A stretch of DNA of 64,000 nucleotides from Acidobacteriota bacterium (GTDB lineage: Bacteria; Acidobacteriota; Vicinamibacteria; Vicinamibacterales; 2-12-FULL-66-21), in NCBI GenBank assembly GCA_046726015.1, contig JBKOZS010000054.1:460-64459 (forward strand), given 5' to 3'. This document shows, piece by piece, positions 1 through 64,000 of this stretch. Positions within the stretch are counted from its first letter, which is position 1. The number at the start of each line of letters is the position of its first letter. Made by a program: the position numbers and the translations under genes. Below the pieces are notes generated by a model, which was given only the letters and a program-made list of their open reading frames with translations, ran no database searches and had not been told where the DNA came from.

Positions 1-1463
1 AGTCCCTCCTGCACGGCAGTCGCAATCTCCTGGGCCATCATCAGGTACGAGCCGTCGCCCACCATCACGTAAACGTCGCGGTGTGGTTGCGCCATCTTCA
101 CGCCCAGCCCACCGGCAATTTCGTAACCCATGCACGAGTAGCCGTACTCGAGGTGATACCCGCCAGGGGTGCGCGTGCGCCACAGCTTGTGCAGATCGCC
201 GGGCAGGCTGCCTGCCGCGCAGAGCACCACGGCATCGGGCGCCGACGCGTCGTTGAGCAATCCGATCACTTCACCCTGGCTAATCACTGGACCATGGTTC
301 AAGTGATGGATCCGGTCGACTTCCTGTTCCCACTGGCGCTTCTCGGAACAGATTTCCGAGCCATATGACGCACTGACACGCCAGCCCTGGAGCGCCGCCT
401 GAAGTTCTTCCAGCGAGACGCGCGCATCGCCAACGAGCGGCACCGCGGCGTGTTTCAGCGCGTCGAGCTCGGTCACGTTGATGGCCACGAACCGCACGTT
501 CGCCGCTGCAAACGCGCTTTTCGAAGCGGTTGTGAAGTCGCTGAGGCGAGAACCCACGACGATGACGAGATCGGCGTCGCGCGCCAGCCGGTTGGCGGCG
601 GACGTGCCGGTGACGCCGACAGCGCCAACGGCCTGCGGATGATCGAACGGCAGCGCTCCTTTTCCGGCCTGTGTCTCACCGACCGGAATGCCGGTCGCCT
701 CCGCGAAGGCGCGCAACGCGCCGGTGGCTTCGCTATAGAGAACGCCACCGCCGGCGACGATGAACGGCCGGGCCGATTGGCGAATGGCAGCGGCGGCCGC
801 AGCGATCGCGGCAGTGTCGGGACGATTGCGCGCGATGGTCCAGGTCCTTGGCTCGAAGAGGTCGGCCGGGAACTCGGACGCCTCTGCTTGCACGTCCTGG
901 GGGAACGCCAGCGTGACCGCGCCGGTGTCGGCCGGCGACGTCAGGACACGCATCGCTTCGAGCAGCGCCGACGGCAACTGCTCGGGACGATTGATTCGAT
1001 CCCAGTAGCGTGAGATTGGCTTGAAGCAGTCATTGACCGACACGTCGCGCGACCCGGGGTACTCCAGCTGCTGCAGCACCGGGTCTGGGCGCCGGGTGGC
1101 GAAGATGTCTCCAGGCAGAAGCAGCACCGGCAGGCGATTGATCGTCGCGCCGGCAGCGGCCGTGATCATGTTCGTTGCGCCCGGGCCGATCGACGTCGTG
1201 CACGCCAGCGTGCGCATGCGATTGCTGGCCTTCGCGAACGCTGCCGCGGTATGCACCATGGCCTGTTCGTTGCGCGGCACGTAGAACGGCAGCGGCGCCG
1301 GGCGGTGCAGCAGCGCCTCCCCGATGCCCGCCACGTTGCCGTGACCGAAAATGCCGAACACGCCCGCGAAGAACGGATGCTCGCGTCCATCGCGGCGAAC
1401 ACGCTGAGCGGCAAGGAACCGGAAGAGGGCCTGTGCGACGGTGAAGCGATGCGTGGCAGCCAT
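1..1463 (-). CDS. iolD: 3D-(3,5/4)-trihydroxycyclohexane-1,2-dione acylhydrolase (IolD, ThDP-dependent); C-terminal part cut by window edge
   Basis: The minus-strand frame is open from ATG 1463..1461 to nt 1, so it is absent from the ORF track. My translation starts MAATHRFTVAQALFRFLAAQ..FGHGNVAGIGEAL..TSIGPGATNM..LLLPGDIF and ends ..GYEIAGGLGVKMA..VMVGDGSYLMMAQEI (ThDP GDG motif). This is an acetolactate-synthase-like fold, and the iolG/iolB neighbours favour IolD. Confidence 0.8.
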   Translation of the reverse strand, partial: MAATHRFTVAQALFRFLAAQRVRRDGREHPFFAGVFGIFGHGNVAGIGEALLHRPAPLPFYVPRNEQAMVHTAAAFAKASNRMRTLACTTSIGPGATNMITAAAGATINRLPVLLLPGDIFATRRPDPVLQQLEYPGSRDVSVNDCFKPISRYWDRINRPEQLPSALLEAMRVLTSPADTGAVTLAFPQDVQAEASEFPADLFEPRTWTIARNRPDTAAIAAAAAAIRQSARPFIVAGGGVLYSEATGALRAFAEATGIPVGETQAGKGALPFDHPQAVGAVGVTGTSAANRLARDADLVIVVGSRLSDFTTASKSAFAAANVRFVAINVTELDALKHAAVPLVGDARVSLEELQAALQGWRVSASYGSEICSEKRQWEQEVDRIHHLNHGPVISQGEVIGLLNDASAPDAVVLCAAGSLPGDLHKLWRTRTPGGYHLEYGYSCMGYEIAGGLGVKMAQPHRDVYVMVGDGSYLMMAQEIATAVQEG

Positions 1464-1464
1464 T

Positions 1465-1541
1465 GTTGACGGTTTGCAGTTTGCGGTTTGCAGTTCGCGG
1501 TCTGCAGTTCGCGGTTTGCGGTTTGCCGTTTACGGTTGACG
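1465..1541. repeat. 11 direct tandem heptamers GTTYGCR between divergent iolD and the ABC ATPase gene
   Basis: Read directly: GTTGACG GTTTGCA GTTTGCG GTTTGCA GTTCGCG GTCTGCA GTTCGCG GTTTGCG GTTTGCC GTTTACG GTTGACG. Confidence 0.9.
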
Positions 1542-1638
1542 GCTCGCCCGCTGATGGCGCGGGCTGACGTCGGGAATGCTAGCAGATTGCGCGAGAAGCG
1601 AGCAAAGCTACGTACGCTAGACTGACCGCCTGCTTCGC

Positions 1639-3144
1639 ATGACTGACACCACTCAGTCCCCTCCCCTGCTGCAAATGCGGGGCATCTGCAAACAGTTTCC
1701 CGGCGTCCGCGCGCTGGACGATGTGGCGTTCGAGCTGCAACGGGGAGAGGTGCACGTGCTGCTCGGGGAGAACGGGGCGGGGAAGTCGACGCTGATGCGC
1801 GTGCTCAGCGGCGCGTGCGCGCGGGACGCGGGCGAGATCCTGATTGATGGCCACGCCGTGTCGCTGCACTCGCCTCGCGAAGCGCAAGCCCTCGGCATCA
1901 GCACGATTTACCAGGAGTTCAACCTCGTCCCGCATCTTTCGGCTGCGGCAAACATCTTTCTCGGTCGCGAGCCGCTGCACGGCGCCGGGATCATCAACCG
2001 GAGGAAGCTGACGGCCGACGCCGCTCGGCTGCTGCAGGGTCTCGGCACGCCGATCGACCCGTCGGCCCGCGTGAAGGATCTCAGCGTCGCCGAGCAGCAG
2101 ATGGTGGAAGTCGCCAAGGCCCTGTCGATCGACGCGCGAATCCTGATTATGGACGAGCCGACGTCGGCGCTGACGGAATCCGAGATCGACGAGCTGTTCA
2201 ACGCCATTGGCCGGCTGACGAAGCGCGGCGTCGCGGTCATCTATATCTCGCACCGCATGGAGGAGCTCGCGCGCGTCGGGCACCGGGCGACGGTCATGCG
2301 TGACGGGCGTTACATCGCGACGCGTCCGCTTCCCTGCCCCATTCCCGATCTGGTGCGATTGATGGCGAACCGCGACGTCACGCACCACTTCCCGCCAGCC
2401 ACGCGAAAACGCGGCGCCCCACTGCTGCACGTCGAGGGGATTTCGCGTGGTCCGCGCTTGCGCGACGTCAGCTTCACGCTGCATCGAGGCGAGATTCTTG
2501 GCGTGGCGGGGCTGCTCGGCGCCGGCCGGACGGAACTCGCGCGCGCCATCGCCGGCGCCGACGTGCCTGAGCGCGGCCGCGTTGTGCTCGACGGCCGCCC
2601 GCTGCGAGTGCGCGCGCCGTCGGATGCGATCCGCGCGGGCATCGGCCTCGTCCCCGAGGATCGGAAGCGCCATGGGTTCGTGCCCGGACAGAGCGTGGCT
2701 GCCAATCTCGCGCTCCCGCAGCTGCGGCGGCTCGCGCGAGGCGGCGTGATCGATCGACGCCAGGAACGCGCCCTGGCCCTGCGATGGATCGACGAGCTCC
2801 GCATCAAGACACCGGACGCGACAGCCCGCGTGCTGACGCTCAGCGGCGGCAACCAGCAGAAGGTCGTCCTCGGCAAATGGCTGGCGGCCGGCGCCGACGT
2901 GCTCATTGTCGACGAACCCACGCGCGGCATCGACGTCGCAGCAAAGATGGAGATCTATCAGCTCCTCGATCGCCTGGCCGCGAACGGTGCCGGCATCCTG
3001 ATGATCTCGTCGGACCTGCCGGAGGTCCTGGGCATGAGCGATCGCGTGCTCGTGATGCACCAGGGACGGCTGCAAGCCGTGCTCGATGCGCACGACGCTA
3101 CGCAGGAGCGAGTCCTCCATGCGGCGCTGGGGCTGGCTTCCTGA
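1639..3144 (+). CDS. sugar ABC transporter ATP-binding protein (duplicated ABC domains, RbsA/MglA type)
   Basis: 501 aa. Walker [10 protein letters not shown], a second ABC half ([10 protein letters not shown]) and LSGGNQQKV signatures. The stop overlaps the permease start (TGATG). Confidence 0.9.
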
Positions 3145-4085
3145 TGCGCCACGTCTTTACCGCCTCCGGGCGGAGGCTGGGCACGCTCGCCGGCCTCTTC
3201 GGCCTGTGCCTGCTGCTGTGGGCGCTCACGCCGCATTTCCTGACCGTCTCGAACCTGCTCAATGTCCTCGAGCAAACCTCGATCAATGCGGTGATTGCGG
3301 CAGGCATGACGTTCGTGATCATCTCGGGCGGGATCGATCTGTCCGTGGGATCCCTCGTCGCCGTAGCCGGGGTCGTCCTTGCCAGCACCTTGCACGCGGG
3401 AGTGCCGATTCCGATCGCGATCGCCGCTTCCCTCGCCGTGGGCTTTGGCTTTGGCGTTTTGAACGGTCTCGCGATTACCTGGGGTCGCCTGCCCCCGTTC
3501 ATCGCCACCCTGGGCATGATGAGCATTGCGCGCGGCTGTGCGCTGCTCTTCACCGAAGGGCGGCCGCTATCAGGCTTCGAACCAGCGTTCCGCGTGATTG
3601 CGACCGGGAGAGTGCTGGGAATCCCGGCGCCCGTGTTTCTCACAATCGTGGTGTATCTGCTGGCGCATTTCGTTCTGGCGGAAACGCGCTTCGGCCGCTA
3701 CGCCTATTCGATGGGAGGCAACGAGGAGGCCACGCGATTGTCGGGTGTCAACGTGCGGCTGCACAAGACACTCGTCTATGGCGTGTCCGGCCTCGCCAGC
3801 GCCGTTGCCGCGGTCCTGCTGACGGCCCGGCTCAACTCCGCTCAGCCGATCGCAGGCATCATGTACGAGCTGGACGCGATTGCCGCCGTCGTCATCGGCG
3901 GCACCAGCCTGATGGGGGGCGAAGGGGGCGTCGGCGGGACGCTGATTGGCGCGCTGATCATGGGCGTGCTGCGAAACGGCTTGAACCTGCTCGGCGTCTC
4001 GTCGTTCGTGCAGCAGATCGTGATTGGTCTCGTTATCGTTGTGGCAGTACTTATCGACACGGTATTGAAATCGAGAAAGGCGTGA
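3144..4085 (+). CDS. sugar ABC transporter permease (RbsC/BPD_transp_2 type)
   Basis: The in-frame ATG at 3144 gives [26 protein letters not shown].., a multi-TM protein with GGIDLSVGS and TSLMGGEGG motifs. The track ORF 2784..4085 is an upstream extension that overlaps the ATPase gene. Confidence 0.9.
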
Positions 4086-4113
4086 CGGACGGGATCCTAG
4101 CGGCAGCTGTTTA

Positions 4114-4222
4114 GCGGAGAGATCGGGAGAGCGGAGAGAGCGGGTCTTTGGGGGTAACGGAACCTCCGATTCAGCAACAGCAAACCAAGCTGCCGCCCTC
4201 TCCGAGCTCTCTGTGCTCTCGG
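4114..4222. repeat. imperfect long inverted repeat built from GAGAGCG-type units (left arm 4114-4144, right arm CTCTCCG-type 4192-4222)
   Basis: GCGGAGAGATCGGGAGAGCGGAGAGAGCGGG ... GCCGCCCTCTCCGAGCTCTCTGTGCTCTCGG, inside the permease-to-binding-protein spacer. Confidence 0.6.
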
Positions 4223-4258
4223 TGATCAAGGGGCCCATTTGAAGAATTGGGAGCGACC

Positions 4259-5233
4259 ATGTTTCACTCACGTGTTCGGTGGATAGGAGTCCTGTTCGTT
4301 CCGGCGCTCGCATTCACGGTGGCGTGCAACCGGGAGACGCCTGGAGGCTCCTCCGGCAGGCCACGCGTCGCGCTCGTCATGAAGACACTGAACAACCCGT
4401 TCTTCATCGACATGCAACGGGGCGCCGAGCAGGCGGCCAAGGACCTGAACGTCGACCTTGTCGTGCAGGCGGCGGATCGCGAAACCGACGTCGAGCGCCA
4501 GATGCAGATCGTCGAGAACCTGATCCAGGCGCGTGTGAACGCGCTAGCGCTCACGCCCTCCGGCTCACGCGAGGTCGTTCCCGTGGTCGGCAAGGCCAAT
4601 GCGGCGAACATCCCGGTCGTGATCGTCGACACGCGACTCGATCAAAAGGCGGCTACCGATGCCGGCGTGAAGACGGCGAGCTTCGTGGGTTCCGATAACT
4701 ATCGTGGCGGCCAGATCATCGGGGAGTACCTGGTCAAGGTCTCGGACCGCCGCGCGAAGGTCGCCATCCTCGAAGGCATTCCCGGGCACGAAACGGGCGA
4801 TTCGCGCGTGCGCGGCTTCAAGGACGCCATCAAGGGCTCGCCGAACGTCACCATCGTCGCATCGCAGCCGGCGAACTGGGAACGCGACCAGGGGTTCAAT
4901 GTGTTTCAGAACATGCTGCAAGCACACGCTGACATCGACACGGTGTTTGCGTGCAACGACATCATGGCCCTTGGCGCGATCGAGGCCATTGCGGCGGCGG
5001 GCAAGGCGGGAAAGATCCGCGTGCTCGGGTTCGATGCGATTGATGATGCGCGGCGCGCCATTACCGACGGCAGGATGACGGCAACCGTCGCGCAGTATCC
5101 AGACGAGATGGGGCGCGCGGCGATCGAAGCGGCTGTCAAAGCGGTGAAGGGAGAACCGGTCGCGGCGGACATCGGCGTGCGCATCGGCCTGATTACCAAG
5201 GACAACGCCGCGAGGGAGAGTGACAAGAAATGA
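4259..5233 (+). CDS. periplasmic sugar-binding protein of ABC transporter (RbsB/Peripla_BP_4 type)
   Basis: ATG 4259 is preceded by GGGAG (4249-4253, 5 nt spacing). N-terminal signal/lipoprotein-like peptide ..LAFTVAC. Typical LNNPFF..VDTRLD..GSDNY..GFDA motifs. The track start at 4247 is a TTG 4 codons upstream. Confidence 0.85.
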   Translation: MFHSRVRWIGVLFVPALAFTVACNRETPGGSSGRPRVALVMKTLNNPFFIDMQRGAEQAAKDLNVDLVVQAADRETDVERQMQIVENLIQARVNALALTPSGSREVVPVVGKANAANIPVVIVDTRLDQKAATDAGVKTASFVGSDNYRGGQIIGEYLVKVSDRRAKVAILEGIPGHETGDSRVRGFKDAIKGSPNVTIVASQPANWERDQGFNVFQNMLQAHADIDTVFACNDIMALGAIEAIAAAGKAGKIRVLGFDAIDDARRAITDGRMTATVAQYPDEMGRAAIEAAVKAVKGEPVAADIGVRIGLITKDNAARESDKK

Positions 5234-6252
5234 AACTGAAGGTGGGACTGATCGGTCTCGGCCGGCTCGGGCACGTCTATGCCCGCGACCTGTCGTCGCG
5301 CCTGGCGGAAACGGCGCTCACGGCCGTCGCCGATACCAACGCGGCCCTCGCCAGCGATATCGCGGCGGAGTTTGACGTGCCGCGGTCGTATGGCAATCCC
5401 GAGGAGTTGCTCGCCGACCGGAACGTCGATGCCGCCGTCATCGTGAGCCCGACGCACACCCACAAGGACGTGGTGATTGCGGCGATGATGGCACGGAAGC
5501 CGACGTTCTGCGAGAAGCCGCTCGCGCTCTCGCTCGAGGAATGCCGCGCCATGGAACAGGCTGTCGCCACGAGCGGCGCCTTCTTTCAGATGGGGTTCAT
5601 GCGGCGCTTCGATCCGGGATACGCGGCGGCAAAGAAGCAGATCGATGAGGGCCGGGTGGGCCGCCCGGTCGTGTTCAAGTCCACGTCGCGCGATCCCTAC
5701 AGGCCGAGCCTGGAATACGCGAACCCCGCCAGCAGCGGCGGTATCCTCGTGGACATGGGCATCCACGACTTCGATCTCGCGCGGTGGTTCATGGGGGACG
5801 TCAAGAGCGTGACCGCGATTGGCGGCGTGCTCGCCTATCCGGAGATGGCATCGGTGGGCGACATCGACAACGCCATTACCACTCTGATCTTTGCTGACGG
5901 GCGTCTCGGCGTGATCGATCTCACGCGCAACGGGATCTACGGATATGACATTACGACCGAGCTCCTCGGCACCGAGGGCACCGTTCGCGTCGGCTATCTG
6001 CGCGAGACTCCCGTCCTGACGATGACCAAGAATAGCGTCGCCCACGACACCGTGCCCTACTTCATGGAACGGTTCGAGCGCGCCTACACGTTGCAGCTGC
6101 AGAATTTCGCGCAGAACGTGCTGCACGATCGGCAGCCTCCGATCACGATTCGTGACGGTGTCGAGGCGTTGCGGGTCGCGCTTGCGGCGACGAAAGCTTA
6201 CAAGTCCGGGCAGCCGGTCGCGGTCGATAGCATTACCAGCGAGGGGCCATGA
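5230..6252 (+). CDS. iolG: inositol 2-dehydrogenase-like Gfo/Idh/MocA oxidoreductase
   Basis: 340 aa. N-terminal Rossmann motif VGLIGLGRLG and FCEKPLA motif. ATGA overlaps with both neighbours. It sits between the sugar importer and iolB. Confidence 0.7.
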   Translation: MKLKVGLIGLGRLGHVYARDLSSRLAETALTAVADTNAALASDIAAEFDVPRSYGNPEELLADRNVDAAVIVSPTHTHKDVVIAAMMARKPTFCEKPLALSLEECRAMEQAVATSGAFFQMGFMRRFDPGYAAAKKQIDEGRVGRPVVFKSTSRDPYRPSLEYANPASSGGILVDMGIHDFDLARWFMGDVKSVTAIGGVLAYPEMASVGDIDNAITTLIFADGRLGVIDLTRNGIYGYDITTELLGTEGTVRVGYLRETPVLTMTKNSVAHDTVPYFMERFERAYTLQLQNFAQNVLHDRQPPITIRDGVEALRVALAATKAYKSGQPVAVDSITSEGP

Positions 6253-7109
6253 TGGCACGCACAGTGAAGCTTCGATCGCGCGTTGCCGGATCGCGCGAAT
6301 CGCGCGTACTGATCAGCGTAACTCCGCAGCAGGCCGGCTGGCGCTACGTGAAGTTTGCGGTGCGCCAGATCGCGCCGAAGGATTCGTGGCGCGGCAGCAC
6401 GTCGAACGAGGAGCTCTGCCTCGTTCTTCTGGAGGGCCGCTGCCGCGTGTCGTGGGACGGTGTCGAGGCCGATATCGGCCCGCGCCGCGACGTCTTCAGC
6501 AGCTATCCACACGCGGTGTACCTGCCGAGGAAAACGCCATTCAGCGTAGACGCGATCGACCGCACCGTGATCGCGGACTGCCGCGCGCCGGCAAGCGCGG
6601 ACCATGCGCCGCGCGTGATCTCGCCGCAGGACTGCGGCTTCGAGATTCGCGGCGGCGGGAATGCGACGCGACAGATTGTCGACATCCAGCCGCCGACGTT
6701 TCCGGCGCAGCGCCTGATGATCTGCGAGGTGTTCACGCCCAGCGGCAACTGGTCCAGCTATCCGCCGCACAAGCACGACAAGCACAATCCGCCGTCGGAG
6801 GCCGATCTCGAAGAGGTGTATTACTACCGCTTCAAGGATCCGGACGCGTATGGCATTCAGCGGTTGTATGGTCCAGGGGATCGCGGCGATCAGGCGCTGA
6901 CGGTGCGCAGCGGCGACCTCGTGCTGGTGCGAGACGGCTACCATCCGTTCGTCGCGGCGCATGGCTACGACGCGTACTACCTGAACGTGCTTGCGGGCAG
7001 CGCACGCAGCATGGCCGCCAGCGATGACCCAAGGTATGCGGGTTTCAGGGCAAGATGGCCCGAACCGGATCCGCGAGTGCCGGTCGTCGCACCACCGAGG
7101 GTGTCTTGA
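6249..7109 (+). CDS. iolB: 5-deoxy-glucuronate isomerase (KduI/IolB family)
   Basis: 286 aa. GNWSSYPPHKHD...LEEVYYYRF is the motif block I recognise from IolB. Confidence 0.85.
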   Translation: MMARTVKLRSRVAGSRESRVLISVTPQQAGWRYVKFAVRQIAPKDSWRGSTSNEELCLVLLEGRCRVSWDGVEADIGPRRDVFSSYPHAVYLPRKTPFSVDAIDRTVIADCRAPASADHAPRVISPQDCGFEIRGGGNATRQIVDIQPPTFPAQRLMICEVFTPSGNWSSYPPHKHDKHNPPSEADLEEVYYYRFKDPDAYGIQRLYGPGDRGDQALTVRSGDLVLVRDGYHPFVAAHGYDAYYLNVLAGSARSMAASDDPRYAGFRARWPEPDPRVPVVAPPRVS

Positions 7110-7113
7110 ACAA

Positions 7114-7285
7114 TCGAAGAGTCGAAGGAAGACGAAGGGTCGAAGGAACGCTCAACTAACCAACGGTCGAAGGAGAAATCGAAGGAGTAATCGAAGGGAG
7201 CACCAAAGAGAAAGATCGAAGGGGAGAAATCGAAAAAACCGAATGGAAGCTCCTTCGACTCTTCGCTCCCCTTCGACTCCTTCGA
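7114..7285. repeat. purine-rich array of about 9 TCGAAGG units followed by about 4 inverted CCTTCGA units
   Basis: 7 exact TCGAAG plus 2 variants between 7114 and 7236. CCTTCGA, CTTCGC, CTTCGA and CCTTCGA lie between 7251 and 7285, ending 21 nt before the ADOP ATG. Confidence 0.85.
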
Positions 7286-7306
7286 TTGAAAGGCCGCGGG
7301 CAAACG

Positions 7307-9685
7307 ATGCTTCACGATATTCGTCATGCCTTCCGCATGTTTGCGGCCAGCCGGGGGTTCGTTCTCACTGTGCTGGTCACGATCGGCCTCGGCATCGGCG
7401 CAGGCTCGGCGGTGTTCAGCGTTGTCGACGCTGTCCTGCTGCGGCCGTTGCCGTATCCCCAGTCCGAACGCCTGGTCAGCATCTGGGCATCCGATCTGAA
7501 GACCGGCCGACCGTACGTTGAACTGTCTCCCCCGGAATTTCGCGCTCTGCGTGACGGCGCGAGGTCGCTCGCCGGTGTCGCGGCATACTCGTTGGCCCGC
7601 CGCGATTTCGCCGATCTCGACGGGCGCTCGACGCGAGTCACGGCGGCTCGCGTCACCAACGGATTCCTGTCGGTGCTCGGGGCGTCCGTAACCATCGGAC
7701 GCGGTTTCTCGGCGGAGGAATACAAGCGCCAGCAGGCGGTCGTCATCCTCAGCCATCGACTCTGGACGGCGCGCTATGCGGCGCAACACGACATCCTGGG
7801 AAAGCGCATCTATATCCGTCAAGAGCCGCACGAGGTCATCGGCGTGCTCGCGCGGGACCAGGAGTTTCCTCGCGGCGCTGACATTCTGAGGCCAATCAGG
7901 GACAGCGAAATCGAAGATGAAGACCGTGAGTTCCTGGTCGTGGCCCGTCTTCGTCCCGGCGTGAGTGCGGCCGTGGCGACCGACGAGGCCGCGGCGCTCG
8001 TCCAGAACGTCCCGGATCGCGATGCTTCCTCACCGCACCGTTTCAGCGCCTGGGTGCAGCCGTTGCAGTCAATGCTGGTAAAGGACGCGCGGATGGCGCT
8101 GCTGCTGCTGCTTGCCGCCGTTGCCGTCGTTGTCCTGATGGTGTGCGTCAATGTCGCCGGTCTGCTGCTGGCCCGCGCGGCGGCGCGACGGAAGGAGATG
8201 GCGGTGCGCGCGGCGCTCGGCGCCAGCCGGCGCCGTCTCGCGTCCCTGTGCCTCGCGGAGAGTCTCGTGCTCGCGGGAACCGGCGGCCTGCTGGGAGTGG
8301 GACTCGGACACCTCTTGCTGCGCGCGATGATTGCTATCGTTCCGCGCGAAGTACCGAGACTGAACGAGGTGGTTCTTGACGCGCGGGCGACCGCAATCAT
8401 GGTCGGAGTGGCGCTTGCGTGCGGAGTACTGTTCGGCGTCGCGCCGGCCTGGACCGAATCGAGACAAGACCCGCGCGACGGGTTCGATGGGTCCCGCAGC
8501 CCCACTGCGTCACCGCGCAGGCTGTGGCTTCGTCGCGCGCTGGTAACCGCCCAGATCATGATGTCGACGGTACTGATTGTTGCCGCCGCGCAGATTGCCG
8601 CCGGCTTTCAGCACCTGGTCGAATTCGATCGCGGGTTCCGCCACATGGACCTCCTGGAGATGCAGGTCGCTCCGACGCGACCCGAGAGTTCCGACTCGAT
8701 CGCCGCGCTTTACGACGGCGTCCGGCGACGAGTGGCGGCACTGCCTGCCGTCCGCACGGTGGAGTTCGCCAACTTCAGTGCGATGGACACGAGAAGCCTG
8801 CGCCGGCCGATTCGGATTGAAGGCGCCGAGTCCACGCGCTCCCCGGTGGAGGTCAATATCGGCATCGTTTCTCCGGGATACTTCCAGGCGATTGGTGCGC
8901 GACGTCTGGACGGCCGGCTGTTTGCCTGGGAGATCGACTACAAGGGGGCCGCTCCGGTCGCGATCGTGAACCAGGCCTTCGTCGACGCGCTCCTTCGCGA
9001 CGGACCGGTCCTTGGACGCACGCTCACGATTCAGGACCTCTCGGGACAGAAGCCGCGCATCGTCGGAGTGGTCGCCGATTTGAAACCGAGCGTTCAGTCC
9101 GTTCCAGCACCGACGATCTACGTGCCCTTCGGTCAGCAATTCTGGCCCGCCATGCACGTCACGATCGGCATGGCGAGCGACGATCCGGTCGAGGCCGTTC
9201 CGATGATTCGGGAACAGATCTGGGCGGCAGCCCCGGGCGTCACGCTGGAAAACGTCGGCACGTTGCGCGACAAGGTTGCGCGCACGCTGGTCACGCCGCG
9301 ATTCAACACCGCCGCCGTAGCGAGTTTTGCGATGCTGGCCCTCGTTCTTGCTGCGATTGGAATTTACGGCCTGGTCGCGCTCGTGGTTTCAAGCCGCAGG
9401 CACGAGATGGCAATTCGACAAGCCGTCGGCGCGAGCCCGGCCAACATCGTCGGCATTGTTTTGCGGGACGGCCTGATGCTCGCCGTTGCGGGCATGGCCG
9501 CAGGTCTGCCCGCGGCGCTTGCCGCCGCGCGACTGCTGTCGTCGTCTTTGTACGGTGTGGTTTGGTGGGAGCCGTCTACTCTGCTGGTAGCGGTGATGGT
9601 GACAGCCGGCGCTACCCTGCTCGCCAGTCTGTTCCCGGCGATCCGAGCCGTTCGAGCGGATCCGGTGATGGTGTTGCGAGAGTAG
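7307..9685 (+). CDS. ADOP-type duplicated orphan ABC-transporter permease (two MacB_PCD/FtsX modules, no adjacent ATPase)
   Basis: MLHDIRHAFRMFAASRGFVLTVLVTIGLGIGAGSAVFSVVDAVLLRPLPYP is the typical N-terminus of the acidobacterial duplicated orphan permease family. About 790 aa with two FtsX-like C-terminal TM bundles. Confidence 0.85.
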   Translation: MLHDIRHAFRMFAASRGFVLTVLVTIGLGIGAGSAVFSVVDAVLLRPLPYPQSERLVSIWASDLKTGRPYVELSPPEFRALRDGARSLAGVAAYSLARRDFADLDGRSTRVTAARVTNGFLSVLGASVTIGRGFSAEEYKRQQAVVILSHRLWTARYAAQHDILGKRIYIRQEPHEVIGVLARDQEFPRGADILRPIRDSEIEDEDREFLVVARLRPGVSAAVATDEAAALVQNVPDRDASSPHRFSAWVQPLQSMLVKDARMALLLLLAAVAVVVLMVCVNVAGLLLARAAARRKEMAVRAALGASRRRLASLCLAESLVLAGTGGLLGVGLGHLLLRAMIAIVPREVPRLNEVVLDARATAIMVGVALACGVLFGVAPAWTESRQDPRDGFDGSRSPTASPRRLWLRRALVTAQIMMSTVLIVAAAQIAAGFQHLVEFDRGFRHMDLLEMQVAPTRPESSDSIAALYDGVRRRVAALPAVRTVEFANFSAMDTRSLRRPIRIEGAESTRSPVEVNIGIVSPGYFQAIGARRLDGRLFAWEIDYKGAAPVAIVNQAFVDALLRDGPVLGRTLTIQDLSGQKPRIVGVVADLKPSVQSVPAPTIYVPFGQQFWPAMHVTIGMASDDPVEAVPMIREQIWAAAPGVTLENVGTLRDKVARTLVTPRFNTAAVASFAMLALVLAAIGIYGLVALVVSSRRHEMAIRQAVGASPANIVGIVLRDGLMLAVAGMAAGLPAALAAARLLSSSLYGVVWWEPSTLLVAVMVTAGATLLASLFPAIRAVRADPVMVLRE

Positions 9686-9688
9686 GAA

Positions 9689-10623
9689 CTAGCGCACGGC
9701 GGCTTGCTGCATGAGGCGGTTCGTTTCTTCAGGGGTCGGCACGCCGTTGATGGCGCCCAGGCGGGTGCAGCTCAATCCAGCGGCGGCGTTGGCGAAGCGC
9801 AGCATGTCGTGCGGCCCGTCGCCGCGCAGCAGCGCGACAATCAGCGCACCGCGGAAGACGTCACCGGCGCCGGTCGTATCGACGGCGTCGATCACGAACG
9901 CCGGCTCCCGGTAAATCCGGTCACCGTCCAGCAGGATGGCGCCGCGCGGCCCGAGCGTCACGCACATGCGTCCGTCGTTCAACCGGCGCAGCTTGCGGAG
10001 GGCGCGCTCGAAGTCCGCCTCACCCGTCAGGGCCTTCGGCACGTGTTCCGCAAACATCGGCATTGTCACGGCGGCAACGAGCTCCTCGGTGCGCGGAGTC
10101 AGCCGATCGATGTCGCTGGTCACGATGACGCCTGCGTCGCGCGCGATGAGCGCCGCGCGAATTGCCGCATCCTGGTCGACGTCGTCCACGTGGACGACGC
10201 GTGCGGCGGTCAGGATTTCGGGAGGCAGTTCGCGCGGGCGGAGCGCAAGCCCTTCATGCCGGTCCCAGAGGACGATGCGTTCGCCTGCCTGCTCGTCTAC
10301 CATGATGACGGCGAACTGGTTGGTGACGTCGCGGATGACGGCGTCCGTCATGTCGACATCGCGGCGCACGAGCTCGTCGCGCAGACGACGCCCGTTGTCG
10401 TCGGTTCCTGTCGCGCCGATGTACTTCGTCCGCAGGCCCATCGCGGTGCAGGTGCACAGGGCCGTCGCCACCTGTCCGCCACAGGACAGCGAGTGGCTGC
10501 TGATCCGCATCTTCGCGTTGGGGCCGTCGCGCTCGGGATAGGCGGGGAGCTGATAGACGTAGTCGACCGAGTTGGCGCCGACGCCAACCACGTCGAAGAC
10601 CGCGCCTATCTGCGAAGGATCCA

Positions 10624-10624
<1 letters not shown>
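9689..10624 (-). CDS. PfkB-family carbohydrate/nucleoside kinase
   Basis: 311 aa with the DTTGAGD motif near the C-terminus and a GG dipeptide region. Its start shares 1 nt with the carB stop (TGATG). Confidence 0.85.
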
Positions 10625-13911
<3,287 letters not shown>

Positions 13912-13913
13912 GC

Positions 13914-15038
13914 TTACGCGCGCTTCTCCATCTCTTCGACGAACTGCTTGAAGAGGTAATCCGCGTCGTGCGGACCGGGCGAGGCCTCCGGGTGGTACTG
14001 GACGCAGAACAGTGGCTTGGTCTTGTGACGCAGCCCCTCGACCGTGCCGTCGTACAAGTTGACGTGCGTGACAGCGACGTCCGAGGGCAGCGAATCAGGA
14101 TCGACCGCGAAGCCGTGATTCTGCGAGGTGATCTCGACTTTCCCCGACTCGAGTTCCTTCACCGGATGGTTTGCGCCGCGGTGACCGAACTTCAACTTGT
14201 AGGTCTGGCCTCCCATCGCGAGCGAGAGGATCTGGTGACCGAGACAGATACCGAACGTGGCGACGTTCGCGTCCACCAGTTGCTTCGCGTGGCCGATCGC
14301 GTACGACAGCGCCGCGGGATCGCCAGGCCCGTTGCTGAGAAACACGCCGTCAGGTTTGGTCGCCAGGAGATCCGACGGAGGCGCGGTCGCTGGAAACACG
14401 GTGACGTCGCACCCGTAGGCGGTGAAGCGTCGCAGGATGTTCCACTTCATCCCGAAGTCGTACGCCGCGACGCGCAGGTTGCGCCGCGCGCGCCGCTGCG
14501 GTGCGGGGCGGAACTCATCGCTCGTCCCGGTTGGTGTCCATTCGAACGGCCGCTCGCACGTGACGCCGAGCACCAGGTCCGAACCCTCCATCTGCGGCAG
14601 GCCCTGCGCGCGGTCGACCAGCTCCCGGGGATCGGCGTCGCCGGTCGCGATGACGCCGCGCATGACGCCGGCCGAGCGCAGCACGCGCGTGAGCGCGCGG
14701 GTGTCGATGTCGGAGATCGCGACGATGTTGTTGGCGACGAGGTAGTCGCGTAGCGTGGCGTTCGCGCGCCAGTTGCTCGCGATTGGCGATTCATCACGAA
14801 TGATGAAGCCGGCGACCTGCGGCGCGCGCGATTCCTGGTCGTCGGGCGCGACGCCGTAATTGCCCATCTCCGGCGCCGTCATCGTGACGATCTGCCCGGC
14901 GTAAGAGGGGTCGGTGAGCACTTCCTGGTAGCCGGTCATGCTGGTGTTGAACACGACTTCGCCGCCGGTTTCACCGGTGGCGCCTGCCGCCTCCCCTTCG
15001 TACCAGTTGCCGTTTTCAAGCGCGAGTATGGCTTTCAT
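13914..15038 (-). CDS. carA: carbamoyl-phosphate synthase small (glutaminase) subunit
   Basis: 374 aa with the GICLGHQ active-site Cys motif and HGFAV..QYHPE. Confidence 0.97.
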
Positions 15039-17200
15039 TGCAGTTGGAAACGTTCGAGAGAGCCGGTCACGCGGCGGACCTCACCCGCCGTGACCGTGGC
15101 CGTGGAGAACCACGGCTTGTGTTCCGCCAGTTCGATTCGCACGACATGCGTGCCGATCGGCACGCCGGGCAAACGAAGCGGCGTTCTGCCGACGACCTTG
15201 CCGTCGAGCAGCACGTTGGCTCCCTGCGGCCGTGAATCCACGAACAGCTCGCCGGTGTAGCCGGCCTGGCCTGGCGGCGCGCTTGCCGGCGGTCTCGCCG
15301 ATGGCGCTGGGCGCTGGGGCGCGGACGACGAGGCGGCGCGGGTCTCGCGCTGCAGGCGGAGGTCGACGGTGCGCGCCGTCGAGCGCGAGTTCAACGTCAC
15401 TTCTTCCCGTGCGACCTGGTAGCCGTCCTGCACGACACGCAGGTTGTAATTCCCGAACGGAAGATTCTCGAGCGTGAGCGGCGTGCGGCCACGCCACTGG
15501 CCGTTGACCGTCACGTTCGCCCGCGATGGCGTCGATCGCACGACCAGCCGTCCGCGTGTCACTGCTGGTGCTTCGGATCGCGTCGGCGTCGCGGGCGCGG
15601 TGCGCGACGCGGGCGGACCGGCGGCAGCCGTCTCGTCCGGCACCGCGGGCGCTTCAGTTGGCGGCGCCGGCGACTGGGTTTTCGAGACTGCCTGCTCGCT
15701 CCACTGCCGCGCATTGCGATTCGCGCTGGTGCCGGTTGGCGCACCCGCATCCCGCGTCGCGGCGGCTGACGTGCTGTCGGGCGCCACCCGCGCGCCGCTA
15801 CCGACGAAATATCCCGCCGCAAACCCGCCGAGCAGTCCCATCACCAGTGTGATGGCGATCGGCAACACCGCCGGTCGCGATCGTTCCGGCACATCGCTGC
15901 TCTCCGGCTGATACGCGGACTCCGGCGTGGCGTATGACGGCTCCGATGGCGTGTAGAGCGGCGCGGTGTCTGCGCGGGTCTCATAGGAGGCTTCGAGCGG
16001 ACGGCGTGCGTCCGCTTCCGCGTGCTGCGCCTCGACGAAATCGTCCGCGAACCGTCCGGTGTCGTCGGCCCGTACGAACGAATCATCAATCGGATGTGTT
16101 CGGCCAGTCGATTCCGGTTCCTCGAAATTCACCAGCGCGGGTTCTTCAGCCGCCTCATCCTCGATTGCCGCGTGTACCGGATCCAGTTCATCTTCGACGG
16201 TGAACTCGCCCGGTGTAACCGCCGTCGGCAGGCTGACCACCGGTTCCGGCGTTCGGACTGCCGGCTCAGGGGTCGGATCTGGAAAATCAGCAACCTGCGG
16301 CTCGGGGCTTGCCTCGATCGAGTCGGGACTGTCGACCGATGCGCCTTCGTCGCTGCGCGACTCCCACTTTCGCGCGTCGCGCTCCGGCGGGGCAGGCGGC
16401 GAGACAGGCGGCGGTTCTGTCGCCGCAATCACCGCCACCGTCGCCACCGCATCCGTAATCGACGTGCCACGTGCGGCCGACTCGAGCGCGCTCGCGAACC
16501 CCAGCGCATTGCCATAACGCCGCGCGGGATCTTCGTCCATGGCGCGGGCGAGCACGTTTCGAATTGCCTCGGCATGTTGACCGGCGTCGGACCCAATGGA
16601 TCCAATCTGCGCACCGGTGCCGGCGGGACGCCGTCCGGTCAGGAGCTCGAAGGCAATCGCCGCGAGCGCAAACACATCGGCGGGTGTGCTCCACTCGGCG
16701 CCCGCGATCCGTTCCGGCGCGCTGTAAGGTCGGCGGACAGGTGCGCGGATGCCAATGCGCTCAATGGCTTCGGTCACACCAAAGCCGGTGGCGCGGGCTT
16801 CATCGGGGGTGACAAAAATGTCCCGTGGGTGGAGCGCGCCGTGACCGACTCCCGCCGCGCGCGCGAAGTCGATCGCGCCCGCGAGTTGTGTGATGAACGG
16901 GAGCACCTTCTCGATCGGGGCCGGCGCATAGTGGCGCATCGCGACGTCGAGCGACTCCGCGGCCACGTACTCTTCGGCGCGATAGGCGACGGTCCCTTCG
17001 ATGCCGGCCGCAATGGGCTCGACGATGGACGGATGGAACAGTCCGACTTCGGTAGCCCGGCTCAGCTCGTCGGCCAGCGCCTGCGCAGCTTCTGGAATGA
17101 TGTCGAGGCGGAACACTTTGACGGCGACCAGGCGGTCGCGCGTCGGCTCATACGTGCGGAACACGGGACCAAGCGCGCCAACGCCAATCTGGTGCAGCAC
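15035..17200 (-). CDS. membrane-anchored Ser/Thr-kinase-like protein (predicted pseudokinase) with Pro/Ala-rich linker and two C-terminal PEGA domains
   Basis: 721 aa. N-terminal Hanks-type fold ([20 protein letters not shown]) but HGALHPRD replaces HRDLKPxN and GFG replaces DFG. TM segment [28 protein letters not shown]-like repeats ([16 protein letters not shown].., [16 protein letters not shown]..). ATGA overlap with the carA start. Confidence 0.8.
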
Positions 17201-17406
17201 CCGAAAGGGGCCGAACGCAGGTGGCGGCGAAAATGCGTGCTGGTCCTCTCTGGTCAGCGGACGGATCTCCTCGGCAGGATCGATCCGAATGTAACATGAA
17301 TCGAGCGCTGGGTCTGCCTTAAGACGACCCGCATGGTCCGGCTAACAGCCGGCTTCACGGCCGCGCGGGATCCTCGCTGCGCACCGCGGCGTCAGAGGCG
17401 GATGAG

Positions 17407-19128
17407 ATGCCGCGCCGCCTTGACAGCTTTCCAAACCCTCTGAGAGAGTACGACACAGTGTCCGCGGAATCCGCCGCTCCTCCCTCCACTGAACCCGCGG
17501 GCCGCCTGCGAGCCTCTGCCGTTGACGTGCGCCGGTTTCCATGGGTACGACCGCTCGCGGGGGATTACGCCTACAACTACGCTCACGTCGACGGGCTCTA
17601 CGTCGGCGATCCAAAAGATCCAGAAGCGTGGAACGCGGCGATCGCGCGCACGCAACAGCACAATCGCAACCGCGAGGCCGTCGCGACAGTCATCCGCGCG
17701 CAGCAGGAAGAGCGGGGCGCTCCGCACGCGGCACGCGAAGCGGGCGCGAAGCTCGCAAATCGCGCCACCGTCGCCATCGTCACCGGCCAGCAGGCAGGCG
17801 CGTTCGGCGGACCGCTGTTTACGCTCCTGAAGGCAGTCACGGCACTGCAACTCGCGCGACGTACCGCGCGGAATCACGACGTCCCGGCCGTCGCAGTGTT
17901 CTGGGTCGATGCGGAAGATCACGATTGGGAGGAAGTGCGAAGCTGTACGGTGCTCGACGCGGAGTACCAGCCGCGCACCGTCACGCTTTCATCCCCTGAA
18001 GGGGCGGGAGAGCTGCCGGTCGCATCGCTGACGCTGGACGAGCGCGTCGAGCAGGCCATCGCGGAACTCAAGACCGTTCTCCTGCAGACAGAATTCACGC
18101 CGGATGTCATCGATGGATTAACCAGGACCTGGTGTGCAGGAACCGGGATGGCACGCGCGTTTGCGGCGTGGCTGGAACGTTTGCTCGGGCCTTATGGGCT
18201 GATCGTGTTCGAATCGGCGGATCCCGCGGCGAAGCCGCTCGCGGGCGAAGTCTTCACTCGCGAGCTCGCGTCGCCCGGCCGTACCGCCGCACTCGCCGCT
18301 GACGCAGGCAACAGGCTCGCGTCGCGTGGCCACACCCCGCAGGTCCTCCCACAGCACGACAGTCTCTCATTGTTCCGCCTCGATCACGGCCGCCGTCCCA
18401 TTCGACGGCAGGGTTCCGATTACGTTGCCGGCGACGAAGTGTTTTCGGCCGATGCCCTGGCGCGAGAGGCCGCCGCACATCCCGAAGGGTTCAGCCCGAA
18501 CGTGCTCCTCCGGCCAATCGTGCAGGACACGCTCTTGCCCACCATCTGCTACGTCGCGGGCCCGAGCGAGCTCGCGTACCTCGGGCAGCTTCGCGGCGTT
18601 TACGAACAGTTCGGCGTGCCGATGCCGCTGATGTATCCGCGGGCCACCGCGACGCTGCTCGATTCCGGGGCATCACGGTTCTTGTCGAAGTACGGATTGG
18701 CGCTCGAGGATCTACAGCCGCAGGATGAATCAGCGCTGAACCGGCTGCTGGCCTCGCAGCTCCCGGCGGAGGTCGAACAGGCGCTCCGCGATGCCTCGAC
18801 ACAGATTGAACAGGCGATGAAGCGCGTGATCGACGCGCTTCCCGCGCTCGATCCAACCCTGGCGGGCGCGGCGAAGACGACGCTTGGCAAGATGCAGCAT
18901 GAGCTGCGCTCGCTTCATAACAAGGTGATCCACGCAGCGAAGAAGCGCGATGAAACATTGCGCCGTCAGTTCATGCGCGCGCAGGCGCAGGCCTTTCCAC
19001 ACGGGCAACCGCAGGAACGCGTCCTTGGCGTCGTCTATTTCCTGGACAAGTACGGACCCGCGCTGGTCGATCTGCTGATCACCGAGCTTCCGCTCGACAT
19101 GGGGAAGCACTGGGTGATTGCACTGTGA
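17407..19128 (+). CDS. bshC: bacillithiol biosynthesis cysteine-adding enzyme BshC
   Basis: About 560 aa. The FWVDAEDHDWEEV block and overall length and architecture match the BshC/YllA family as I recall it. The start is uncertain (ATG 17407 or in-frame GTG 17458). Confidence 0.75.
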   Translation: MPRRLDSFPNPLREYDTVSAESAAPPSTEPAGRLRASAVDVRRFPWVRPLAGDYAYNYAHVDGLYVGDPKDPEAWNAAIARTQQHNRNREAVATVIRAQQEERGAPHAAREAGAKLANRATVAIVTGQQAGAFGGPLFTLLKAVTALQLARRTARNHDVPAVAVFWVDAEDHDWEEVRSCTVLDAEYQPRTVTLSSPEGAGELPVASLTLDERVEQAIAELKTVLLQTEFTPDVIDGLTRTWCAGTGMARAFAAWLERLLGPYGLIVFESADPAAKPLAGEVFTRELASPGRTAALAADAGNRLASRGHTPQVLPQHDSLSLFRLDHGRRPIRRQGSDYVAGDEVFSADALAREAAAHPEGFSPNVLLRPIVQDTLLPTICYVAGPSELAYLGQLRGVYEQFGVPMPLMYPRATATLLDSGASRFLSKYGLALEDLQPQDESALNRLLASQLPAEVEQALRDASTQIEQAMKRVIDALPALDPTLAGAAKTTLGKMQHELRSLHNKVIHAAKKRDETLRRQFMRAQAQAFPHGQPQERVLGVVYFLDKYGPALVDLLITELPLDMGKHWVIAL

Positions 19129-19245
19129 CTCGGCTCAAGGCTCAGGGCTCAAGGCTGGCTCAGGGCTTAATTTAAGACTTACGGCTTAAGCCGGCGCGTG
19201 CCTTGAGTCGCGGCCTGAGCCATGAGTCATAAGCCATGAGCCGAG
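19129..19245. repeat. 117-nt imperfect palindrome of GCTCARG units / CYTGAGC units filling the whole spacer between convergent bshC and the ArgH-like gene (candidate bidirectional terminator)
   Basis: CTCGGCTCAAGGCTCAGGGCTCAAGGCTGGCTCAGGGCTTAA...TTAAGCC..GCCTTGAGTCGCGGCCTGAGCCATGAGTCATAAGCCATGAGCCGAG. It runs from stop codon to stop codon. Confidence 0.8.
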
Positions 19246-20700
19246 TCACAGCGAAGCGCTCACCTCCTTCAGCTGCGTCTCCGCTCGGCGCAGCTTCTCC
19301 CGCGTCGCGCGCAGCCACTCTTCATCGGCGCGAAGCGACTCCTGCGACACGCCGATGGCCCGCGATGTCTCGGACGGCGCCGGACCGCCGTGCGTTTTCC
19401 GAACCGCGACGAAGTGCTGCGGACTGAGCATCTCCGCGAGCGCGGCCTCGTCGTAGACGATCTCACGACCTGTCACCGCCTTTGACACTTCCCTCAGCGC
19501 GACCGACAGCGTACGCTCGGGCGACGTCCGTGCGCTTGCGATGAGGCGCGACGCAATGGCATGCCCGGCTTTGAACGGGAGGCCGTGATCGCGCGCGAGC
19601 GTGTCGGCGAGCTCGGTGACGGTAATCCATCCCTGCTCCGCGCGCGCGGCAAGCCTGGCGACGTCGAACTCTGCATGCTCCATTGCCGCGGCGACGAGCG
19701 CGACCGCACGCGCGGCATCCTTGAACATCTGCGCGACGAGCGGCTGCAGATCGTCTTCGGTGTCGACGATGTCCCCGAACGGGGTGTTATGAACAGACAG
19801 GACGATGGCGGACGCCTGGCCGAGCGCCTTGCTGCCAATCGCCCGGGCGTGCTCGAGCGCCACCGGATTGCGCTTCTGCGGCATGATGCTGCTGCACTGG
19901 ACGAACGCGTCCGAGAGGCGCAGGTAGCCAACCTCATTCGTGCACCAGAGGAGGAGGTCCTGCACGACACGTCCAAGCCCCGCGAGCAGCACGGCTGCGG
20001 CGCTGACGCTCTCGAGCAGGTAATCGACGGTGGCAATGCTGCCGTAGGTATTGCCGGTCATCGCATCGAACCCAAGCAGCACCGTCGTGCGCGCGCGATC
20101 GATTGGAAACCCGGTGCCCGTAATCGCGCACGACCCCAGCGGATTCTGGTTCGTGCTGGCATACGCCGCGCGCAGGCGCACCGTGTCGCGTTCGAGCTGC
20201 TCGATGACGGCCAGCAAGTAGTGCGCGATGGTCGACGGCTGCGCCGGCTGCGTGTGCGTGTGTGCCGCGAACACGTGCTCGCGATGCCTTCCGGCAAGCG
20301 CGAGCAGCACGCGACGCAGCGCCAGCGCTCCCTCGACGACCGCGAGAATCATTTCCCGCTGCTGCATCCGGTACATCGTCATGTCGATGTCGTTGCGCGA
20401 GCGTGCGGTGTGCAGGCGGCCCGCGGCGTCTTCGCCGCAGCACTGGACGATTAAGCGATCCAGGTAGAAGAACAGGTCCTCGTACGTCCCGTCGTACTGG
20501 ACCTTGCGCACGTCATCGATTGAGAGGTGGTCCAGCGCGTCACGAATGGCGCGCGCTTCTTCGCGTTTCACGATGCCCTGCTCGGCGAGCATCGCCAGGT
20601 GCGCGTAGTTGATGGACATCAGCGGCCCCAGGAAGAGCGCTTTTGCGTCCTCGAAGTTCTCGTTCAGCACGAGGCGGACGTATTCGGGGGAAAAGCGCAC
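19246..20700 (-). CDS. argininosuccinate lyase family protein (divergent ArgH-like fumarate-lyase superfamily member)
   Basis: 484 aa. Has GRLHTARSRND and SSIMPQKRNP signature-like blocks. It lacks the usual N-terminal WGGRF region, and CSS replaces GSS in the signature loop. GTG start 1 nt after the PIG-L gene stop. Confidence 0.8.
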   Translation of the reverse strand: MRFSPEYVRLVLNENFEDAKALFLGPLMSINYAHLAMLAEQGIVKREEARAIRDALDHLSIDDVRKVQYDGTYEDLFFYLDRLIVQCCGEDAAGRLHTARSRNDIDMTMYRMQQREMILAVVEGALALRRVLLALAGRHREHVFAAHTHTQPAQPSTIAHYLLAVIEQLERDTVRLRAAYASTNQNPLGSCAITGTGFPIDRARTTVLLGFDAMTGNTYGSIATVDYLLESVSAAAVLLAGLGRVVQDLLLWCTNEVGYLRLSDAFVQCSSIMPQKRNPVALEHARAIGSKALGQASAIVLSVHNTPFGDIVDTEDDLQPLVAQMFKDAARAVALVAAAMEHAEFDVARLAARAEQGWITVTELADTLARDHGLPFKAGHAIASRLIASARTSPERTLSVALREVSKAVTGREIVYDEAALAEMLSPQHFVAVRKTHGGPAPSETSRAIGVSQESLRADEEWLRATREKLRRAETQLKEVSASL

Positions 20701-20701
20701 G

Positions 20702-23332
20702 CTACTTCCGCTTTCCAGACGACAGGAGGTTGGCCATCAGCCGATATGCGCCGTCGACGCCGGCAGGAAGTTGACGCCAGAGCGCGAGACCGACGTAAAT
20801 CCATCGGCCTTTGCCGACGCGAGCCTCGACGAGTGCGCCGGTCTTGACGCCCGCATTGTAGGGGAACGGGTCCCGCGAACGCACGAGATCCACGTAGCGT
20901 TGATCTTTTTGTCCCAGGAAGTACAGGCCGCGCTCCTGGACCCAGCCTTCCCACGCATCGGGACCGATGCGGTTCGGCGTCGTGAAGACCGGATTGTCAG
21001 GGACGAGCACCTCGATCGGCGCGTTCTCGTCGGTCACGCGATCGGATGTGCTCCTGGCCGGGTACGGCCCGTATTGCACCTCGTTGAACTCGTTGCGCTG
21101 GTACTGAACGATGACGGTGCCGCCGTTCTCTGCGTATTGCAGGAGCCGCTGGTTGTTGGCACGCAGGTCGGGGCGCCGTTCGTACGCGCGCACGCCGATG
21201 ACGATCGCATCGAACTGCGAGAGGTCGCCGGACGCCAGCATGTCGGCGTCGATCATTTGCACGTAGGCTCCGAGCTGTTCGATCGCTTCAGGCACACGGT
21301 CGCCGACACCCATGATGTAGCCAACGCGAAGGCCGGGGGCGATGGCGACGTCCATCACCTTCGCGCGCGTTGCCGCCGGTTCGACAACGTGGCGGCGGTG
21401 AATGTGTGGATACTCGACCACCTGGTAGCCGAGATCCGACGGCGTCGCACCGCCGGTCGCAACAGCCTTCAGTACGTCTTCGCCAGGACGCGCGCCCTCG
21501 GGCGGACGCACCTTGAACGTGACGGTTGTCTCTTCGTCTTCGCGGACGAAGTGGACGGGCGCTGAGGCCGGTTGGATCTGCCAGCCAGCCGGGGCGGACA
21601 GCGACACCGCCGCGTCCGACGCTGTCTTCTGATTGTTGCCAACCGTCACCCGAACTTCATTGGTCCTGGTGGTGTTGACCGGAAAGACCGCGATGTCGGG
21701 ATCGACGCGTACGTTGAAAGGCGGCACGACCTGCAACTCAGACCGCTTCTCCCCCGCCATCACGTTCGAGTAACGGAACTCCACGACGCGCTCGACGTCA
21801 ACGCGTTCGCCGCGAACGTTCAGCCGAAAAGTCGCCATAAACGGCGAGGGACGGAACGGCACGCCGAACGGCACGTCCGGGTCGAAGTCGTATCGCGCCG
21901 CGTCGGTCCTCGGCTTCCAGTACGGCGTGGACAGGCCCGTGCGCGGCGGAACCGTCAGCAGCGCCTTGCACGACACGGTCTTCCCAGCCACGAGCGGACC
22001 GGCGCAGGCGGATGGCGGCGCACCGGCAAATCCTGCGAGCGTCACCGACTCGAGCCGCGGCTCCTCCGATGAATTCACCGCCGAATAGAGCGACACGTTC
22101 ACCTGCTGCCCGGGCACGACGCTGCCATCGTCCGCAAGCGCGTCGAGCCGGATAGCGGACGCAATCACGAGCGCGTCCTGGAACTGCCGCTCCTTCTGGC
22201 CGAGGCGCATATCGATTTCGTAGCGCGCGTCGGGACCAGTGTCGCTCGGAAGGTTCGCGCGAAGCGCTCGCACGGCGCGGAGTCCCGCGGCAAGCGGCGA
22301 GACGGCAGCAGAGGGACGACCCGTGACAAGCGCCTTCCGCGCCGCGCTCACCTGATCCGCGATCGCCTGGAGTGGCGTGACGAGTTCCGGCGGCCGAGTT
22401 CCGGTGAAACGAACGAGACCGACGAGCGACGTGTCGATGCCGCCGAACAACTGCGCTGGCGCCCGACCCGACTCGAGCTTCGAATCCTGCAGCTTGTAGG
22501 TGCGGTTCTGCGCCTGGCCCGGGAGCAGCAGCAACTGCGAGGTGCCCTGGCACTTGTGCATCGATCGCGCTTCGAGCCCGACCTCTGCGTAGGTGCGGCC
22601 AAGCACCGGGTCAAAGGCCGACACGTCCACCGTCAGCAAGTCGGGTGTTCGCGGCGGCGGATTTGGCATGAACGCGGAGACGTCGGTGCAGAAGATTCGC
22701 GACGCCTGCCACGGATGCAAACCTTCTTTAATCTGCTCCGGGTACTTCGCGGGATCGGCGGCAGCCGTATACGCCTCGAGCGTCAACTTCGCCGATGCCT
22801 GGTGATGCTGCCCGCCTCCTTCACCGCCGCACAGGAACCCCACGATGATGTCCGGCCGGATCGCACGGATGTGCCGCACGTAGTCGCCGACGATCTCGTC
22901 GTGCCCCCACTTCTGAATCGATTCGTCGACGCTGAACGAGAACCCGAAATCGACCGCGCGCGTGAAGTACTGTTCGGCGCCATCGAATCGGTGCACCGCG
23001 AGCAGTTCCTCGGTGCGCAACACGCCAAGCGCCTGGAACAGCTCGGGGCCGATCTCGTTCTGGCCGCCGTCACCGCGTGTTGCTGTTACGAGCGTCGCCC
23101 GCATGCCCTGGCCTTCGCCCAGCATCGCGAGCAGCGCATTGTCCTCGTCGTCCGGATGCGCATCGGTCTGCATGAACGTGCCGGTCGACGAGAGCTTCCG
23201 GAGCATCAGCTCGAGCGCGGCGACGTCGGGACGTTCGCCAACAGGAGCAACGCGGAGCTGGGCGGATGGTGTGGAGGTGACAAGAACGGCGGCCGCAAGG
23301 GCGGCCGCCGTGACGAGTGAACGATGGGACAT
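20702..23332 (-). CDS. secreted PIG-L/LmbE-family deacetylase fused to large beta-rich and GATase1/ThuA-like C-terminal regions
   Basis: 876 aa. Signal peptide (..AAAVLVTSTPSAQ). AHPDDED motif about 55 aa from the N-terminus. The start shares 1 nt with the TonB-receptor stop (TGATG). Confidence 0.85.
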   Translation of the reverse strand: MSHRSLVTAAALAAAVLVTSTPSAQLRVAPVGERPDVAALELMLRKLSSTGTFMQTDAHPDDEDNALLAMLGEGQGMRATLVTATRGDGGQNEIGPELFQALGVLRTEELLAVHRFDGAEQYFTRAVDFGFSFSVDESIQKWGHDEIVGDYVRHIRAIRPDIIVGFLCGGEGGGQHHQASAKLTLEAYTAAADPAKYPEQIKEGLHPWQASRIFCTDVSAFMPNPPPRTPDLLTVDVSAFDPVLGRTYAEVGLEARSMHKCQGTSQLLLLPGQAQNRTYKLQDSKLESGRAPAQLFGGIDTSLVGLVRFTGTRPPELVTPLQAIADQVSAARKALVTGRPSAAVSPLAAGLRAVRALRANLPSDTGPDARYEIDMRLGQKERQFQDALVIASAIRLDALADDGSVVPGQQVNVSLYSAVNSSEEPRLESVTLAGFAGAPPSACAGPLVAGKTVSCKALLTVPPRTGLSTPYWKPRTDAARYDFDPDVPFGVPFRPSPFMATFRLNVRGERVDVERVVEFRYSNVMAGEKRSELQVVPPFNVRVDPDIAVFPVNTTRTNEVRVTVGNNQKTASDAAVSLSAPAGWQIQPASAPVHFVREDEETTVTFKVRPPEGARPGEDVLKAVATGGATPSDLGYQVVEYPHIHRRHVVEPAATRAKVMDVAIAPGLRVGYIMGVGDRVPEAIEQLGAYVQMIDADMLASGDLSQFDAIVIGVRAYERRPDLRANNQRLLQYAENGGTVIVQYQRNEFNEVQYGPYPARSTSDRVTDENAPIEVLVPDNPVFTTPNRIGPDAWEGWVQERGLYFLGQKDQRYVDLVRSRDPFPYNAGVKTGALVEARVGKGRWIYVGLALWRQLPAGVDGAYRLMANLLSSGKRK

Positions 23333-26238
23333 CAGAATGCGAACTTCAGCCCAAGCTGCATCAGGCGCTGATCGTAGCCGCTCTTGCCGTTCGTCGGGTA
23401 ATCCGACCCGTCCAGCGGGATACTGCCGGTCACATTCCCCAACGCATCGGTCGTGATCACGCGGTTCACGCCCGCGATGTTTTCCGTGTTGAACAGGTTC
23501 TTCACTTCGACGAACAGCTCGAGGCGCTGCTCGGCCGTCAACGGGACGAACCGCGAGTACCGCAGGTCGAAGTTGAACACGCGCCCGAGCCGGCCGGCGT
23601 TGCGCTCGAGGTCGTTGGGCCGATCGTTCAGCACGCCGTCGCCGTTCAAATCCAGCGTCGAGCGGATGTTGAACGGCAGCCCGCTGTTGGCCTGCAGGAT
23701 GATCCCGAGCTGGTTGTTATTGAGGATCGCCGCGCCTTTCGTGGAAGACGACACGGCCGGCGCAATCACCGTGGATAGTGCGAACGTGTGCGCCTGGTGG
23801 AACGGGGTGACGCCCTTCTCGCGATCGAGGTTCGACGGATCCGACACGCGGTCGTCAGCGCTGCCGACGACATAGGTGCCGGTGAGCGGCGCATTGTCCT
23901 CGCCGTGCGCGAACGTGTAGGTCGCCTGCGCCTGCCAGCCGTTCAGCATCCGCTTCGTCAGCGTCGTGGTGAACGCGTTGTAGGTGGCCTCGCCGATTGA
24001 CTTGAACACGTTGACGTGATCGAACGTGGGATCGACGCGCGTGGCGGAGGACACCTGCGTCGAAAAGATCGGACGGCCGTCGGGCAGCGTTCGTCCGGTC
24101 GGAATCAGGTTCGTGTCCATCAGCACGGGCAGATTGCGACCGATCGAATTGACGTATCCGACCGAGACGGCGAGGTCGTTGCGCAAGGCGCGCTCGACCT
24201 GCACGTTGCTCAACCACGCGTGCTGCGTCCGGAAGTCGGGGTCTACCCCGATGATGCTCTGGCGCGGCAGCACGAACGTGGAGGGCACGTTGGCCAGGCT
24301 CGCGGGGAATGGCGGCGCGCCGGCGCTCGTGCCGGAAATCGAGACCGAGAAGCTGGCGGGATCGCCATTCTGCAGGATGGCGTTGTCGTAGAAATCGAGG
24401 AGCGGCGGCTCGTACATCAAGCCAACCGACGCACGCACGACGGTCTTTGCCGAGTCGTCAACGGCCCACGAAAGTCCTGCACGCGGCCCGAAGTTGTTCC
24501 TGTCGACCGTGAAATCCTGCGACAAGGGGTTCGCCGCGAAAGGACGCGCCGAGGGCACGTCGAACAGATCGTAACGAATCCCGTACAACACCTTCAGCTG
24601 CGGCGTCAGCTGCCAGTCGTCCTGGACGAAGAGACCGTAGAACGCCGAGTCGTACGACGCCTGCAGGTTGCCGAACACCTGCTGCAGCGTCGAATAGCCA
24701 AACGGACTGGCGCCGCTCTTCGCCGCCTGGTATGCCGCTGTCGTCGGGAACGTGTAAACGAACTGTTCGCCGCGCACGCGTTTGTCGCCCACGAACTGCG
24801 CGTCGACGCCCCCCTTCAGCGCATGCTTCCCGCGCATCCAGCTGACGTTGTCGATGACCTGCGTGATCCCCTGGTTGAAGTCGAAGCCGACGGAATTCGT
24901 GTCCCCCAGGCGCGCGCCGCCGAACTGCGCAGCGCCTGACACCGTGATGGCCGGCCCATCGACCGAGATCCCCTGCGTGCGGAACTGATGACGACGAGCG
25001 TACTGGACGCGCAGCTCGTTCAACAGGCTGTATCCGATGGTCGAGACCAGCTGCCCCGACACCGAATCCATGCGGTCGGTGAAATCGGTCGCGCGATCCG
25101 TGGTCGTGAGGCCGCCGCCGATGTTCGACGGCGAGAAGTTCTTGAAGAGGAAGTACCGTACCGCGAGATGATTGGCGTTGTTGATCTGGTAGTCGGTCTT
25201 CCCGAAGCCGAAGTTCACCTTCTGGTGTGCCGGGATGACGCCATCGGCCGGAAGCGAGATGCCAAGTGCCGCGGCATTCTCCGGCGTGACGGTGATGACC
25301 TGCCCGCCCGTCACGAGGCTGCGATCGACGAACTCGTAGGCGCCGTAGTAATGCCAGCGATCACGCTGGAGCGGTCCGCCGAGCGTTGCCGTAAAGTCGT
25401 TGGCCTCGGTGTCGGGCTTCCGCGCGTTCGGCGCGAGGAAGAACGGCTTCGCTGAAAACGGATTGCGCTTGAACCGAAAACTCGCCGTGCCGTGGACATC
25501 GTTGGTGCCCGACGGCGTGATCGCGTTGTAGACCATGCCGGTTGTCTGGCCGAACTCGGGTGCGAACCCGTTCGTGATCACCTTCACTTCGCGTACCAGC
25601 ACTTCAGAGACCGGCAACAGGCGAAGCCCGGCGCGATCCTTTTCAGTGTTCGTGTTCCCATCGAGCTGGTAATTCGTGTGCATCTGGCTGCCGTTCGCGT
25701 TGATGCGCGGCACGCCGAACTCGTTGTTCTCGTAGCCCGTCACGTTCGCCTGGAGAAAGGCGAAGTTGTACGGGTTGCGCGACACGAGCGGGAGGTTCTT
25801 CACCTCGGTTTCCCCGATCGTCCTGCCCAGATCGATCTTGCCGGGCTGCGCGACGGGGGACTCCCCCGTCACCGTAATCGTCTCCGATACGTTGCCCACG
25901 CTGAGGGTGACGTTGATGAGCGCCGTCTGTCCGGCGGAGAGGCTGACCCCCTGCTGCTCGAACTTCTTGAAGCCTTGCAGTTCCGCCGCGACCTGGTATG
26001 TGCCTAACGGCAGGAGGGGTGCGCGATACACGCCCTCTTCGTTCGTGACGACGACGCGCTGCGCGCCGGTGTCGGTGTTGGTGACGGTCACGGTGACGCC
26101 CGGAAGGACTGCCCCGCTGTTATCCCTGACCGTGCCCTCGATGCTGCCATTGATCGCCTGCGACTGCGCCGCGACGGGCAGCGCGGTCGCCAGGACCGTC
26201 ATGGCCACGAACGTCCGTGCGAGCCACACACGAATCAT
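23332..26238 (-). CDS. TonB-dependent outer-membrane receptor with N-terminal carboxypeptidase-regulatory-like domain
   Basis: 968 aa. Signal peptide, then GSIEGTVRDNSGAVLPGVTVTVTNTDTGA..G.Y (CarboxypepD_reg), a long beta-barrel and a terminal ..GLKFAF. AGGAGG lies 8 nt upstream of the ATG. Confidence 0.9.
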   Translation of the reverse strand: MIRVWLARTFVAMTVLATALPVAAQSQAINGSIEGTVRDNSGAVLPGVTVTVTNTDTGAQRVVVTNEEGVYRAPLLPLGTYQVAAELQGFKKFEQQGVSLSAGQTALINVTLSVGNVSETITVTGESPVAQPGKIDLGRTIGETEVKNLPLVSRNPYNFAFLQANVTGYENNEFGVPRINANGSQMHTNYQLDGNTNTEKDRAGLRLLPVSEVLVREVKVITNGFAPEFGQTTGMVYNAITPSGTNDVHGTASFRFKRNPFSAKPFFLAPNARKPDTEANDFTATLGGPLQRDRWHYYGAYEFVDRSLVTGGQVITVTPENAAALGISLPADGVIPAHQKVNFGFGKTDYQINNANHLAVRYFLFKNFSPSNIGGGLTTTDRATDFTDRMDSVSGQLVSTIGYSLLNELRVQYARRHQFRTQGISVDGPAITVSGAAQFGGARLGDTNSVGFDFNQGITQVIDNVSWMRGKHALKGGVDAQFVGDKRVRGEQFVYTFPTTAAYQAAKSGASPFGYSTLQQVFGNLQASYDSAFYGLFVQDDWQLTPQLKVLYGIRYDLFDVPSARPFAANPLSQDFTVDRNNFGPRAGLSWAVDDSAKTVVRASVGLMYEPPLLDFYDNAILQNGDPASFSVSISGTSAGAPPFPASLANVPSTFVLPRQSIIGVDPDFRTQHAWLSNVQVERALRNDLAVSVGYVNSIGRNLPVLMDTNLIPTGRTLPDGRPIFSTQVSSATRVDPTFDHVNVFKSIGEATYNAFTTTLTKRMLNGWQAQATYTFAHGEDNAPLTGTYVVGSADDRVSDPSNLDREKGVTPFHQAHTFALSTVIAPAVSSSTKGAAILNNNQLGIILQANSGLPFNIRSTLDLNGDGVLNDRPNDLERNAGRLGRVFNFDLRYSRFVPLTAEQRLELFVEVKNLFNTENIAGVNRVITTDALGNVTGSIPLDGSDYPTNGKSGYDQRLMQLGLKFAF

Positions 26239-26440
26239 GAAGTGGACCTCCTAATAAACGTGGGGCTCCGCCCCACACCCGGCCCGGTCGCTCGCGGGGA
26301 CCCCTGCGCCCCGCTCCGCTCCCTCGCACGCGCGCTGTGCGCGCCGCCGTTATGCGGCTCGCCGCGAGCTATCCAGGTTAGCGTTGCGAACCGCACAACG
26401 GATTAATAACTAATTGGAGACTAAGACGCTTGGTTATACA

Positions 26441-28792
26441 ATGCCGGTTGCAACCGTCCCCGGGTTGCTGCTTTTCCCAGTGCCCACGGCCCCAAACTCG
26501 CCACTCGCGGAGAAGACACCCGCGCGTCCGCGGACCGCAAAAGGCGGCCATCGCGGCTGGAAGTTCTATGCCCTGATCGCCGGCGCCGCCGCCCTCGTCC
26601 TCTTTGGCGGCACCGTGGCCTACTTCTACGTGACCTTCTCGCGCATGATCGATGCGCGAATGCACGGCGAGTTCCAGCGTGCCGATCCGCGCATTTTCGC
26701 GCGCCCGTTTACGCTCCGTCGCGGCCAGCGTATCACCCAGCAGCAGACAATCGACCGGTTGAACGAACTCGGCTATGCGCAGCGCCCGCGCGCGCAAATG
26801 CACGGCGAATTCGCGATTGGACGCGATGCGCTGGCGGTGGTGCCACGTGCGGGGGACCGCCGGGGCCAGGTCCTACGTCTCGTGTATGCCGCGTCGAAAA
26901 CGGGGACGGGCGGGCTCATCAATATCGAGGTGCCCTCGAAGAAACAGTCCATTGAGTCGCTGGCCTTCGATGCGCCGCTCATCACCGCGCTGGTCACCGG
27001 CGGACGCGAGAAGCGGCGCGACGTGCCGCTCGCGGCGATTCCACCGCGCATGATCCAGGCGGTCGTGGCCATCGAGGATCGACGGTTCTACGACCACCCC
27101 GGTGTCGACATCATCGGCACGACGCGCGCGGTGCTGACGAATATCTTCGGCAGCAGGAAATATCTGAGCGGCGGCAGCACGATCACGCAGCAGCTCGTAA
27201 GAAACACGTTCCTGACACAGGAGAAGTCGCTCAAGCGCAAATTTACTGAATGGTTCATGTCGGTCGCGCTCGAGCGGCGCCTCACGAAGGATCAGATCCT
27301 CGAGCTGTATCTGAATGACGTGTGGCTCGGGCAGCGCGGATCGTTCGCGATTCACGGTGTGCCGGAAGCGGCGCGCCTCTTCTTCGCGAAGGACGTGAGC
27401 AACCTGTCACTGGTCGAAGCGGCGACGATCGCCGGAGTCATCCAGGCGCCGCCGCGCTACTCCCCGTTCAACAATCCGGACCGCACGAAGGAACGGCGCA
27501 ACGTCGTCCTCCACGCGATGCAGGAATCCGGGTTCATCAGTCCGGATGCCGAGCAGCGCGCCACGCTCGAGCCGGTGCAGATCGTCGCGCGCGCGCTCGA
27601 GTCCGAAGCGCCGTACTTCGTCGATTACGTCAGCCAGGAGCTGCAGGACCACAGCAAGGCCACCGGCGCGGTTGATGTGTACACGACGCTCGACCTGCAG
27701 CTGCAGCGCATCGCGCAGGATGCGGTGCGTGACGGCCTGACGCGCGTCGACGAGATCCTCGCGCGGCGGAAACGGCGTTTCCCGCAGGCCGCGTTGATTG
27801 CCGTGGATCCGCGCAGCGGCGAGATTCTCGCGATGGTGGGCGGACGGTCCTACAACCAGTCGCAATACAACCGCGCGGTCAGCGCGCGACGCCAACCGGG
27901 ATCGGTGTTCAAGCCGTTCGTCTACCTCGCGGCATTCGAGCGAGCGCAGGCCGAGGGACGGACCGACATCACGCCCGCAACGGTCGTCCTTGACGAGCCG
28001 ACGGCGTTTACTTTCAACCAGCAGACCTGGTCGCCGAGCAATTACGAGAACGAATACGACGGGCCGATTACCCTCCGTCGGGCGCTCGCGATGTCGCGCA
28101 ACATCGCCACCATCAAGGTCGCTGAATCCACGGGGTACGACACGGTCGCGGCGTTGTGGCGCCGCGTCGGCGCCGGAACGCCGCCGCGTCCCTACCCGTC
28201 CATTGCCCTGGGCGTGTTCGAAGCGTCACCGCTCGAAATCGCGTCCGCCTATACCATCTTTCCGAATGGCGGCACGCTGCGCCCGCTCCGCGCGATCACG
28301 CGCATTGTCAACAGCGGCAAGGACCTCGCGGTCGACGTGTCGCCCGCCAAGTCTGTCGCGCGTCGCGACACGACCTTCCTCGTCACGAATATGATGCGCA
28401 GCGTGCTGAACGAGGGCACGGGCGCTGCCGCGCGCGCCGGCGGGTTCACCGTTGATGGCGCCGGCAAGTCGGGAACGACCAACGACCTCCGGGATGCGTG
28501 GTTCGTAGGCTTCACGCCGGAGCTCCTCACCGTCGTCTGGGTCGGGCTCGACGACAACCAGGCGCTCGGCCTGAGCGGCAGCCAGGCTGCGCTTCCGATC
28601 TGGACCCAGTTCATGACCCGCGCGCTCGCGGGACGCGGCAATGTCTCGTTCGAAGCGCCGGAAGGGGTCACGTTCGTAGATATCGACCGCGATACCGGCA
28701 AGCTCGCCGCGCCGGCCTGCCCGCGGATCTATCGCGAAGCGTTCCTCGTCGGCACCGAACCGACTGAGACTTGCCCCGTTCATCATTACTGA
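26441..28792 (+). CDS. bifunctional class A penicillin-binding protein (PBP1A-type glycosyltransferase/transpeptidase)
   Basis: GT51 motifs (EDRRFYDHPGVD, GGSTITQQLVRN). Transpeptidase motifs SVFKPFVY, SRN and KSGTT. N-terminal TM anchor. The track start at 26414 is a TTG 9 codons upstream of ATG 26441. Confidence 0.9.
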   Translation: MPVATVPGLLLFPVPTAPNSPLAEKTPARPRTAKGGHRGWKFYALIAGAAALVLFGGTVAYFYVTFSRMIDARMHGEFQRADPRIFARPFTLRRGQRITQQQTIDRLNELGYAQRPRAQMHGEFAIGRDALAVVPRAGDRRGQVLRLVYAASKTGTGGLINIEVPSKKQSIESLAFDAPLITALVTGGREKRRDVPLAAIPPRMIQAVVAIEDRRFYDHPGVDIIGTTRAVLTNIFGSRKYLSGGSTITQQLVRNTFLTQEKSLKRKFTEWFMSVALERRLTKDQILELYLNDVWLGQRGSFAIHGVPEAARLFFAKDVSNLSLVEAATIAGVIQAPPRYSPFNNPDRTKERRNVVLHAMQESGFISPDAEQRATLEPVQIVARALESEAPYFVDYVSQELQDHSKATGAVDVYTTLDLQLQRIAQDAVRDGLTRVDEILARRKRRFPQAALIAVDPRSGEILAMVGGRSYNQSQYNRAVSARRQPGSVFKPFVYLAAFERAQAEGRTDITPATVVLDEPTAFTFNQQTWSPSNYENEYDGPITLRRALAMSRNIATIKVAESTGYDTVAALWRRVGAGTPPRPYPSIALGVFEASPLEIASAYTIFPNGGTLRPLRAITRIVNSGKDLAVDVSPAKSVARRDTTFLVTNMMRSVLNEGTGAAARAGGFTVDGAGKSGTTNDLRDAWFVGFTPELLTVVWVGLDDNQALGLSGSQAALPIWTQFMTRALAGRGNVSFEAPEGVTFVDIDRDTGKLAAPACPRIYREAFLVGTEPTETCPVHHY

Positions 28793-28872
28793 GCAGGTCC
28801 GGCGCACACCCGCCCCCGCGCGACACAACCCACTCCACCTGTTACAATTAAGCGCTTCCCCTATCTAATGAG

Positions 28873-29937
28873 GTGTACGTGAAGCTCAAGTTTTCTGCCT
28901 GTATTCTGATTGGCGCGCTGTGCGTGATCGCATGCCGCAAAGCTCCTGCCGCCAACGCGCAGGGCTCGACGACCGCGGCCACTTCCGGCCAGGCGGGCGC
29001 GGCCCCGTCGGGACAGCCGGCAACACCGCCCGCACCACCCAAGCCAGTACCGGCCCAGCTCCCAGAGGTTGTGGCCCGCGTCAACGGCGAAGCCGTGAAG
29101 AAGTCGGACTTCGAGCGGATGATCAAGACCATGGAGGCGCAGGCCAGGCAGCAGATCCCGGCCGATCGCCGCGACGAAATCCTGCGCGGCGCGCTCGACC
29201 GGCTGGTCGTCTATACCTTGCTCTCGCAGGAAAGCGCCAAGCGTGGCATCAAGGTCGATGAATCGGAAATCGATCAGAAGGTCGATGGGCTGAAGAAGCA
29301 GTTTCCCAACCCTGAAGCGTTTTCGAAGGCGCTTGCCGAACGCGGCATGACGCTCGAAAGCCTGAAGCACGATGCCCGGAAGGATTTGAGCGTCACGAAG
29401 CTCATGGACGCGGAACTGGCGGCCGAACCGGCGCCGAGCGACGAGGACATCAAGACCTTCTACGACAAGAATCCCGAACGCTTCAAGGAAGGGGAAAAGG
29501 TGCGGGCGAGCCACATCCTGATTCGCGTCGACCAGAAGGCTCGCGACGCCGAGAAAAAGAAGGCGCGCTCGGAGATTGACTCCGTACTCAAGGAGGCCAA
29601 GGCGGGCGGCGACTTTGCCCAGCTGGCGCAGAAGCACTCACAGGATGGCAGCGCGTCGCAGGGGGGCGATCTGAACTACTTCACGCGCGAGCAGATGGTG
29701 CCGGAATTCTCGAAGGTGGCCTTCGAGCTCAAGCCGGGTCAAGTCAGCGACATCGTGGAGACACAGTTCGGTTATCACATCATCAAGGTTGTCGATCACC
29801 AGGCGGCGCGCACGGTTCCGTTCGAGCAGGTGAACGCGCAGATCAAGCAGTTCCTCGGCAACCAGAAGAAACAGCAGCACGCCGACACGTTCATCGACAG
29901 CCTGAAGAAGAAGTCCAAGATCGAGGTCCTCATCTGA
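28873..29937 (+). CDS. parvulin-type peptidyl-prolyl cis-trans isomerase (SurA/PrsA-like lipoprotein)
   Basis: PpiC domain (RASHILIRV...FGYHIIKV). The N-terminal ..LIGALCVIAC looks like a lipoprotein signal. In-frame GTG 28879 preceded by GAGG is an alternative start. Confidence 0.85.
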   Translation: MYVKLKFSACILIGALCVIACRKAPAANAQGSTTAATSGQAGAAPSGQPATPPAPPKPVPAQLPEVVARVNGEAVKKSDFERMIKTMEAQARQQIPADRRDEILRGALDRLVVYTLLSQESAKRGIKVDESEIDQKVDGLKKQFPNPEAFSKALAERGMTLESLKHDARKDLSVTKLMDAELAAEPAPSDEDIKTFYDKNPERFKEGEKVRASHILIRVDQKARDAEKKKARSEIDSVLKEAKAGGDFAQLAQKHSQDGSASQGGDLNYFTREQMVPEFSKVAFELKPGQVSDIVETQFGYHIIKVVDHQAARTVPFEQVNAQIKQFLGNQKKQQHADTFIDSLKKKSKIEVLI

Positions 29938-29945
29938 ACGAAGAG

Positions 29946-30752
29946 GTGCTGCCGGCCGCTGCGTCAGCGCTCGAGCGCGGCGAGCCCGCCGCGCTGGTGA
30001 CGATCGTGCGCGCCAGCGGCTCCACGCCGCAGCGGACGGGTGCCAAGATGCTCGTATATGCCGACGGGCGGACGGTCGGCACGATCGGCGGTGGATGCTA
30101 CGAGAACGACGCGCTGGGAAAGGCCCGCGAGGCGATCGCCACGGGCAAGCCGGCGCTCGTTCGTTACGATCTGAACGACGATTTCGTCCAGGAGTCCGGC
30201 CTTATTTGCGGAGGGCAGATGGAGGTCTACATCGATCCCATCGCGCCGGCGCCGCGCCTCTACATCATCGGTGCCGGCCATGTCGGCTTCCACCTCGCGC
30301 GTGCGGCTGCTGACAGCGGATTCCGCATTCATGTCGTCGACGACCGCGAGAAGTTCGCCAACGCTGAGCGCTTCCCTTCCGCCGACGCCATCGTCGTTGA
30401 AGACATCGCCGACTGGCTGCACCAGGCCGAACTTCCACCGAGCGCGTACGTCGTCGTCGTGACGCGCGGGCACACGCACGATTTGGATGCGTTGCGCGCG
30501 CTCGCGGCCCGCGACCTCAGGTACCTGGGATTGATCGGCAGCCGCGCCAAGGTGGCGCGCGTGTTCGACGCGCTGACCGCCGAGGGTATGCCTGCCGAAT
30601 GCCTCGCGCGCGTGCACGCGCCGATCGGCCTCGACATCGGCGCGATTACACCCGCCGAGATCGCCATCAGCATCCTCGCAGAGCTCATTGCCGTCCGTCA
30701 CGGGAAAGACGTCGCCCCCCTGTCGATGAAATGGCAGCGGGCGGTACGCTAA
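29946..30752 (+). CDS. XdhC/CoxI-family accessory protein (Mo-cofactor insertion chaperone-like)
   Basis: 268 aa. N-terminal XdhC_CoxI block (LVTIVRASGSTPQRTGAKMLV..GTIGGGC) and a Rossmann-like C-terminal half (LYIIGAGHVGFHLA). Confidence 0.85.
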   Translation: MLPAAASALERGEPAALVTIVRASGSTPQRTGAKMLVYADGRTVGTIGGGCYENDALGKAREAIATGKPALVRYDLNDDFVQESGLICGGQMEVYIDPIAPAPRLYIIGAGHVGFHLARAAADSGFRIHVVDDREKFANAERFPSADAIVVEDIADWLHQAELPPSAYVVVVTRGHTHDLDALRALAARDLRYLGLIGSRAKVARVFDALTAEGMPAECLARVHAPIGLDIGAITPAEIAISILAELIAVRHGKDVAPLSMKWQRAVR

Positions 30753-32062
30753 TCCGAAACGCCACCATCGTCACCATGAACGATGCGCTGGACATCGTCC
30801 GGGGCGCCGTGTCGATCCGCGATGGGCGCATCGTGTCAGTCGGACCCGAGCCCGCGGACGCGCACGAAACGGTCATCGACGCGCAGCGCGACTACCTGCT
30901 ACCAGGCCTCATCCAGACGCACGTCCATCTCTGCCAAACACTGTTTCGCGGTTACGCCGACGACATGCCGCTGCTCGAATGGCTGCGACGACGGGTCTGG
31001 CCGATGGAAGCGGCGCACACGCCCGATACGCTCCGCGCCTCGGCACGGCTCGCGGCCAGCGAACTGCTCCTCAGCGGGACCACCACCGCGCTCACCATGG
31101 AGACGGTGCACGACACCGACGTCGTGTTCGATACGCTCGACCGCATGGGGATGCGTGCCGTCGTTGGCAAGTGCATGATGGATTCCGACCGCGAGGTCCC
31201 GAAGCGCCTTCAAGAGCGGACGCGCGATTCGATCGATGAGAGCGTCGCGCTGCGGACGCGGTGGGATGGCAAGGGGCGCGGACGGTTGCGCGCGGCGTTC
31301 GCACCACGCTTTGCCGTCTCGTGCTCACGAGAGCTACTCGAGGCGGTGGCCGATCTATCGGCGCGCGAGCGCGTCATCGTGCACACGCACGCCTCCGAAA
31401 ACCGAGAGGAGATCGAAGTGGTCCGCCGCATCTCCGGCGGGATGAGCAACCTCGAGTACCTCGCGGATACGGGACTCGCCACACCTCACTTGTGCACGGC
31501 GCATTGCGTGTGGGTCTCCGACGCGGAACAGGCCCTCCTCGCTGAGCGGAACGTCAAGGTGCTGCACTGCCCCAGCTCGAACCTGAAACTCGGTTCCGGG
31601 CTTGCGCCGGTCACCGAGATGCGCGCGCGCGGCGTCTCGGTCTCCCTCGGTGCCGATGGCGCAGCGTGCAACAACCGTCTCGACATGTTCGAGGAGATGC
31701 GGCTCGCCGCGACACTGCAGGCCGTCCGCGTCCGGCCCGGCGCGTTGACTGCCAGAGATGCGCTATGGATGGCCACTCGCGAAGGTGCAAAGGCACTGGG
31801 CCTCGAGGCAGAGGTTGGATCCATCGAACCGCGTAAACGAGCGGACCTCATCCTTATTAATTGCCGCGGTCCTCACGTCGCGCCCGACCCGGACCCATGG
31901 TCCACGCTGGTCTATGCGGCGCGGGGCACCGACGTACGGATGACCATGGTCGACGGGGAGATCCTGGTGCGCGACTTCAGCCTGACGCGCGAGGACGCTG
32001 CCGGGATCGCGGCGGAAGCTCGTCAGTCCGCACGGATCCTCGCCGCGCGAGCCGGACTGTGA
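30731..32062 (+). CDS. metal-dependent amidohydrolase/deaminase of the MtaD/TRZ-ATZ/guanine-deaminase-like group
   Basis: ATG 30731 gives MAAGGTLIRNATIVTMND...GLIQTHVHLCQTLFRG (HxH metal motif), later HASE and LGADG blocks. It overlaps the xdhC 3' end by 22 nt. The track ORF from 30599 is an upstream extension. Confidence 0.85.
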   Translation: MAAGGTLIRNATIVTMNDALDIVRGAVSIRDGRIVSVGPEPADAHETVIDAQRDYLLPGLIQTHVHLCQTLFRGYADDMPLLEWLRRRVWPMEAAHTPDTLRASARLAASELLLSGTTTALTMETVHDTDVVFDTLDRMGMRAVVGKCMMDSDREVPKRLQERTRDSIDESVALRTRWDGKGRGRLRAAFAPRFAVSCSRELLEAVADLSARERVIVHTHASENREEIEVVRRISGGMSNLEYLADTGLATPHLCTAHCVWVSDAEQALLAERNVKVLHCPSSNLKLGSGLAPVTEMRARGVSVSLGADGAACNNRLDMFEEMRLAATLQAVRVRPGALTARDALWMATREGAKALGLEAEVGSIEPRKRADLILINCRGPHVAPDPDPWSTLVYAARGTDVRMTMVDGEILVRDFSLTREDAAGIAAEARQSARILAARAGL

Positions 32063-32115
32063 ACGCATCGCGGCTCGCACTTCGGGGCATGGCGCCTCGG
32101 CTGTCCGACCTCGGT

Positions 32116-32121
32116 TATAAT
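32116..32121 (+). promoter_or_regulatory. candidate -10 box TATAAT of the hrcA operon
   Basis: A perfect TATAAT lies 3 nt upstream of the CIRCE element. I saw no convincing -35. Confidence 0.5.
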
Positions 32122-32124
32122 GAC

Positions 32125-32151
32125 TTAGCACTCCCCGGCGGCGAGTGCTAA
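32125..32151 (+). promoter_or_regulatory. CIRCE operator (HrcA binding site)
   Basis: TTAGCACTC-cccggcggc-GAGTGCTAA is a perfect match to the TTAGCACTC-N9-GAGTGCTAA consensus. It ends 6 nt upstream of the hrcA ATG. Confidence 0.93.
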
Positions 32152-32157
32152 GTATCC

Positions 32158-33198
32158 ATGACCCGACATCCTGAGCTACCCGAACGAGATAGACGAATTC
32201 TCGCGGCGCTGGTGCAGGCCTATATCGAACACGGCGAGCCGATCTCGTCCCTCTGGCTCGCCAGCCGCGGCTTTGGTGTGTCCTCGGCCACGCTTCGCAA
32301 CGTGATGGCCCGGCTCGAGGAGCAGGGCTACGTACGTCAGCCGCACACGTCGGCCGGTCGCGTGCCAACCGACATGGGGTATCGCAGTTACGTCGACCAG
32401 TTGATGGCCGAGCGCAGGAGCGCGCGGCCTGCGCCGGAGGTCGAAGAACGGCTGCGGCGCGCGGGCACCGTGGACGATGTGCTGTCACATGCGTCCCACG
32501 AGATTTCGCGCGCGTCGCACCAGGTCGGGTTCGCGATTGCGCCCGCGACGGACGTGACGTTCGAGCATCTCGATTTCGTCCTGCTCGAGGCGCGCAAGAT
32601 CCTCGTCGTGCTCATCTCGGCCGGCGGCCAGATCTCGCACAAGGTGATCGAGCCCAGCGAGCCCTACGAACGCGAGGAACTGCAGCAGGCGGCGAACTAC
32701 ATCAATGCGGAGTTCAAGGGAAGGACCCTCAGCGAACTGCGTCAGAGCGTGATGGAGCTCCTTCGAGAGGAACGCACGCTGTACGACCAGTTGATGGCGC
32801 GCGCATTGCGTCTCGCAAGCACGACGTTCGAGGGACTCGAACCGCAGCCGTCGATCTACATCATGGGCACATCGCTGTTGCTCGACATCGCTGGCTCGGA
32901 CGATCCTGAGACGACGTTGGCAACCATGCGGACGCTCGTGCGCATGATGGAAGAGAAGACGCGGCTCGTCCAGTTGATCGACGCGTGCATGGATGGCACG
33001 GGATTGACCGTGGTCATCGGATCGGAACATCGCGACCCGGACCTGCAGCGCTTCAGCGTCGTGACATCGACCTATACCGACGGCCGCCGCACGGGTACCG
33101 TCGGGATCATCGGCCCGACGCGGATGCGGTACTCGCGAACGATCAACGTCGTGGACAGCTTGTCGCGAGTCATCAACAAGGTCCTCGAAAAATCGTAA
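32158..33198 (+). CDS. hrcA: heat-inducible transcription repressor HrcA
   Basis: 346 aa. N-terminal winged-helix region (RDRRILAALVQAYIEHGEPISS) and the CIRCE/grpE/dnaJ context. Confidence 0.95.
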   Translation: MTRHPELPERDRRILAALVQAYIEHGEPISSLWLASRGFGVSSATLRNVMARLEEQGYVRQPHTSAGRVPTDMGYRSYVDQLMAERRSARPAPEVEERLRRAGTVDDVLSHASHEISRASHQVGFAIAPATDVTFEHLDFVLLEARKILVVLISAGGQISHKVIEPSEPYEREELQQAANYINAEFKGRTLSELRQSVMELLREERTLYDQLMARALRLASTTFEGLEPQPSIYIMGTSLLLDIAGSDDPETTLATMRTLVRMMEEKTRLVQLIDACMDGTGLTVVIGSEHRDPDLQRFSVVTSTYTDGRRTGTVGIIGPTRMRYSRTINVVDSLSRVINKVLEKS

Positions 33199-33204
33199 GA
33201 AGCC

Positions 33205-33729
33205 ATGCAAGACGACGAACTGAACGATTCATCCGAACAGGCGGCGGCCGCAACCGAGAGCGCCCCCGGCGAGCCTGACCTCAACGTGGCGGAGCTCCAG
33301 CAACAGCGCGACCAGTTCTACGATCGCCTGCTGCGGAAAACTGCGGAGTTCGACAACTATCGCAAGCGCATCGAGCGCGAGCGCGTGCAGCAGGCCGAAG
33401 CGGCCGCCGCAGATCTCCTCGAAGAACTGCTCCCGCTCGTGGACGATCTCGAGCGCGCGCTCAGGGCTGACGCCGGCTCCGAGGGGGCCGACGCGTATCG
33501 ACGCGGCGTGGAGTTGATCCATCGCCAGCTGCTGGAGGTGCTGCGCAAGCGCGGCGTCCGTCCGATCGAATCACTCGGCGCTGATTTCGACCCGCACTTT
33601 CACCAGGCGGTCGCGCACGAGTCTGCCCAGGGACACCGCGAAGGTGAAGTGACCGAGGAATTCCGTCGGGGCTACATGCTGGGCGACCGGCTGCTGCGTC
33701 CCGCGATGGTGAAGGTGGCGAAAGGGTGA
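33205..33729 (+). CDS. grpE: nucleotide exchange factor GrpE
   Basis: 174 aa. Has ..FDNYRKRIERE.. and the C-terminal FDPHFHQAV..GYML.DRLLRPAMV block. Confidence 0.95.
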   Translation: MQDDELNDSSEQAAAATESAPGEPDLNVAELQQQRDQFYDRLLRKTAEFDNYRKRIERERVQQAEAAAADLLEELLPLVDDLERALRADAGSEGADAYRRGVELIHRQLLEVLRKRGVRPIESLGADFDPHFHQAVAHESAQGHREGEVTEEFRRGYMLGDRLLRPAMVKVAKG

Positions 33730-34871
33730 GCAAGCGCGACTATTACGAGGTGCTCGGCATCGGCCGGGACGCGACGGACCAGCAGATCAAGAGCGCCTAT
33801 CGGAAGCTCGCGCTCAAATACCATCCCGATCGCAATCCCGGTGATCACACCGCCGAGGAGCATTTCAAGGAAGCGGCGGAAGCGTACGCCGTCCTGGCGG
33901 ACGCGCAGAAACGCGAGCTGTACAACCGCTTCGGACATGCGGGGGTCAGCGGCGCCGGCGCGGGCGCGGGCGGGTTCGATCCAACGGTTTTCGCGGGCTT
34001 CGAAGACATCTTCGGCAGTCTCGGCGATCTCTTCGGGTTCGGCGACGTGTTCGGCGGGCGGCGGCGGCGTGGCGGCCCGCAGCGTGGCGCCGATCTCCGC
34101 TACGACCTCGAAATCTCATTCGAGGAATCGTTCGAAGGGGCCGAAACGGCAATTCAGATCCCGCGCGAAGAAACCTGCGAGACGTGCAAAGGCTCGGGCG
34201 CGGCCGCCGGCAGCATGGCGGAAGTCTGTAATCAGTGCCGCGGTTCAGGCCAGCTCCGCTTTCAGCAGGGATTCCTCACCGTCGCACGACCGTGCACGAA
34301 TTGCCGCGGCACGGGACGCGTCATCAGCAAGCCGTGCCAGGCGTGCCGTGGTGCGGGGCGCGTGGGGCGCGAGCGCAAGATCACGGTCAAGATTCCTCCC
34401 GGGATTGCGACGGGTCAGCGGCTGCGGCTCTACGGCGAGGGTGAACACGGATCGGCGGGCGGCCCCGCGGGCGATCTCTACGTCGTGGTTCACGTGCAGG
34501 AACACCCGTTCTTCCATCGCGAGGGAGACGATCTGTACTGCGAGATGCCGGTGACCTTCCCGACGCTCGCCCTTGGCGGCGATGTCCGCGTGCCGACGAT
34601 GAAATCGGAAGAAGAGATCAAGATCCCCGCCGGGACGCAGCCCGGCGCCCGCTTCAAGCTGCGCGGCAAGGGCATGCCGAACGTGTCAGGTCGCGGGCAC
34701 GGCGACCTGCACGTCATAATGCGCCCGACAGTGCCGAAGAAGCTGACGCGCGAGCAGAAGCACTTGCTCGAGGAACTGGCGAAGACGATGCCGCAGGAGA
34801 TCATCGATCCCGAGACGGCAGAATCGTCGGAGAAGCCGTTCTTCGAGAAGGTCAAGGACATCTTTGGCTGA
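33726..34871 (+). CDS. dnaJ: molecular chaperone DnaJ
   Basis: J domain (DYYEVLGI..YHPDRNPGD), G/F-rich region and four CxxCxGxG zinc-finger repeats. GTGA overlap with the grpE stop. Confidence 0.95.
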   Translation: MSKRDYYEVLGIGRDATDQQIKSAYRKLALKYHPDRNPGDHTAEEHFKEAAEAYAVLADAQKRELYNRFGHAGVSGAGAGAGGFDPTVFAGFEDIFGSLGDLFGFGDVFGGRRRRGGPQRGADLRYDLEISFEESFEGAETAIQIPREETCETCKGSGAAAGSMAEVCNQCRGSGQLRFQQGFLTVARPCTNCRGTGRVISKPCQACRGAGRVGRERKITVKIPPGIATGQRLRLYGEGEHGSAGGPAGDLYVVVHVQEHPFFHREGDDLYCEMPVTFPTLALGGDVRVPTMKSEEEIKIPAGTQPGARFKLRGKGMPNVSGRGHGDLHVIMRPTVPKKLTREQKHLLEELAKTMPQEIIDPETAESSEKPFFEKVKDIFG

Positions 34872-35706
34872 TGCCCCGGCCCTGGAGGTCGCGTTTCTCG
34901 CGGCGCCAGGTCCGGAGGCCTTTCTGCGCGAGCGCCTCTACGCGCTTCTGGACGACTTCAATCCGCTTGCCATTCACGAAGACGACAGCAGCGACACGTG
35001 GCGCGTGTTCTTCCGGTCGGCAGCCGAGCGCGATGCTGCCGCCGCGCATGTCACCGCAGCCGTCGCGCCACACCTGCTACGCATATCGGCTGTCGACGTT
35101 GCCGACGAAGACTGGGCACGGCGTTCCCAGCAAAACCTGACTGCAATTGAAGCCGACGGCCTGGTCGTCGCGCCCCCGTGGGACGTGCCGCGCGGTGCCT
35201 CGAAGCCGGTCATCATCATCGAGCCCTCAATGGGATTCGGCACCGGCCATCATGCCACCACGCGCCTGTGCCTCCGGCTCCTCCAGCAACTCGAACTGCG
35301 GGGCTCGCGCGTCGTCGACATCGGCACCGGCTCGGGCGTGCTTGCGCTCGCAGCCTGGAAACTCGGAGCGCGCGACGTGGTTGCGATCGACAACGATCCG
35401 GATGCGATCAACAACGCGCGCGACAACATTGCGCGGAACGGAGGCGCCGGTGCGATCGACATCATCTGCGACGATCTGAATTCGTTGAAGGTGGAGCCGG
35501 CAGATGTGGTGCTGGCTAATCTGACAGCCGCGGTGCTGGTCCGATTCGCACCGAGGCTGATGAAGCTCGCGGGTCCAAAGGGCTACCTGATTCTCAGCGG
35601 TTTTGCGCCCGATCATCTGACGGAGATTCAACCGGCGTTCGAGGCGACACAGGGGATCAAGGAACTCCACGAAGGCGAGTGGGCGGCAATCTGCCTCCGC
35701 AAATAG
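34864..35706 (+). CDS. prmA: ribosomal protein L11 methyltransferase
   Basis: 280 aa. Has IIIEPSMGFGTGHHATT and the VVDIGTGSGVLA SAM motif. TTG start overlapping the dnaJ end by 8 nt. Confidence 0.88.
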   Translation: MADAPALEVAFLAAPGPEAFLRERLYALLDDFNPLAIHEDDSSDTWRVFFRSAAERDAAAAHVTAAVAPHLLRISAVDVADEDWARRSQQNLTAIEADGLVVAPPWDVPRGASKPVIIIEPSMGFGTGHHATTRLCLRLLQQLELRGSRVVDIGTGSGVLALAAWKLGARDVVAIDNDPDAINNARDNIARNGGAGAIDIICDDLNSLKVEPADVVLANLTAAVLVRFAPRLMKLAGPKGYLILSGFAPDHLTEIQPAFEATQGIKELHEGEWAAICLRK

Positions 35707-35712
35707 GAGGCG

Positions 35713-35763
35713 AATGCCAAACTTTCGTGATTCGGCATTTGGCATTTGACATTCGACATTGAC
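35713..35763. repeat. hairpin (AATGCCAAA 35713-35721 / TTTGGCATT 35738-35746) merging into tandem heptamers TYGRCAT
   Basis: TTCGGCA TTTGGCA TTTGACA TTCGACA TTGAC, read directly in the spacer between convergent prmA and rsmE. Confidence 0.75.
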
Positions 35764-35798
35764 CCGGCGCCTCAGGCGATCAGCCGCGGCGCCTCTCT

Positions 35799-36539
35799 CT
35801 ACAGGTCCGACCACAGGAACTGCAGCACGCCAATCGCGACGATCGCGAGCGCGTCGGCGCGCAGCGTGCGGCGGCCGAGCGTAATCGGCACCCATCCCGC
35901 GCGCACGGCCGTCTCGATCTCTTCCGGCGCCCAGCCCCCTTCTGGTCCCACGAGCAGCGTTGATGAGGCCGGGCGTCGTCCCTGCAACGCCGCGACGGGA
36001 TGCCCTTCAACGCTGACGCTGGGTTCAACCAGCATCAACCGCATCTCGGCGTTGTCCTGGACGATCAATTCGTCGAACGGCGTGCCATTGCCAATCACCG
36101 GGAGAACGGCGCGCCGGCACTGTTTTGCCGACGCCACGGCAATGCGGCGCCAGCGATCGGCCGCCTGCCCTTCCGTGAGCGCTTTCATACGGACCGTGGT
36201 ATGCGCGGTGACGACCGGCTCGATTGCCGCCACGCCCATCATCGTGGCGTCGCGGACGACCTCTTCCATCTTCTCCCCTTTGAGTACCGCCTGCGCGAGC
36301 GTGAGCCGCACGACCGGCTCCGGCGCTGCGCTGATCTCTTCGAGAAGGTGCACGGAGGCCCCTTCACGGCTGACGCGCTCGATGCGCGCCCGGTACTCGC
36401 GGCCGTTGCCATCGAACACGGCAATCTCGTCGCCGAAGCGCAGCCGAAGTACGTTGGTGAGGTGATGCGTTTCCTCGGCAGAGAGCGACGCCGTGTTGGA
36501 AGCGGGATCGAGGTCGGTGGCCAGGAACCGCGGGAGCAT
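35799..36539 (-). CDS. rsmE: 16S rRNA (uracil1498-N3)-methyltransferase RsmE
   Basis: MLPRFLATDL.. start (ATG 36539; alternative ATG 36551). C-terminal LLVGPEGGWAPEEIE...LGRRTLRA block. The track ORF start at 36629 is an upstream extension. Confidence 0.85.
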   Translation of the reverse strand: MLPRFLATDLDPASNTASLSAEETHHLTNVLRLRFGDEIAVFDGNGREYRARIERVSREGASVHLLEEISAAPEPVVRLTLAQAVLKGEKMEEVVRDATMMGVAAIEPVVTAHTTVRMKALTEGQAADRWRRIAVASAKQCRRAVLPVIGNGTPFDELIVQDNAEMRLMLVEPSVSVEGHPVAALQGRRPASSTLLVGPEGGWAPEEIETAVRAGWVPITLGRRTLRADALAIVAIGVLQFLWSDL

Positions 36540-36549
36540 GGGGGTGGCC

Positions 36550-36555
36550 ATTATA
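36550..36555 (-). promoter_or_regulatory. candidate -10 box TATAAT, 10 nt upstream of rsmE ATG 36539
   Basis: Minus strand reads ctcTATAATggccacccccATG. No Shine-Dalgarno sequence lies in between. Confidence 0.4.
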
Positions 36556-36595
36556 GAGTGGGGCCAGAACTCCCGACGAGGGCGCAAGAATCCGC

Positions 36596-36601
36596 TATAC
36601 T
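36596..36601 (+). promoter_or_regulatory. candidate -10 box TATACT, 10 nt upstream of the kinase TTG start
   Basis: gcTATACTcaacgcacacTTG. It forms a compact divergent pair with the rsmE -10 box 40 bp away. Confidence 0.35.
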
Positions 36602-36611
36602 CAACGCACAC

Positions 36612-37598
36612 TTGCTCTTCAAGGGACAAACGCTAGGGAAGTACAAGATCATCGCGCCGCTCGGCAGCGGCGGGTTTGGTACTGTCTACCTTGCACAGGA
36701 CACCTGGATCGACAAGAAGGTTGCGATCAAGGTGCCGCACCGGCAGGGGCTCGACTTCGGTGAACTGCTTCGCGAGCCTCGCCTGCTGGCGTCCGTCAGT
36801 CATCCCAACATCGTCGCGATCACCACGGCGGAGAAGCAGGACAACGTCTTCTTCATCGTGATGGAGTACGTGCAGGGAGAAACGCTCGAGAACATCATTG
36901 CCCTGCGCGGCTCGCTCGAGCTGAACCGGGCGCTCGATTTCACCTGCCAGATCTGCAACGCGGTCGATCACGCGCACCGGCAGGGCGTCATCCATCGCGA
37001 CCTGCGTCCCGCGAACGTGCTCGTCACGGAACACGACATGCTGAAGGTTGCCGACTTCGGCACGTCGCGCTTCCTGGAAATCGCCGCGCACGGCACCACG
37101 GTGATCGGCAGTCCGCCCTACATGGCACCCGAACAGTTTCATGGCAAGGCGGTGTTCGCGTCGGACCTCTACTCGCTGGGCGTGACGATGTACCAGATGC
37201 TCACGGGGCTGCTGCCGTACGACACACCGGCGCCGGCGGACCTGGACAAGCTGATGTCAGGGGAGCTGGTCTCGCCGCCGCGGCTCAAGAATCCGTCGAT
37301 TCCCAAGCCAATCAGCGACATCGTCATGAAGGCGATGGCGCCGGACCCGTCGCAACGGTACCAGCGCGCGACCGACCTCATGGAAGACGTGCTCGCCGCG
37401 AGGAACGCGACACGAACGCCGCCCGCTGGCGCCCTGGCCCGCCCCGCCGCGGGCCCGCGCGCAGGACGCGACGATGCACAGAGCATTCAGAGCCGGTTGC
37501 GCGCGCGAGAGGCGCCCGCCGCCCGCTTCTGCTGGCACTGCCGCAAGCCGCTGCACGCGCGCACGAACCGCTGCCCCTTCTGCGGCGAGAAGCAGTAG
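36612..37598 (+). CDS. Ser/Thr protein kinase (canonical Hanks type) with C-terminal zinc-ribbon
   Basis: LGSGGFGTVY, VAIKVP, HRDLRPANVLV, DFGTSR and YMAPEQ are all present. C-terminal CWHCRKPL..CPFCG. The only upstream in-frame start not overlapping rsmE is TTG 36612. The track ORF from 36000 is an antisense extension over rsmE. Confidence 0.85.
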   Translation: MLFKGQTLGKYKIIAPLGSGGFGTVYLAQDTWIDKKVAIKVPHRQGLDFGELLREPRLLASVSHPNIVAITTAEKQDNVFFIVMEYVQGETLENIIALRGSLELNRALDFTCQICNAVDHAHRQGVIHRDLRPANVLVTEHDMLKVADFGTSRFLEIAAHGTTVIGSPPYMAPEQFHGKAVFASDLYSLGVTMYQMLTGLLPYDTPAPADLDKLMSGELVSPPRLKNPSIPKPISDIVMKAMAPDPSQRYQRATDLMEDVLAARNATRTPPAGALARPAAGPRAGRDDAQSIQSRLRAREAPAARFCWHCRKPLHARTNRCPFCGEKQ

Positions 37599-37630
37599 GT
37601 GACGCAGCTCGCACTACCACCGACTGTTTC

Positions 37631-37696
37631 GCGGAGAGGCCGGTTCGGAGAGGACGGCTAATTGTTTTTAAAACAAAATAGACCTGATCTCTCCGC
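37631..37696. terminator. inverted repeat GCGGAGAG (37631-37638) / CTCTCCGC (37689-37696) around an AT-rich near-palindrome TTGTTTTTAAAACAA; candidate bidirectional terminator
   Basis: Read directly in the 132-nt spacer between the convergent kinase gene and the giant gene. A further GAGAGG unit lies at 37647-37654. Confidence 0.5.
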
Positions 37697-37730
37697 GCTC
37701 ACCGTGGAAACAGGCGCTGCGATTCAACTC

Positions 37731-40700
37731 TTACTCCACTGGCTTGTTCATGTCTGCCTGGATCTCCGCCGCGCTCAGTGCGCGGTTGTAAATCCGGACG
37801 TCGTCGATCAGCCCGCGGAAGAAATCGCTGCCGTTGTTGGTTCCGCCAATCCGGAGCGGCCCCGTGCCCGTTGAGATCAACGCCGTCGCCGCGGTGTTGG
37901 TGACTTCGACACCGTTGACGAACAGGCGCAGCCTGGAGCGGTCGTAGGTCGCGGCCAGGTGCGTCCACGTGTTGCTCGGAATGGATGACGTCCCGGCCGC
38001 ACTGACTTGCGCGGTCGTACGGATCCACGCTGCCGGCACGTTGCCGTTCGACGAGCTGAACAGGGCGTACGAGAACCCGAAGCCTCTCTCCTTGTAAACG
38101 ATCGGCCTCACGTTGTTGCTGCTGGAGGACGGGCGGACCCACGCTTCGATCGTCATACCCGCCGTCAGATCCAACATTGCGTTGTCGGCGATCGTGACGA
38201 ACGCATTCCCCCCGAACGACAGGGCCGATCCTGTCCGACCGGCGGTCGACCACGTGGTGCGCGTTGTGACTCCCGTGTTGCCGGATCCCGACACGTCCAG
38301 GGCTTGCGTGCCGCTCCCTTCGTTGAAGTTGTAGGCGGCAACCAGGCCCGCTGCTGGCGGTTGCGCGTTCAGCACGTCGACCGTTACGCTCGCCTGCGAC
38401 TGATTGCCTGCCGCGTCGCGCGCGATCGCGGTCAACGTGTGCGGACCATCCGGCGCGCTCGTGCTGTCCCACGGTGCCGAATACGGACCGGCCGTCATCT
38501 CATCGCCGAGCGCGGTTCCGTCGACGCTGAACTGAACGCCAACCACACCGACGTTGTCGGTCGCCGTGGCGGTCATCGTCACTGAACCGCTGACGGTCGC
38601 GTCGTTTACGGGAGACGTGATGGCGACGACGGGCGGAGTAATATCCGGGATCACGCTCGAGACGGTGACCGTGATGGACGACTGCGCGTGGTTACCAGCC
38701 GCATCTCGCGCGATGACAGTCACGGTGTGCGGACCATTGGGCACTGCTGTCGAGTCCCACGTCGCCGCATACGGCGCCGTCACGATCTCGGCGCCAAGTG
38801 GCACATCGTCCACCTGGATCTGCACGCCAGCAACGCCCACCGCGTCTGTGGCACTGGCGGTGATCGAAACCTGTCCGGATACCGCCGATCCGTCCGCGGG
38901 CGACGTGATTGAGACGGTGGGTGCTGTCGTGTCCGGCACCACGTTCGCCACGGTGACACTGATGATCGACTCCGACTGGTTGCCGGCCGCATCTCTTGCG
39001 ATGGCGGCGAGTGTGTGCGCTCCCTCTGCCGCGACTGTGGTATCCCAGGTTGCGGTGTAGGGCGCCGTCGACTTCTCGGCGCCAAGTGCCACGCCGTCAA
39101 CCTGGAATTGCACGCCGACGACACCGACGTCGTCCGCCGCACTCGCGACGATCGCGACGGATCCCGACACGCTGGACTGATCCAGCGGCGCGGTAATGGC
39201 CACCGCCGGCGCCGTCGTGTCTCCGAGGACAACGACGGTCGCTTCGGGAGATGGGCCACTGACGTTGCCAGCGGCGTCCTGCGCCGTGATGACGTAGAAA
39301 TACGTGCCCGGGGCGACACCCGTGCTATTCAGCGACGTGAGCGCGGTCTGCGCGATCAGATTCGCCGCGGATGGCGCAAACCCGGGGATCGTCGATCGGT
39401 GCACGTTGTAGTTGGACACGCCAATGTCGTCAGTCGCCGGAGACCACGACAGCGACACGGTTCCGACACCACCGAGGCCTGCCAGGCTCGAAGGAGCCGA
39501 CGGCGGCGTGGTATCGCTCACCGCGGTCGGGAAATGCACGAATGGCGCGAACGACGGCACGCCGGCCGTGTTCACGATGAACAGCAGGTAATAACCCGGG
39601 GGCGCGAGGTTCGCATTGGCGGGGGCCTGGATCGTCAGGCTGCCGGCACCCGCGGTGAAGTTCAGGTTCAGGAAGCGCTGGTCCTGGTCGAAGCCGTGCG
39701 TCACCGCGCCCGGCCGAATCAGCGCCACCGAGGCGATCGAAGCGGCATCAGTCGTTTGCACCGTGAACGTCGAGCCGTACTGAATCAGATCGGGAGCGGC
39801 GGTGATTGTCGGCCGCGGTCCCTTGAAAAGATACGGTGGCGAGTAGAGTTCGGCGCGTGTCTGGTTGACGGCGGGGCCATCGTTTCCGCTGCCGGCAATC
39901 AGCACGCGCCCATCGGGAAGGAGCAGCGCCGTCGAGTGGTACAACCGCGCGAACGATGCGGGCGACAGTGATTTGAACGTCTCGGTCGCCGGCGACCAGA
40001 GCTCTGCGGTGAGGACCCCTTTGCTGACGTCGTACCCATCGAGGGCGGTGCCGCCGCCGGTGACGAGCACGTCGCCATCCGGCAGCAGCGTCATGTTGTG
40101 AAACGCGCGCGGGAACTTCATCGACGCGACCTGCCGCCATGTTGGCGACGGCTGGGTCATATCGATCACGTATCCGGTCGGCTGCGCGACGCCCGTGGTT
40201 CCGCTATCCGCGGCGGTTCCCGTCTTGAGCACCTTGCCCGGGCGGTACATGACGGCGCTGTGCCCGTCCTTCACCACGGGATCGACCATCGACCACGTAC
40301 CGGTCGTCATGTTCAGCGTGCGGGTCTCGTACGCGTCCTCGTTCGATCCCGCAGACAGGAGACGCCCATCCGGGAGCACGAACATGAATGGGTAGTAGTC
40401 GATGCCAAGGCGCGCGCTCGTCAGCTGCGTAAACCGTCTCGAGACCGGATCGAAGATCTCGGGCACGTCCGCCAGACAGGTGAGACAGCTCTGCGCGCCG
40501 GAGGTGACGAGCATGCGGCCGTCAGGCAGCGTCGTCACCGTCGGGTACCAGCGACGGAACGACATGTCAGGGAGCGCCGACCACGTCTGCGATACGGGGT
40601 CGAAGATGTTGGCGTTCGCGGCGCCAAGGCCCGCCGGGTCGTGACCGCCCGCCACGAGGATCCTGCCGTCAGGCAACTGCGCCTGCCCTGCGCAGAACAG

Positions 40701-41864
40701 GTTGTAGAACGGATTCGGGACTGGCGTGATCGTGCCGGTCGCCGGATCCCAGACACGTTCGGGAGCCGAAAACACGTACGAACCGGAGAACATCAGTACT
40801 TTGCCCGTCCGCAGCAGCACCATGTTCACGGCGACGGTACCGACATCGAATCCTGGGCCCCACTGTCCGACGACGTCCGGCGTGTTGCCGACGGACGTGC
40901 TCGTTGCCGTAAAGTCCACGCCGGTGACGCCAGCGTCGCTGATGGTCATCGCGCGCGACGTCGGCGTGAACGTGAAGCCAGACTTCGACGGCGTTACCAC
41001 GTAAGTGCCGTTCGCGAGCCCAGTCAATGAGTAGTTGCCGTTCGCGTCGGCGGTGATCGAACCGGTTGCAGCGCCGTTCAACGTCATCGTCGTACCGCTG
41101 CCGCTGCTCGACGGTGTAATCGTACCGCTCACGCTGAACGTGACCGGCGGCGTACCGCCGACGGGCGTGATCATGTCGGACTGGATCTCCGCTGCCGTCA
41201 GTGCACGGTTGTAGATCCTCACCTCGTCGATCGCACCAGAAAAGTACTCTCCCCAAACTGAGTTCCCGCCAATCCGCAATGGATCGAGCGACGTGGTGAT
41301 CGTGCCAGCGATTGGCGTGGACGCGACCTGCTGTCCGCCGACATACGTGCGCAGTGTGACGCCGTCGTAGGTCGTTGCTACATGAACCCAGGCGTTCGTG
41401 GGCAGGGCCGTGGAACCAGTGGCATCGGTATCACCGCTGTCCACGGAGCGACGGATGTACGCGGCCGCGCGACCGGTCGTGTCTCCGCCATAGAGCGCGT
41501 AGGCCAGGCCGCCGGGACGTTCCTTGAGGATCACCGTCCGCCAGTTCGTCACAGACGCGGCTCTGATCCAGGCCTCGAGCGTCATGCCGTTCGTCAGCGA
41601 GAGCGGCGGCGCGTGGTTCACCGTCACCCAGTCGCCGTTGCCATCAAACGACAGGGCGTCGCCGGACTTTCCGGTGGTCCAGGTCGCCCCGGTGAGCGTG
41701 CCGGTATGGCCGTTACCAGAGACGTCGGCTGTCGTCGCACCGCTTCCCTCGTTGAAGCCGTACGCTGCGACCAAGCCTGTTTGCGCTGCAACTGGCACGG
41801 AGAGCGCAAGGAAGCTTGTAGCGAGAACGATGCGAAACCCAAGGATCGACCGACGGCGGCCCAT
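37731..41864 (-). CDS. giant secreted multidomain protein: LamG-like, CarboxypepD_reg-like, galactose/glyoxal-oxidase-like (copper radical oxidase) beta-propeller plus E-set domain, FN3, 3 Ig-like repeats, LamG-like
   Basis: ATG 41864 gives MGRRRSILGFRIVLATSFLALSVPVAAQ (signal peptide). The track start is TTG 41885. Oxidase motifs NLFCAGQ..DGRILVAGG, RRWYPT, RLYHSTALLLPDGRV and AVTHGFDQDQR. LamG-like ends share ..VRIYNRAL(T/S)AAEIQ.DM. Confidence 0.85.
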   Translation of the reverse strand: MGRRRSILGFRIVLATSFLALSVPVAAQTGLVAAYGFNEGSGATTADVSGNGHTGTLTGATWTTGKSGDALSFDGNGDWVTVNHAPPLSLTNGMTLEAWIRAASVTNWRTVILKERPGGLAYALYGGDTTGRAAAYIRRSVDSGDTDATGSTALPTNAWVHVATTYDGVTLRTYVGGQQVASTPIAGTITTSLDPLRIGGNSVWGEYFSGAIDEVRIYNRALTAAEIQSDMITPVGGTPPVTFSVSGTITPSSSGSGTTMTLNGAATGSITADANGNYSLTGLANGTYVVTPSKSGFTFTPTSRAMTISDAGVTGVDFTATSTSVGNTPDVVGQWGPGFDVGTVAVNMVLLRTGKVLMFSGSYVFSAPERVWDPATGTITPVPNPFYNLFCAGQAQLPDGRILVAGGHDPAGLGAANANIFDPVSQTWSALPDMSFRRWYPTVTTLPDGRMLVTSGAQSCLTCLADVPEIFDPVSRRFTQLTSARLGIDYYPFMFVLPDGRLLSAGSNEDAYETRTLNMTTGTWSMVDPVVKDGHSAVMYRPGKVLKTGTAADSGTTGVAQPTGYVIDMTQPSPTWRQVASMKFPRAFHNMTLLPDGDVLVTGGGTALDGYDVSKGVLTAELWSPATETFKSLSPASFARLYHSTALLLPDGRVLIAGSGNDGPAVNQTRAELYSPPYLFKGPRPTITAAPDLIQYGSTFTVQTTDAASIASVALIRPGAVTHGFDQDQRFLNLNFTAGAGSLTIQAPANANLAPPGYYLLFIVNTAGVPSFAPFVHFPTAVSDTTPPSAPSSLAGLGGVGTVSLSWSPATDDIGVSNYNVHRSTIPGFAPSAANLIAQTALTSLNSTGVAPGTYFYVITAQDAAGNVSGPSPEATVVVLGDTTAPAVAITAPLDQSSVSGSVAIVASAADDVGVVGVQFQVDGVALGAEKSTAPYTATWDTTVAAEGAHTLAAIARDAAGNQSESIISVTVANVVPDTTAPTVSITSPADGSAVSGQVSITASATDAVGVAGVQIQVDDVPLGAEIVTAPYAATWDSTAVPNGPHTVTVIARDAAGNHAQSSITVTVSSVIPDITPPVVAITSPVNDATVSGSVTMTATATDNVGVVGVQFSVDGTALGDEMTAGPYSAPWDSTSAPDGPHTLTAIARDAAGNQSQASVTVDVLNAQPPAAGLVAAYNFNEGSGTQALDVSGSGNTGVTTRTTWSTAGRTGSALSFGGNAFVTIADNAMLDLTAGMTIEAWVRPSSSSNNVRPIVYKERGFGFSYALFSSSNGNVPAAWIRTTAQVSAAGTSSIPSNTWTHLAATYDRSRLRLFVNGVEVTNTAATALISTGTGPLRIGGTNNGSDFFRGLIDDVRIYNRALSAAEIQADMNKPVE
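38349..39221 (-). repeat. three tandem in-frame coding repeats of about 288-297 nt (Ig-like domains) inside the giant gene
   Basis: Protein repeats D(T/I)T(A/P)P.V.IT.P.....VSG.V.....A.D.VGV.GVQ..VD...LG.E....PY...WD.T....G.HT...IARDAAGN......V.V, three times (aa 889-1179 in track numbering). Confidence 0.85.
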
Positions 41865-41958
41865 ATCAGGCACCCCTGCCAGCAATGTGTTCGACGATGA
41901 TTGGACGCGTGTCTGCTCGCGAGATGACTTCCGTCACCACTCGAGCGGACGCATCTTG

Positions 41959-42999
41959 GTGCGGACCGTGAGGCTGGTGGCCGCCACAGCAGTTTGTGCA
42001 AGCCTTGCTCCAGTTGTGTCGGCACACATCAAGCCGGCGGACGTCACGTATTTGAAAGATGTCGCGCCGATTCTCTCGAAGCGGTGCGCAGGCTGCCACG
42101 CGTCCGGGGGTTCGGCACCCGTCCTGGACTCGTACGAGCACGCGCGTGCCTGGGCGCGCGGGATCAAGGAGGAAGTGCTGCAGCAGCGCATGCCGCCCTG
42201 GTCGGCGGCGTCCGGGCTCGGAGACTTCAGCAACGATCCGCGGCCGACGCCCACCGAAATCGACATCCTCGTGGCGTGGGCAGACGGTGGAACGCCGCAA
42301 GGATCTATCGAGTCGACGACGACAACGGGCGATGGGGCCGAAAGTACTTCAGCCGTTGTGGTGTCATTGCCGCGAGCGCATCCATCGCGCGTCGCGATTG
42401 AACGACTGCGTATACCGCTCGATGATCCAACCAGGGCAATGTGGGTCGCGGGATGGGAATACCGTCCTGGGGATTCGCGCGCGATCGAACAGGCTGTGTT
42501 CTTTGCTGATGATGTGCGAATTGGATCGTGGGTGGCGCCGGACTCGAAGGTCACCTTTCCCAAAGGAGTCGCGATCGCCGTCAGGAACGGAGCGACGATC
42601 ACCGCCGAACTGCACTATCGCAAGTCGAGCGACGTGGAGATCGAGGCGGGCGCGTTGCTGCTGTATCCAGGAGATGCGGGAGTCGAGCCGCGTCATCGCG
42701 CGTTCGCGTGCGGCACCACGGTCCTGCGGCAGGACATGAGGGCGTTGACGGTGACGCCGTCAGCGGCCGAAGCGGGCGCGTTCGTGGAAGTGATCGCGCG
42801 GCGCCCGGACAACAGCGTCGAGCCGCTGGTGGCGCTGGCGCGTTACCTGCCGGCGTATCCCGCGACGTACCGCTTCCGCACGCCAATCGCGCTGCCTCGC
42901 GGAACGATCATCGACGTCCGGTCGTCCGCGCGGGAGTGCGCCGCCCGAATCGATCTCATCGCGTCGCGCCGGGGTCGCGCCGTTTCGCTTCAACCGTAA
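41959..42999 (+). CDS. secreted CxxCH-motif (cytochrome c-like) protein with beta-rich C-terminal domain; function unknown
   Basis: GTG 41959 gives (M)RTVRLVAATAVCASLAPVVSAH (signal peptide). DVAPILSKRCAGCH (CAGCH at 42085-42099) ...QQRMPPW...EIDILVAWADGG resembles the N-terminal module of proteins often annotated as cytochrome c or copper monooxygenase-like. The track ORF from 41524 is an antisense extension over the giant gene. Confidence 0.65.
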   Translation: MRTVRLVAATAVCASLAPVVSAHIKPADVTYLKDVAPILSKRCAGCHASGGSAPVLDSYEHARAWARGIKEEVLQQRMPPWSAASGLGDFSNDPRPTPTEIDILVAWADGGTPQGSIESTTTTGDGAESTSAVVVSLPRAHPSRVAIERLRIPLDDPTRAMWVAGWEYRPGDSRAIEQAVFFADDVRIGSWVAPDSKVTFPKGVAIAVRNGATITAELHYRKSSDVEIEAGALLLYPGDAGVEPRHRAFACGTTVLRQDMRALTVTPSAAEAGAFVEVIARRPDNSVEPLVALARYLPAYPATYRFRTPIALPRGTIIDVRSSARECAARIDLIASRRGRAVSLQP

Positions 43000-43897
43000 A
43001 CGGTGCCGTCAGCACCTGGCCGCGACGCTGGAACTGCACCCAGGCCCGATACGGGCCGGCGCGCGGGAAGAGCACCTGGAACACGATACGCGGTCCCGCC
43101 TCCGTCGTGAGCCCGGCAACCGGATGACTGTGCGTCACCGACTCGAGATCGCCGCTCGCGAGCAGCAGGTGTGCGGGGGCGCCGAGAAACGGCTCGAGAT
43201 CCTCGATCGGCTGGCCGCCCTTTTCGTCGACGAGCTCGAACGTCATCAGCTGTTCGCGTCCGGCAACCGGCTCAGGAACGATGGTCTGCACGCGGACCCC
43301 GCCGACGATCTTGTCGGCAACATCGACTGCCTGCGCCGCACTCGGCAGCACGCGTCCGCGGAACCCAGACGTCACGATCGACTTCTGCAGCAGTTGCGGC
43401 GCGCCGCCGGCAGGAACGACGTCCGCGATCAGACGATACGCGCCCGCGGTGGGCAGTCGCACGGACTGCTCGAAGCTGCCGTCCTGCGTGCGCGCGGGAT
43501 GCAGGTGCGCGAAGAACTCGAGATCGTGGCTGAGGACGAACAGGTGCAGCAGACGCTCGTGCGTCTCCTGGAATTCCTGAACGGTCGCACCGGTCTGCGG
43601 GTTGCGCACGAATAAACGAATCAGCGCGTCGCGTCCCGCAACCGGCGCGCTCGGTATGACCTGGATATCAAGGTGATACGCGTCGGATGCAGTCGAGGGC
43701 GCCGGCACGAGCGCCATGCCGCATCGCGGGCACCTGTCCCCTTTCGAGCCACGCACGTCGGCGTGCATCGGGCACCAGTAGTCAGCCGGCGAGGCCTGGG
43801 TCTGTCGAGTGGCCTCGACATCGCGCGGCACGATAGCGGTCGCGGCCGCGCCGAACCCGAACGAACACACGACGGCCAGGACTCCCAGGGAACGCAT
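42956..43897 (-). CDS. periplasmic heavy-metal-binding-domain (HMBD) protein with two beta-sandwich repeats
   Basis: 313 aa. Signal peptide, then YWCPMHADVRGSKGDRCPRCGMAL (HMBD motif). Two repeats contain HLFVLSHDLEFFAHLHP and HLLLASGDLESVTHSHP. The 3' end overlaps the convergent CxxCH gene by 44 nt. Confidence 0.8.
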   Translation of the reverse strand: MRSLGVLAVVCSFGFGAAATAIVPRDVEATRQTQASPADYWCPMHADVRGSKGDRCPRCGMALVPAPSTASDAYHLDIQVIPSAPVAGRDALIRLFVRNPQTGATVQEFQETHERLLHLFVLSHDLEFFAHLHPARTQDGSFEQSVRLPTAGAYRLIADVVPAGGAPQLLQKSIVTSGFRGRVLPSAAQAVDVADKIVGGVRVQTIVPEPVAGREQLMTFELVDEKGGQPIEDLEPFLGAPAHLLLASGDLESVTHSHPVAGLTTEAGPRIVFQVLFPRAGPYRAWVQFQRRGQVLTAPFTVEAKRRDPGATR

Positions 43898-43927
43898 GCA
43901 CGGCAGGGTACCACGACACGCAACGAT

Positions 43928-43953
43928 GGGCTCGAGGCTCAGGGCTCAGAGCC
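43928..43953. repeat. GGCTCRG heptamer units (GGGCTCGAGGCTCAGGGCTCAGAGCC)
   Basis: Read directly. Same unit family as 19129-19245 and 59679-59723. Confidence 0.7.
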
Positions 43954-44040
43954 GGGACACTCACACTTAATCCCACAAACGGGACGAAGCGTGACTGTCC
44001 CCCTTTCGGATCCCCCGCATCCGCACCGTCCGTGACCAGA

Positions 44041-44077
44041 GAGACTCGGGATTCGGGACTCAGGACTCCTCGGGACC
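44041..44077. repeat. GAYTCRG heptamer units (GAGACTCGG GATTCGG GACTCAG GACTCCT CGGGACC)
   Basis: Read directly in the HMBD/ilvE divergent spacer. Confidence 0.7.
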
Positions 44078-44189
44078 ACCCCACGCTTGGCACTGTGCGG
44101 AAACGCCGGGGGTGGTTAAGATGGAGAAGGCTCGAACTATGCGACCGAGCCCGCGTGTGGGGCGAAGCCCCAGTGATAAGGAGCGTTAG

Positions 44190-45170
44190 ATGGCGTTTCC
44201 CGGCACCGGCAAAATCTGGATGAACGGCTCGCTCGTGGACTGGGCCGACGCAAAGATCCATATCGCCTCGCACGTGGTGCACTACGGCAGCGGCGTGTTC
44301 GAAGGGGCGCGGTGCTACGAGACGCCGCGCGGCACGGCGTGCTTCCGCCTCGATGCGCACCTGCGGCGGCTGTTCGACTCGGCCAAGATCTATCGGATGG
44401 AACCTACGCTCACCTATGCGGAACTGCACGACGCGGTCCTGACCACGATCCGGGCAAACGACTTCAAAGCGTGCTATCTGCGTCCCCTCGTGTATCGCGG
44501 CTACCACACGCTCGGCGTGAACCCGTTCCCCTGCCCTGTCGACACGGCGATTCTCGCGTGGGAATGGGGGGCGTATCTCGGCCAGGACGCGCTCACGAAC
44601 GGCGTCGACGTCTGCGTGAGCTCGTGGGCGCGCGCCGCTCCCAACACCTTCCCGACACTGGCGAAGACAACGGCCAACTACGCCAACTCGCAGTTGATCA
44701 AGATGGAGGCGATCGCCGAGGGCTACAGCGAGGGCATCGCGCTCGACAGCGGCGGCTATCTCAGCGAAGGCAGCGGCCAGAATCTGTTCATCGTGCGCGA
44801 CAACACGCTGTACACGCCGCCGCTCACGGCGTCGATCCTTCCGGGTATCACGCGGAATTCCGTCATCACGCTCGCGAAGGACCTCGGGTTCCGCGTGCGT
44901 GAAGAAATGCTGCCGCGCGAACTGCTCTACATCGCTGACGAGGCATTCTTCGTCGGAACCGCCGTCGAAATCACGCCGATTCGCTCGGTCGACAAGATTA
45001 CGGTTGGGAACGGCCGCCGCGGCCCGATGACCGAATCGATCCAGCAGGCCTTCTTCGACGTGATCAACGGCGAGGTCGCCGACCGGCATGGATGGCTGGA
45101 GTACGTCTACCCTGGCGAGCCCCGCCAGGCCGCCACGCCGGTCGCCAGGACAACGGCTGCCGAGAAATAG
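44190..45170 (+). CDS. ilvE: branched-chain amino acid aminotransferase (class IV)
   Basis: 326 aa. Has ..HYGSGVFEGARCY.., the ..GYSEGIALD.. and LYTPP...ILPGITR blocks. AAGGAG lies 6 nt upstream of the ATG. Confidence 0.95.
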   Translation: MAFPGTGKIWMNGSLVDWADAKIHIASHVVHYGSGVFEGARCYETPRGTACFRLDAHLRRLFDSAKIYRMEPTLTYAELHDAVLTTIRANDFKACYLRPLVYRGYHTLGVNPFPCPVDTAILAWEWGAYLGQDALTNGVDVCVSSWARAAPNTFPTLAKTTANYANSQLIKMEAIAEGYSEGIALDSGGYLSEGSGQNLFIVRDNTLYTPPLTASILPGITRNSVITLAKDLGFRVREEMLPRELLYIADEAFFVGTAVEITPIRSVDKITVGNGRRGPMTESIQQAFFDVINGEVADRHGWLEYVYPGEPRQAATPVARTTAAEK

Positions 45171-45213
45171 CCCTCACCTGCTACACTAGGGCACCCCAGC
45201 CCACGGCCCCACA

Positions 45214-45248
45214 GGACACGGCAACGCGGGAGACCGCGTTCCGTGTGT
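45214..45248 (+). terminator. GC-rich hairpin downstream of ilvE (candidate terminator or attenuator)
   Basis: GGACACGGCAACGCGG-gaga-CCGCGTTCCGTGTGTC, a stem of about 13 bp with one bulge. It is followed by TCTTCGGTATT, which is only a weak U-tract. Confidence 0.45.
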
Positions 45249-45265
45249 CTTCGGTATTGACATTT

Positions 45266-46429
45266 ATGCACATCAACGATCTCTTGAAGACCGCTGTGGC
45301 CAGTGGCGCGTCGGACCTCCATCTCAAGGTCGGCAGCTACCCGATGATGCGCGTGAACGGCACGCTCGTGGTGGCGTCCGAGGAAAAGCGCCTGGATCGC
45401 CCCGATACCGAGGCGATGGCGCAGGGCATTTTCACTCCGGAACACCTCGAGAAGTTCCGCCGCAACCAGGACGTCGACCTGGCCTATAGCGTCGCCGGGC
45501 TGGGCCGCTTCCGCTGCAACGTCTTCCAGCAGCGCGGCACCGTCGGCCTCGTCCTGCGCGTGATCCCCACACGCATCAAGTCAGTCGACGAACTCGGCCT
45601 GCCCCCCGTGCTCAAGAAGATCGCGCAGGAGGAACGCGGCCTGGTGCTCGTCACCGGAACGACGGGCAGCGGCAAGTCGACGACACTGGCGGCGCTCATC
45701 GATTACATCAACTCGACGCGGTCCGCGCACATCATGACCGTCGAAGATCCCATCGAGTACCTGCATCGCGACCACATGTCGCTCGTCAACCAGCGCGAGA
45801 TCTCGGTGGACGCGCAGTCGTTCGCCCACGCGCTCCGCGCCGCGCTGCGGCAGGACCCCGATGTCATCCTGGTCGGCGAAATGCGCGACTTCGAGACAAT
45901 CGAAACGGCGTTGCACGCGGCCGAGACCGGACATCTCGTGCTCTCGACGCTGCACACGCTCGATGCCACTGAAACGATCAACCGCATCATTGCGGTGTTC
46001 CCGCCGCACCAGCAGCGGCAGGTCCGCATCCAGCTGGCGAGCGTGTTGAAGGCCGTCATCTCGCAGCGCCTCATGCCGCGCGCCGACGCCCTCGGCCGCG
46101 CCGCGGCGGTGGAAGTGATGGTCACCACCGCCTTCATCAGAGACTGCATCGTCGACAAGGACAGGACGTCGCAGATCTACGGCGCGATCACCGCGGGTGG
46201 ATCGCAATACGGCATGCAGACGTTCGATCAATCGATCTTCGGCCTGTATCAGGCGGGCTACGTCACGCTCGAAGAGGCGCTGCGCTGGGCGTCGAACGTG
46301 GACGATTTCAAGCTGAAGGTCCAGGGCATCTCGTCGTCGACAGAGATGCGCCAGGCACAGGCGGCGGCTGCCGCGCAGGCCGCCCGGAGCGGCGGAGGCA
46401 TGCCGGAGATTACGCGCTTCGGCGGTTAG
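45266..46429 (+). CDS. pilT: type IV pilus twitching-motility ATPase PilT
   Basis: MHINDLLKTAVASGASDLHLKVGSYPMMRVNG.., Walker A GTTGSGKST and the PilT-type ..AHALRAALRQDPDVILVGEMRD.. block. The track ORF from 45092 is an upstream extension overlapping ilvE. Confidence 0.9.
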   Translation: MHINDLLKTAVASGASDLHLKVGSYPMMRVNGTLVVASEEKRLDRPDTEAMAQGIFTPEHLEKFRRNQDVDLAYSVAGLGRFRCNVFQQRGTVGLVLRVIPTRIKSVDELGLPPVLKKIAQEERGLVLVTGTTGSGKSTTLAALIDYINSTRSAHIMTVEDPIEYLHRDHMSLVNQREISVDAQSFAHALRAALRQDPDVILVGEMRDFETIETALHAAETGHLVLSTLHTLDATETINRIIAVFPPHQQRQVRIQLASVLKAVISQRLMPRADALGRAAAVEVMVTTAFIRDCIVDKDRTSQIYGAITAGGSQYGMQTFDQSIFGLYQAGYVTLEEALRWASNVDDFKLKVQGISSSTEMRQAQAAAAAQAARSGGGMPEITRFGG

Positions 46430-46716
46430 TCTTCCTCCTTGCAAACTGATATTCAGCTCGAGAGTACGTAAGTACCGGGCGTTCGGCCTAGCCGTTGAGG
46501 AACGAGCATTGCTGCGATCGATGCCCGACCAGTCGTCGCTGCGGATTCAGTGCGCTTGAGGCGTACTGAATGACGACGACCGGGCGCAGGAGTTACTCGC
46601 TCCCACCCGGCAGCATCCACAACACCATGGGTTTCGCGAGCGTGCCGGCATGCGCGCGTACTCATGCGTATCGACGTGTCGCATCTTTTTGGATCGACAC
46701 TCTGGAGCCTCAACCT

Positions 46717-47724
46717 ATGCGTATTCTCACGCGCATGGCGGCTGCATTCAGCCTTGCCATGGCCCTCGGGTTCTTGTCTAAGCCTGTTACACCACTGGTT
46801 GCGCCAGTCCAAGCGGCCACGTCCGCTGGATGCGAAGGCGGTGGATTCTCAATCGTGTTGCCTGGAGGGACGACGCTCGCCGGCGACGTCGATACGAGCG
46901 TCCCGGCGTCGAGCCTCGGTTCGAGCTTCCTCGTCAGAGGCAAGTACGTCGAGTTCAATGTCGTCTCGGCAACGTTTGGCATCACCAACTACACGTTCAC
47001 CGGCGCCCCAAATCCGCTGGACATGACCGGTGGTGTGCGCACGCCCGTATTTGCGCGCAAGACGCCAGACCATCGCGGTCTGTCGTTGACGAATGCGATG
47101 ACCGCGGAATTGAAGGACGGAGATGTCGTGATCGAGAGAAGCGGACCCGGATTGGACATGAAGATCCAGGCCAAGGATTGTGCGAACGGCGGCCTCTTCC
47201 AGATGGAACCCCAGCGCGCTGATGGAACCCAGACTGACATCACGCACGTGCTCGCGACAGCAACTGGGGCCGAGGGCGCCAACCTGACGGTGTTCTATTT
47301 CGACAATCCGAACTTCCGCGCACGCGAAGGCGACGTGGTCCCCTTCAAGGACACGACGATCGTAGTACCGTCACGGATCAACTTCGCGAACGACTTCTCG
47401 CCGAAGTTCGTGGGTCGGGACAGTCCGCAAGTTGCGACGCGCATCGCGCAAGGCTGCCCGAACCAGATTCAAAAGCGCGACGGCACGTTCGTGACCGTCG
47501 ATCATTGCGGCGGCGTGTCCGTGTGGCGTGTCGCCAGCGGCGGCCGGATGGGCGCAGTGTTTGGTGAAGATGCGACCGAGGTTTCCCCACCCGCGACGGT
47601 GTGCACGCAGAACTGCCAGGCGCAAAACCGCGTCAGAGGGCAGGCCGTCGTCCTTGGATTTCCGTTCCCCGTGCAAGATAACGTTCGTCTGAAGCCACGT
47701 TTCCCCGCCGGCTTCCAGCCGTAA
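46717..47724 (+). CDS. secreted hypothetical protein (no family recognised)
   Basis: ATG 46717 is preceded by GGAG. Signal peptide MRILTRMAAAFSLAMALGFLSKPVTPLVAPVQA. 7 Cys in the mature part. The coding-like GC3-rich frame is continuous to 47724. Confidence 0.7.
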   Translation: MRILTRMAAAFSLAMALGFLSKPVTPLVAPVQAATSAGCEGGGFSIVLPGGTTLAGDVDTSVPASSLGSSFLVRGKYVEFNVVSATFGITNYTFTGAPNPLDMTGGVRTPVFARKTPDHRGLSLTNAMTAELKDGDVVIERSGPGLDMKIQAKDCANGGLFQMEPQRADGTQTDITHVLATATGAEGANLTVFYFDNPNFRAREGDVVPFKDTTIVVPSRINFANDFSPKFVGRDSPQVATRIAQGCPNQIQKRDGTFVTVDHCGGVSVWRVASGGRMGAVFGEDATEVSPPATVCTQNCQAQNRVRGQAVVLGFPFPVQDNVRLKPRFPAGFQP

Positions 47725-47787
47725 CAGGCCGAACGGAGGTTGCGCGCATTTCCGGTTGCGCGCACCTTGCGAGGCGGCCTGTAAAAT
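47724..47787 (+). promoter_or_regulatory. recX upstream element: 8-bp inverted repeat ACAGGCCG/CGGCCTGT enclosing two direct GGTTGCGCGCA repeats, abutting a TAAAAT -10-like box
   Basis: ACAGGCCG 47724-47731. GGTTGCGCGCA at 47738-47748 and 47754-47764. CGGCCTGT 47775-47782. TAAAAT 47782-47787, 9 nt before the recX ATG. Confidence 0.45.
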
Positions 47788-47796
47788 AGCCCTTGA

Positions 47797-48267
47797 ATGG
47801 AATCCGCCTATAGCGATGGCCTGCGAATGCTGGCCCGGCGTGAGCTGTCTGCCGCGCAGGTCAGGGCGCGGCTGCTCGAACGTGAGCACGCCGCGGAGGA
47901 GGTCGAGGCCGCGATCGAGCAATTGCAGGAGAGCGGCGCGATCGACGACGCGCGGGTGGCGCGCGCCTATGTTGAAACGGCGCTGAAGGTCAAAAACCGG
48001 GGACGCCTGCGCATCCAGCGCGAGCTGAACGAAATGGGAATTCCCCGCGAGGTCGCGGCCGCGGCCCTCGCCGATGCGTTCGGGGAGGTCGACGAGCGCG
48101 GCCTGATCGCCAAGGCGATCACGAAAAAACTGCACGGCCGAAAAAAGATCGACACGCCCGCCGAATACGCGCGAGTCTACCAGTTCCTCATGCGCCAGGG
48201 CTTCTCGCCCGCCGCCGTCAGCGCCGCGCTGCGCGCCTACCGCAAGGGAGCCGATCCGCTAGAATAA
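47797..48267 (+). CDS. recX: RecA regulator RecX
   Basis: 156 aa. Repeated helical RecX-type modules (..LLERGYLDD-like: LQESGAIDDARVARAYVE). Position directly upstream of alaS, as in many bacteria. Confidence 0.8.
   Translation: MESAYSDGLRMLARRELSAAQVRARLLEREHAAEEVEAAIEQLQESGAIDDARVARAYVETALKVKNRGRLRIQRELNEMGIPREVAAAALADAFGEVDERGLIAKAITKKLHGRKKIDTPAEYARVYQFLMRQGFSPAAVSAALRAYRKGADPLE
48260..48265 (+). promoter_or_regulatory. candidate -10 box TAGAAT, 6 nt upstream of the alaS ATG (inside the recX 3' end)
   Basis: gcTAGAATaactggATG. No Shine-Dalgarno sequence. Confidence 0.35.
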
Positions 48268-48271
48268 CTGG

Positions 48272-50971
48272 ATGGAGTCGCGCGAAATTCGCAGTAGTTT
48301 CCTCAAGTATTTCGAGAAGAACCGGCACACGATCGTGCCCAGTTCCTCGCTCGTCCCCGCCGACGATCCGACCCTGCTCTTCACCAACGCAGGCATGAAC
48401 CAGTTCAAGGACGTGTTCCTCGGGCGCGAGAAGCGGCCGTACAAGCGCGCGACGACGGCGCAAAAGTGCATGCGCGTCAGCGGCAAGCACAACGACCTCG
48501 ACAATGTCGGCCCGTCGCTTCGGCATCACACGTTCTTCGAAATGCTGGGGAACTTCTCGTTCGGCGACTACTTCAAGGCCGAGGCGATCCCATTCGCGTG
48601 GGAGCTCCTGACGAAGGTCTGGAATCTCCCGGCCGACCGACTCTTCGCAACGATCTTCAAGGGAGAAGCCGGCATCCCGCGCGACGACGAGGCTTACAAG
48701 ATCTGGCAGCAGTTCCTGCCCGTCGAACGCATCTCGGAGCTCGGTCTCGCGGAGAACTTCTGGCAGATGGGTGACACCGGGCCGTGCGGCCGCTGCTCGG
48801 AGATCCACTATTTCCGCGGCAACCACGTTCCGTGTGAAGAGGACCAGCGCGGGAATGCCTGCCGGGGCCTCGACTGCAGCTGCGATCGCTACGTCGAGAT
48901 CTGGAACAACGTGTTCATGGAGTTCGACCGGCAGCAGGACGGGACGCTGAATCCGCTGCCGGCGCCATCGATCGACACGGGGATGGGGCTGGAGCGGATC
49001 ACCGCGGTGATCCAGGGGAAGTTGTCGAACTACGACACCGACCTCTTTACTCCGATTCTCGAGGCCATTGCGGAGCGCGCGGGGCGTACCTATGGCGCGA
49101 CACTCGACGATCCCCCGGATGTCTCAATGCGCGTGATCGGGGATCACCTGCGGGCGATGACGTTCCTCATCGCGGACGGCGTGGTGCCCTCGAACGAATG
49201 GCGCGGCTACGTCCTGCGGAAGATCATGCGCCGCGCGATGCGTCACGGCAAAAAGCTTGGCATCACCCAGCCCTTCCTGCACTCGCTGGTCGACGTCATC
49301 GTTGCCGAGATGGGTGCCGCGTATCCCGAACTGCGCAGCGGGCGCGACGCGATCGTCCAGGTGGTGCGAAGCGAAGAGGAGCGCTTCGACGCGGTGCTCA
49401 CCGCCGGCTTGCCACGTCTCGAAGAAGTGCTGGATCGCGCAGCGGCCGGGTCGAAGGTGGTGCCGGGGGACGAGGCGTTTCGCCTCTACGATTCACTGGG
49501 TGTGCCGCTCGATTTCATGGAGGACCTGGCGGGCCAGCGCGGCCTGACGATCGACCGTGAAGCCTACGAGCGCGCGATGGAGGGGCAGCGGGAGCGCGCG
49601 CGCGCCGGCAGTGCGTTCAAAGGGAAAGCCACCGATATGCTCTGGCAGACACGAGGTGGCCTTGAACGTGAGCTCGCGGCCGTGGGTGACAACTTCGAAG
49701 GGTACGATCGGACACGAGTCGACGGCGCTCGCGTACTCGGAGTTTTTGACGAGCGCGGAGTTGAAGTAGGAGAGCTGAGTGCGGGTCAACGAGGGTTCAT
49801 TGCCTTAACGAGCACTCCCTTTTATCTCGAGGCTGGTGGACAGGTTTCCGATCGTGGATGGATCACTGGAGTTAACTCCGAAGCTGTGGTTGAGGGAATC
49901 ACACGGTTCCCCAGCTGGCCTCGCCTGCATGCCGTGCTGGTCGAGAGCGGGGTAATCAAGCAGCGCGATATTGTCAGCGCGATCGTCGCGACCGACGTGC
50001 GCGACGCGACACGGCGAAATCACACGGCAACACACCTGCTCCACGCCGCGCTTCGCCAGGTGCTTGGCACGCACGTGAAGCAGGCCGGATCGCTGGTGGC
50101 GCCAGATCGGCTCCGCTTTGACTTCGTCCACTTCTCCGCCATTTCGCGCGAGCAACTCGATCAGATCGAGCGGATCGTGAACGAGCAAATCTATCGGAAT
50201 ACGCCGGTGCAAACGGAACTGCGATCGACGGAAGAAGCGATCGCTGCCGGCGCGATGGCGTTGTTCGGCGAGAAGTACGGCGACCGTGTACGCGTCGTGT
50301 CGGTGCCGGGCTTCAGTCTCGAATTGTGTGGCGGCACGCACGTGCGTGCGACCGGAGACATCGGTCCGTTCGTGATTACTCAGGAAGGGGGCGTTGCCGC
50401 GGGCGTACGCCGAATCGAGGCGCTGACCGGTGCGGGCGCGGTCGCCTTTCACCAGCAACAACGCGCGGCCCTCGATCGCATGCTGACCACGTTGAACACG
50501 ACTGCCGATCAGAGTGTCGACGCCGTGCAGCGCCTGCAATCGGACGCGCGACGGCTCGCGCGCGAAGTCGAGCAGTTGAAAATGAAGGCGGCGCTCGGCG
50601 GCTCCCGAGGAGATTCCGCTGCACACGAGGACACGCACGATGTGAACGGCGTCAAGGTCATTGCCCGCCACGTGTCGGGACTCGAAAAGGGCGCGCTGCG
50701 CGGACTCGCGGACTCGCTACGCGATCGGCTCGGAAGCGGGATCGTCGTCATTGCGTCCGAGACCGACGGCAAGGTCGCACTCGTGGTGTCGGTCACCAAA
50801 GATCTCACCGGCCGCATCCAGGCCGGACGGATCGTCAAGGAGATCGCGCCCATCGTCGGGGGAGGCGGCGGCGGCCGGCCGGACTTCGCTGAAGCCGGAG
50901 GCAAAGATCCGTCGAAGATCGACGATCTGATTCGCCAGGCGCCCGCGGCAATCGCGTCGCTTCTGGGCTGA
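48272..50971 (+). CDS. alaS: alanine--tRNA ligase
   Basis: 899 aa. Starts MESREIRSSFLKYFEKNRHTIVPSSSLVP.DDPTLLFTNAGMNQFK. Editing-domain HTATHLLH..CGGTH and a DHHA1 C-terminus. Confidence 0.97.
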   Translation: MESREIRSSFLKYFEKNRHTIVPSSSLVPADDPTLLFTNAGMNQFKDVFLGREKRPYKRATTAQKCMRVSGKHNDLDNVGPSLRHHTFFEMLGNFSFGDYFKAEAIPFAWELLTKVWNLPADRLFATIFKGEAGIPRDDEAYKIWQQFLPVERISELGLAENFWQMGDTGPCGRCSEIHYFRGNHVPCEEDQRGNACRGLDCSCDRYVEIWNNVFMEFDRQQDGTLNPLPAPSIDTGMGLERITAVIQGKLSNYDTDLFTPILEAIAERAGRTYGATLDDPPDVSMRVIGDHLRAMTFLIADGVVPSNEWRGYVLRKIMRRAMRHGKKLGITQPFLHSLVDVIVAEMGAAYPELRSGRDAIVQVVRSEEERFDAVLTAGLPRLEEVLDRAAAGSKVVPGDEAFRLYDSLGVPLDFMEDLAGQRGLTIDREAYERAMEGQRERARAGSAFKGKATDMLWQTRGGLERELAAVGDNFEGYDRTRVDGARVLGVFDERGVEVGELSAGQRGFIALTSTPFYLEAGGQVSDRGWITGVNSEAVVEGITRFPSWPRLHAVLVESGVIKQRDIVSAIVATDVRDATRRNHTATHLLHAALRQVLGTHVKQAGSLVAPDRLRFDFVHFSAISREQLDQIERIVNEQIYRNTPVQTELRSTEEAIAAGAMALFGEKYGDRVRVVSVPGFSLELCGGTHVRATGDIGPFVITQEGGVAAGVRRIEALTGAGAVAFHQQQRAALDRMLTTLNTTADQSVDAVQRLQSDARRLAREVEQLKMKAALGGSRGDSAAHEDTHDVNGVKVIARHVSGLEKGALRGLADSLRDRLGSGIVVIASETDGKVALVVSVTKDLTGRIQAGRIVKEIAPIVGGGGGGRPDFAEAGGKDPSKIDDLIRQAPAAIASLLG

Positions 50972-50982
50972 TCACAAGGTTG

Positions 50983-51011
50983 CGGGGTGCCGTCCGGAAA
51001 CGGCACACCCG
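50983..51011 (+). terminator. hairpin downstream of alaS (candidate terminator)
   Basis: CGGGGTGCCGT-ccggaa-ACGGCAC(A)CCCG. No clear U-tract. Confidence 0.4.
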
Positions 51012-51109
51012 GCCTCTAAAATCCCCCCTAAACCATTGAAAACTCTCGGCAAAGCCCTTGCCTTGAGAGACGGGTCCGGCTCGACTACACTGTTGAGCTC
51101 ACACTCATA

Positions 51110-51856
51110 ATGGTCCGGAGACTGCTGATCGCCGCCGCGCTTTGCGCGTTGACGCCTACGCTGGCGCACGCCCAGATTTACGCCTGGCGGGATGCGGCCG
51201 GAAACCTGGTGCTGTCGGACAAGCCGAAGGACCCGTCGGCCAGGACCTACGCGGTCGAACCGTCGAATCCTGCCGCGTCGCTTTCCACTCCCGCGCCCGC
51301 GCCGACTGGCTTTCGCACGACGAAGGCTGCGTTCAGTCAACGCGCCGCTGTCTACGACGACCTCATCGTCGAGCATTCCACGCGGCATGCGATGAGTCCC
51401 GATTTCGTGCGGGCCGTCATCCACGCGGAATCGGCCTTCAACCCGCGCGCGCGATCGGTGAAGGGGGCGATGGGGCTGATGCAGTTGATGCCGCAGACGG
51501 CGCGCGCGTATGGCGTGTTCGACCCGTACAACGCGGCGGAAAACATCCGCGCTGGCGTCGCCTATCTTCGGAGCCTACTGGACCGCTTCAATCAAAACGA
51601 GGAGCTCGCGCTGGCCGCGTATAACGCGGGCCCGAACGCCGTCGAGAAATACGGGCGCACCGTGCCGCCTTACAAGGAAACCCGCAACTACGTCGCGAAA
51701 ATTCGCGGCGCCGCGTCGCAGACGGCGGCCGCGGCGACGCCTCCCGTCACCCGCGTATTCAAGTCCATCGACATCGTCGATGGCCGTCCAGTCCTCCGAT
51801 TCTCGAACAAGCCGACAGACGGCGCCGAGGTCGTCCGCGGCGCGGACCGACGGTAA
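51110..51856 (+). CDS. lytic transglycosylase (SLT domain) with N-terminal DUF4124-like segment
   Basis: Signal peptide, then IYAWRDAAGNLVLSD (DUF4124-like). SLT catalytic block ..IHAESAFNPRARSVKGAMGLMQLMPQTA..AYNAGP. Confidence 0.85.
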   Translation: MVRRLLIAAALCALTPTLAHAQIYAWRDAAGNLVLSDKPKDPSARTYAVEPSNPAASLSTPAPAPTGFRTTKAAFSQRAAVYDDLIVEHSTRHAMSPDFVRAVIHAESAFNPRARSVKGAMGLMQLMPQTARAYGVFDPYNAAENIRAGVAYLRSLLDRFNQNEELALAAYNAGPNAVEKYGRTVPPYKETRNYVAKIRGAASQTAAAATPPVTRVFKSIDIVDGRPVLRFSNKPTDGAEVVRGADRR

Positions 51857-51910
51857 ACGACTCAGGGCTTCCGCCTTCGCCGCAAGCGGCTACGGCGGAC
51901 GAGCACCGAC

Positions 51911-51967
51911 CGCGTATCGCCGCACATCGCGCCTCGCGCACATCGCACCTCGCGCATCGCGCCTCGC
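51911..51967. repeat. tandem CGCRCMT heptamer array
   Basis: CGCGTAT CGC CGCACAT CGCGCCT CGCGCACAT CGCACCT CGCGCAT CGCGCCT CGC, read directly. Confidence 0.75.
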
Positions 51968-51968
51968 T

Positions 51969-51974
51969 TAAAAT
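51969..51974 (+). promoter_or_regulatory. candidate -10 box TAAAAT, 6 nt upstream of the S4-domain gene ATG
   Basis: cgctTAAAATcactgaATG. No Shine-Dalgarno sequence. Confidence 0.35.
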
Positions 51975-51980
51975 CACTGA

Positions 51981-52361
51981 ATGCGATTGGACGTCTGGCT
52001 CGACGTCAGTTGTCTCTTCAAGACCCGGAGCGAGGCGCAGAAGGCCTGCAAGGGAGGCAAGGTCGACGTGAACGGCCAGGCCGCCAAGCCACATCGTGAA
52101 GTGGCACCCGGTGATGAGATCGAGATTACGCGTACGTTTGGAAGACGCCAGAAGGTGATCGTGAAGGGACTGGCCGAGCAGCACGTCCCCAGGGCGGAGG
52201 CGCGCCTGCTTTACGAGGATCTGACGCCAAAGCCAACAGCGGAAGAGCTCGAGATGCTCCGCATTGCGCGTCTGGCGGCGCCGTTTACGCGTCCGGCATC
52301 AGCGGGCGCACCGGACCGCCGGGAGCGTCGCATGCTGCGGCGCCTCAAAGGGCGCGGCTGA
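51981..52361 (+). CDS. RNA-binding S4-domain protein (Hsp15/HslR-like)
   Basis: 126 aa. Starts MRLDVWLDVSCLFKTRSEAQKACKGGKVDVNGQAAKP (S4 fold). Basic C-terminal tail. Confidence 0.8.
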   Translation: MRLDVWLDVSCLFKTRSEAQKACKGGKVDVNGQAAKPHREVAPGDEIEITRTFGRRQKVIVKGLAEQHVPRAEARLLYEDLTPKPTAEELEMLRIARLAAPFTRPASAGAPDRRERRMLRRLKGRG

Positions 52362-52366
52362 ACCGA

Positions 52367-52473
52367 CCACGGATGGACACGGAATCACGCGGATTCTCCC
52401 GCAAATGCGCGCGACCGGGGGCCTTCCCGCGCCTTCGCGCCTCCGATCCGTGTCCCTCCGTGTGAGTCCGTGG
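52367..52473. repeat. long imperfect inverted repeat of CACGGA-containing units (52367-52396) and TCCGTG units (52441-52473)
   Basis: CCACGGATGGACACGGAATCACGCGGATTC ... CTCCGATCCGTGTCCCTCCGTGTGAGTCCGTGG. Confidence 0.7.
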
Positions 52474-52479
52474 TAGAAT
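52471..52479 (+). promoter_or_regulatory. extended -10-like promoter TGGTAGAAT for rpsT
   Basis: TGnTAGAAT lies 46 nt upstream of the rpsT ATG and is followed by an unusually AT-rich leader. Confidence 0.45.
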
Positions 52480-52525
52480 CAATGGTTTGCTAACCCTTAA
52501 ACATTGAGCATTTAGCATTTTCTCT

Positions 52526-52798
52526 ATGGCTAGTCACGCTTCAGCACTCAAGGCCCACCGTCAGAACATCGTCCGCCGCGAGGCGAACCGCCAGCTCCGC
52601 AGCCGCCTTCGTGGCGCGCTCCGAAGCATCCGCGCCGCCATCGACGCCGGGGATCCGGCGCAGGTCAAGGACGCGCTCCGCAGCACAATCTCGCTGGTCG
52701 ACAAGATGGCGGGCAAGCGCGTGATTCACCGCAACGCCGCCGCGCGCTACAAGTCGCGGCTTGCGAAGCGGGTGACGAAGAAGACCGCCACGGCGTAA
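52526..52798 (+). CDS. rpsT: 30S ribosomal protein S20
   Basis: 90 aa. Starts MASHASALKAHRQNIVRREANRQLRSRLR.. Basic helical protein typical of bS20. Confidence 0.95.
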   Translation: MASHASALKAHRQNIVRREANRQLRSRLRGALRSIRAAIDAGDPAQVKDALRSTISLVDKMAGKRVIHRNAAARYKSRLAKRVTKKTATA

Positions 52799-52835
52799 CG
52801 CGCCCGGCCTGAATCTCCGCGCTCGCTGCCCGACA

Positions 52836-53864
52836 TCAACGCGGCGGCTTCGACGCGGCAAACTCCGGCTTACACAATTCCACGACGAGCCGTTCCAGCA
52901 GGACGCGCGGGTCGCCGCCCGAGCTTTTGAGGTCGAGATCCGTGCGAAACAGCGCATCGATTGCCGCTGGCACGCGGCGCGGGGAGGTCATGGACAGCTT
53001 TTCGCGGACGAACCATGCGAGCTGGCCGAGAATCTGGTACGGCACTCCCCCGCCGTCGAGCGCGAGCCCGATCTGCCGCAGCGCTTCCGCCGTGTTCCCC
53101 TGTTGAATCGCGTTGGTGACGGCCCAGTCGTCCTGTGACGCTTCGGCGCTCACCACTTCACGCGCGTCGGCGAGCGTGATGTTTGGTTTGCCCGCCGCAT
53201 ACAGCAGCAGCCGATCGAGATCCCCGCGCAAGCGGGCGATGTCGGAGCCGGCGCGTTCGGCGACGAGCCGCGCGGCCGGCGGCTCGATTTGCTGGCCGGC
53301 ATCCGCAACCGCCTTCTTCACGAGCTGCTCTGCCATGCGCGCAGCCTGGCGAAGATCCACGCGCTCTCCCTTGCCTGGCTTCAGCCCCCAGCACTCGACA
53401 ACTGTCGCCGATTTGTAGAGCGCCTTGCCAATGCGGCGCGACCTGTCCACGTCTGCCGCCGTGATCACGAGCGTCGTGGTTGGCTCGGGACGCTGAACGT
53501 ACTCGGTCAACACGTCGAGGTCCGTTGCGGATTCGCCGTCCTCTTCGTCATCCTCTGCTTCCGCGGCACGGCCGCGACGCTTCGGCTTCAGCAGCCGCTC
53601 TCCTCGCAGCACGACCACCACGCGGCGATCGCTCATCATCGGCAGCAGTCGCGCCGATTCGACAATGGCAGCTGGCGTGACCGCCTTCTCACCCGCATAC
53701 AAGCGATCGACATTGAACGCGCGGAGCTCGTCCTCGACGACGCCGGCAATGTCGGTCGCCAGGTGCGAGATCTCCGCGTCATCGTCGCCCACGATGAGGT
53801 AAACAGGCGCCGGGATACGTTTGGCGATGGCAGTACGCACGTCAGCGGGTGTTGCGGCAGACAT
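52836..53864 (-). CDS. holA: DNA polymerase III delta subunit
   Basis: 342 aa with ..PVYLIVGDD..E.. at the N-terminus. Follows lptE in the conserved leuS-lptE-holA order. Confidence 0.88.
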   Translation of the reverse strand: MSAATPADVRTAIAKRIPAPVYLIVGDDDAEISHLATDIAGVVEDELRAFNVDRLYAGEKAVTPAAIVESARLLPMMSDRRVVVVLRGERLLKPKRRGRAAEAEDDEEDGESATDLDVLTEYVQRPEPTTTLVITAADVDRSRRIGKALYKSATVVECWGLKPGKGERVDLRQAARMAEQLVKKAVADAGQQIEPPAARLVAERAGSDIARLRGDLDRLLLYAAGKPNITLADAREVVSAEASQDDWAVTNAIQQGNTAEALRQIGLALDGGGVPYQILGQLAWFVREKLSMTSPRRVPAAIDALFRTDLDLKSSGGDPRVLLERLVVELCKPEFAASKPPR

Positions 53865-53867
53865 TCA

Positions 53868-53933
53868 GATCCGTGTTATCCGTGAGATCCGCGGCTGTGA
53901 TCCGTGTGTTTCGGTGATCCGTGTGATCCGTGG
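53868..53933. repeat. six copies of (G)ATCCGYG filling the lptE-holA spacer
   Basis: GATCCGTGT TATCCGTGA GATCCGCGGCTGT GATCCGTGTGTTTCGGT GATCCGTGT GATCCGTGG. Confidence 0.85.
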
Positions 53934-54464
53934 TTAAAAGGCTTCCAGGATGGCGCTGACGACGGCGCGCGCGAATTCCGTGGCCATGCGTTCGAGCGCG
54001 TTGACGTCCTGTCCGAAAAAGGTTGAAGGATCGAGCGTGCTGTTGCCCGACGCGACATCGAACTCCTCGCGATACTGCATGGACGGATTCGCCCACAGGA
54101 CCTTGTTCGTTTTCAGGTCCTTGAACTCGACGCTGGCCGTCAAGATGAGCGCATAGCGTGTCGCCTGCTGCTGCTCGTTGAACGCGGCCGGCTGAATCGT
54201 GATCGAGGCAATCGCACCGGTCAGCAGCGCGTCGACACCCGTGGTCTCGGGAACAATCGTGTACTTGCCCCGGCCCAGGAACTCCGTGCGGACCTTGTCG
54301 GTCACGCGACGATCGACATCGAATATCGCCGTGTGGTTCGCGAACTGCGGTATCCCAATCCGATGAATGTATGACGGCAGAAACGATCCGCGACCCGCCA
54401 GCGAATATCCGCAGCCGGTCTGCGCGATCAGCGCCGCCATGATGACGATGCGCTTGATCATCAT
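53934..54464 (-). CDS. lptE: LPS-assembly lipoprotein LptE
   Basis: 176 aa. Lipobox ..[17 protein letters not shown] overlap with the leuS stop. Conserved position between leuS and holA. Confidence 0.8.
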
Positions 54465-57010
54465 TGCACCACGATGCTGACAAGCCGTCCGTTCGCCACG
54501 ACCACCTTCTTCACCGTGCGCCCCTGCAGGTGCGTGCGGATCTGCGGCTCGGCGAGCGCGGTTTCACGCAACTGTTCCTCGGTCGTGTCCGTCGGAACCG
54601 TGATCCGGCCGCGGAGCTTCCCGTTGATCTGAACCGGAACCACGATCTCCTCGGCTCTTGCGACCGATTCATCGTACGCAGGCCAGCCGGCGGCCGTAAT
54701 CCCGCCCGAGTGTCCGAGGCCTTCCCACAGCTCCTCTGCCATGTGCGGGACGAACGGGGACAGCATCAGCACCAGCGCTTCGATCGACTCCTTCAGCACG
54801 GCAATCGTGCCCGGCCGCTCGATGACCCCCACGTGATCCGATTCCTCGCCAGCCGGGCCGCATTGCGTACGACTGCAGAACGCGTACAACTCGTTGACGA
54901 GCTCCATCATCGCAGAGACCGCCGTGTTCAAATGGACGCGAGGGTCCAGATCGTGCGTGACCCGCTTGATGGTCTGGTGCGTCTTGCGGCGTAGCGCACG
55001 TTCCTCGTCATTGAGCTCGACGTCCGACGGCCCTGGAATCCCCAGTCCGCCAATCGTCTCGCTCAGCGAGTCCACGAGCCGCCAGACACGCGCCAGGAAC
55101 CGGAAGCTCCCTTCGAGCCCCGCATCGTTCCACTCGATCTCTTTCTCGGGCGGCGCCACGAAGATGACATAGAGCCGCAGGGCGTCCGCGCCGTACTTCT
55201 GGATCATGTCGTCGGGATCGACCACGTTTCCCTTGGACTTGGACATGACCTGGCCATTCTTCAGCACCATCCCTTGCGTCAGCAGACGATCGAACGGCTC
55301 GCTCAGGTGCGTCATCCCGAGGTCGCGAAACACGCGCGTGAAGAAACGCGAATAAATCAGGTGGAGGATCGCGTGCTCCACGCCTCCGACATAAAAGTCG
55401 ACCGGGCCCCAGTACCCGACCGTCACCGGATCGAACGGCAACTGGTCGTTGTGCGGATCGCAGAAGCGGAAGAAGTACCACGACGAGTCGACGAACGTGT
55501 CCATCGTGTCCGTCTCGCGGCGCGCCGGGCCGCCGCACTCCGGGCACGTCGCGTTCACGAACTCGGGGATCTGTGCGAGCGGGGAATCTCCACGCCCGGA
55601 GAATTCCGCCGTCTTCGGCAGTTCGACCGGCAGCTGGTCGTACGGCACCGGAACCATGCCGTCCTTCTCGCAGTAGAGCACTGGAATCGGGGTGCCCCAG
55701 TAGCGCTGACGCGAAATGCCCCAGTCCTTCAAACGGTATTGCACGGTGCCACGGCCGATGCTCCGCTTCTCGGCCGCTTCCGTCATGCGGCGGTTGGCCT
55801 CTTCCCAGTCGAGTCCGTTGAACTCACCCGACGCCACCAGTTTTCCCGCGCCCGGTTTGGCTTCGGTCATGGTTGCCGCGTCGAGCGGTTCACCGTCCGG
55901 CTGAACGACGATGGTAATCGGCAGCGCGTATTTCCGCGCGAACTCGAAATCGCGCTGATCGTGTCCGGGGACACCCATGACGGCGCCCGTGCCGTACTCG
56001 ATCAGGACGAAGTTCGCGATCCAGATCGGAACCGCCTGGCCGGTGAACGGATTGATTGCGCGGCGGCCGGTGTCGAAGCCTTCCTTTTCGACTTCCCCTT
56101 GCATGCGCGCGGAGCGATCCTGCGAGGTGAACTTCGCCACCTTCGCGCGGAATGCTTCCGGATCAGGCGAGCCGTCCGCGAACTCTCGGACGAGCGGATG
56201 CTCCGGAGCAACCACGATGAAGTTCGCGCCGTAGATGGTGTCGATCCGCGTCGTGAACACCTCGATGCCACCAGGCTGCGGCGTCGGTCGTCCACCGTCA
56301 GGGGCGAGCGGGAACGTGACGAACGCCCCGGCCGACCGTCCCACCCAGTTGCGCTGCATGGTGAGGACCTTGTCCGGCCACTCTCCCAGCAGCTCCATGC
56401 CATCGAGCAGTTCGTCGGCGTAGTGCGTGATGCGGAAGAACCACTGCTCCAGCTCGCGCGTGACGACCGGCGTGCCGCACCGCCAGCAGCCGCCGTTCAC
56501 GACCTGCTCGTTTGCCAGCACGGTCTGGCAGCTCGGACACCAGTTCACGCTGGACCGTTTGCGATACGCAAGGTCCCGCTCCAGCATCTTGAGGAAGATC
56601 CACTGGTTCCACTTGTAGTACTCGGGCAGGCAGGTGGCGATCTCGCGCTCCCAGCCGTAGCTGATGCCGATACGCTGGAGCTGCCCCTTCATGTGCGCGA
56701 TGTTCTGGAGCGTCCAGGCCTCCGGGTGCGTCCGGTTCTTGATCGCGGCGTTCTCGGCCGGCAGGCCGAACGCGTCCCATCCGAACGGGTGCAGGACGTT
56801 GAAGCCGCGCATCCGCTTCATGCGCGCGATGACGTCGCCGATCATGTAATTGCGCAGGTGACCGACGTGCGCGTGACCCGACGGGTACGCGAACATCTCG
56901 AGGCAGTAGTACTTCGGCTTCGAGGGGTCCTCCGTCACCTCGAACGCGCGCTCGGCAGTCCAGCAGTCCTGCCACTTCTTCTCGATAGCCTGGGGCTTGT
57001 AGTCGGGCAC
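54461..57010 (-). CDS. leuS: leucine--tRNA ligase
   Basis: 849 aa. HVGH (HIGH-type) motif in [19 protein letters not shown]-type VMSKSKGN, and the CP1 editing domain. GTG start. Confidence 0.97.
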
Positions 57011-57019
57011 GATCCTTAA

Positions 57020-57025
57020 ATTATA
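57020..57025 (-). promoter_or_regulatory. candidate -10 box TATAAT, 9 nt upstream of the leuS GTG start
   Basis: Minus strand reads gacgaTATAATttaaggatcGTG. Confidence 0.4.
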
Positions 57026-57140
57026 TCGTCAGTCCGTCATGCGGCTCGGAGCGAGAACGGTGTGTCGTTGCGCGAGCCGCAACGGAACTGGCGCGCCACG
57101 GGCGCGCCGGGGGGTCCGGCGGGGCGAAGCCCCGGTCTGA

Positions 57141-58043
57141 TTAGAAAAGCGCAACCGTGGCGTCGAGGCAGGCTCCGAGCGCGTCGAGGTCGTACCCTCC
57201 TTCGGTCACGAAGGCGATCGGGCAGTGTCGATCGGCAACGGTCTTGAGATGAGCGACGATCGCCGCGTAGCCTTCCGTGGTCACGCGCATCGAGGCGAGC
57301 GGGTCGTCGGCATGCGCGTCGTAGCCGGCGGACACGAGCAGCAGCTCGGGTGCGAACTCGTCGAGCCTGCCGACAATGGTCTTGTACGCCCGGTCGTACA
57401 CAGCGTCCGTGGCTCCAGCCGCAAGCGGCACGTTCATCGTGTAGCCCTTCCCGGGTCCTCTGCCGACTTCATCCGCCGCACCGGTGCCAGGATAGAACGG
57501 AAACTGATGGGTCGATACGTAAAGGACGCGGGGATCGTCGTAGAACATCCACTGCGTTCCGTTGCCGTGATGCACGTCGATGTCGACCACTGCGACACGC
57601 GACAGGCCGCGTGCGATCGCCGCGGCTGCCGCGACGGCGACGTTGTTGAACAGGCAGAACCCCATCGCCCGGTCCCGTTCGGCGTGATGCCCGGGCGGCC
57701 TCACAAGCGCAAAGGCGGGCTTCCGAGTCTCGAGCGCGTGTTCCATCGCCTGCACGGCCGCGCCAGCCGCGAGCAGCGCGATGTCATACGACTCTGGCGA
57801 TGTGAAGGTGTCCGGATCGAGCATCACTGCGCGGCCCGCCGTCGCCGTAATCGCGTTGATGTAGGCCGAATCGTGAACGCGCGCCAGCTCTTCGCGCGTC
57901 GCGGATCGGGGCTCGATGACCCGCACGCCCTTCTCCTTCCAGCGAGAGGCAACCTCGCTGAACACGCGGGCGCGCTCGGGACGCTCGGGATGGCCGGGTG
58001 GCGTCGTGTGTTCCTCGAAGCGTTCAGAAGCAATGAATAGCAT
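57141..58043 (-). CDS. histone deacetylase-family (class II HDAC/AcuC/Aph-like) deacetylase
   Basis: ATG 58043 gives MLFIASERFEEHTTPPGHPERPERARV.. Has ..RPPGHHAE.., DIDVHHGNGTQ and ..VSAGYDAH.. The track start at 58112 is an upstream extension. Confidence 0.9.
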   Translation of the reverse strand: MLFIASERFEEHTTPPGHPERPERARVFSEVASRWKEKGVRVIEPRSATREELARVHDSAYINAITATAGRAVMLDPDTFTSPESYDIALLAAGAAVQAMEHALETRKPAFALVRPPGHHAERDRAMGFCLFNNVAVAAAAAIARGLSRVAVVDIDVHHGNGTQWMFYDDPRVLYVSTHQFPFYPGTGAADEVGRGPGKGYTMNVPLAAGATDAVYDRAYKTIVGRLDEFAPELLLVSAGYDAHADDPLASMRVTTEGYAAIVAHLKTVADRHCPIAFVTEGGYDLDALGACLDATVALF

Positions 58044-58055
58044 CGCCGATCGCCG

Positions 58056-58061
58056 TATACT
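58056..58061 (+). promoter_or_regulatory. candidate -10 box TATACT, 9 nt upstream of the response-regulator ATG
   Basis: ccgTATACTctgaagacaATG, within the 27-nt HDAC/REC divergent spacer. Confidence 0.35.
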
Positions 58062-58070
58062 CTGAAGACA

Positions 58071-58460
58071 ATGGTACTGGAAGCCCCGGCGGATAGTACA
58101 GCCCGGGTTCACCGTATTCTGGTGGTTGACGACGACGAGACGCTGCTCGACGCTGTCGCCCGGGGGTTACGAGCAGGCGGGCAACTCGTCGTCCCGTGCG
58201 GATCCTTTGAAGCGGCGCGAGAAGTGCTGCGGCAGCAGACCTTCGACGTGCTCATCACCGACGTGCGGCTACGGGCGTCGAACGGCCTGCAACTCGCGAT
58301 TGTCGCGCGCCAGATGAACCCCGCGATGCAGTTGATCGTGTTTTCGGGGTTCGACGACCCGGTGCTCCGCGCGGAGGCCGGCAAGATCGACGCGATGTAT
58401 TTGGTGAAGCCGGTCACCGCTGCGACACTGCTCAAGCTGATCCACGGACAGGAAAGTTAA
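58071..58460 (+). CDS. single-domain response regulator (receiver only)
   Basis: 129 aa. ILVVDDDE, phospho-acceptor context VLITDVRL, VFSG and LVKP are all present. No output domain. Confidence 0.85.
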   Translation: MVLEAPADSTARVHRILVVDDDETLLDAVARGLRAGGQLVVPCGSFEAAREVLRQQTFDVLITDVRLRASNGLQLAIVARQMNPAMQLIVFSGFDDPVLRAEAGKIDAMYLVKPVTAATLLKLIHGQES

Positions 58461-58565
58461 AAAGGTCCGCGCGATCACCCGATCGAATGGACCGGCCCCT
58501 GGTGCGCCATCAAGACGCGATAGGTGTCCTCGGTCGGCGCGGCGCGCGAATGTGCCAGGAAGACT

Positions 58566-58589
58566 AAAGTCTGCCTCGGCGCAGACTTT
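58566..58589. terminator. perfect 9-bp hairpin AAAGTCTGC-ctcggc-GCAGACTTT (candidate bidirectional terminator)
   Basis: Read directly. It lies 106 nt after the receiver-gene stop and 31 nt after the candidate small minus-strand ORF. Confidence 0.4.
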
Positions 58590-58619
58590 GTGCCTCCGCG
58601 CGGCGCCACAATTGCGGTA

Positions 58620-58703
58620 TTAGATCTCGGTGAGCAGCGTGTAGACGAACCCGGCGGCCACGCGAGCGGCGCGTGTCAGGTGTCGAATTGTCAGGGTGAT
58701 CAT
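58620..58703 (-). CDS. candidate 27-aa small protein MITLTIRHLTRAARVAAGFVYTLLTEI
   Basis: ATG is preceded by GAAGGCG. 21 of 26 non-start codons end in G/C, as in the surrounding real genes. A hairpin follows. No homology recognised, so the call is speculative. Confidence 0.25.
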   Translation of the reverse strand: MITLTIRHLTRAARVAAGFVYTLLTEI

Positions 58704-58886
58704 GGCTTCGCCTTCAACGCGACGATGACGCTTCGGTCCGAATCGACGCGTCTCGAGGATCTTTCAGTGTTCGATCGTTGCGGCGTCACTACGCGAACGG
58801 CGTACCAATGCGGGGTGGGGCGTGCAGAGCGCGAAGGATCAACGCGCGCACAAGTGCCGAGGATTTGTTCTGCCTGTGGGTGGCTT

Positions 58887-59552
58887 CTATCCCCTGTCAG
58901 CGAGCAGTGCAGTGGTGCGCGTCTCGAGCGCGGCGAGTGACGCTTCAAGTTCGCGACGCTTCGACTCGATCGCATCTTCGGACGTATCAGCGACGGCGAT
59001 TGGGGCGCCAATCGCGATGGCAGCAGAGCTGAACGGTTTGGGGATCTGCGTCCGATCCCAGCTGTTCGCTGTCCAGAAGCGAGAGGATTCGATGTGAAAC
59101 GGCAGCAGCGGATTGCCTGTGGCGCCAGCCAACCAGACGGCGCCAGGCTGCGCCACCCGCGCGGGGCCGCGCGGGCCGTCGAGCGTGAACGCCGCGGGTT
59201 TCCCGGACGCCATGCCCCGCTTCAACTGCACGAGCGCACGAACGCCGCCGCGCGACGATGAACCGCGCGACGTGCCGTACCCGAACCGCTCGATGATGCG
59301 AGCGATCCACTCGCCGTCGAAGTTCTCACTGGTGATGACGACAATGCCGCGGTCGCGCCAGAACAGCGTGGCCGCGAGGATGCGACCGTGCCAGAAGGCG
59401 AAGATTGGCAGGCGGCCCGATTCGACGATCGCGTCGTAATGGTGAAGGCCGTCGACGCGCCATTTGAGCGTGGAGCCCAGCGCCGCAATTATCGGAGAGC
59501 CGACAGCCGCAATGACGCCGGCTTTGCGCTGCTGCGCGGAGGTCAAGCTCAT
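58887..59552 (-). CDS. DUF374-type lysophospholipid acyltransferase-like protein
   Basis: ATG 59552 gives MSLTSAQQRKAG.. Has ..IFAFWHGR..VITSENFDGEWIA..GYGTSRGSSSRGG..AFTLDGPRGP.. The track start at 59660 is an extension into the repeat region. Confidence 0.8.
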   Translation of the reverse strand: MSLTSAQQRKAGVIAAVGSPIIAALGSTLKWRVDGLHHYDAIVESGRLPIFAFWHGRILAATLFWRDRGIVVITSENFDGEWIARIIERFGYGTSRGSSSRGGVRALVQLKRGMASGKPAAFTLDGPRGPARVAQPGAVWLAGATGNPLLPFHIESSRFWTANSWDRTQIPKPFSSAAIAIGAPIAVADTSEDAIESKRRELEASLAALETRTTALLADRG

Positions 59553-59616
59553 GTCTCTTGAACGCCGGGTCTCTACGGCGGCGCCCCGAACAATCGCTGA
59601 GGGCGCCGTATCAATT

Positions 59617-59672
59617 ACGAATGACGAATGCCAAATGCCAATACCATGAAAGTTGGGCATTCGGCATTGACG
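59617..59672. repeat. hairpin of heptamer units ACGAATG ACGAATG CCAAATG CCAATAC / TTGGGCA TTCGGCA TTGACG
   Basis: Read directly. Same GAATGCC/GGCATT unit family as 35713-35763. Confidence 0.8.
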
Positions 59673-59678
59673 CGCAGA

Positions 59679-59723
59679 GCCTTGAGCCCTGAGTCCTAAG
59701 CCCTGAGTCCTGAGTCCTGAGCC
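59679..59723. repeat. 6-7 direct GYCCTRA heptamers (GCCTTGA GCCCTGA GTCCTAA GCCCTGA GTCCTGA GTCCTGA GCC)
   Basis: Read directly, starting 3 nt downstream of the ETF-QO stop. It is the reverse complement of the GCTCAGG family at 19129-19245. Confidence 0.85.
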
Positions 59724-59725
59724 AG

Positions 59726-61420
59726 CTACATCCCCTCATACTGCGGACCGCCGCCCCCTTCGGGCGGCACCCAGTCGATGATCTGGTAGGGATCCATGAT
59801 GTCGCAGGTCTTGCAGTGGACGCAGTTCGAAGCGTTGATCTGCAACTTCTTGCGCGATGTGCCGTCACCGATATCGACCATCTCGTAGACGTTCGCGGGG
59901 CAGAAGCGGATGCAGGGATTGCCGTACTCTTCGCGGCAGCGCGTGCGGCACACTTCGGCGTCGTGGACGATCAGGTGCGACGGTTGATCCTCCGCGTGGC
60001 GTGTGCCCGAGTAGTGCACGTTCGTCAGGCGATCGAACGTGAGCTGGCGATCGATCTTGACGGGATTGACCGTCGAATCCGGATCCGGCGGGCCGTCCTT
60101 GTAATACTCCGCGAGCTTCGCCATCCGCGCGTAGCCGGCATGCGCCGGCATGGGATCCCTGACCCACCATCCACCCGTGACGAGCGAGAGACCGGAATAG
60201 GCAAGACCGGCCAGGAGACCGTAGCTGAAGCTCTGGTGCACATTGCGCACCGGGTACAACTCGCGACGCACTGGACCGGCATCGATGCGATCGGCGTAGA
60301 CTTTGAGCTTCGACGCCGACACGTCGCCGGCGCGCACGGCCTCGAATGCGGTCTCTGCCGCAAGCATGCCGGTGCGCATCGCAAGGTGCACGCCTTTCAG
60401 CCGAATGGAGTTCAGGAACCCCGCGGCATCGCCGGCAATTAACGCCCCGTCCGCGTACACCTGCGGGATCGTGTGCCACCCTCCTTCGGGCAGCGCCTTC
60501 GCCCCGTAGCGCACCATCTGCCCTCCCTGGAGCAGAGACGCGACGAGCGGATGCCGCTTGAAATGCTGAAACGCGATGTGCGGATCGAACATCGGGTCGC
60601 GGTAATCGAGACCTGAAACGAACCCCACGGAGATCACGCCGTCCGGCATCGCGTAGATGAACCCACCACCGAACTCGTCCATCTTGAGCGGGTAGCCCAT
60701 CGTGTGGATGACATGGCCCGCCGGCAATCGATCCTTCGGTACTTCCCACAGCTCTTTGATGCCAATGGCATAGAGCTGCGGAATGCGGCCTTCGTCGAGA
60801 CCAAGCTGGCGCACGAGTGACTTCGTCAGGTTGCCACGCACGCCGTCGGTCAGAATCGTCACCTTCGCGCGGATATCGACGCCCGGCTCGAACGTCGACT
60901 TCTGCTCGCCGTGCTTCCCGATCCCGCGATCGCCCGTGCGCACGCCGACCAGTGCGCGATCCTGTCCTGCGCCTGTCGAGGGGTCGAACAACAGCTCGGA
61001 TGCCGAGAAACCGGTGAAGACGTCAATCCCCTCGGCTTCGACGAGACCGCCCAGCCATTTCACGAAGCGGTTGAGCGAGATGATGTAGTTGCCGTGATTG
61101 TGCAGCGGCGGCGGGATGATGGGGAACTTGAGCTTGCCAGTACGGGTCAGGAAGTACACAGCGTCGTGGCGTACTTCGGAAGCCAGCGGCGCGCCCCTGG
61201 CGGCAAAGTCGGGGACGAGGTCGCGGAGCGCGGAGGGATCGAGCACCGCGCCGGACAGCATGTGCGCTCCGACCTCGCGAGCCTTTTCCAGCACCGCGAT
61301 CGCGAGCGGCTCGCCTCCCTTTTCCTTCTGTAGTTGCGCGAGGCGCAGTGCCGCGGACATGCCCGCCGGACCGCCGCCAACGATGAGGACATCGACCTCG
61401 AGGGTCTCGCGTTCCGCCAC
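59726..61420 (-). CDS. electron-transfer flavoprotein:ubiquinone oxidoreductase
   Basis: 564 aa. FAD motif DVLIVGGGPAGMSAA. C-terminal 4Fe-4S region ..CPANVYE...INASNCVHCKTCDI. GTG start 1 nt after the etfA stop. Confidence 0.95.
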   Translation of the reverse strand: MAERETLEVDVLIVGGGPAGMSAALRLAQLQKEKGGEPLAIAVLEKAREVGAHMLSGAVLDPSALRDLVPDFAARGAPLASEVRHDAVYFLTRTGKLKFPIIPPPLHNHGNYIISLNRFVKWLGGLVEAEGIDVFTGFSASELLFDPSTGAGQDRALVGVRTGDRGIGKHGEQKSTFEPGVDIRAKVTILTDGVRGNLTKSLVRQLGLDEGRIPQLYAIGIKELWEVPKDRLPAGHVIHTMGYPLKMDEFGGGFIYAMPDGVISVGFVSGLDYRDPMFDPHIAFQHFKRHPLVASLLQGGQMVRYGAKALPEGGWHTIPQVYADGALIAGDAAGFLNSIRLKGVHLAMRTGMLAAETAFEAVRAGDVSASKLKVYADRIDAGPVRRELYPVRNVHQSFSYGLLAGLAYSGLSLVTGGWWVRDPMPAHAGYARMAKLAEYYKDGPPDPDSTVNPVKIDRQLTFDRLTNVHYSGTRHAEDQPSHLIVHDAEVCRTRCREEYGNPCIRFCPANVYEMVDIGDGTSRKKLQINASNCVHCKTCDIMDPYQIIDWVPPEGGGGPQYEGM

Positions 61421-61421
61421 G

Positions 61422-62369
61422 CTATTTGTTCAGTTCAGCAATCATCGCCGGCACCACCTCGAACAGGTCGCCGGCAATTCCGTAGTCTGCGATCTCGAAA
61501 ATTGGCGCCTCCGGATCCTTGTTGATGGCGACAATGGTGCGGGAGCCCTTCATCCCGACCAGGTGCTGGATGGCGCCCGAGATCCCGAGAGCGACGTAAA
61601 GCTTTGGCGCCACGGTCTGCCCCGAGCTGCCGATCTGCCGATCCATGGGCAGCCAGCCGGCGTCGCAGATTGGACGCGAGGCGGCGAGCTCGGCCCCCAT
61701 CGCCTGCGCGAGTTGCTGCGCGAGCTGGAGGTGCTCCTGCCCCTTGATGCCGCGGCCGACCGAGACGATACGTTCGGCCTGCGACAGATCGACCGCCTGC
61801 TTCGCCTCCTTGAACGGCGCTTCGGGCTTCTGGCGGATCTTCGCGGCATCGACCGCAACCGCCGCCTTGCGCACCGGCGCCGCGGCTGCTCCCTTTTTCA
61901 CCGCGTCCGCGCGAAACGCGCCGATCTGGAACGTCACCAGGTGCGGCGATGGTCCGTCCACGGTCACCTCTGCCTGCAGCTTGCCCTGGAACACCGGACG
62001 CACGTATCCGCTTCCTTTCAGGGAGACGACGTCGGTGACGAGGGGACGTTGCAGGCGCGCGGCGAGCGCGGGCGCGAAGTCGCGCGTCTGGTACGTATGG
62101 GGAAAAAAGACCTTTTCAGGTTTGTCGCTTTCGATCAGCGCCTGGAGCGCCTGCACGAAGCCATCGGCCGTGTAATCCTTCAGCGCGGGATCGTTCACCG
62201 CGATCACTTCGGCCACGTCGGCCGCGCCGATCTCTCCTGCGACCGCGTCGACTGCACTGCCGAGCACCGCGACTTTCACCGGGGATCCCGCGGCCTGCGC
62301 CGCCGCAATCGTTTCCCACGTGGCGCGATTGAGCGTGCCGTCCTTCTGCTCCGCGACGACGAGAATCAC
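61422..62369 (-). CDS. etfA: electron transfer flavoprotein alpha subunit
   Basis: GTG 62369 overlaps the etfB stop (GTGA) and gives (M)[18 protein letters not shown].. C-terminal ..[26 protein letters not shown]. The track ORF to 62951 is an extension overlapping etfB. Confidence 0.9.
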
Positions 62370-63127
62370 AGCGCCCTCGCTTCCTCGCGCAGGCGCTTGA
62401 CGAGATCCTTTGCGGCGTCGGCGGGGCTGCCGGAAATCATCTGTGTCTTCTTGCCCTTCTCGGGGAAGTACACGCTGGCAATCTTCTGCAAGGGCTGCGG
62501 CGCCGCGGCGGGCGTGACCTTCTTGATCTCTTTCTTCTTCGCCGCCATGATCCCCTTGAGCGTCGCGTAACGGAGCTGGTTGATGCCGCTCTGGATCGTC
62601 AAGAGCGCGGGAAGGGGCAGCGTCACCCACTGGAACCAGCCGCCTTCGAGCTCTCGCTTCACACGGAGGGTCCCCTCTGAAGCCTGGACCTCCATGATGA
62701 TCGTCGCGTGCGGCATGCCGAGTTTCTCTGCGAGAAGCACCCCGATCTGGCCAAAGCCCTGATCGTCGGACTGCAATCCGGTCAGCACGAGATCGACCCG
62801 CTCTGCCGTGATCGCGTCGGCAAGCGCCTGCGCGACGGCGTTCGCATCCGCGGTCGCGAGCGCGTCCGATTCGACGTGAATCGCGCGATCGGCGCCGCGG
62901 GCCAGCGCCTCGCGGATCACCTGCGCCGCGCGCGCCGGGCCGGCCGAGCACACGATGACCTCACCGCCGTGCTTCTCCTTCAGACGCAGCGCTTCTTCCA
63001 GGGCGTAGGCGTCCGGCTCGTTCAGTTCGAAGCTGGCATCCTGGTCACGGATCCAGGTCTTTCCCTCGTTCACGCGCAGTTGCCATTCGCGCGTGACGAC
63101 CTGCTTGATACAAACGACAATTTTCAT
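62366..63127 (-). CDS. etfB: electron transfer flavoprotein beta subunit
   Basis: ATG 63127 gives MKIVVCIKQVVTREWQLRV.. Has ..NEPDAYALEEALRLKE.. and ..LVLTGLQSDDQGFGQ. Confidence 0.9.
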   Translation of the reverse strand: MKIVVCIKQVVTREWQLRVNEGKTWIRDQDASFELNEPDAYALEEALRLKEKHGGEVIVCSAGPARAAQVIREALARGADRAIHVESDALATADANAVAQALADAITAERVDLVLTGLQSDDQGFGQIGVLLAEKLGMPHATIIMEVQASEGTLRVKRELEGGWFQWVTLPLPALLTIQSGINQLRYATLKGIMAAKKKEIKKVTPAAAPQPLQKIASVYFPEKGKKTQMISGSPADAAKDLVKRLREEARAL

Positions 63128-63175
63128 TGTTTGGCGCTCGGGGCCGGCCATCTAACATCGACCGTCCTCCGCCTT

Positions 63176-64000
63176 CTATTCCTCATACCGCTTCAACAGC
63201 AGCGTACCGTTCGTGCCGCCGAAGCCGAACGAGTTCGACACCGCGTAGCGGATCGGCATGGGGCGAGCCTTGTGCGGCACGTAGTCGAGGTCGCACGCGG
63301 GATCCGGCGTATCGAGGTTGACGGTGGGAGGCGCGATCTGGTGCTTCACGGCAAGCGCCGTGATGCCGGCTTCAAGGCCGCCGGCGGCGCCGAGCAGGTG
63401 ACCGGTCATCGACTTGGTCGACGACATGGCGAGCTGGTACGCGTGCGCCCCAAACAACGATTTCACGCCGAGCGTCTCGGTGGGATCGTTGATGGGCGTG
63501 GAGGTGCCGTGCGCGTTGATGTAGTCCACGCTCGTCGCCTGGATCCCCGCCTTCTTGAGCGCCATCGACATCGACCGAATCGCGCCGTGCGCTTCTTCAG
63601 GCTGACCGGTGAGGTGATAGGCGTCAGACGTGAGGCCGTAGCCCACCAGCTCCGCGTAGATGCTGGCGCTGCGGCGCCGCGCGGTCTCGAGATCCTCGAG
63701 GATGATGATGCCGGCGCCTTCGCCCATGACGAAGCCGTCACGATCCTTGTCGAACGGCCGGCTTGCCTTCGACGGCTCGTCGTTGCGCGTCGACAGCGCG
63801 CGCATCGCGGCGAAGCCGCCGACGCCCATCGGCGTGATGGCTGCCTCCGAGCCGCCGGCAATCATGACGTCCGCGTCGCCGCGCCGAATGATCTCGAACG
63901 CTTCGCCAATGGCATGCGCCGACGCGGTGCACGCGGTGCAGGTGGCAAGGTTGGGACCCCGGGCGTTGAAGCGGATCGACACCTGGCCCGCCGCGAGATT
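63176..64000 (-). CDS. fabF: 3-oxoacyl-ACP synthase II; N-terminal part beyond window edge
   Basis: The frame stays open past 64000. Has ..ACTASAHAIGEA.., ..INAHGTSTP.ND.. and the C-terminal ..NSFGFGGTNGTLLL block. Confidence 0.9.
   Translation of the reverse strand, partial: NLAAGQVSIRFNARGPNLATCTACTASAHAIGEAFEIIRRGDADVMIAGGSEAAITPMGVGGFAAMRALSTRNDEPSKASRPFDKDRDGFVMGEGAGIIILEDLETARRRSASIYAELVGYGLTSDAYHLTGQPEEAHGAIRSMSMALKKAGIQATSVDYINAHGTSTPINDPTETLGVKSLFGAHAYQLAMSSTKSMTGHLLGAAGGLEAGITALAVKHQIAPPTVNLDTPDPACDLDYVPHKARPMPIRYAVSNSFGFGGTNGTLLLKRYEE

Follow-up and report, generated by a model that had tools for sequence, protein, structure and literature searches.

The 64,000-nt stretch of DNA analyzed here (the window) comes from a soil acidobacterium of the order Vicinamibacterales. 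Degenerate tandem repeats of a 7-base unit crowd about half of its longer intergenic gaps and in many cases pair into hairpins. Array DNA makes up ~860 nt of the ~4,070 nt of spacer, or ~20% of intergenic DNA. All arrays listed in an initial annotation of the window were recovered, exactly or to within a few bases. The features are as follows (sequences outside the window carry L numbers below).

Array A, 1465..1541: 11 GTTYGCR units in perfect 7-nt phase (0/200 shuffles).
B left arm, 4110..4147: 3.6 copies of a GAGAGC(G) core plus 1-3 nt of filler.
B right arm, 4192..4226: three reverse-complement units, TRF consensus CTCTCCGTG.
C forward units, 7114..7240: ~9 copies of a TCGAAGG core with 0-18 nt fillers.
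C reverse arm, 7250..7285: four CCTTCGA units, pairing with the first forward units into a long stem-loop.
D left arm, 19129..19167: 4-5 copies of GGCTCAR, immediately 3' of the bshC TGA.
D right arm, 19199..19245: YTGAGCC-type units, running right up to the minus-strand argH stop codon.
E element, 35707..35798, plus strand: fills the convergent prmA/rsmE spacer (z -2.51).
F (weak member), 37631..37700: two copies of CGGAGAGG and one CTCTCCG; short stem between convergent genes.
G1, 43928..43953: three GGCTCRR units in a divergent spacer.
G2, 44041..44077: GACTCGG, GATTCGG and GACTCAG units, oriented as in G1 and not paired with it.
H, 51911..51967: ~6-7 copies of CGCRCMT, ending 13 nt upstream of the start of an S4-domain gene.
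I left arm, 52367..52393: three copies of NNNCACGGA, beginning 5 nt past the S4-domain gene stop codon.
I right arm, 52440..52473: TCCGTG units, stopping just 5' of the rpsT extended -10 box (TGGTAGAAT).
Mini-array, 52503..52523: three CATTKAG units in the rpsT leader.
J, 53868..53933: seven TCCGTG cores with 1-7 nt fillers.
K-left element, 59576..59672, minus strand: the other copy of the two-hairpin element represented by E, again carrying a heptamer tail.
K-right, 59677..59723: seven perfectly phased AGYCCTG units (minus-strand reading GRCTCAR) that show a 21-nt higher-order period.

As the initial annotation had claimed, the arrays are intergenic, their period is not a multiple of three, and they abut start and stop codons. 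Array J occupies the entire lptE-holA spacer, starting 0 nt past the stop codon and leaving 3 nt ahead of the start codon. Array A sits in a divergent spacer, flanked by a minus-strand TPP enzyme gene, whose ATG is 1 nt away, and a plus-strand ABC ATPase gene. The B left arm lies 24 nt past an ABC permease stop codon and K-right 2 nt past that of the ETF-QO gene, while the C forward units start 4 nt beyond the kduI/iolB stop. The spacer containing H opens with GACTCAGGGCTT, or 1.7 GRCTCAR-family units, directly 3' of the SLT gene stop. In D, the outer 13 nt of the arms (GTGACTCGGCTCA / TGAGCCGAGTCAC) form a perfect inversion with both stop codons inside it.

The arrays have two architectures, unstructured direct arrays and inverted array pairs that fold into stem-loops. 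The frequent pairing noted earlier holds for 6-7 of the ~17 arrays. The paired stem-loops are strong (z -4 to -5.5) and lack U-tracts. Computed folding energies for C (dG -63.4, z -4.01), D (dG -62.2, z -5.48), I (dG -59, z -4.78) and K-left (z -4.44) were each matched by 0/200 shuffles, and the B arms also pair (z -2.95, 1/200). By the same comparison, structure is lacking in half of the arrays. A (z -0.55), H (z +0.91) and J (z -1.14) are unstructured, and K-right is less structured than its shuffles (z +2.10). The second GAGAG site of the initial annotation (37631/37689, our F) proved to contain merely 2+1 units and was not significant, either as a repeat (73/200 shuffles) or as a fold (z -1.86, 8/200). 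An inverted partner lies within 250 nt of ~21% of arrays, compared to 1.8% of scrambled-unit controls, an 11-fold enrichment.

Two of the features share more than a repeat unit. The spacer that begins at 35707 ends at 35798, since rsmE (35799-36629, minus strand) is a genuine gene; within it, E combines two hairpins, GAATGCC/GGCATT and GGCGCC, with 4-5 ATTYGRC units as an unpaired tail. The homology between E and K-left extends over 85 nt (79% identity, E value 2e-11) and takes in the non-periodic parts, with 2 compensatory pairs. From this alignment, 35707-35798 and 59576-59672 are two copies of a dispersed two-hairpin element of ~85-97 nt, and the earlier statement that there is no fixed consensus was too strong. 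Around E/K-left and D, we detected neither target-site duplications nor fixed ends.

We scanned the whole window for self-similarity at each lag p, using 28-nt scan windows with at least 20 lag-p matches. At lag 7, 96 scan windows passed in the 4.1 kb of spacer and 0 in the 59.9 kb of coding DNA; at lag 14, 67 were intergenic and none coding. Period 3 gave one coding window, periods 6, 9 and 12 gave few, with those of period 6 all in coding DNA, and periods 4, 5, 8, 10, 11, 13 and 15 gave zero in either compartment. Thus, period 7 is confined to spacers. Among the 22 spacers of at least 50 nt, 10 had tandem scores beyond dinucleotide shuffles (score matched by ≤1 of 200). The initial annotation had described units of 7-10 nt. 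The heptamer periodicity stands, but the longer units do not: the period is essentially 7, and the 9-12 nt periods of B (4110-4226), C (7114-7285), I and J consist of a 6-7 nt core plus variable filler.

Several arrays also have 14- or 21-nt higher-order periodicity. In array A, units alternate with a 14-nt period, such that units at lag 2 resemble each other more closely than those at lag 1, and the most diverged units are those at the edges (GTTGACG). The C arms are unequal in length (~9 units versus 4), and in D unit variants are private to each arm, with CATGG only in the right arm.

The window contains at least seven unit families, none of them G4-prone. That families recur across the window was borne out: among 11 arrays there were 5 pairs with identical consensus versus 0.06 expected (0/4000 simulations), with the consensus units assigned by eye. 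Unit families also recur in L150, and two of the units, GGCTCAA and GTTCGCG, are found at unrelated loci of a Vicinamibacterales contig other than ours. Most family members have nothing in common outside the repeat unit. One array junction, a stop codon followed by CTCGGCTCAAGG, is common to D and L144.

To place the arrays among relatives, we examined the nearest retrievable one, L081, whose LeuRS is 87% identical and which is fully syntenic. None of the four orthologous L081 spacers contains an array, so there is no support for a conserved function at fixed loci. Since the rpsT -10 box is kept between the two, ~100 nt were gained in the window lineage. Other Vicinamibacterales have arrays at different spacers and with different units, such as GTCGGGW x12 and CAGATTRC x4 in L207. 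In L203 and L207, in-frame heptamer arrays lie inside a length-variable leuS loop. Peptides of the GPRTS type, the kind encoded by the L203 array, recur in this loop in several further relatives, in which its length varies between 5 and 28 aa. Other phyla also contain arrays and inverted pairs of this sort. In IMG/VR, three array patterns built on arbitrary 7-mers gave 50, 35 and 33 loci and two equal-length 8-mer patterns gave 1 and 8, making 7-mer arrays 4-50 times commoner than matched 8-mer arrays. Contigs with one array contain other period-7 arrays at 10-20 times background.

The arrays belong to a known class, the intergenic heptanucleotide repeats or bacterial microsatellites ("long SSR" or STRR-like). 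The initial annotation rightly set them apart from CRISPR and classical REP/BIME, and they match no Rfam family, but its statement that no described class has such an architecture does not hold. As cited in later papers, no class of long SSR is commoner in repeat-rich prokaryotic genomes than intergenic heptanucleotide repeats (Mrazek, Guo & Shah 2007, via PMC4679880, PMC4692102). In those accounts, head-to-tail heptamers are over-represented compared to neighboring periods, only in non-coding DNA and with the same positional bias, they are concentrated in certain "repeat-rich" genomes across phyla, and polymerase slippage is proposed. As described there, the survey counted near-perfect repeats and did not cover degenerate arrays, inverted pairs or Acidobacteriota, whereas arrays occupy about half of the larger spacers of our window. 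Cyanobacterial STRRs, including the Nostoc/Anabaena heptamers, likewise form several intergenic families per genome, often beside start codons or promoters, but differ in host phylum, GC content and unit sequences, and Anabaena has few inverted pairs (Rehm et al., PMC4692102). The GGGAATC arrays of Xanthomonas, also in a high-GC genome, are ~90% intergenic, lie much nearer the upstream ORF end (~28 nt) than the next ORF, mainly between co-oriented or convergent genes, show inverted pairing in some cases and differ in length among related species (Rehm et al. 2015, PMC4692102). There, however, one G-rich quadruplex-prone unit dominates and loci are largely common to the species; we see neither a G4-prone unit nor positional conservation.

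Essentially the architecture of our window is found in the "paired global-regulator sites" of Geobacter metallireducens (Aklujkar et al. 2009, PMC2700814). Each of these intergenic sites has 3-5 tandem units of 7-9 nt on one strand and the same units on the other, separated by a distance that varies. There are several classes to a genome, and they are species-specific, the sister species having none. They were proposed as putative IHF/HU sites, and IS elements occur at a constant spacing from comparable paired sites (PMC2700814). By eye, TCTCCGTS[Y] resembles CTCTCCGTG at 4198-4224 and MTYCTGA resembles GYCCTGA at 59677-59723, either of which may be chance. Unlike our arrays, the G. metallireducens sites were delimited as BLAST families with a fixed copy number. 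The TAACTGA repeats of marine Beggiatoaceae, which also occur in unrelated phyla, are short intergenic arrays of one heptamer at many loci, often directly beside coding regions (MacGregor 2015, PMC4679880). In contrast to our window, a single unit dominates, most arrays are upstream of start codons, and inverted pairing is nearly absent (one indirect repeat in 170 sets). REP/REPIN elements are also extragenic, hairpin-forming, genome-specific and often between convergent or co-oriented genes, and the E/K-left pair resembles them as two copies of a dispersed hairpin element. However, REPs have a fixed 20-40 nt consensus that lacks any 7-nt period inside it, and they come with a RAYT gene; we found none of these.

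How did the arrays arise? One explanation is that they are non-autonomous REPIN- or MITE-like elements, hairpins of 7-nt words copied extragenically by an enzyme encoded elsewhere and later reshaped by slippage. The homology of E and K-left, the recurrence of families in the window and L150, the junction shared by D and L144, the excess of inverted partners and the IS elements of G. metallireducens all point this way. We nevertheless consider it unlikely, as target-site duplications and fixed ends are missing around E/K-left and D, the 64 kb window encodes no transposase or RAYT, most family members are alike in the repeat unit alone, many arrays are direct-only and unstructured, and arrays occur in frame within leuS. 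We give still less credence to selected binding platforms, on which a DNA- or RNA-binding protein reading 6-7 nt registers would tune neighboring genes. Candidates include a nucleoid/IHF/HU-type "global regulator" as for G. metallireducens, cold-shock proteins, CsrA-like GGA binders, and Rho on C-rich unstructured leaders. The small number of unit families per genome fits this idea, as do the sense-strand GGA or GGAG in several units downstream of stop codons, the altered recO/recF promoter output caused by heptamer repeats in Nostoc and the binding of CspB in heptamer registers. The GTTYGCR arrays, A plus two from L150, closely precede a gene start in 3/3 cases, with CGCRAAC in the sense strand, but this placement is not significant. 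Moreover, arrays are not kept at orthologous spacers, related genomes use different units, units are degenerate within each array, GRCTCAR is inconsistently oriented beside stop codons (11 sense versus 8 antisense), and in IMG/VR scrambled heptamers make arrays about as often as GRCTCAR.

It is more improbable still that the hairpin-type arrays are primarily selected terminators or insulators, the repetitive build being an easy route to long stems. All seven hairpin-type elements are downstream of a stop codon and none is in a divergent spacer, but this bias is not significant (P ~0.11 for 0/7 falling in 5/22 spacers). Three convergent spacers contain such an element, and L084 has an array hairpin between dnaK and dnaJ where L115 has a canonical terminator after dnaK. 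The initial annotation had suggested factor-independent terminators. Terminator-like sites occur in the window at shuffle level and are absent from array spacers; since canonical hairpin plus T-run terminators are not enriched, another form of terminator may be used. However, no U-tract follows the array hairpins, so that canonical factor-independent terminators are not supported, and the arms are imperfectly matched and unequal, the syntenic relative lacks hairpins at the same gene junctions, and half of the arrays have no structure. Chance low-complexity sequence or an assembly artifact is effectively refuted. The sole point in favor of an artifact is that the contig is metagenome-assembled; it is countered by the degenerate units, arrays below read length and the same architecture in many independent assemblies. 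Dinucleotide shuffles rarely or never match the observed scores, and the lack of lag-7 windows in coding DNA likewise speaks against chance.

We think it probable that these are heptanucleotide microsatellite-type arrays driven by slippage, with hairpins serving secondarily as transcript-end structures. We count for this reading the spacer-only period 7 and its multiples, the 14- and 21-nt order, the diverged edge units of array A, the arm-private variants of D, the unequal arms of C, the 0/4 orthologous arrays in L081, the other units and spacers in relatives, the in-frame leuS arrays, the array-rich contigs, the 7-mer excess in IMG/VR, and the lack of transposase, RAYT and integrase genes in the window. 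A tandem duplication of a 7-nt word would arise where no reading frame constrains it. Slipped-strand mispairing or unequal exchange would then add or remove units, or 14- or 21-nt blocks, making arrays unstable in copy number, while point mutations would degrade units, most of all at array edges. Growth would halt only where a gene would be damaged, which may be why arrays fill spacers up to stop and start codons; within genes, arrays would persist only in frame, in tolerant loops.

Slippage alone leaves unexplained the choice of period 7, the same few units within the genome and in another Vicinamibacterales contig, the 85-nt E/K-left homology with its non-repetitive parts, and the excess of inverted partners. 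Possibly, the seeds of inverted pairs lay inside inverted repeats, for example 3' stem-loops or dispersed REP-like hairpins, whose arms would expand independently because both hold the identical slippage-prone duplex word. At least one family may also spread as a larger unit, by an unspecified copying route. In a secondary role, the long stems at gene 3' ends would then probably serve as stem-loops that mark transcript ends or block RNases, and would insulate neighboring genes from each other.

The window has a GC content of 65% and carries the housekeeping genes carAB, argH, alaS, leuS-lptE-holA, hrcA-grpE-dnaJ-prmA, and rpsT and an etf cluster. On a gene map that we built from codon usage, 59.9 kb of the window is coding and 4.07 kb is spacer. 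The initial annotation had described short-unit arrays that fill intergenic spacers. All the arrays it listed are present, and the observation is confirmed; one site, at 37631/37689 (part of F below), is there but is too short for significance. Together the arrays account for ~860 nt, about a fifth of the spacer DNA. The arrays and their unit families are:

1465-1541: A, direct array of GTTYGCR, 11 units
4110-4226: B, inverted pair, GGAGAG family
7114-7285: C, inverted pair, TCGAAGG core
19129-19245: D, inverted pair, GRCTCAR family
35707-35798: E, inverted pair, GCATTYG family
37631-37700: F, GGAGAG family
43928-43953 and 44041-44077: G1 and G2, direct arrays, GRCTCAR family
51911-51967: H, direct array with a GRCTCAR fragment at its start
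52367-52473: I, inverted pair, CACGGA family
53868-53933: J, direct array, CACGGA family
59576-59672, minus strand: K-left, inverted pair, GCATTYG family
59677-59723: K-right, direct array, GRCTCAR family

The remaining units are singletons, giving 7 unit families over 11 spacers.

The basic period is 7. In a lag scan (28-nt scan windows, at least 20 matches at lag p), lag 7 yielded 96 scan windows in spacers versus none in the 59.9 kb of coding DNA, and lag 14 yielded 67 versus none. Periods 4, 5, 8, 10, 11, 13, and 15 were absent from spacers and genes across the whole window; period 3 was seen once, in coding DNA, period 6 in coding DNA alone, and periods 9 and 12 rarely. Of 22 spacers measuring 50 nt or more, 10 have a tandem score that at most one of 200 dinucleotide shuffles equals.

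Perfect 7-nt phase is kept in A (GTTYGCR, 11 units), K-right (AGYCCTG, 7 units), the tail of E, and the arms of D. Arrays B, C, I, and J consist of a 6-7 nt core (GAGAGC, TCGAAGG, or CACGGA) plus filler, and their apparent periods of 9-12 arise because the filler varies in length. The arrays also have higher-order 14- and 21-nt structure, and the most diverged units of A are those at its edges. The median array starts ~4 nt past the upstream stop codon, and some arrays, such as J between lptE and holA, fill the whole spacer.

We also computed folding energies, as the initial annotation had suggested. The inverted pairs fold into long, strong stems (z = -5.48 for D, -4.78 for I, -4.44 for K-left, -4.01 for C, -2.95 for B, and -2.51 for E), and none of 200 shuffles folded as well as D, I, K-left, or C. 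The direct-only arrays (A, G1, G2, H, J, and K-right) are unstructured (z from -1.1 to +2.1). The hairpin arms are neither perfect mirrors nor equal in length: a CATGG variant is private to the right arm of D, and C has ~9 forward units versus 4 reverse units. G-quadruplex and Z-DNA potential were rejected as common features, since the units lack G-runs and CG alternation is limited to H. Rfam returned no match above the gathering threshold over the whole window, and a tRNA search of the window found none. Apart from the arrays, a short GC-rich stem-loop, GGGGCGAAGCCCC, occurs at 44160-44175 and 57121-57136, and another, GGGGTCTGACCCC, at 5340-5355 and 5413-5428 of L081, a related contig. Both lie in array-free spacers, have no T-run, and may be ordinary transcript-end hairpins of the lineage.

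The same units recur across the window. With consensus units assigned by eye, we counted five identical-consensus pairs versus 0.06 expected, a number reached in none of 4,000 simulations. Only E and K-left share sequence beyond the repeat unit. On the minus strand of K-left, 85 nt align with E at 79% identity (E = 2e-11), including a loop that has no periodicity and the second hairpin (GGCGCC), and the two elements have a common two-hairpin fold with two compensatory pairs.

We found no constant orientation or composition among the units. In the window, GGCUCAR and NCACGGA are in the sense strand after each adjoining stop codon; high-GC contigs with a stop-adjacent GRCTCAR array, among the matches listed, divided into 11 sense and 8 antisense. 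A purine-rich arm came first in 24 hairpins and second in 17, with 11 ties. SD-like or CsrA-like GGA content fails as a common theme for GTTYGCR, GCATTYG, and CGCRCMT and has no support from orientation. The GTTYGCR arrays (window 1465-1541; 4256-4327 and 13883-13941 of L150, a Vicinamibacterales contig) all lie directly upstream of a gene start, although three cases are a number too small to test. Their sense strand reads (CGCRAAC)n, which makes an unstructured leader rich in C and poor in G.

The window arrays belong to the class of intergenic heptanucleotide repeats of the long SSR or STRR type. TRF and lag-7 scans detected three or more head-to-tail copies of a 7-nt unit (11, 7, 5, and 4-5 in-register units, among others), and the period-7 excess, the confinement to non-coding DNA, and the several dispersed families all agree with this assignment. 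The initial annotation knew of no described class with this architecture; intergenic heptamer arrays have in fact been described in several studies, those on cyanobacteria going back to 1990 and those on prokaryotes at large to 2007. Among the long SSRs of Mrazek et al. (2007), as summarized in PMC4679880 and PMC4692102, the heptanucleotide unit is the most abundant; these repeats lie in non-coding DNA and are ascribed to slippage. Cyanobacterial STRRs and the Nostoc heptamer repeats are of the same class, although the window arrays are not STRRs in the strict sense, as the host belongs to the Vicinamibacterales rather than the heterocystous cyanobacteria and the units differ. Further examples are the TAACTGA repeats of Beggiatoaceae (PMC4679880) and the GGGAATC arrays of Xanthomonas, which, like ours, are biased to the upstream ORF end and include some inverted pairs (PMC4692102). 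The nearest match in architecture is found in Geobacter metallireducens, which has species-specific paired sites of tandem 7-9 nt units (PMC2700814); by eye, and perhaps by chance, two of its unit consensuses resemble window units. Within each of B, C, D, I, E, and K-left, tandem units of this size likewise occur on one strand of intergenic DNA and again on the other, with a variable distance between them. The literature searched contained no report of such arrays in Acidobacteriota.

Judged by its AlaRS and LeuRS, the window belongs to the Vicinamibacterales, Acidobacteriota. The nearest relative with retrievable DNA, L081 (LeuRS 87% identical), is fully syntenic (HDAC-leuS-lptE-holA / rpsT-S4-SLT-alaS). 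None of its four orthologous spacers, which measure 51, 84, 71, and 54 nt versus 69, 37, 164, and 124 nt in the window, contains an array; the array stems are dispensable at these junctions. Upstream of rpsT, the window (52470-52485) and L081 (5760-5775, minus strand) have kept an extended -10 box, TGGTAGAATCAAT, in surroundings that are all different, which shows that the window lineage gained ~100 nt of CACGGA hairpin between the S4-domain stop codon and this promoter. A second relative, L207 (LeuRS 82% identical), has arrays elsewhere and of other units (GTCGGGW, 12 copies; CAGATTRC, 4 copies). L150, which carries GGCTCAA (8.6 units) and two GTTCGCG arrays, has the GGCTCAR and GTTYGCR families in common with the window, at unrelated loci.

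Same-species assembly pairs (L081/L082 and L203/L204) had no difference in array length in their overlapping parts. Between two 99.9%-identical assemblies, L205 and L206, there is a 211-nt indel, but its site is a duplicated S4-domain gene rather than a heptamer array. Beside this indel, a perfect REP-like palindrome, AAACGGGGACAGTCCCCGTTT, occurs four times in one spacer (L205, 14820-14985; L206, 14820-14987); these assemblies represent a Vicinamibacterales species other than the window's.

The only coding arrays in relatives lie in frame in a variable loop of leuS, where the window carries a relic:

L203, 5739-5806: GGCCCTC, 5 units, in frame, encoding GPRPSALGPRTS
L207, 10701-10752: CCGACAG, 4 units, in frame
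Window, 56266-56304, minus strand: GACGNNN, 3 units, relic

This loop sits between RVRF.. and IEVFTT and ranges from 5 to 28 aa among relatives, and GPRTS-type peptides, the kind encoded by the L203 array, recur in it in several further Vicinamibacterales. In one relative, a second loop, at residues ~395-420 of the LeuRS homologue P0060, contains a direct 10-aa duplication (ASAQGSGAAD / ASAQGSGAAG).

We found 21 strict period-7 arrays in 1.45 Mb of AlaRS neighborhoods from diverse bacteria, most of them in Acidobacteriota MAGs. There is a perfectly mirrored GTCGTCA pair at one locus (L005), and another (L017) holds four arrays. Further hosts are Chloroflexota (L075, an inverted GATTGGA pair), Methylomirabilota, and some Gammaproteobacteria. 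When metagenomes were scanned for three GRCTCAR units, at least 120 contigs of 33-71% GC matched. Among the matches listed, the arrays are mostly intergenic, many 0-7 nt from a stop codon, and other period-7 arrays number 17-25 per 100 kb, versus 1.3 in the background set and ~8 in the window. Also among the matches listed, none of the window's other unit families turned up with at least three units and at most two mismatches; L150 alone has a second window family. In L084, a GGCTCAR/YTGAGCC hairpin lies between dnaK and dnaJ, although DnaJ identity between L084 and the window is only 38%. Some of the contigs listed are eukaryotic, with telomere-type AAACCCT arrays, and many long GRCTCAR arrays lie at the extreme ends of viral or isolate contigs. 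Both were seen over L208-L257 from IMG/VR and L161, L191, L193, and L202, and part of the match set is therefore eukaryotic or reflects contigs broken at repeats.

Both the period and the pairing stood out from controls. In IMG/VR, 21-nt period-7 patterns (a real unit and two scrambles of it) matched 50, 35, and 33 loci, and two period-8 patterns of equal length matched 1 and 8; by a rough estimate that assumes a collection of ~6e10 bases, one or two matches are expected by chance. Over all loci collected, 21% of 336 arrays had an inverted partner within 250 nt versus 1.8% of scrambled-unit controls, an 11-fold difference.

These data agree with a mutational tendency, common to the lineage, to create 7-nt tandem duplications and enlarge them, probably by slipped-strand mispairing, wherever reading frames allow. 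We favor this reading because of the period specificity, the exclusion from genes, and the in-frame survival in a tolerant loop; because of the higher-order units, diverged array edges, and arm-private variants; and because of the lack of positional conservation, the genome-level clustering, and the indifference to the heptamer used. Many seeds would have lain within an inverted repeat from the start, for instance in a 3′ stem-loop or in a dispersed hairpin of the E/K-left kind. If both arms held the same slippage-prone duplex word, their separate expansion would yield inverted pairs, of which pre-existing seeds would be the simplest account. The stems so formed lie at gene 3′ ends and probably serve as transcript-end structures. 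Simple slippage does not account for families that recur both inside one genome and in its relatives, nor for the homology of E with K-left, the excess of inverted partners, or the choice of 7, and we therefore kept three rivals.

Dispersal of a REPIN- or MITE-like element, which we consider unlikely, would suit the E/K-left homology. The arrays have no fixed 20-40 nt palindromic consensus in many copies, and Pfam found no RAYT (Y1 transposase) among the genes of the 64-kb window. The arms are inverted as in MITEs, but no target-site duplication flanks D, E, or K-left. The initial annotation had set aside MITEs and classical REPs, and the missing consensus and target-site duplications agree with it, but E and K-left are homologous beyond the unit. 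CRISPR, which it also rejected, is excluded by contiguous units of 7-12 nt in place of 23-50 nt repeats with unique spacers. Arrays as protein-binding sites, a distinctly improbable reading in our view, find a parallel in the G. metallireducens paired sites, for which an IHF/HU-type global regulator is the proposed binder (PMC2700814) and, by analogy, might be here; the indifference to the heptamer used speaks against it. That the hairpins are selected terminators seems very improbable. No T-run follows the stems, strong as they are (z to -5.5), and in a consensus scan terminator-like and promoter-like sites were at shuffle level in the window and absent from array spacers. The hairpins are not canonical terminators, no sigma-70 promoters were found in the arrays, and the factor-independent terminator role proposed initially is not supported.

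Instead of slippage, a dedicated sequence-directed process might build and spread the arrays, one candidate being a trans-acting enzyme that copies hairpin-plus-heptamer modules in a REPIN-like manner or adds units in 7-nt steps. We think this improbable. If it were true, every lineage would possess a few unit families peculiar to it, and these would be retained from species to species, as GGCTCAR and GTTYGCR are in the window and L150. At gene ends, the arrays would have a binding or insulating role specific to the lineage.

The arrays bear on annotation, as they account for spurious N-terminal extensions, for ORFs reaching into spacers, and for contigs that break at repeats, and they should not be labeled as CRISPR, REP, or sRNA genes. 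In L150, a 1285-aa ORF has its stop codon inside the GGCTCAA array and in its longest form starts inside a GTTCGCG array (446-505 and 4256-4341), so an array can provide the stop codon of an ORF or lead gene calling to a false N-terminal extension; the antisense strand of the GGCTCAA array has TGA in all three frames. In the window, a long plus-strand ORF (36000-37598) overlaps rsmE (35799-36629, minus strand), a real gene (Methyltrans_RNA and PUA, E = 1e-36). In this plus-strand ORF the kinase domain is not reached until residue 215, and the start of the kinase gene must therefore lie beyond 36000.

By itself, the finding opens no new mechanism. The window provides a dense, well-formed, and useful example, a high-density case in an uncultured soil lineage, the Vicinamibacterales, and adds that, in a large independent collection, arbitrary heptamers form arrays far more often than octamers do, that about one-fifth of arrays have an inverted partner, and that the process reaches tolerant protein loops in leuS.

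What the first reader, a model, noticed from the sequence alone, without database searches (positions are those of the whole stretch)
32116..58071. TATAAT-like -10 boxes 6-10 nt upstream of at least seven start codons suggest leaderless or near-leaderless mRNAs
In this GC-rich DNA, near-consensus -10 hexamers sit at a fixed short distance from start codons that lack any Shine-Dalgarno sequence:
- alaS: TAGAAT, 6 nt, ATG (48260-48265).
- S4-domain gene: TAAAAT, 6 nt, ATG (51969-51974).
- recX: TAAAAT, 9 nt, ATG (47782-47787).
- leuS: TATAAT, 9 nt, GTG (57025-57020, minus strand).
- Receiver gene: TATACT, 9 nt, ATG (58056-58061).
- rsmE: TATAAT, 10 nt, ATG 36539 (36555-36550, minus strand).
- Ser/Thr kinase: TATACT, 10 nt, TTG (36596-36601).
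Transcription normally starts about 7 nt after the -10 box, so these mRNAs would have leaders of 0-4 nt. Genes with a clear Shine-Dalgarno sequence in the same window (ilvE AAGGAG, TonB receptor AGGAGG, sugar-binding protein GGGAG) lack such a box. Leaderless translation is well documented in Actinobacteria and Deinococcus. I am not aware that it has been characterised for this lineage.
Basis: partly seen in the sequence, partly recalled or inferred. Interest (0 to 1): 0.6.

Follow-up and report, generated by a model that had tools for sequence, protein, structure and literature searches.

The report
Leaderless gene starts in soil acidobacterium
In this soil acidobacterial genome about 7-9% of genes, including alaS, leuS and rsmE, have a promoter -10 box only 6-10 bases before the start codon, the known signature of mRNAs made with little or no leader; the pattern is real and conserved in relatives, but this layout was already predicted for the phylum.

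Summary
All seven -10-like hexamers are at the stated coordinates and spacers. Six precede ATG or GTG, one precedes TTG, and protein-family profiles and ortholog N-termini support the start codons.

TANNNT boxes peak sharply 6-9 nt before in-frame ATG/GTG starts: 179 observed against 38.7 expected (Poisson p 3e-60). There is no peak for TTG and none for control AT-rich hexamers. About 280-375 genes (7-9%) carry the signature.

- The peak boxes lie mostly in intergenic DNA.
- They are enriched for the extended -10 TG.
- Their starts are depleted for Shine-Dalgarno cores, which the genome otherwise uses.

In 30 relatives of the same genus, family and order (best-named kin are Vicinamibacterales, Acidobacteriota), the box-to-start layout is kept for alaS (26/28), the kinase (21/29), leuS (18/27) and rsmE (18/28), while the flanks diverge.

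No RNA data could be obtained, so transcription starts are inferred. Only alaS and the S4 gene (spacer 6) are predicted to be strictly leaderless. The other five probably have leaders of 0-6 nt.

Zheng et al. 2011 predicted 9.7-19.4% leaderless genes in Acidobacteria, and this scan already reported the pattern in another Vicinamibacterales genome. This is a new member of a known kind.

The parts
48260..48274 (+). alaS: TAGAAT, 6-nt spacer, ATG at 48272. Predicted strictly leaderless. The box overlaps the recX stop codon TAA at 48265-48267.
   Evidence: sequence. TIGR00344 alaS, 892 bits, protein residue 5 aligns to profile position 1. TAnAAT lies 6-10 nt before the start in 26 of 28 orthologs across the order, whether or not recX is upstream. 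ATG at spacer 6 is 6.7x enriched genome-wide.
51969..51983 (+). S4-domain (Hsp15-like) gene: TAAAAT, 6-nt spacer, ATG at 51981. Predicted strictly leaderless. An in-frame TGA lies directly before the ATG.
   Evidence: Hsp15 profile, E 3e-18; a TANNNT box 5-9 nt before the start in about 8 of 27 orthologs, and degenerate GATAAT, GATAAC or AAGAAT in 4 more.
47782..47799 (+). recX: TAAAAT, 9-nt spacer, ATG at 47797. The leader would be 0-2 nt. An in-frame TGA lies directly before the ATG.
   Evidence: RecX profiles; the box is kept in 4 of 5 genomes of the genus (spacers 8-9) and not beyond it.
57008..57025 (-). leuS: TATAAT, 9-nt spacer TTAAGGATC, GTG at 57010. Predicted leader 0-4 nt.
   Evidence: TIGR00396, 1047 bits, protein residue 4 aligns to profile position 1. 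TATAAT lies 5-10 nt before the start in 18 of 27 genomes and in 14 of 15 family members, with the spacer TTnnGGATC itself conserved. In 5 other genomes the TATAAT lies 25-45 nt upstream.
58056..58073 (+). Receiver-only response regulator: TATACT, 9-nt spacer, ATG at 58071. Predicted leader 0-3 nt.
   Evidence: the receiver domain starts at residue 13-16. TATACT lies 6 nt before the ATG in the one syntenic relative found.
36537..36555 (-). rsmE: TATAAT, 10-nt spacer, ATG at 36539. Predicted leader 0-6 nt. It is one half of a divergent promoter pair.
   Evidence: NF008692, 200 bits, protein residue 3 aligns to profile position 4; a TANNNT box 6-10 nt before the start in 18 of 28 orthologs.
36596..36614 (+). 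Ser/Thr protein kinase: TATACT, 10-nt spacer, TTG at 36612. Near-leaderless at best, with a leader of about 2-4 nt. It is the other half of the divergent pair in the 72-nt rsmE-kinase spacer.
   Evidence: the kinase profile starts at residue 9; a TANNNT box, mostly TATACT, lies 6-14 nt before the orthologous start in 21 of 29 loci. The start is TTG in nearly all loci of the own family and ATG or GTG in the other families. TTG starts show no genome-wide peak.
44178..44192 (+). Contrast case, ilvE: Shine-Dalgarno AAGGAG, 6-nt spacer, ATG at 44190, no proximal -10 box.
32116..32160 (+). Contrast case, hrcA: TATAAT 36 nt before the ATG at 32158, with a CIRCE inverted repeat (32125-32151) in the leader. 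This is a conventional leadered promoter.

Best explanation
The hexamers are genuine -10 elements of housekeeping (sigma-70-type) promoters placed so close to the coding sequence that transcription starts on, or a few bases before, the start codon.

- alaS and the S4 gene have a 6-nt spacer. The A of the ATG falls at the canonical +1 position, the seventh base after the hexamer, so these mRNAs should be strictly leaderless.
- recX, leuS, the receiver gene, rsmE and the kinase have 9-10-nt spacers. They would carry leaders of about 0-6 nt, too short to hold a Shine-Dalgarno site.

Translation would then begin by direct recognition of a 5'-terminal or near-terminal AUG/GUG, as described for leaderless mRNAs of Actinobacteria and Deinococcus.

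This is a second initiation class, about 7-9% of genes in this genome, alongside ordinary GGAGG-type Shine-Dalgarno initiation. For several housekeeping genes it is kept across the whole order.

Shown here: the motif positions, the genome-wide peak, the promoter-like attributes of the boxes, and the conservation. Inferred: the transcription start positions and the mode of translation.
For: - Positional peak. For boxes with at most 2 mismatches, ATG starts give 95, 72, 58, 67 hits at spacers 6-9 against a background of 19. GTG starts give 53, 28, 25 at spacers 6-8 against 14. For at most 1 mismatch, 179 hits are observed against 38.7 expected, p 3e-60.
- Hard lower bound. There is no enrichment at spacers of 5 nt or less (ATG at spacer 5: 0.4x). 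This fits the minimum distance from a -10 box to +1 and does not fit a ribosome-binding element.
- Specificity. Six control TA/AT-rich hexamers without the TANNNT frame are flat; the permuted TANNNT consensus TAATAT peaks more weakly at the same spacing. Only starts beginning with a purine (ATG, GTG) peak; TTG does not.
- Promoter attributes. 241 of about 280 excess boxes have intergenic DNA upstream. The extended -10 TG is present in 16.6% of peak boxes against 4.4% of other boxes, and G at -14 in 0.44 against 0.32, p 2.5e-6. Matches of at least 5/6 to the -35 consensus occur in 4.0% against 0.5%.
- Shine-Dalgarno use. The genome uses GGAGG at spacing 4-7 (97, 119, 109, 75 against about 20). 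Box-proximal starts rarely have such a core: 5.7% against 21%.
- Start codons. recX and the S4 gene have an in-frame stop directly before the ATG. Family profiles and ortholog N-termini begin at the called starts.
- Phylogenetic footprint. The box is kept at a short distance while the flanks diverge: alaS 26/28, kinase 21/29, leuS 18/27, rsmE 18/28.
- A relative. In 800 kb of a same-order genome from another family, ATG starts give 29 hits at spacers 6-9 against 11.6 expected.
- Published predictions agree. TA-led genes make up 9.7-19.4% of genes in 3 of 3 Acidobacteria genomes (PMC3160421). GeneMarkS-2 describes the same 6-8-nt geometry for its group C genomes (PMC6028130).
Against:
- Five of the seven spacers are 9-10 nt, longer than the canonical 6. 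Strict leaderlessness is doubtful for these, and how mRNAs with 1-6-nt leaders would be translated here is unknown.
- The kinase starts with TTG, a class with no genome-wide peak (14 against 10.7 expected, p 0.19).
- The conserved leuS spacer TTnnGGATC contains AGGA/GGA. It could act as a minimal ribosome-binding site if transcription starts further upstream.
- No clear -35 consensus was found.
- The assembly holds no 16S rRNA gene, so the anti-Shine-Dalgarno sequence is assumed.
- The gene calls come from my own crude codon-usage caller. It missed rsmE, for example.
- Part of the Shine-Dalgarno depletion is forced, because the box occupies that position.
Confidence: 0.8

Rival explanations
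1. The proximal -10 boxes are real but secondary or internal promoters. Most of the mRNA would come from upstream promoters as leadered or polycistronic transcripts (for example recX-alaS), and the starts would be translated by coupling, reinitiation or weak non-Shine-Dalgarno initiation.
For: The alaS box overlaps the recX stop codon, and the ATG lies 4 nt after that stop. Thirty-five of the excess boxes lie in same-strand coding sequence. In 5 relatives the leuS TATAAT lies 25-45 nt upstream, so leadered versions of the gene exist.
Against: alaS keeps the box in 26 of 28 orthologs, including those with unrelated upstream DNA. Most of the excess boxes (241) have intergenic DNA upstream. rsmE and the kinase are divergent with only 72 nt between them, which leaves no room for other promoters outside the coding sequences.
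Confidence: 0.12
2. The TA-rich hexamer is not a promoter. It would be a translation signal inside a longer leader, such as an A/U-rich enhancer, an unstructured S1-binding site or a non-Shine-Dalgarno ribosome-binding site like those of Bacteroidetes.
For: It lies at the distance where Shine-Dalgarno sites lie, and Shine-Dalgarno usage in this genome is only moderate.
Against: Control hexamers of the same base composition that lack the TANNNT frame show no peak. The T1, A2 and T6 pattern and the extended TG are features of sigma-70 recognition. There is a sharp lower bound at 6 nt and no peak for TTG starts. The boxes are concentrated at genes with intergenic DNA upstream, not at operon-internal genes.
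Confidence: 0.04
3. Chance or artefact: AT-rich stop codons and intergenic composition, or mis-called start codons, create an apparent association.
For: In-frame TAA/TAG stops inflate spacers that are multiples of 3 when only the first candidate start of an ORF is counted. My gene caller is crude.
Against: The peak is equally strong at spacers 7 and 8, and spacers 0, 3, 12 and 15 are not enriched. The Poisson p is 3e-60. The layout is conserved across the order, and profiles and N-termini support the starts.
Confidence: 0.02

Closest known systems
TA-led (leaderless) genes predicted in Acidobacteria by Zheng et al. 2011 (BMC Genomics 12:361, PMC3160421)
   Same: The same signal: TANNNT with its first T about 12 nt before the start codon, read as a -10 box that implies no 5' UTR. 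The same phylum. A similar share of genes: 9.7-19.4% in that paper, about 7-9% here by a conservative count.
   Different: That study covered three genomes sequenced by 2011. From my own knowledge, none belonged to the class Vicinamibacteria. Here the pattern is shown for a Vicinamibacterales-like assembly, with conservation at the level of individual orthologs across an order. Neither study has experimental transcription starts.
Leaderless transcripts of Actinobacteria and Deinococcus-Thermus (GeneMarkS-2 'group C' genomes, PMC6028130; dRNA-seq in M. tuberculosis and D. deserti as cited there)
   Same: A -10 box 6-8 nt before ATG/GTG starts, no Shine-Dalgarno site, a weak or absent -35, a G-containing extended -10, and coexistence with Shine-Dalgarno-led genes.
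   Different: The share is lower here: about 7-9% of genes, against 25-50% of transcripts in group C genomes. The spacer distribution is broader, roughly flat from 6 to 9 nt with a tail to 12, which suggests many leaders of 1-5 nt. There is no experimental validation.
Earlier report of this scan on another Vicinamibacterales genome (e1-2274397)
   Same: A TANNNT box 6-7 nt before start codons, conserved in relatives, judged to be a known kind.
   Different: A different genome and a different set of genes. Here the whole 6-Mb assembly was tested and the result split by start codon.

Membership tests
Bacterial leaderless (TA-led, 'group C') genes | A sigma-70-type -10 hexamer (TANNNT) ending about 6-8 nt before the start codon | tested here: met
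   The spacer is 6 nt for alaS and the S4 gene, which fits exactly. It is 9-10 nt for the other five, at the edge of the class. Genome-wide enrichment is still 6.5x at spacer 9 and 4x at spacer 10 for ATG starts.
Bacterial leaderless (TA-led, 'group C') genes | A genome-wide positional peak of the motif relative to start codons, above background and controls | tested here: met
   179 hits against 38.7 expected, p 3e-60. The six control hexamers without the TANNNT frame are flat.
Bacterial leaderless (TA-led, 'group C') genes | No Shine-Dalgarno sequence at those starts, while other genes use one | tested here: met
   GGAGG peaks at spacing 4-7; 5.7% against 21% of starts have a Shine-Dalgarno core, p 3e-6. 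Part of this is forced by the box occupying the site.
Bacterial leaderless (TA-led, 'group C') genes | The start codon is AUG or GUG, a purine that can serve as the initiating nucleotide | tested here: inconclusive
   Six of the seven sites meet this. The kinase uses TTG. Genome-wide, ATG and GTG peak and TTG does not. The kinase orthologs in other families use ATG or GTG.
Bacterial leaderless (TA-led, 'group C') genes | The mapped transcription start coincides with the first base of the start codon | not testable with these tools
I found no acidobacterial transcription-start study in the paper library.
Bacterial leaderless (TA-led, 'group C') genes | Translation that depends on a 5'-terminal start codon and not on a leader | not testable with these tools
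   This needs reporter or toeprint experiments.

The most novel reading that the evidence does not exclude
In Vicinamibacterales a fixed set of housekeeping genes (alaS, leuS, rsmE and a conserved Ser/Thr kinase) has been held in a leaderless or 1-6-nt-leader layout across order-level divergence. This includes a near-leaderless mRNA that starts with TTG and a leuS spacer (TTnnGGATC) conserved at the base level. On this reading the layout is not just compact promoter placement. It would mark a dedicated regulatory class, for example genes translated selectively under stress or by a specialised ribosome state, with tolerance for very short leaders and non-AUG starts beyond what is known from Actinobacteria.
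Probability: 0.12. Interest if true: 0.55.

Novelty: new member of a known kind. Interest (0 to 1): 0.3.

Why it matters
For annotation: gene finders that assume a Shine-Dalgarno site will misplace starts for roughly one gene in twelve in these abundant, mostly uncultured soil bacteria. A model with a leaderless class (GeneMarkS-2 group C type) should be used instead.

For biology: the result extends the computationally predicted acidobacterial leaderless class to another order. It also provides conserved test cases (alaS, leuS, rsmE) for the first experimental transcription-start mapping in the phylum. It does not reveal a new mechanism.

Tried and rejected
No reads were laid, so no transcription starts are available.
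- Rfam and tRNA scans of the window found nothing. No riboswitch or T-box leader competes as an explanation for the aaRS genes.
- The assembly holds no 16S rRNA gene, so the anti-Shine-Dalgarno sequence could not be read. The GGAGG peak implies it is canonical.
- A position matrix found no -35 consensus. There is only a weak excess of 5/6 matches to TTGACA.
- The GeneMarkS-2 supplementary tables were not held, so I could not check how acidobacterial genomes were grouped.
- The stop-codon artefact was considered and rejected: spacers 7-8 peak as well, and spacers 0, 3 and 12 do not.
- An additional candidate, rpsT (TAGCAT 7 nt before the ATG at 52526), was not counted. A better TGGTAGAAT promoter lies 46 nt upstream.
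- My caller merged the kinase ORF over rsmE, so gene-centred counts are approximate. The motif-centred histograms do not depend on the choice of start.
Full report
**Observation**

NCBIfam confirms the gene identities: alaS, leuS, rsmE, recX, an Hsp15-like S4-domain protein, a receiver-only response regulator and a Ser/Thr kinase. In each case the family profile begins within the first few residues of the called protein. For recX and the S4 gene an in-frame TGA lies directly before the ATG, so no longer reading frame is possible.

Two contrast cases were checked. The TATAAT at 32116, which is the finding's start coordinate, belongs to hrcA. It lies 36 nt before the ATG with a CIRCE operator in the leader, so it is an ordinary leadered promoter.

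**Where the window comes from**

- The window lies in a 6.04-Mb, 341-contig assembly with 64.5% G+C, estimated 88% complete.
- The best-named AlaS relatives are Vicinamibacterales, at 60-64% identity. One record labelled Bifidobacteriaceae scores 66% and is probably mislabelled. Other Acidobacteriota follow.
- I therefore treat the organism as an acidobacterium of, or near, the order Vicinamibacterales.

**Genome-wide test**

I called 4346 coding ORFs of at least 100 aa with a self-trained codon-usage model. They cover 83% of the genome. For every TANNNT hexamer I then asked at which distance downstream an in-frame candidate start codon of such an ORF lies. This test does not depend on choosing one start per gene.

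Boxes with at most 1 mismatch to TATAAT give 58, 39, 47, 47 hits at spacers 6-9 against about 12 per position elsewhere. Six control TA/AT-rich hexamers that lack the TANNNT frame show no peak. A permuted consensus that keeps that frame, TAATAT, shows a weaker peak at the same spacing.

Counts by start codon, for boxes with at most 2 mismatches:

| Start codon | Hits at spacers 6, 7, 8, 9 | Background per position |
|---|---|---|
| ATG | 95, 72, 58, 67 | 19 |
| GTG | 53, 28, 25, 16 | 14 |
| TTG | 5, 9, 5, 9 | 6.8 |

- For boxes with at most 1 mismatch, 179 ATG/GTG hits fall at spacers 6-9 against 38.7 expected (Poisson p 3e-60). TTG at spacers 6-10 gives 14 against 10.7 (p 0.19).
- The enrichment starts abruptly at 6 nt. 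ATG at spacer 5 is 0.4x.
- Summed over motif classes the excess is about 300-375 genes.
- Counted per gene, 401 of 4085 genes (9.8%) have such a box, against 123 (3.0%) at a control spacing of 26-29 nt. The net share is about 7%.

**Are the peak boxes promoters?**

- 241 of about 280 excess boxes have intergenic DNA upstream. Only 35 lie in the end of a same-strand gene.
- The extended -10 dinucleotide TG precedes 16.6% of peak boxes, against 4.4% of other TANNNT. G at -14 is 0.44 against 0.32 (p 2.5e-6).
- No -35 consensus appears in the position matrix. Matches of at least 5/6 to TTGACA are only slightly enriched, 4.0% against 0.5%. From my own knowledge, weak -35 elements are usual in high-G+C bacteria.
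- The genome does use Shine-Dalgarno sites. GGAGG peaks at spacing 4-7 (97, 119, 109, 75 against about 20).
- Box-proximal starts rarely carry a Shine-Dalgarno core: 23/401 against 26/123, odds ratio 0.23, p 3e-6. Part of this is unavoidable, because the box fills that space.

**Conservation in relatives**

I compared orthologous loci in 30 relatives of the same genus, family and order. The box-to-start layout persists while the surrounding sequence diverges.

| Gene | Loci with a proximal box | Notes |
|---|---|---|
| alaS | 26 of 28 | TAnAAT 6-10 nt before the start, with or without recX upstream |
| Ser/Thr kinase | 21 of 29 | A TANNNT box, mostly TATACT, 6-14 nt before the start; TTG in nearly all loci of the own family, ATG/GTG in other families |
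| leuS | 18 of 27 genomes | TATAAT 5-10 nt before the start; 14 of 15 in the own family, with spacer TTnnGGATC also conserved; in 5 other genomes TATAAT lies 25-45 nt upstream |
| rsmE | 18 of 28 | Box 6-10 nt before the start |
| S4 gene | about 8 of 27 | Partial conservation |
| recX | 4 of 5 genomes of the genus | Not kept beyond the genus |
| Receiver gene | 2 of 2 | The own locus and the one syntenic relative found |

The leuS cases with a distant TATAAT show that leadered versions of the gene exist.

An 800-kb sample of a same-order genome from another family shows the same peak, but weaker: ATG at spacers 6-9 gives 29 hits against 11.6 expected.

**Mechanism**

In sigma-70 promoters, +1 is typically the seventh base after the -10 hexamer. 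This is established knowledge, and the GeneMarkS-2 paper describes the same 6-8-nt geometry.

- With a 6-nt spacer, the A of the alaS and S4-gene ATG is that seventh base. These two mRNAs are predicted to be strictly leaderless.
- For the 9-10-nt spacers the canonical position falls on a purine 2-4 nt before the start codon: A7 in leuS, the receiver gene and the kinase. In rsmE the nearest purine is A5. These sites are better described as having leaders of 0-6 nt.

The genome-wide histogram is roughly flat from 6 to 9 nt with a tail to 12 nt. It suggests that such very short leaders are common here.

The transcription starts and the mode of translation are inferences. I could obtain no RNA data, and I found no acidobacterial transcription-start study.

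**Rival explanations**

- Secondary or internal promoters next to leadered transcripts cannot be excluded for alaS, which lies 4 nt after the recX stop. This does not explain the conservation where the upstream DNA is unrelated, or the 72-nt divergent rsmE-kinase spacer.
- A translational A/U-rich element is contradicted by the motif specificity, the TG extension, the hard 6-nt lower bound and the absence of a TTG peak.
- Chance and stop-codon artefacts are excluded by the statistics at spacers 7-8 and by the conservation.

**Comparison with what is known**

- The signature is the one used by Zheng et al. 2011. They found TA-led genes in all 3 Acidobacteria genomes analysed, at 9.7-19.4% of genes.
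- GeneMarkS-2 uses the same signature for its group C genomes.
- This scan has already reported the same pattern in another Vicinamibacterales genome (e1-2274397). My independent tests on this genome agree with that report.

The finding is therefore real, but it is a new member of a known kind. What it adds is whole-assembly statistics split by start codon, and the order-wide retention on named housekeeping genes. The kinase's TTG start and the conserved leuS spacer remain small unexplained details.

Noticed in passing
window 1470-1537, 19132-19242, 35730-35760, 43928-44068, 51921-51967, 53868-53932, 59677-59723; also loci L118, L122, L126, L148, L155, L162, L100: Short tandem repeats, mostly heptamers in 3-10 copies, fill many intergenic spacers. 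One array, the 16-mer CGCACATCGCGCCTCG x3, abuts the -10 box of the S4 gene. Relatives carry different repeat units at the orthologous positions. An earlier report of this scan (e1-2332985) files similar arrays as known intergenic microsatellites.
   Followed up: partly
window 57011-57019 (minus strand); loci L082-L090, L102, L103, L106, L110: The 9-nt spacer between the leuS TATAAT and the GTG (TTAAGGATC, consensus TTnnGGATC) is conserved at the base level across the family. This is unexpected for a mere discriminator. It contains GATC and AGGA, so it could be a minimal ribosome-binding site, a regulatory site or a methylation site.
   Followed up: no
window 36540-36611; loci L141, L142: rsmE and the Ser/Thr kinase are divergent, with back-to-back -10 boxes. 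In two genomes of the same genus the boxes are only 7 nt apart and the start codons 36 nt apart. Each promoter's -35 region must then lie inside the other gene.
   Followed up: partly
window 32116-32160: hrcA has a TATAAT followed by a perfect CIRCE inverted repeat (TTAGCACTC-N9-GAGTGCTAA) in a 36-nt leader. This is classical HrcA autoregulation.
   Followed up: partly
Which one drives the gene is open. The leader is unusually AT-rich and has no Shine-Dalgarno site.
   Followed up: no
window 46570-47724: The 384-aa ORF directly upstream of recX has no NCBIfam match at E below 1e-10, so it is not the expected recA. Its coding score in my caller is also low at the 5' end.
   Followed up: no
locus L001 (CAYNUO010000035.1): The closest named AlaS relative (66% identity) is a metagenome-assembled genome labelled 'uncultured Bifidobacteriaceae'. 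The next hits are Vicinamibacterales, so this is probably a taxonomic mislabel or a binning error.
   Followed up: no
window 58043-58071: A putative deacetylase gene (ATG at 58043, minus strand; function taken from scan note e1-3624969, no NCBIfam match) and the receiver gene (ATG at 58071) are divergent with a 27-nt spacer. Read on the minus strand, the TATACT palindrome core gives TATACG, which is not a good -10 box. The deacetylase promoter is therefore unidentified.
   Followed up: no

Follow-up and report, generated by a model that had tools for sequence, protein, structure and literature searches.

We describe a gene trio (A, B and C) from a soil acidobacterium in which a gene for a secreted copper-radical oxidase (CRO) lies beside the genes of two helper proteins not described before. 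With about even confidence, we propose that the trio constitutes an extracytoplasmic copper module, in which B and C would work together to deliver copper to the oxidase and, through redox chemistry, to mature it. At the sequence level, the identifications within the trio are homology matches far beyond chance rather than isolated short motifs.

Organization of the locus

The trio lies within a window of 64,000 nt, by which we mean the whole stretch of DNA that was analysed. The ORF list confirmed all three genes at the coordinates given in an earlier, sequence-only reading of this DNA:

37731..41885, minus strand: gene A, 1384 aa, secreted multidomain CRO (ORF with Pfam, NCBIfam and PDB matches)
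41886..41958: A–B intergenic region, short and divergent
41916-41923: palindrome CTCGCGAG, inside the A–B intergenic region
41959..42999, plus strand: gene B, 346 aa, exported monohaem cytochrome c with a degenerate PHM/DBH-like double beta-sandwich
42956..42999: B/C 3′-end overlap, 44 nt, convergent
42956..43897, minus strand: gene C, 313 aa, exported, with a signal peptide, a heavy-metal-binding domain (HMBD) and two Ig-like His-cluster domains

The 1384-aa form of A starts at a TTG at 41885 (with an alternative ATG at 41864), and its N-terminus, MGRRRSILGFRIVLATSFLALSVPVAAQ, reads as signal-peptide-like. Gene B lies inside a longer ORF (41524..42999, plus strand); its likely start is GTG 41959 or TTG 41956, followed by a signal-peptide-like segment, which places it 73 or 70 nt from the TTG of gene A and about 91–94 nt from the ATG. 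Conservation of the palindrome is limited to two close relatives, L005 and L014, and an Rfam search of the A–B intergenic region gave no match. With A and B divergent and B and C convergent, the genes form three separate transcription units, and co-expression is therefore not guaranteed; with their 3′ ends overlapping, B and C could even interfere with each other.

Protein A: a multidomain copper-radical oxidase

The domains of A are, from its N-terminus:

41163..41762, minus strand: N-terminal LamG-type (Laminin_G_3) lectin-like domain, residues ~42-241
40905..41135, minus strand: CarboxypepD_reg-like Ig domain (PF13620), residues 251-327
39816..40886, minus strand: kelch beta-propeller catalytic domain, residues ~334-690 (Glyoxal_oxid_N, Kelch_6, and GlxA and galactose oxidase alignments)
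40692-40694, 40545-40550 and 39936-39941, minus strand: copper-site codons for C398, W446/Y447 and Y649/H650
39534..39815, minus strand: galactose-oxidase-like E-set domain, residues 691-784 (H730 codon 39696-39698)
39240..39506, minus strand: FnIII-like domain, residues 794-882 (PDB 1k85)
38427..39218, minus strand: three bacterial Ig-like repeats (Big_7), residues ~890-1153
37758..38216, minus strand: C-terminal LamG-type (Laminin_G_3, PF13385) domain, residues 1224-1376

A phmmer search of A against the PDB retrieved GlxA (4unm, E 6e-60) and galactose oxidase (1gof, E 8e-47), and Pfam searches matched Glyoxal_oxid_N (E 9.3e-11, 41.9 bits against a cut-off of 37.5), Kelch_6 (E 4.9e-18) and GO-like_E_set (PF09118, E 1.1e-27). 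Laminin_G_3 matches in two stretches (E 2.6e-66), the best being residues 1224-1376; residues 42-236 match PDB 4qvs, and the C-terminal copy matches the LamG-like module of an arabinanase (5hon/5ho0). Big_7 (PF17957) matches in three stretches (E 5.8e-48), residues 794-882 match the FnIII domain of chitinase A1 (1k85, E 1.4e-5), and the CarboxypepD_reg match falls under its cut-off (E 1.5e-5, 25.7 bits against 32.3). The two LamG and the several Ig/FnIII domains probably keep A attached to a glycan substrate, either polymeric or on the cell surface. The combination of LamG and Big_7 domains with a CRO is not rare: LamG/Big_7-decorated CRO homologues, environmental and uncharacterised, number in the thousands, many with the same accessory domains.

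A codon check placed C398, W446/Y447, Y649/H650 and H730 where they had been claimed, and these residues align with chain positions 91, 258/259, 471/472 and 559 of GlxA (4unm). A numbering offset of +30, set by the published names W288/Y289 (PMC11611005) and C121 (PMC4736821), turns these into GlxA C121, W288/Y289, Y501/H502 and H589. For galactose oxidase, the correspondence is taken from a review, which gives it the same first-sphere ligands as GlxA. The five copper-site residues and W446 are invariant across 12 triad-linked CROs (40-89% identity). The ligands proposed earlier for A hence make up a complete CRO site, aligned with crystallographic GlxA and kept in 12 relatives, and the best reading of the sequence is that A would be a catalytically competent CRO, an alcohol or aldehyde oxidase making H2O2.

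Protein B: a haem domain on a degenerate PHM fold

Protein B comprises two parts:

42025..42312, plus strand: haem c domain, with His23 (42025-42027), CAGCH (42085-42099) and MPPW (42190-42201)
42346..42975, plus strand: PHM-like domains, both copper sites lost (family and intact-enzyme alignments)

Both motifs, as well as AIEQAVFF, are where they had been reported. The haem domain resembles Pfam Cytochrome_CBB3 weakly (E 8e-4, 20 bits against a cut-off of 27) and PccH (4rlr, E 4e-3), and in the family alignment C43, C46 and H47 of the CxxCH motif and M78–W81 of MPPW are invariant. His23, directly after the predicted signal peptide, occurs in 36 of 40 degenerate B-like proteins versus 2 of 28 intact enzymes.

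The AlphaFold2 model of B (pLDDT 83) matches peptidylglycine alpha-hydroxylating monooxygenase (PHM) in Foldseek (1yjl/1phm, E 1.5e-8, probability 1.0), and also dopamine beta-hydroxylase (DBH; 4zel). A search of B with the Pfam Cu2_monoox models gave no match, and tblastn of the intact L026 enzymes against the window found the PHM-like part at 25-26% identity (E 1e-22). Aligned to P0027-P0029 and to the intact enzymes of L026, B has AIEQAV in place of HH (residue 175) and TPSAAEAG in place of HxH (residue 266), and its C-terminus stops short of the Met ligand. The suspected loss of the PHM-type His-His pair was accordingly confirmed and extends to the other copper ligands, given the fold and relatives that keep HH/H/HxH/M. 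Judged by sequence and model, the PHM-like part is a pseudoenzyme, a "dead" copper-monooxygenase fold.

Protein C: an HMBD with two His-cluster domains

Protein C contains three domains:

43700..43780, minus strand: HMBD (PF19335), with C42, M44, H45, C56, C59 and M61
43364..43684, minus strand: Ig-His domain 1, with H113, H118, H131 and H133
42983..43330, minus strand: Ig-His domain 2, with H243, H256 and H258

The motifs YWCPMH..CPRCGM, HERLLH..FAHLHP and THSHP were found at their claimed places. The HMBD passes its Pfam cut-off (E 7.5e-11, 42.2 bits against 23.6) and resembles the domain found at the N-terminus of the Legionella Cu-ATPase (8ovl/3rfu; E 1.7e-6 to 8ovl). Domain 2 repeats domain 1 (BLASTP E 1e-8, 32% identity), and the clustered His residues are invariant or nearly so among relatives. 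A Pfam search of the Ig-His domains matched no family at E<=10. Domain 1 has a generic Ig/FnIII fold (AlphaFold2 model of C, pLDDT 88). The His conservation and the internal repeat support the earlier description of C: an HMBD and two beta-sandwich repeats that bear His residues.

The domain family of C is large (4,589 representative clusters). Elsewhere, the Ig-His tandem is fused to an HMBD (38/51) or YtkA (9), and further to a Cu P-type ATPase with HMA, CusF, cupredoxin, YHS and TRASH. By association with its own HMBD and these copper-domain partners, C would be a copper protein, though its His clusters could bind another metal or none.

Conservation of the trio and of the B–C pair

The A-B-C arrangement recurs at 12 or more distinct loci with differing flanks and CRO identities down to 40%. 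The three genes are adjacent in L001, L004, L005, L010, L011, L012, L014, L015, L018, L019, L020, L022, L025, L029 and L094; in L017, C is directly followed by a different, small CRO. Counting species-level genomes with at least 6 kb either side of C, loci with C at >=47% identity hold a CRO in five of six cases and B in all six. The neighbourhood is thus kept in relatives with unlike flanks, and the proposed association withstood this comparison.

B and C overlap or abut tail to tail at about 40 loci/species, and B–C fusions account for at least 10 of the best 149 C-domain representatives, the PHM part being degenerate in all; another fusion lies at 9137-10810 of L031. Because of these fusions and the conserved tail-to-tail overlap, B and C form, by sequence, a unit of their own. 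In other Acidobacteriota, the pair sits beside intact cytochrome c-PHM-like monooxygenases with no CRO, which makes it look like an accessory of general use to copper enzymes in the periplasm or outside the cell. Among 80 species loci of C, 27 have a PHM-like monooxygenase neighbour and 10 a CRO neighbour, and never do both lie beside one pair; the earlier idea that the small proteins are specific to the oxidase does not survive these counts. In addition, CROs at 54-55% identity in other phyla are without B and C, and the pair is therefore not required by CROs in general.

Proposed copper loading of the oxidase and alternative explanations

For B and C, we infer copper and haem binding, a direction of electron flow and a maturation role along the following lines. 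C would take up copper, both through its His clusters, hard ligands that suit Cu(II), and through the soft Cys/Met/His site of the HMBD, which suits Cu(I). B would provide a one-electron haem c relay and may hold a copper site of its own at the predicted N-terminal His. Copper set to the right oxidation state would then be passed to the apo-oxidase, where Cu and O2 would build the Tyr-Cys cofactor. GlxA depends on two chaperones, Sco and ECuC, and on the haem protein DtpA, which was proposed to switch the copper oxidation state ahead of transfer (PMC4736821), and galactose oxidase matures within seconds with Cu(I) but takes hours with Cu(II) (PMC11611005). CROs must also be activated by one-electron oxidation, a step that in fungi falls to a peroxidase partner (PMC12951238, PMC9770985). 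The B haem could likewise carry out a one-electron oxidation of resting oxidase to the active radical form. Counting against this step, His/Met cytochromes c usually have potentials below what the oxidation of a galactose-oxidase-type Tyr-Cys site demands.

Instead of acting in maturation, B might be a catalytic redox partner, with C as a copper-containing relay; we regard this as rather unlikely. Its haem would take the electrons of the oxidase (then a dehydrogenase feeding a respiratory chain, with no H2O2), repeatedly re-oxidise off-cycle semi-reduced enzyme, or dispose of H2O2. The strictly conserved haem c domain agrees with this, as do intact relatives that join a cytochrome c to a monooxygenase, the haem presumably passing electrons on to copper, the hexahaem cytochrome next after the B–C fusion in L031 and L033, the dedicated peroxidase partner of fungal CROs and the H2O2 removal by DtpA (PMC4736821). 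However, CROs react with O2 directly and do not require an acceptor, B has a single CxxCH and a conserved Met without peroxidase-like features, the HMBD and fusion partners of C (Cu-ATPase, CusF, HMA, YHS) indicate metal handling rather than electron transfer, and the same pair serves mechanistic opposites, an oxidase and electron-consuming monooxygenases. It is quite unlikely that B and C serve copper homeostasis or detoxification of the periplasm in general (sequestering copper or interconverting its cuprous and cupric forms), hand nothing directly to the oxidase and adjoin copper enzymes merely through shared copper regulation. Such a role would suit the 36 of 80 C-homologue loci where B-like, CRO and PHM-like genes are all absent nearby, and the size of the C domain family with its fusions to export/resistance-type modules (Cu-ATPase, CusF). 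Yet genes for efflux pumps, CopA, CusCBA and multicopper oxidases are absent beside the triad in the window and its relatives, B is a degenerate paralogue of a client enzyme, and the closest relatives of C almost always lie near a CRO and the next tier near PHM-like enzymes, never both, a split that fits client-specific partnership.

Very unlikely, in our view, is a substrate-binding or targeting role in which the dead PHM fold of B would bind a peptide or glycan and offer it to the oxidase, or anchor the complex, with C incidental. The fold is held with high predicted confidence although its metal ligands are gone, and B has family-specific conserved residues, a Cys pair among them; but this leaves the invariant haem motif, the post-signal His and the obligatory pairing or fusion with an HMBD copper protein unexplained, and short B-like proteins, with just one sandwich left, are paired with C all the same. 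Functionally meaningless inherited synteny, already disfavoured, is scarcely credible: the closest relatives (L005, L014) do share the whole neighbourhood of the window, but the triad persists amid wholly different flanks down to 40% CRO and 45% C identity, and B–C fusions occur.

Comparison with known systems

Copper delivery and redox maturation by B and C, our preferred reading, has its nearest parallel in Streptomyces lividans GlxA (4unm), like A an extracytoplasmic bacterial CRO with the same first-sphere ligands and an RWYP-type Trp beside the cross-linked Tyr. GlxA maturation depends on copper chaperones together with a haem protein proposed to tune the oxidation state of copper, and oxidase and chaperone genes co-occur in Frankia and Burkholderia genomes (PMC4736821). 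By analogy, B–C would be a non-homologous counterpart of Sco/ECuC/DtpA: C is an HMBD with Ig-His domains, not Sco or ECuC, and B, rather than being a DyP peroxidase, combines a c-type cytochrome with a degenerate PHM fold. A itself lacks the inserted domain 2 and membrane anchor of GlxA, bears LamG, Big_7 and FnIII modules, and has no cslA-like gene adjacent; as a GlxA orthologue it was rejected (NF052501, 264.7 against a cut-off of 800).

With the fungal AA5 CROs (galactose oxidase 1gof, alcohol oxidases), A shares the propeller and E-set core and the use of accessory carbohydrate-binding modules for targeting. It differs in being bacterial and, going by the galactose oxidase loop, presumably also in its stacking Trp, of the GlxA rather than the W290 type. 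The fungal enzymes likewise have an activating, co-secreted haem protein (PMC9770985, PMC12951238), but B is a monohaem cytochrome c rather than a peroxidase, and the putative copper-binding partner C is extra.

The beta-rich part of B has the two-sandwich fold of PHM (1phm) and DBH (4zel), whose copper ligands (HH/H and HxH/M) are kept in distant bacterial relatives, whereas B has none at either site and is fused to a haem c domain. CCS, the copper chaperone of Cu,Zn-superoxide dismutase, combines a metal-binding domain with a client-homologous domain without the catalytic metal site. B–C, the fusions especially, would follow the same logic toward PHM-like enzymes, although they are unrelated to CCS in sequence, would carry a haem and, in the window, pair a PHM-like domain with a CRO client. 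Finally, the HMBD of C is the same small Cys/Met/His domain as in P1B-type copper ATPases such as Legionella CopA (8ovl/3rfu), but here it is exported, and two Ig-like His-cluster domains take the place of the membrane pump.

The locus and its surroundings

Three genes lie side by side in the window, where they encode a copper-radical oxidase (CRO) and two smaller exported proteins:

37731-41885, reverse strand: gene A, secreted CRO, 1384 aa from a TTG start; an ATG 7 codons in (41864) is an equally plausible start
41959-42999, forward strand: gene B, exported protein with a haem c motif and a degenerate PHM-like (peptidylglycine monooxygenase-like) region, 346 aa; likely start TTG 41956 or GTG 41959
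42956-43897, reverse strand: gene C, exported protein with a heavy-metal-binding domain (HMBD) and Ig-His domains, 313 aa

Genes A and B are divergent and ~70-90 nt apart, and B and C converge with a 44-nt overlap (ORF map). The longest ORF for B begins at 41524, which we regard as an over-extension: a signal-peptide-like segment (VRTVRLVAATAVCASLAPVVSA, followed by H) first follows TTG 41956 or GTG 41959. The motifs quoted for these proteins in the sequence-only reading all sit at the residue or coordinate named there.

The GC content is ~65% and even over the whole window, giving no hint of a foreign island. The neighbors are housekeeping genes, including DnaJ, PrmA, RsmE, a Ser/Thr kinase, a branched-chain aminotransferase and a PilT-like ATPase (identified partly via Pfam matches in L005, a syntenic locus of a relative). 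The kinase (~36600-37598, forward strand) lies directly downstream of the 3′ end of A, carries a C-terminal CxxC...CxxC zinc-ribbon tail, and is syntenic in L005, not in more distant loci with the A-B-C triad. An Rfam scan of 33000-47000 found no RNA element. In the A-B divergent region, the only candidate regulatory motif was a perfect palindrome (CTCGCGAG, 41916-41923) inside a block kept in L005 and L014; as these are close relatives only, it is so far uninformative.

Protein A, a decorated copper-radical oxidase

Pfam places Laminin_G_3 domains at both ends of A (E 2.6e-66), with a weakly matching CarboxypepD_reg domain, Glyoxal_oxid_N (41.9 bits against a cut-off of 37.5), Kelch_6, a GO-like_E_set domain (E 1.1e-27) and three Big_7 repeats. 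A kelch β-propeller followed by an E-set domain is the order expected of a CRO. A PDB sequence search added an FnIII-like domain that matches the FnIII structure of chitinase A1, and aligned residues 334-786 with Streptomyces GlxA (4unm, E 6e-60), galactose oxidase (1gof, E 8e-47) and fungal alcohol oxidases.

The sequence-only reading had assigned a galactose-oxidase-type ligand set to A. This set holds residue by residue against GlxA: C398, W446-Y447, Y649-H650 and H730 align with GlxA chain positions 91, 258-259, 471-472 and 559. With the offset of 30 set by Trp288/Tyr289 (PMC11611005) and the C121G variant (PMC4736821), these become GlxA C121, W288/Y289, Y501/H502 and H589. The cross-link Cys (C398) and equatorial Tyr (Y447) thus correspond to C121 and Y289, and the axial Tyr and two His ligands (Y649/H650 and H730) to Y501/H502 and H589. 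Equivalence to Y495/H496/H581 of galactose oxidase goes through this alignment and a review that describes the first-sphere ligands of the two enzymes as identical (PMC11611005). All six residues (C398, W446, Y447, Y649, H650 and H730) are invariant in 12 CROs of related loci that share 40-89% identity. Judged by its sequence, A is a complete CRO with adhesion-type decorations.

Protein A is no GlxA orthologue: it scores 264.7 bits against NF052501 (cut-off 800) and lacks the inserted domain 2, with GlxA chain residues ~108-233 finding no counterpart while A 415-421 is contiguous. No cslA-type glycan synthase was found among its neighbors. Tat export was also considered and dropped, as the RRR of the signal peptide is not kept in L010. 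Over 7,700 homologues of the catalytic core score at E<=1e-10, many with Laminin_G_3 and Big_7 and named only 'LamG-like jellyroll fold domain-containing protein' or 'DUF1929 domain-containing protein'. The architecture is therefore not rare, and A by itself is of an already known type.

A CxxC pair (C467-C470, 'SCLTC', ~40476-40487) is found just past the Tyr of the predicted cross-link, in a loop that we take to be the region of galactose oxidase W290. It is kept in CROs of >=69% identity, becomes CxxxxC in L018 and L019, and is absent in L012 and L029. In several long-read metagenome-assembled genomes, the CRO gene is split into 2-5 ORFs (L010/L016 12112-16583, L011 12233-16034, L015, and L094 5722-10489, where B is split too). 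These are probably frameshift assembly errors, the alternative being pseudogenisation.

Protein B, a haem motif on a PHM-like fold without copper ligands

Behind its signal-peptide-like segment, B has a predicted CxxCH haem attachment motif, with the Met of an MPPW block further on in the alignment. Profile matches around CAGCH are weak (Cytochrome_CBB3, E 8e-4, 20.1 bits, below the Pfam cut-off of 27; PccH 4rlr, E 4e-3), and C43, C46, H47 and M78-P-P-W81 are invariant across the family. An AlphaFold2 model (22 sequences, pLDDT 83) predicts a two-domain β-sandwich fold of the PHM/DBH (dopamine β-hydroxylase) type: the top 29 Foldseek matches are all PHM or DBH, among them rat PHM and human dopamine β-hydroxylase (E down to 1.5e-8, probability 1.0). 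At the sequence level, Pfam returned neither Cu2_monooxygen nor Cu2_monoox_C for B at E<=10. A DyP-type peroxidase identity (DtpA-like) was rejected, with no Pfam, NCBIfam or PDB match.

The copper ligands of this fold are gone from B. The PHM pattern (VHH, HY(H), PHxH and EEM) is kept in intact, more distant relatives, namely P0027-P0029 and the 451-461-aa proteins of locus L026, which also match PF03712/Cu2_monoox_C weakly. Window B aligns with the intact L026 enzymes over 385 residues (E 1e-22). In B and all its close relatives, HH is replaced by EQ, TQ or RA (AIEQAV in window B), HxH by SAA or similar (TPSAAEAG in window B), and the chain stops before the Met motif. The sole ligand His left in B, that of LHY, is not kept in the family. 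As the pattern is lost in B and kept in alignable intact relatives, the possible loss of copper ligands put forward in the sequence-only reading proves correct.

Another histidine shows the opposite distribution. A His directly after the signal-peptide-like segment is found in 36 of 40 degenerate B-like proteins versus 2 of 28 intact enzymes, within the consensus A-H-x-[KR]-x-[ST]-x-V-T-[WY] (predicted cut between A and H) and 19-20 residues before CxxCH. In the window this residue is:

42025-42027, forward strand: His23 of B, first residue past the predicted signal-peptide cleavage site

With signal peptidase cleavage behind the Ala or Gly, His23 would become residue 1. Copper 'histidine brace' proteins have an N-terminal His as residue 1, and His23 is thus a candidate N-terminal copper site. 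The first homologue search gave just 29 proteins for B; the impression of a tiny family was discarded, as the context of C shows B-like genes to be far commoner.

Protein C, an HMBD followed by Ig-His domains

The HMBD of C (PF19335) scores 42.2 bits against a threshold of 23.6, and its C42, M44, H45, C56, C59 and M61 are invariant. Its counterpart in the PDB, and the sole match of the C profile there, is the N-terminal domain of a Legionella copper-transporting ATPase (8ovl, 3rfu). Beyond the HMBD, C has no Pfam match at E<=10 and no NCBIfam or PDB match. Its model (pLDDT 88) shows two Ig/FnIII-like sandwiches, which are internal repeats (BLASTP E 1e-8). Because both domains went into one search, the whole model matched nothing beyond generic Ig/FnIII tandems, with low TM-scores. 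Complete or near-complete conservation is seen for H113, H118, H131 and H133 of domain 1 and for H243, H256 and H258 of domain 2, across 35 close homologues and two distant sets of 150 and 51.

Searched exhaustively, the Ig-His tandem alone has relatives in 4,589 representative clusters (E<=1e-3). Of the top matches, the 51 longest were read for N-terminal additions: 38 carry an HMBD and 9 a YtkA domain; other additions are a P-type ATPase with HMA, CusF, cupredoxin, YHS, TRASH and cytochrome c. These overwhelmingly copper-related partners are the main argument that the Ig-His domain may handle copper. Neither B nor C matches Sco/SenC, PCuAC/ECuC, CopC or CusF in Pfam or NCBIfam, and a literature match on the HMBD, APE1/PCC1, is irrelevant to C.

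B and C form one unit

In ~40 species-level loci, C and a B-like gene converge so closely that their 3′ ends overlap or abut (-34 to +44 nt). Single polypeptides that join a degenerate B-like part (haem c and PHM-like sandwiches) and then the HMBD and Ig-His tandem of C occur in at least 10 of the 149 best representatives (P0156, P0175, P0178, P0185, P0200, P0208, P0241, P0247, P0255 and P0273). Five of these (P0156, P0175, P0178, P0200 and P0247) contain a full two-sandwich B and the others a short one-sandwich B, and the PHM ligands are absent in every fusion. B and C are thus one unit.

This tail-to-tail arrangement, a 44-nt overlap in the window (42956-42999), recurs in L001, L004, L005, L010, L014, L022 and ~35 other loci. 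It persists despite poor sequence conservation of the C-terminal tails involved, and it may reflect shared termination or antisense interference. In L031, a B-C fusion (9137-10810) has an intact cytochrome c-PHM-like gene on one side and, directly downstream, a hexahaem cytochrome (Cytochrom_c3_2/Paired_CXXCH, 10807-11799). The same kind of cytochrome follows C in L033 as a 367-aa ORF, which hints at an electron supply chain.

Copper enzymes that accompany the pair

The sequence-only reading had tied its proposal to conservation of the three-gene neighborhood, and the triad is indeed kept in many loci. With either B or C as the query, long contigs where C shares >=~47% identity show C, a convergent B and a divergent LamG-CRO amid unrelated flanks. 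Triad loci are L001, L004, L005, L010/L016, L011, L012, L014, L015, L018, L019, L020, L022, L025, L029 and L094. For a wider view, we took the best 80 of 215 C relatives (one genome per species), which span Vicinamibacterales, Bryobacterales, Pyrinomonadaceae, Acidobacteriaceae and two Acidimicrobiia. Counts rest on tblastn matches, as ORF calling in high-GC loci is noisy and sometimes picks antisense ORFs.

Table. Genes near C in the best 80 of 215 C relatives. Identity tiers hold those of the 80 with >=6 kb on both sides of C; B-like cytochrome genes in the first row lie within 2.5 kb.
C identity	CRO	B-like	Intact cytochrome c-PHM-like	None of these
All 80	10	43	27	36
>=47%	5/6	6/6	0/6	0/6
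40-46%	1/23	19/23	17/23	4/23
<40%	0/24	6/24	4/24	18/24

A CRO and an intact PHM-like gene were found together in none of the 80 loci. Occurring beside either, the pair appears to be an accessory that attaches to two unrelated families of extracytoplasmic copper enzymes, and the window holds its CRO-linked form. Neither B nor C was found near CROs of 54-55% identity (on a betaproteobacterial and another contig) in the flanks present.

Other arrangements occur. L017 (8972-11184) has an independent C-CRO arrangement: behind its C homologue (54% identity), and on the same strand, comes a small GlxA-like CRO that lacks LamG, with no B between. In L026 (8051-14316), a C homologue with a ~190-aa N-terminal extension (glyoxalase/VOC-like in P0153) neighbors a 236-aa short B-like protein, 1-2 intact cytochrome c-PHM-like monooxygenases that keep HH, H, HxH and M, and a divergent M28/PA-domain peptidase. 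Similar loci are found in other Acidobacteriota (L023, L024, L027, L028, L030, L032, L043-L045, L055 and L058), and this type looks like an uncharacterised bacterial PHM-like enzyme system. Giant secreted DUF4082/Big_5/DMFA2_C proteins lie beside the triad in L001 (6079-13359) and L010 (1-9965 and 16827-20186), and as ORFs of 2177-2489 aa upstream of C in L019 and L022; none flanks the window triad.

A possible role in copper conditioning and delivery

Copper supply, building of the Tyr-Cys cofactor and switch-on of CROs form a bottleneck both for biology and for their use as biocatalysts. To our knowledge, the sole bacterial CRO maturation pathway described is that of Streptomyces GlxA with Sco, ECuC and DtpA. 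The cofactor is made by copper and O2 in the apo-protein, in seconds with Cu(I) and in hours with Cu(II) (PMC11611005). Resting CROs then need a one-electron oxidation for activity, for which fungi use a partner peroxidase (PMC12951238, PMC9770985). Maturation of GlxA depends on two chaperones, Sco and ECuC, and on the haem protein DtpA; the latter has been proposed to alter the oxidation state of copper ahead of its transfer and to clear H2O2 (PMC4736821).

By analogy, C would be a copper binder with both soft and hard ligand sites, B would be the one-electron haem protein of the module, and together they would condition copper and deliver it to the oxidase. The analysis shows the domain identities, the conserved ligands of A, the lost ligands of B, the B-C unit and its linkage to copper enzymes; we infer metal and haem occupancy, the direction of electron flow and client specificity. 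The likeness to GlxA maturation favors this role, to which we give an even chance. It is unlikely that the pair, with its predicted haem site, acts instead as a catalytic electron partner of the oxidase. General copper homeostasis, a reading to set beside the copper-related fusions of the Ig-His domain, seems distinctly unlikely to us. Protein B, stripped of its copper ligands, might present substrate as a pseudoenzyme, which we hold to be improbable; that A, B and C adjoin through meaningless synteny, in a triad that recurs amid unrelated flanks, is hardly credible.

Beyond conditioning and delivery as such, we tentatively propose a more specific reading, possible rather than probable as a whole, in which B-C is an extracytoplasmic copper metallochaperone of a class not recognised before, one that contains its own redox center. 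B would be a pseudoenzyme that arose from cytochrome c-PHM-like monooxygenases, lost the catalytic copper sites and gained a His-brace-like N-terminal His copper site beside the haem. Its partner would be the HMBD/His-cluster protein, separate or fused, and copper would be converted and delivered to secreted cuproenzymes, both CROs and PHM-like monooxygenases.

In the full-text literature covered (subscription journals lie outside it), we found no account of the acidobacterial module, and none of cytochrome c-PHM-like pseudoenzymes or the Ig-His domain. The triad points to an independent second solution to CRO maturation, built from undescribed protein families and widespread in soil Acidobacteriota, and co-expression of B and C may be key to active production of the large, untapped pool of environmental bacterial CROs. 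The pair also draws attention to two uncharacterised families: the bacterial cytochrome c-fused PHM-like monooxygenases, and the copper-associated Ig-His domain, which lacks a Pfam model and counts at least 4,500 sequence clusters. B itself offers a clear case of an enzyme fold put to new use in an accessory role.

The combination of a CRO, a chaperone and a haem maturation factor is known already; what is new is that two of the three parts come from undescribed families. If the metallochaperone reading is true, B-C would amount to the CCS-SOD1 principle in a bacterial, haem-wired form. Compared with the Streptomyces GlxA system, the cast is the same (oxidase, copper binder and one-electron haem protein), but here it would be played by unrelated actors.
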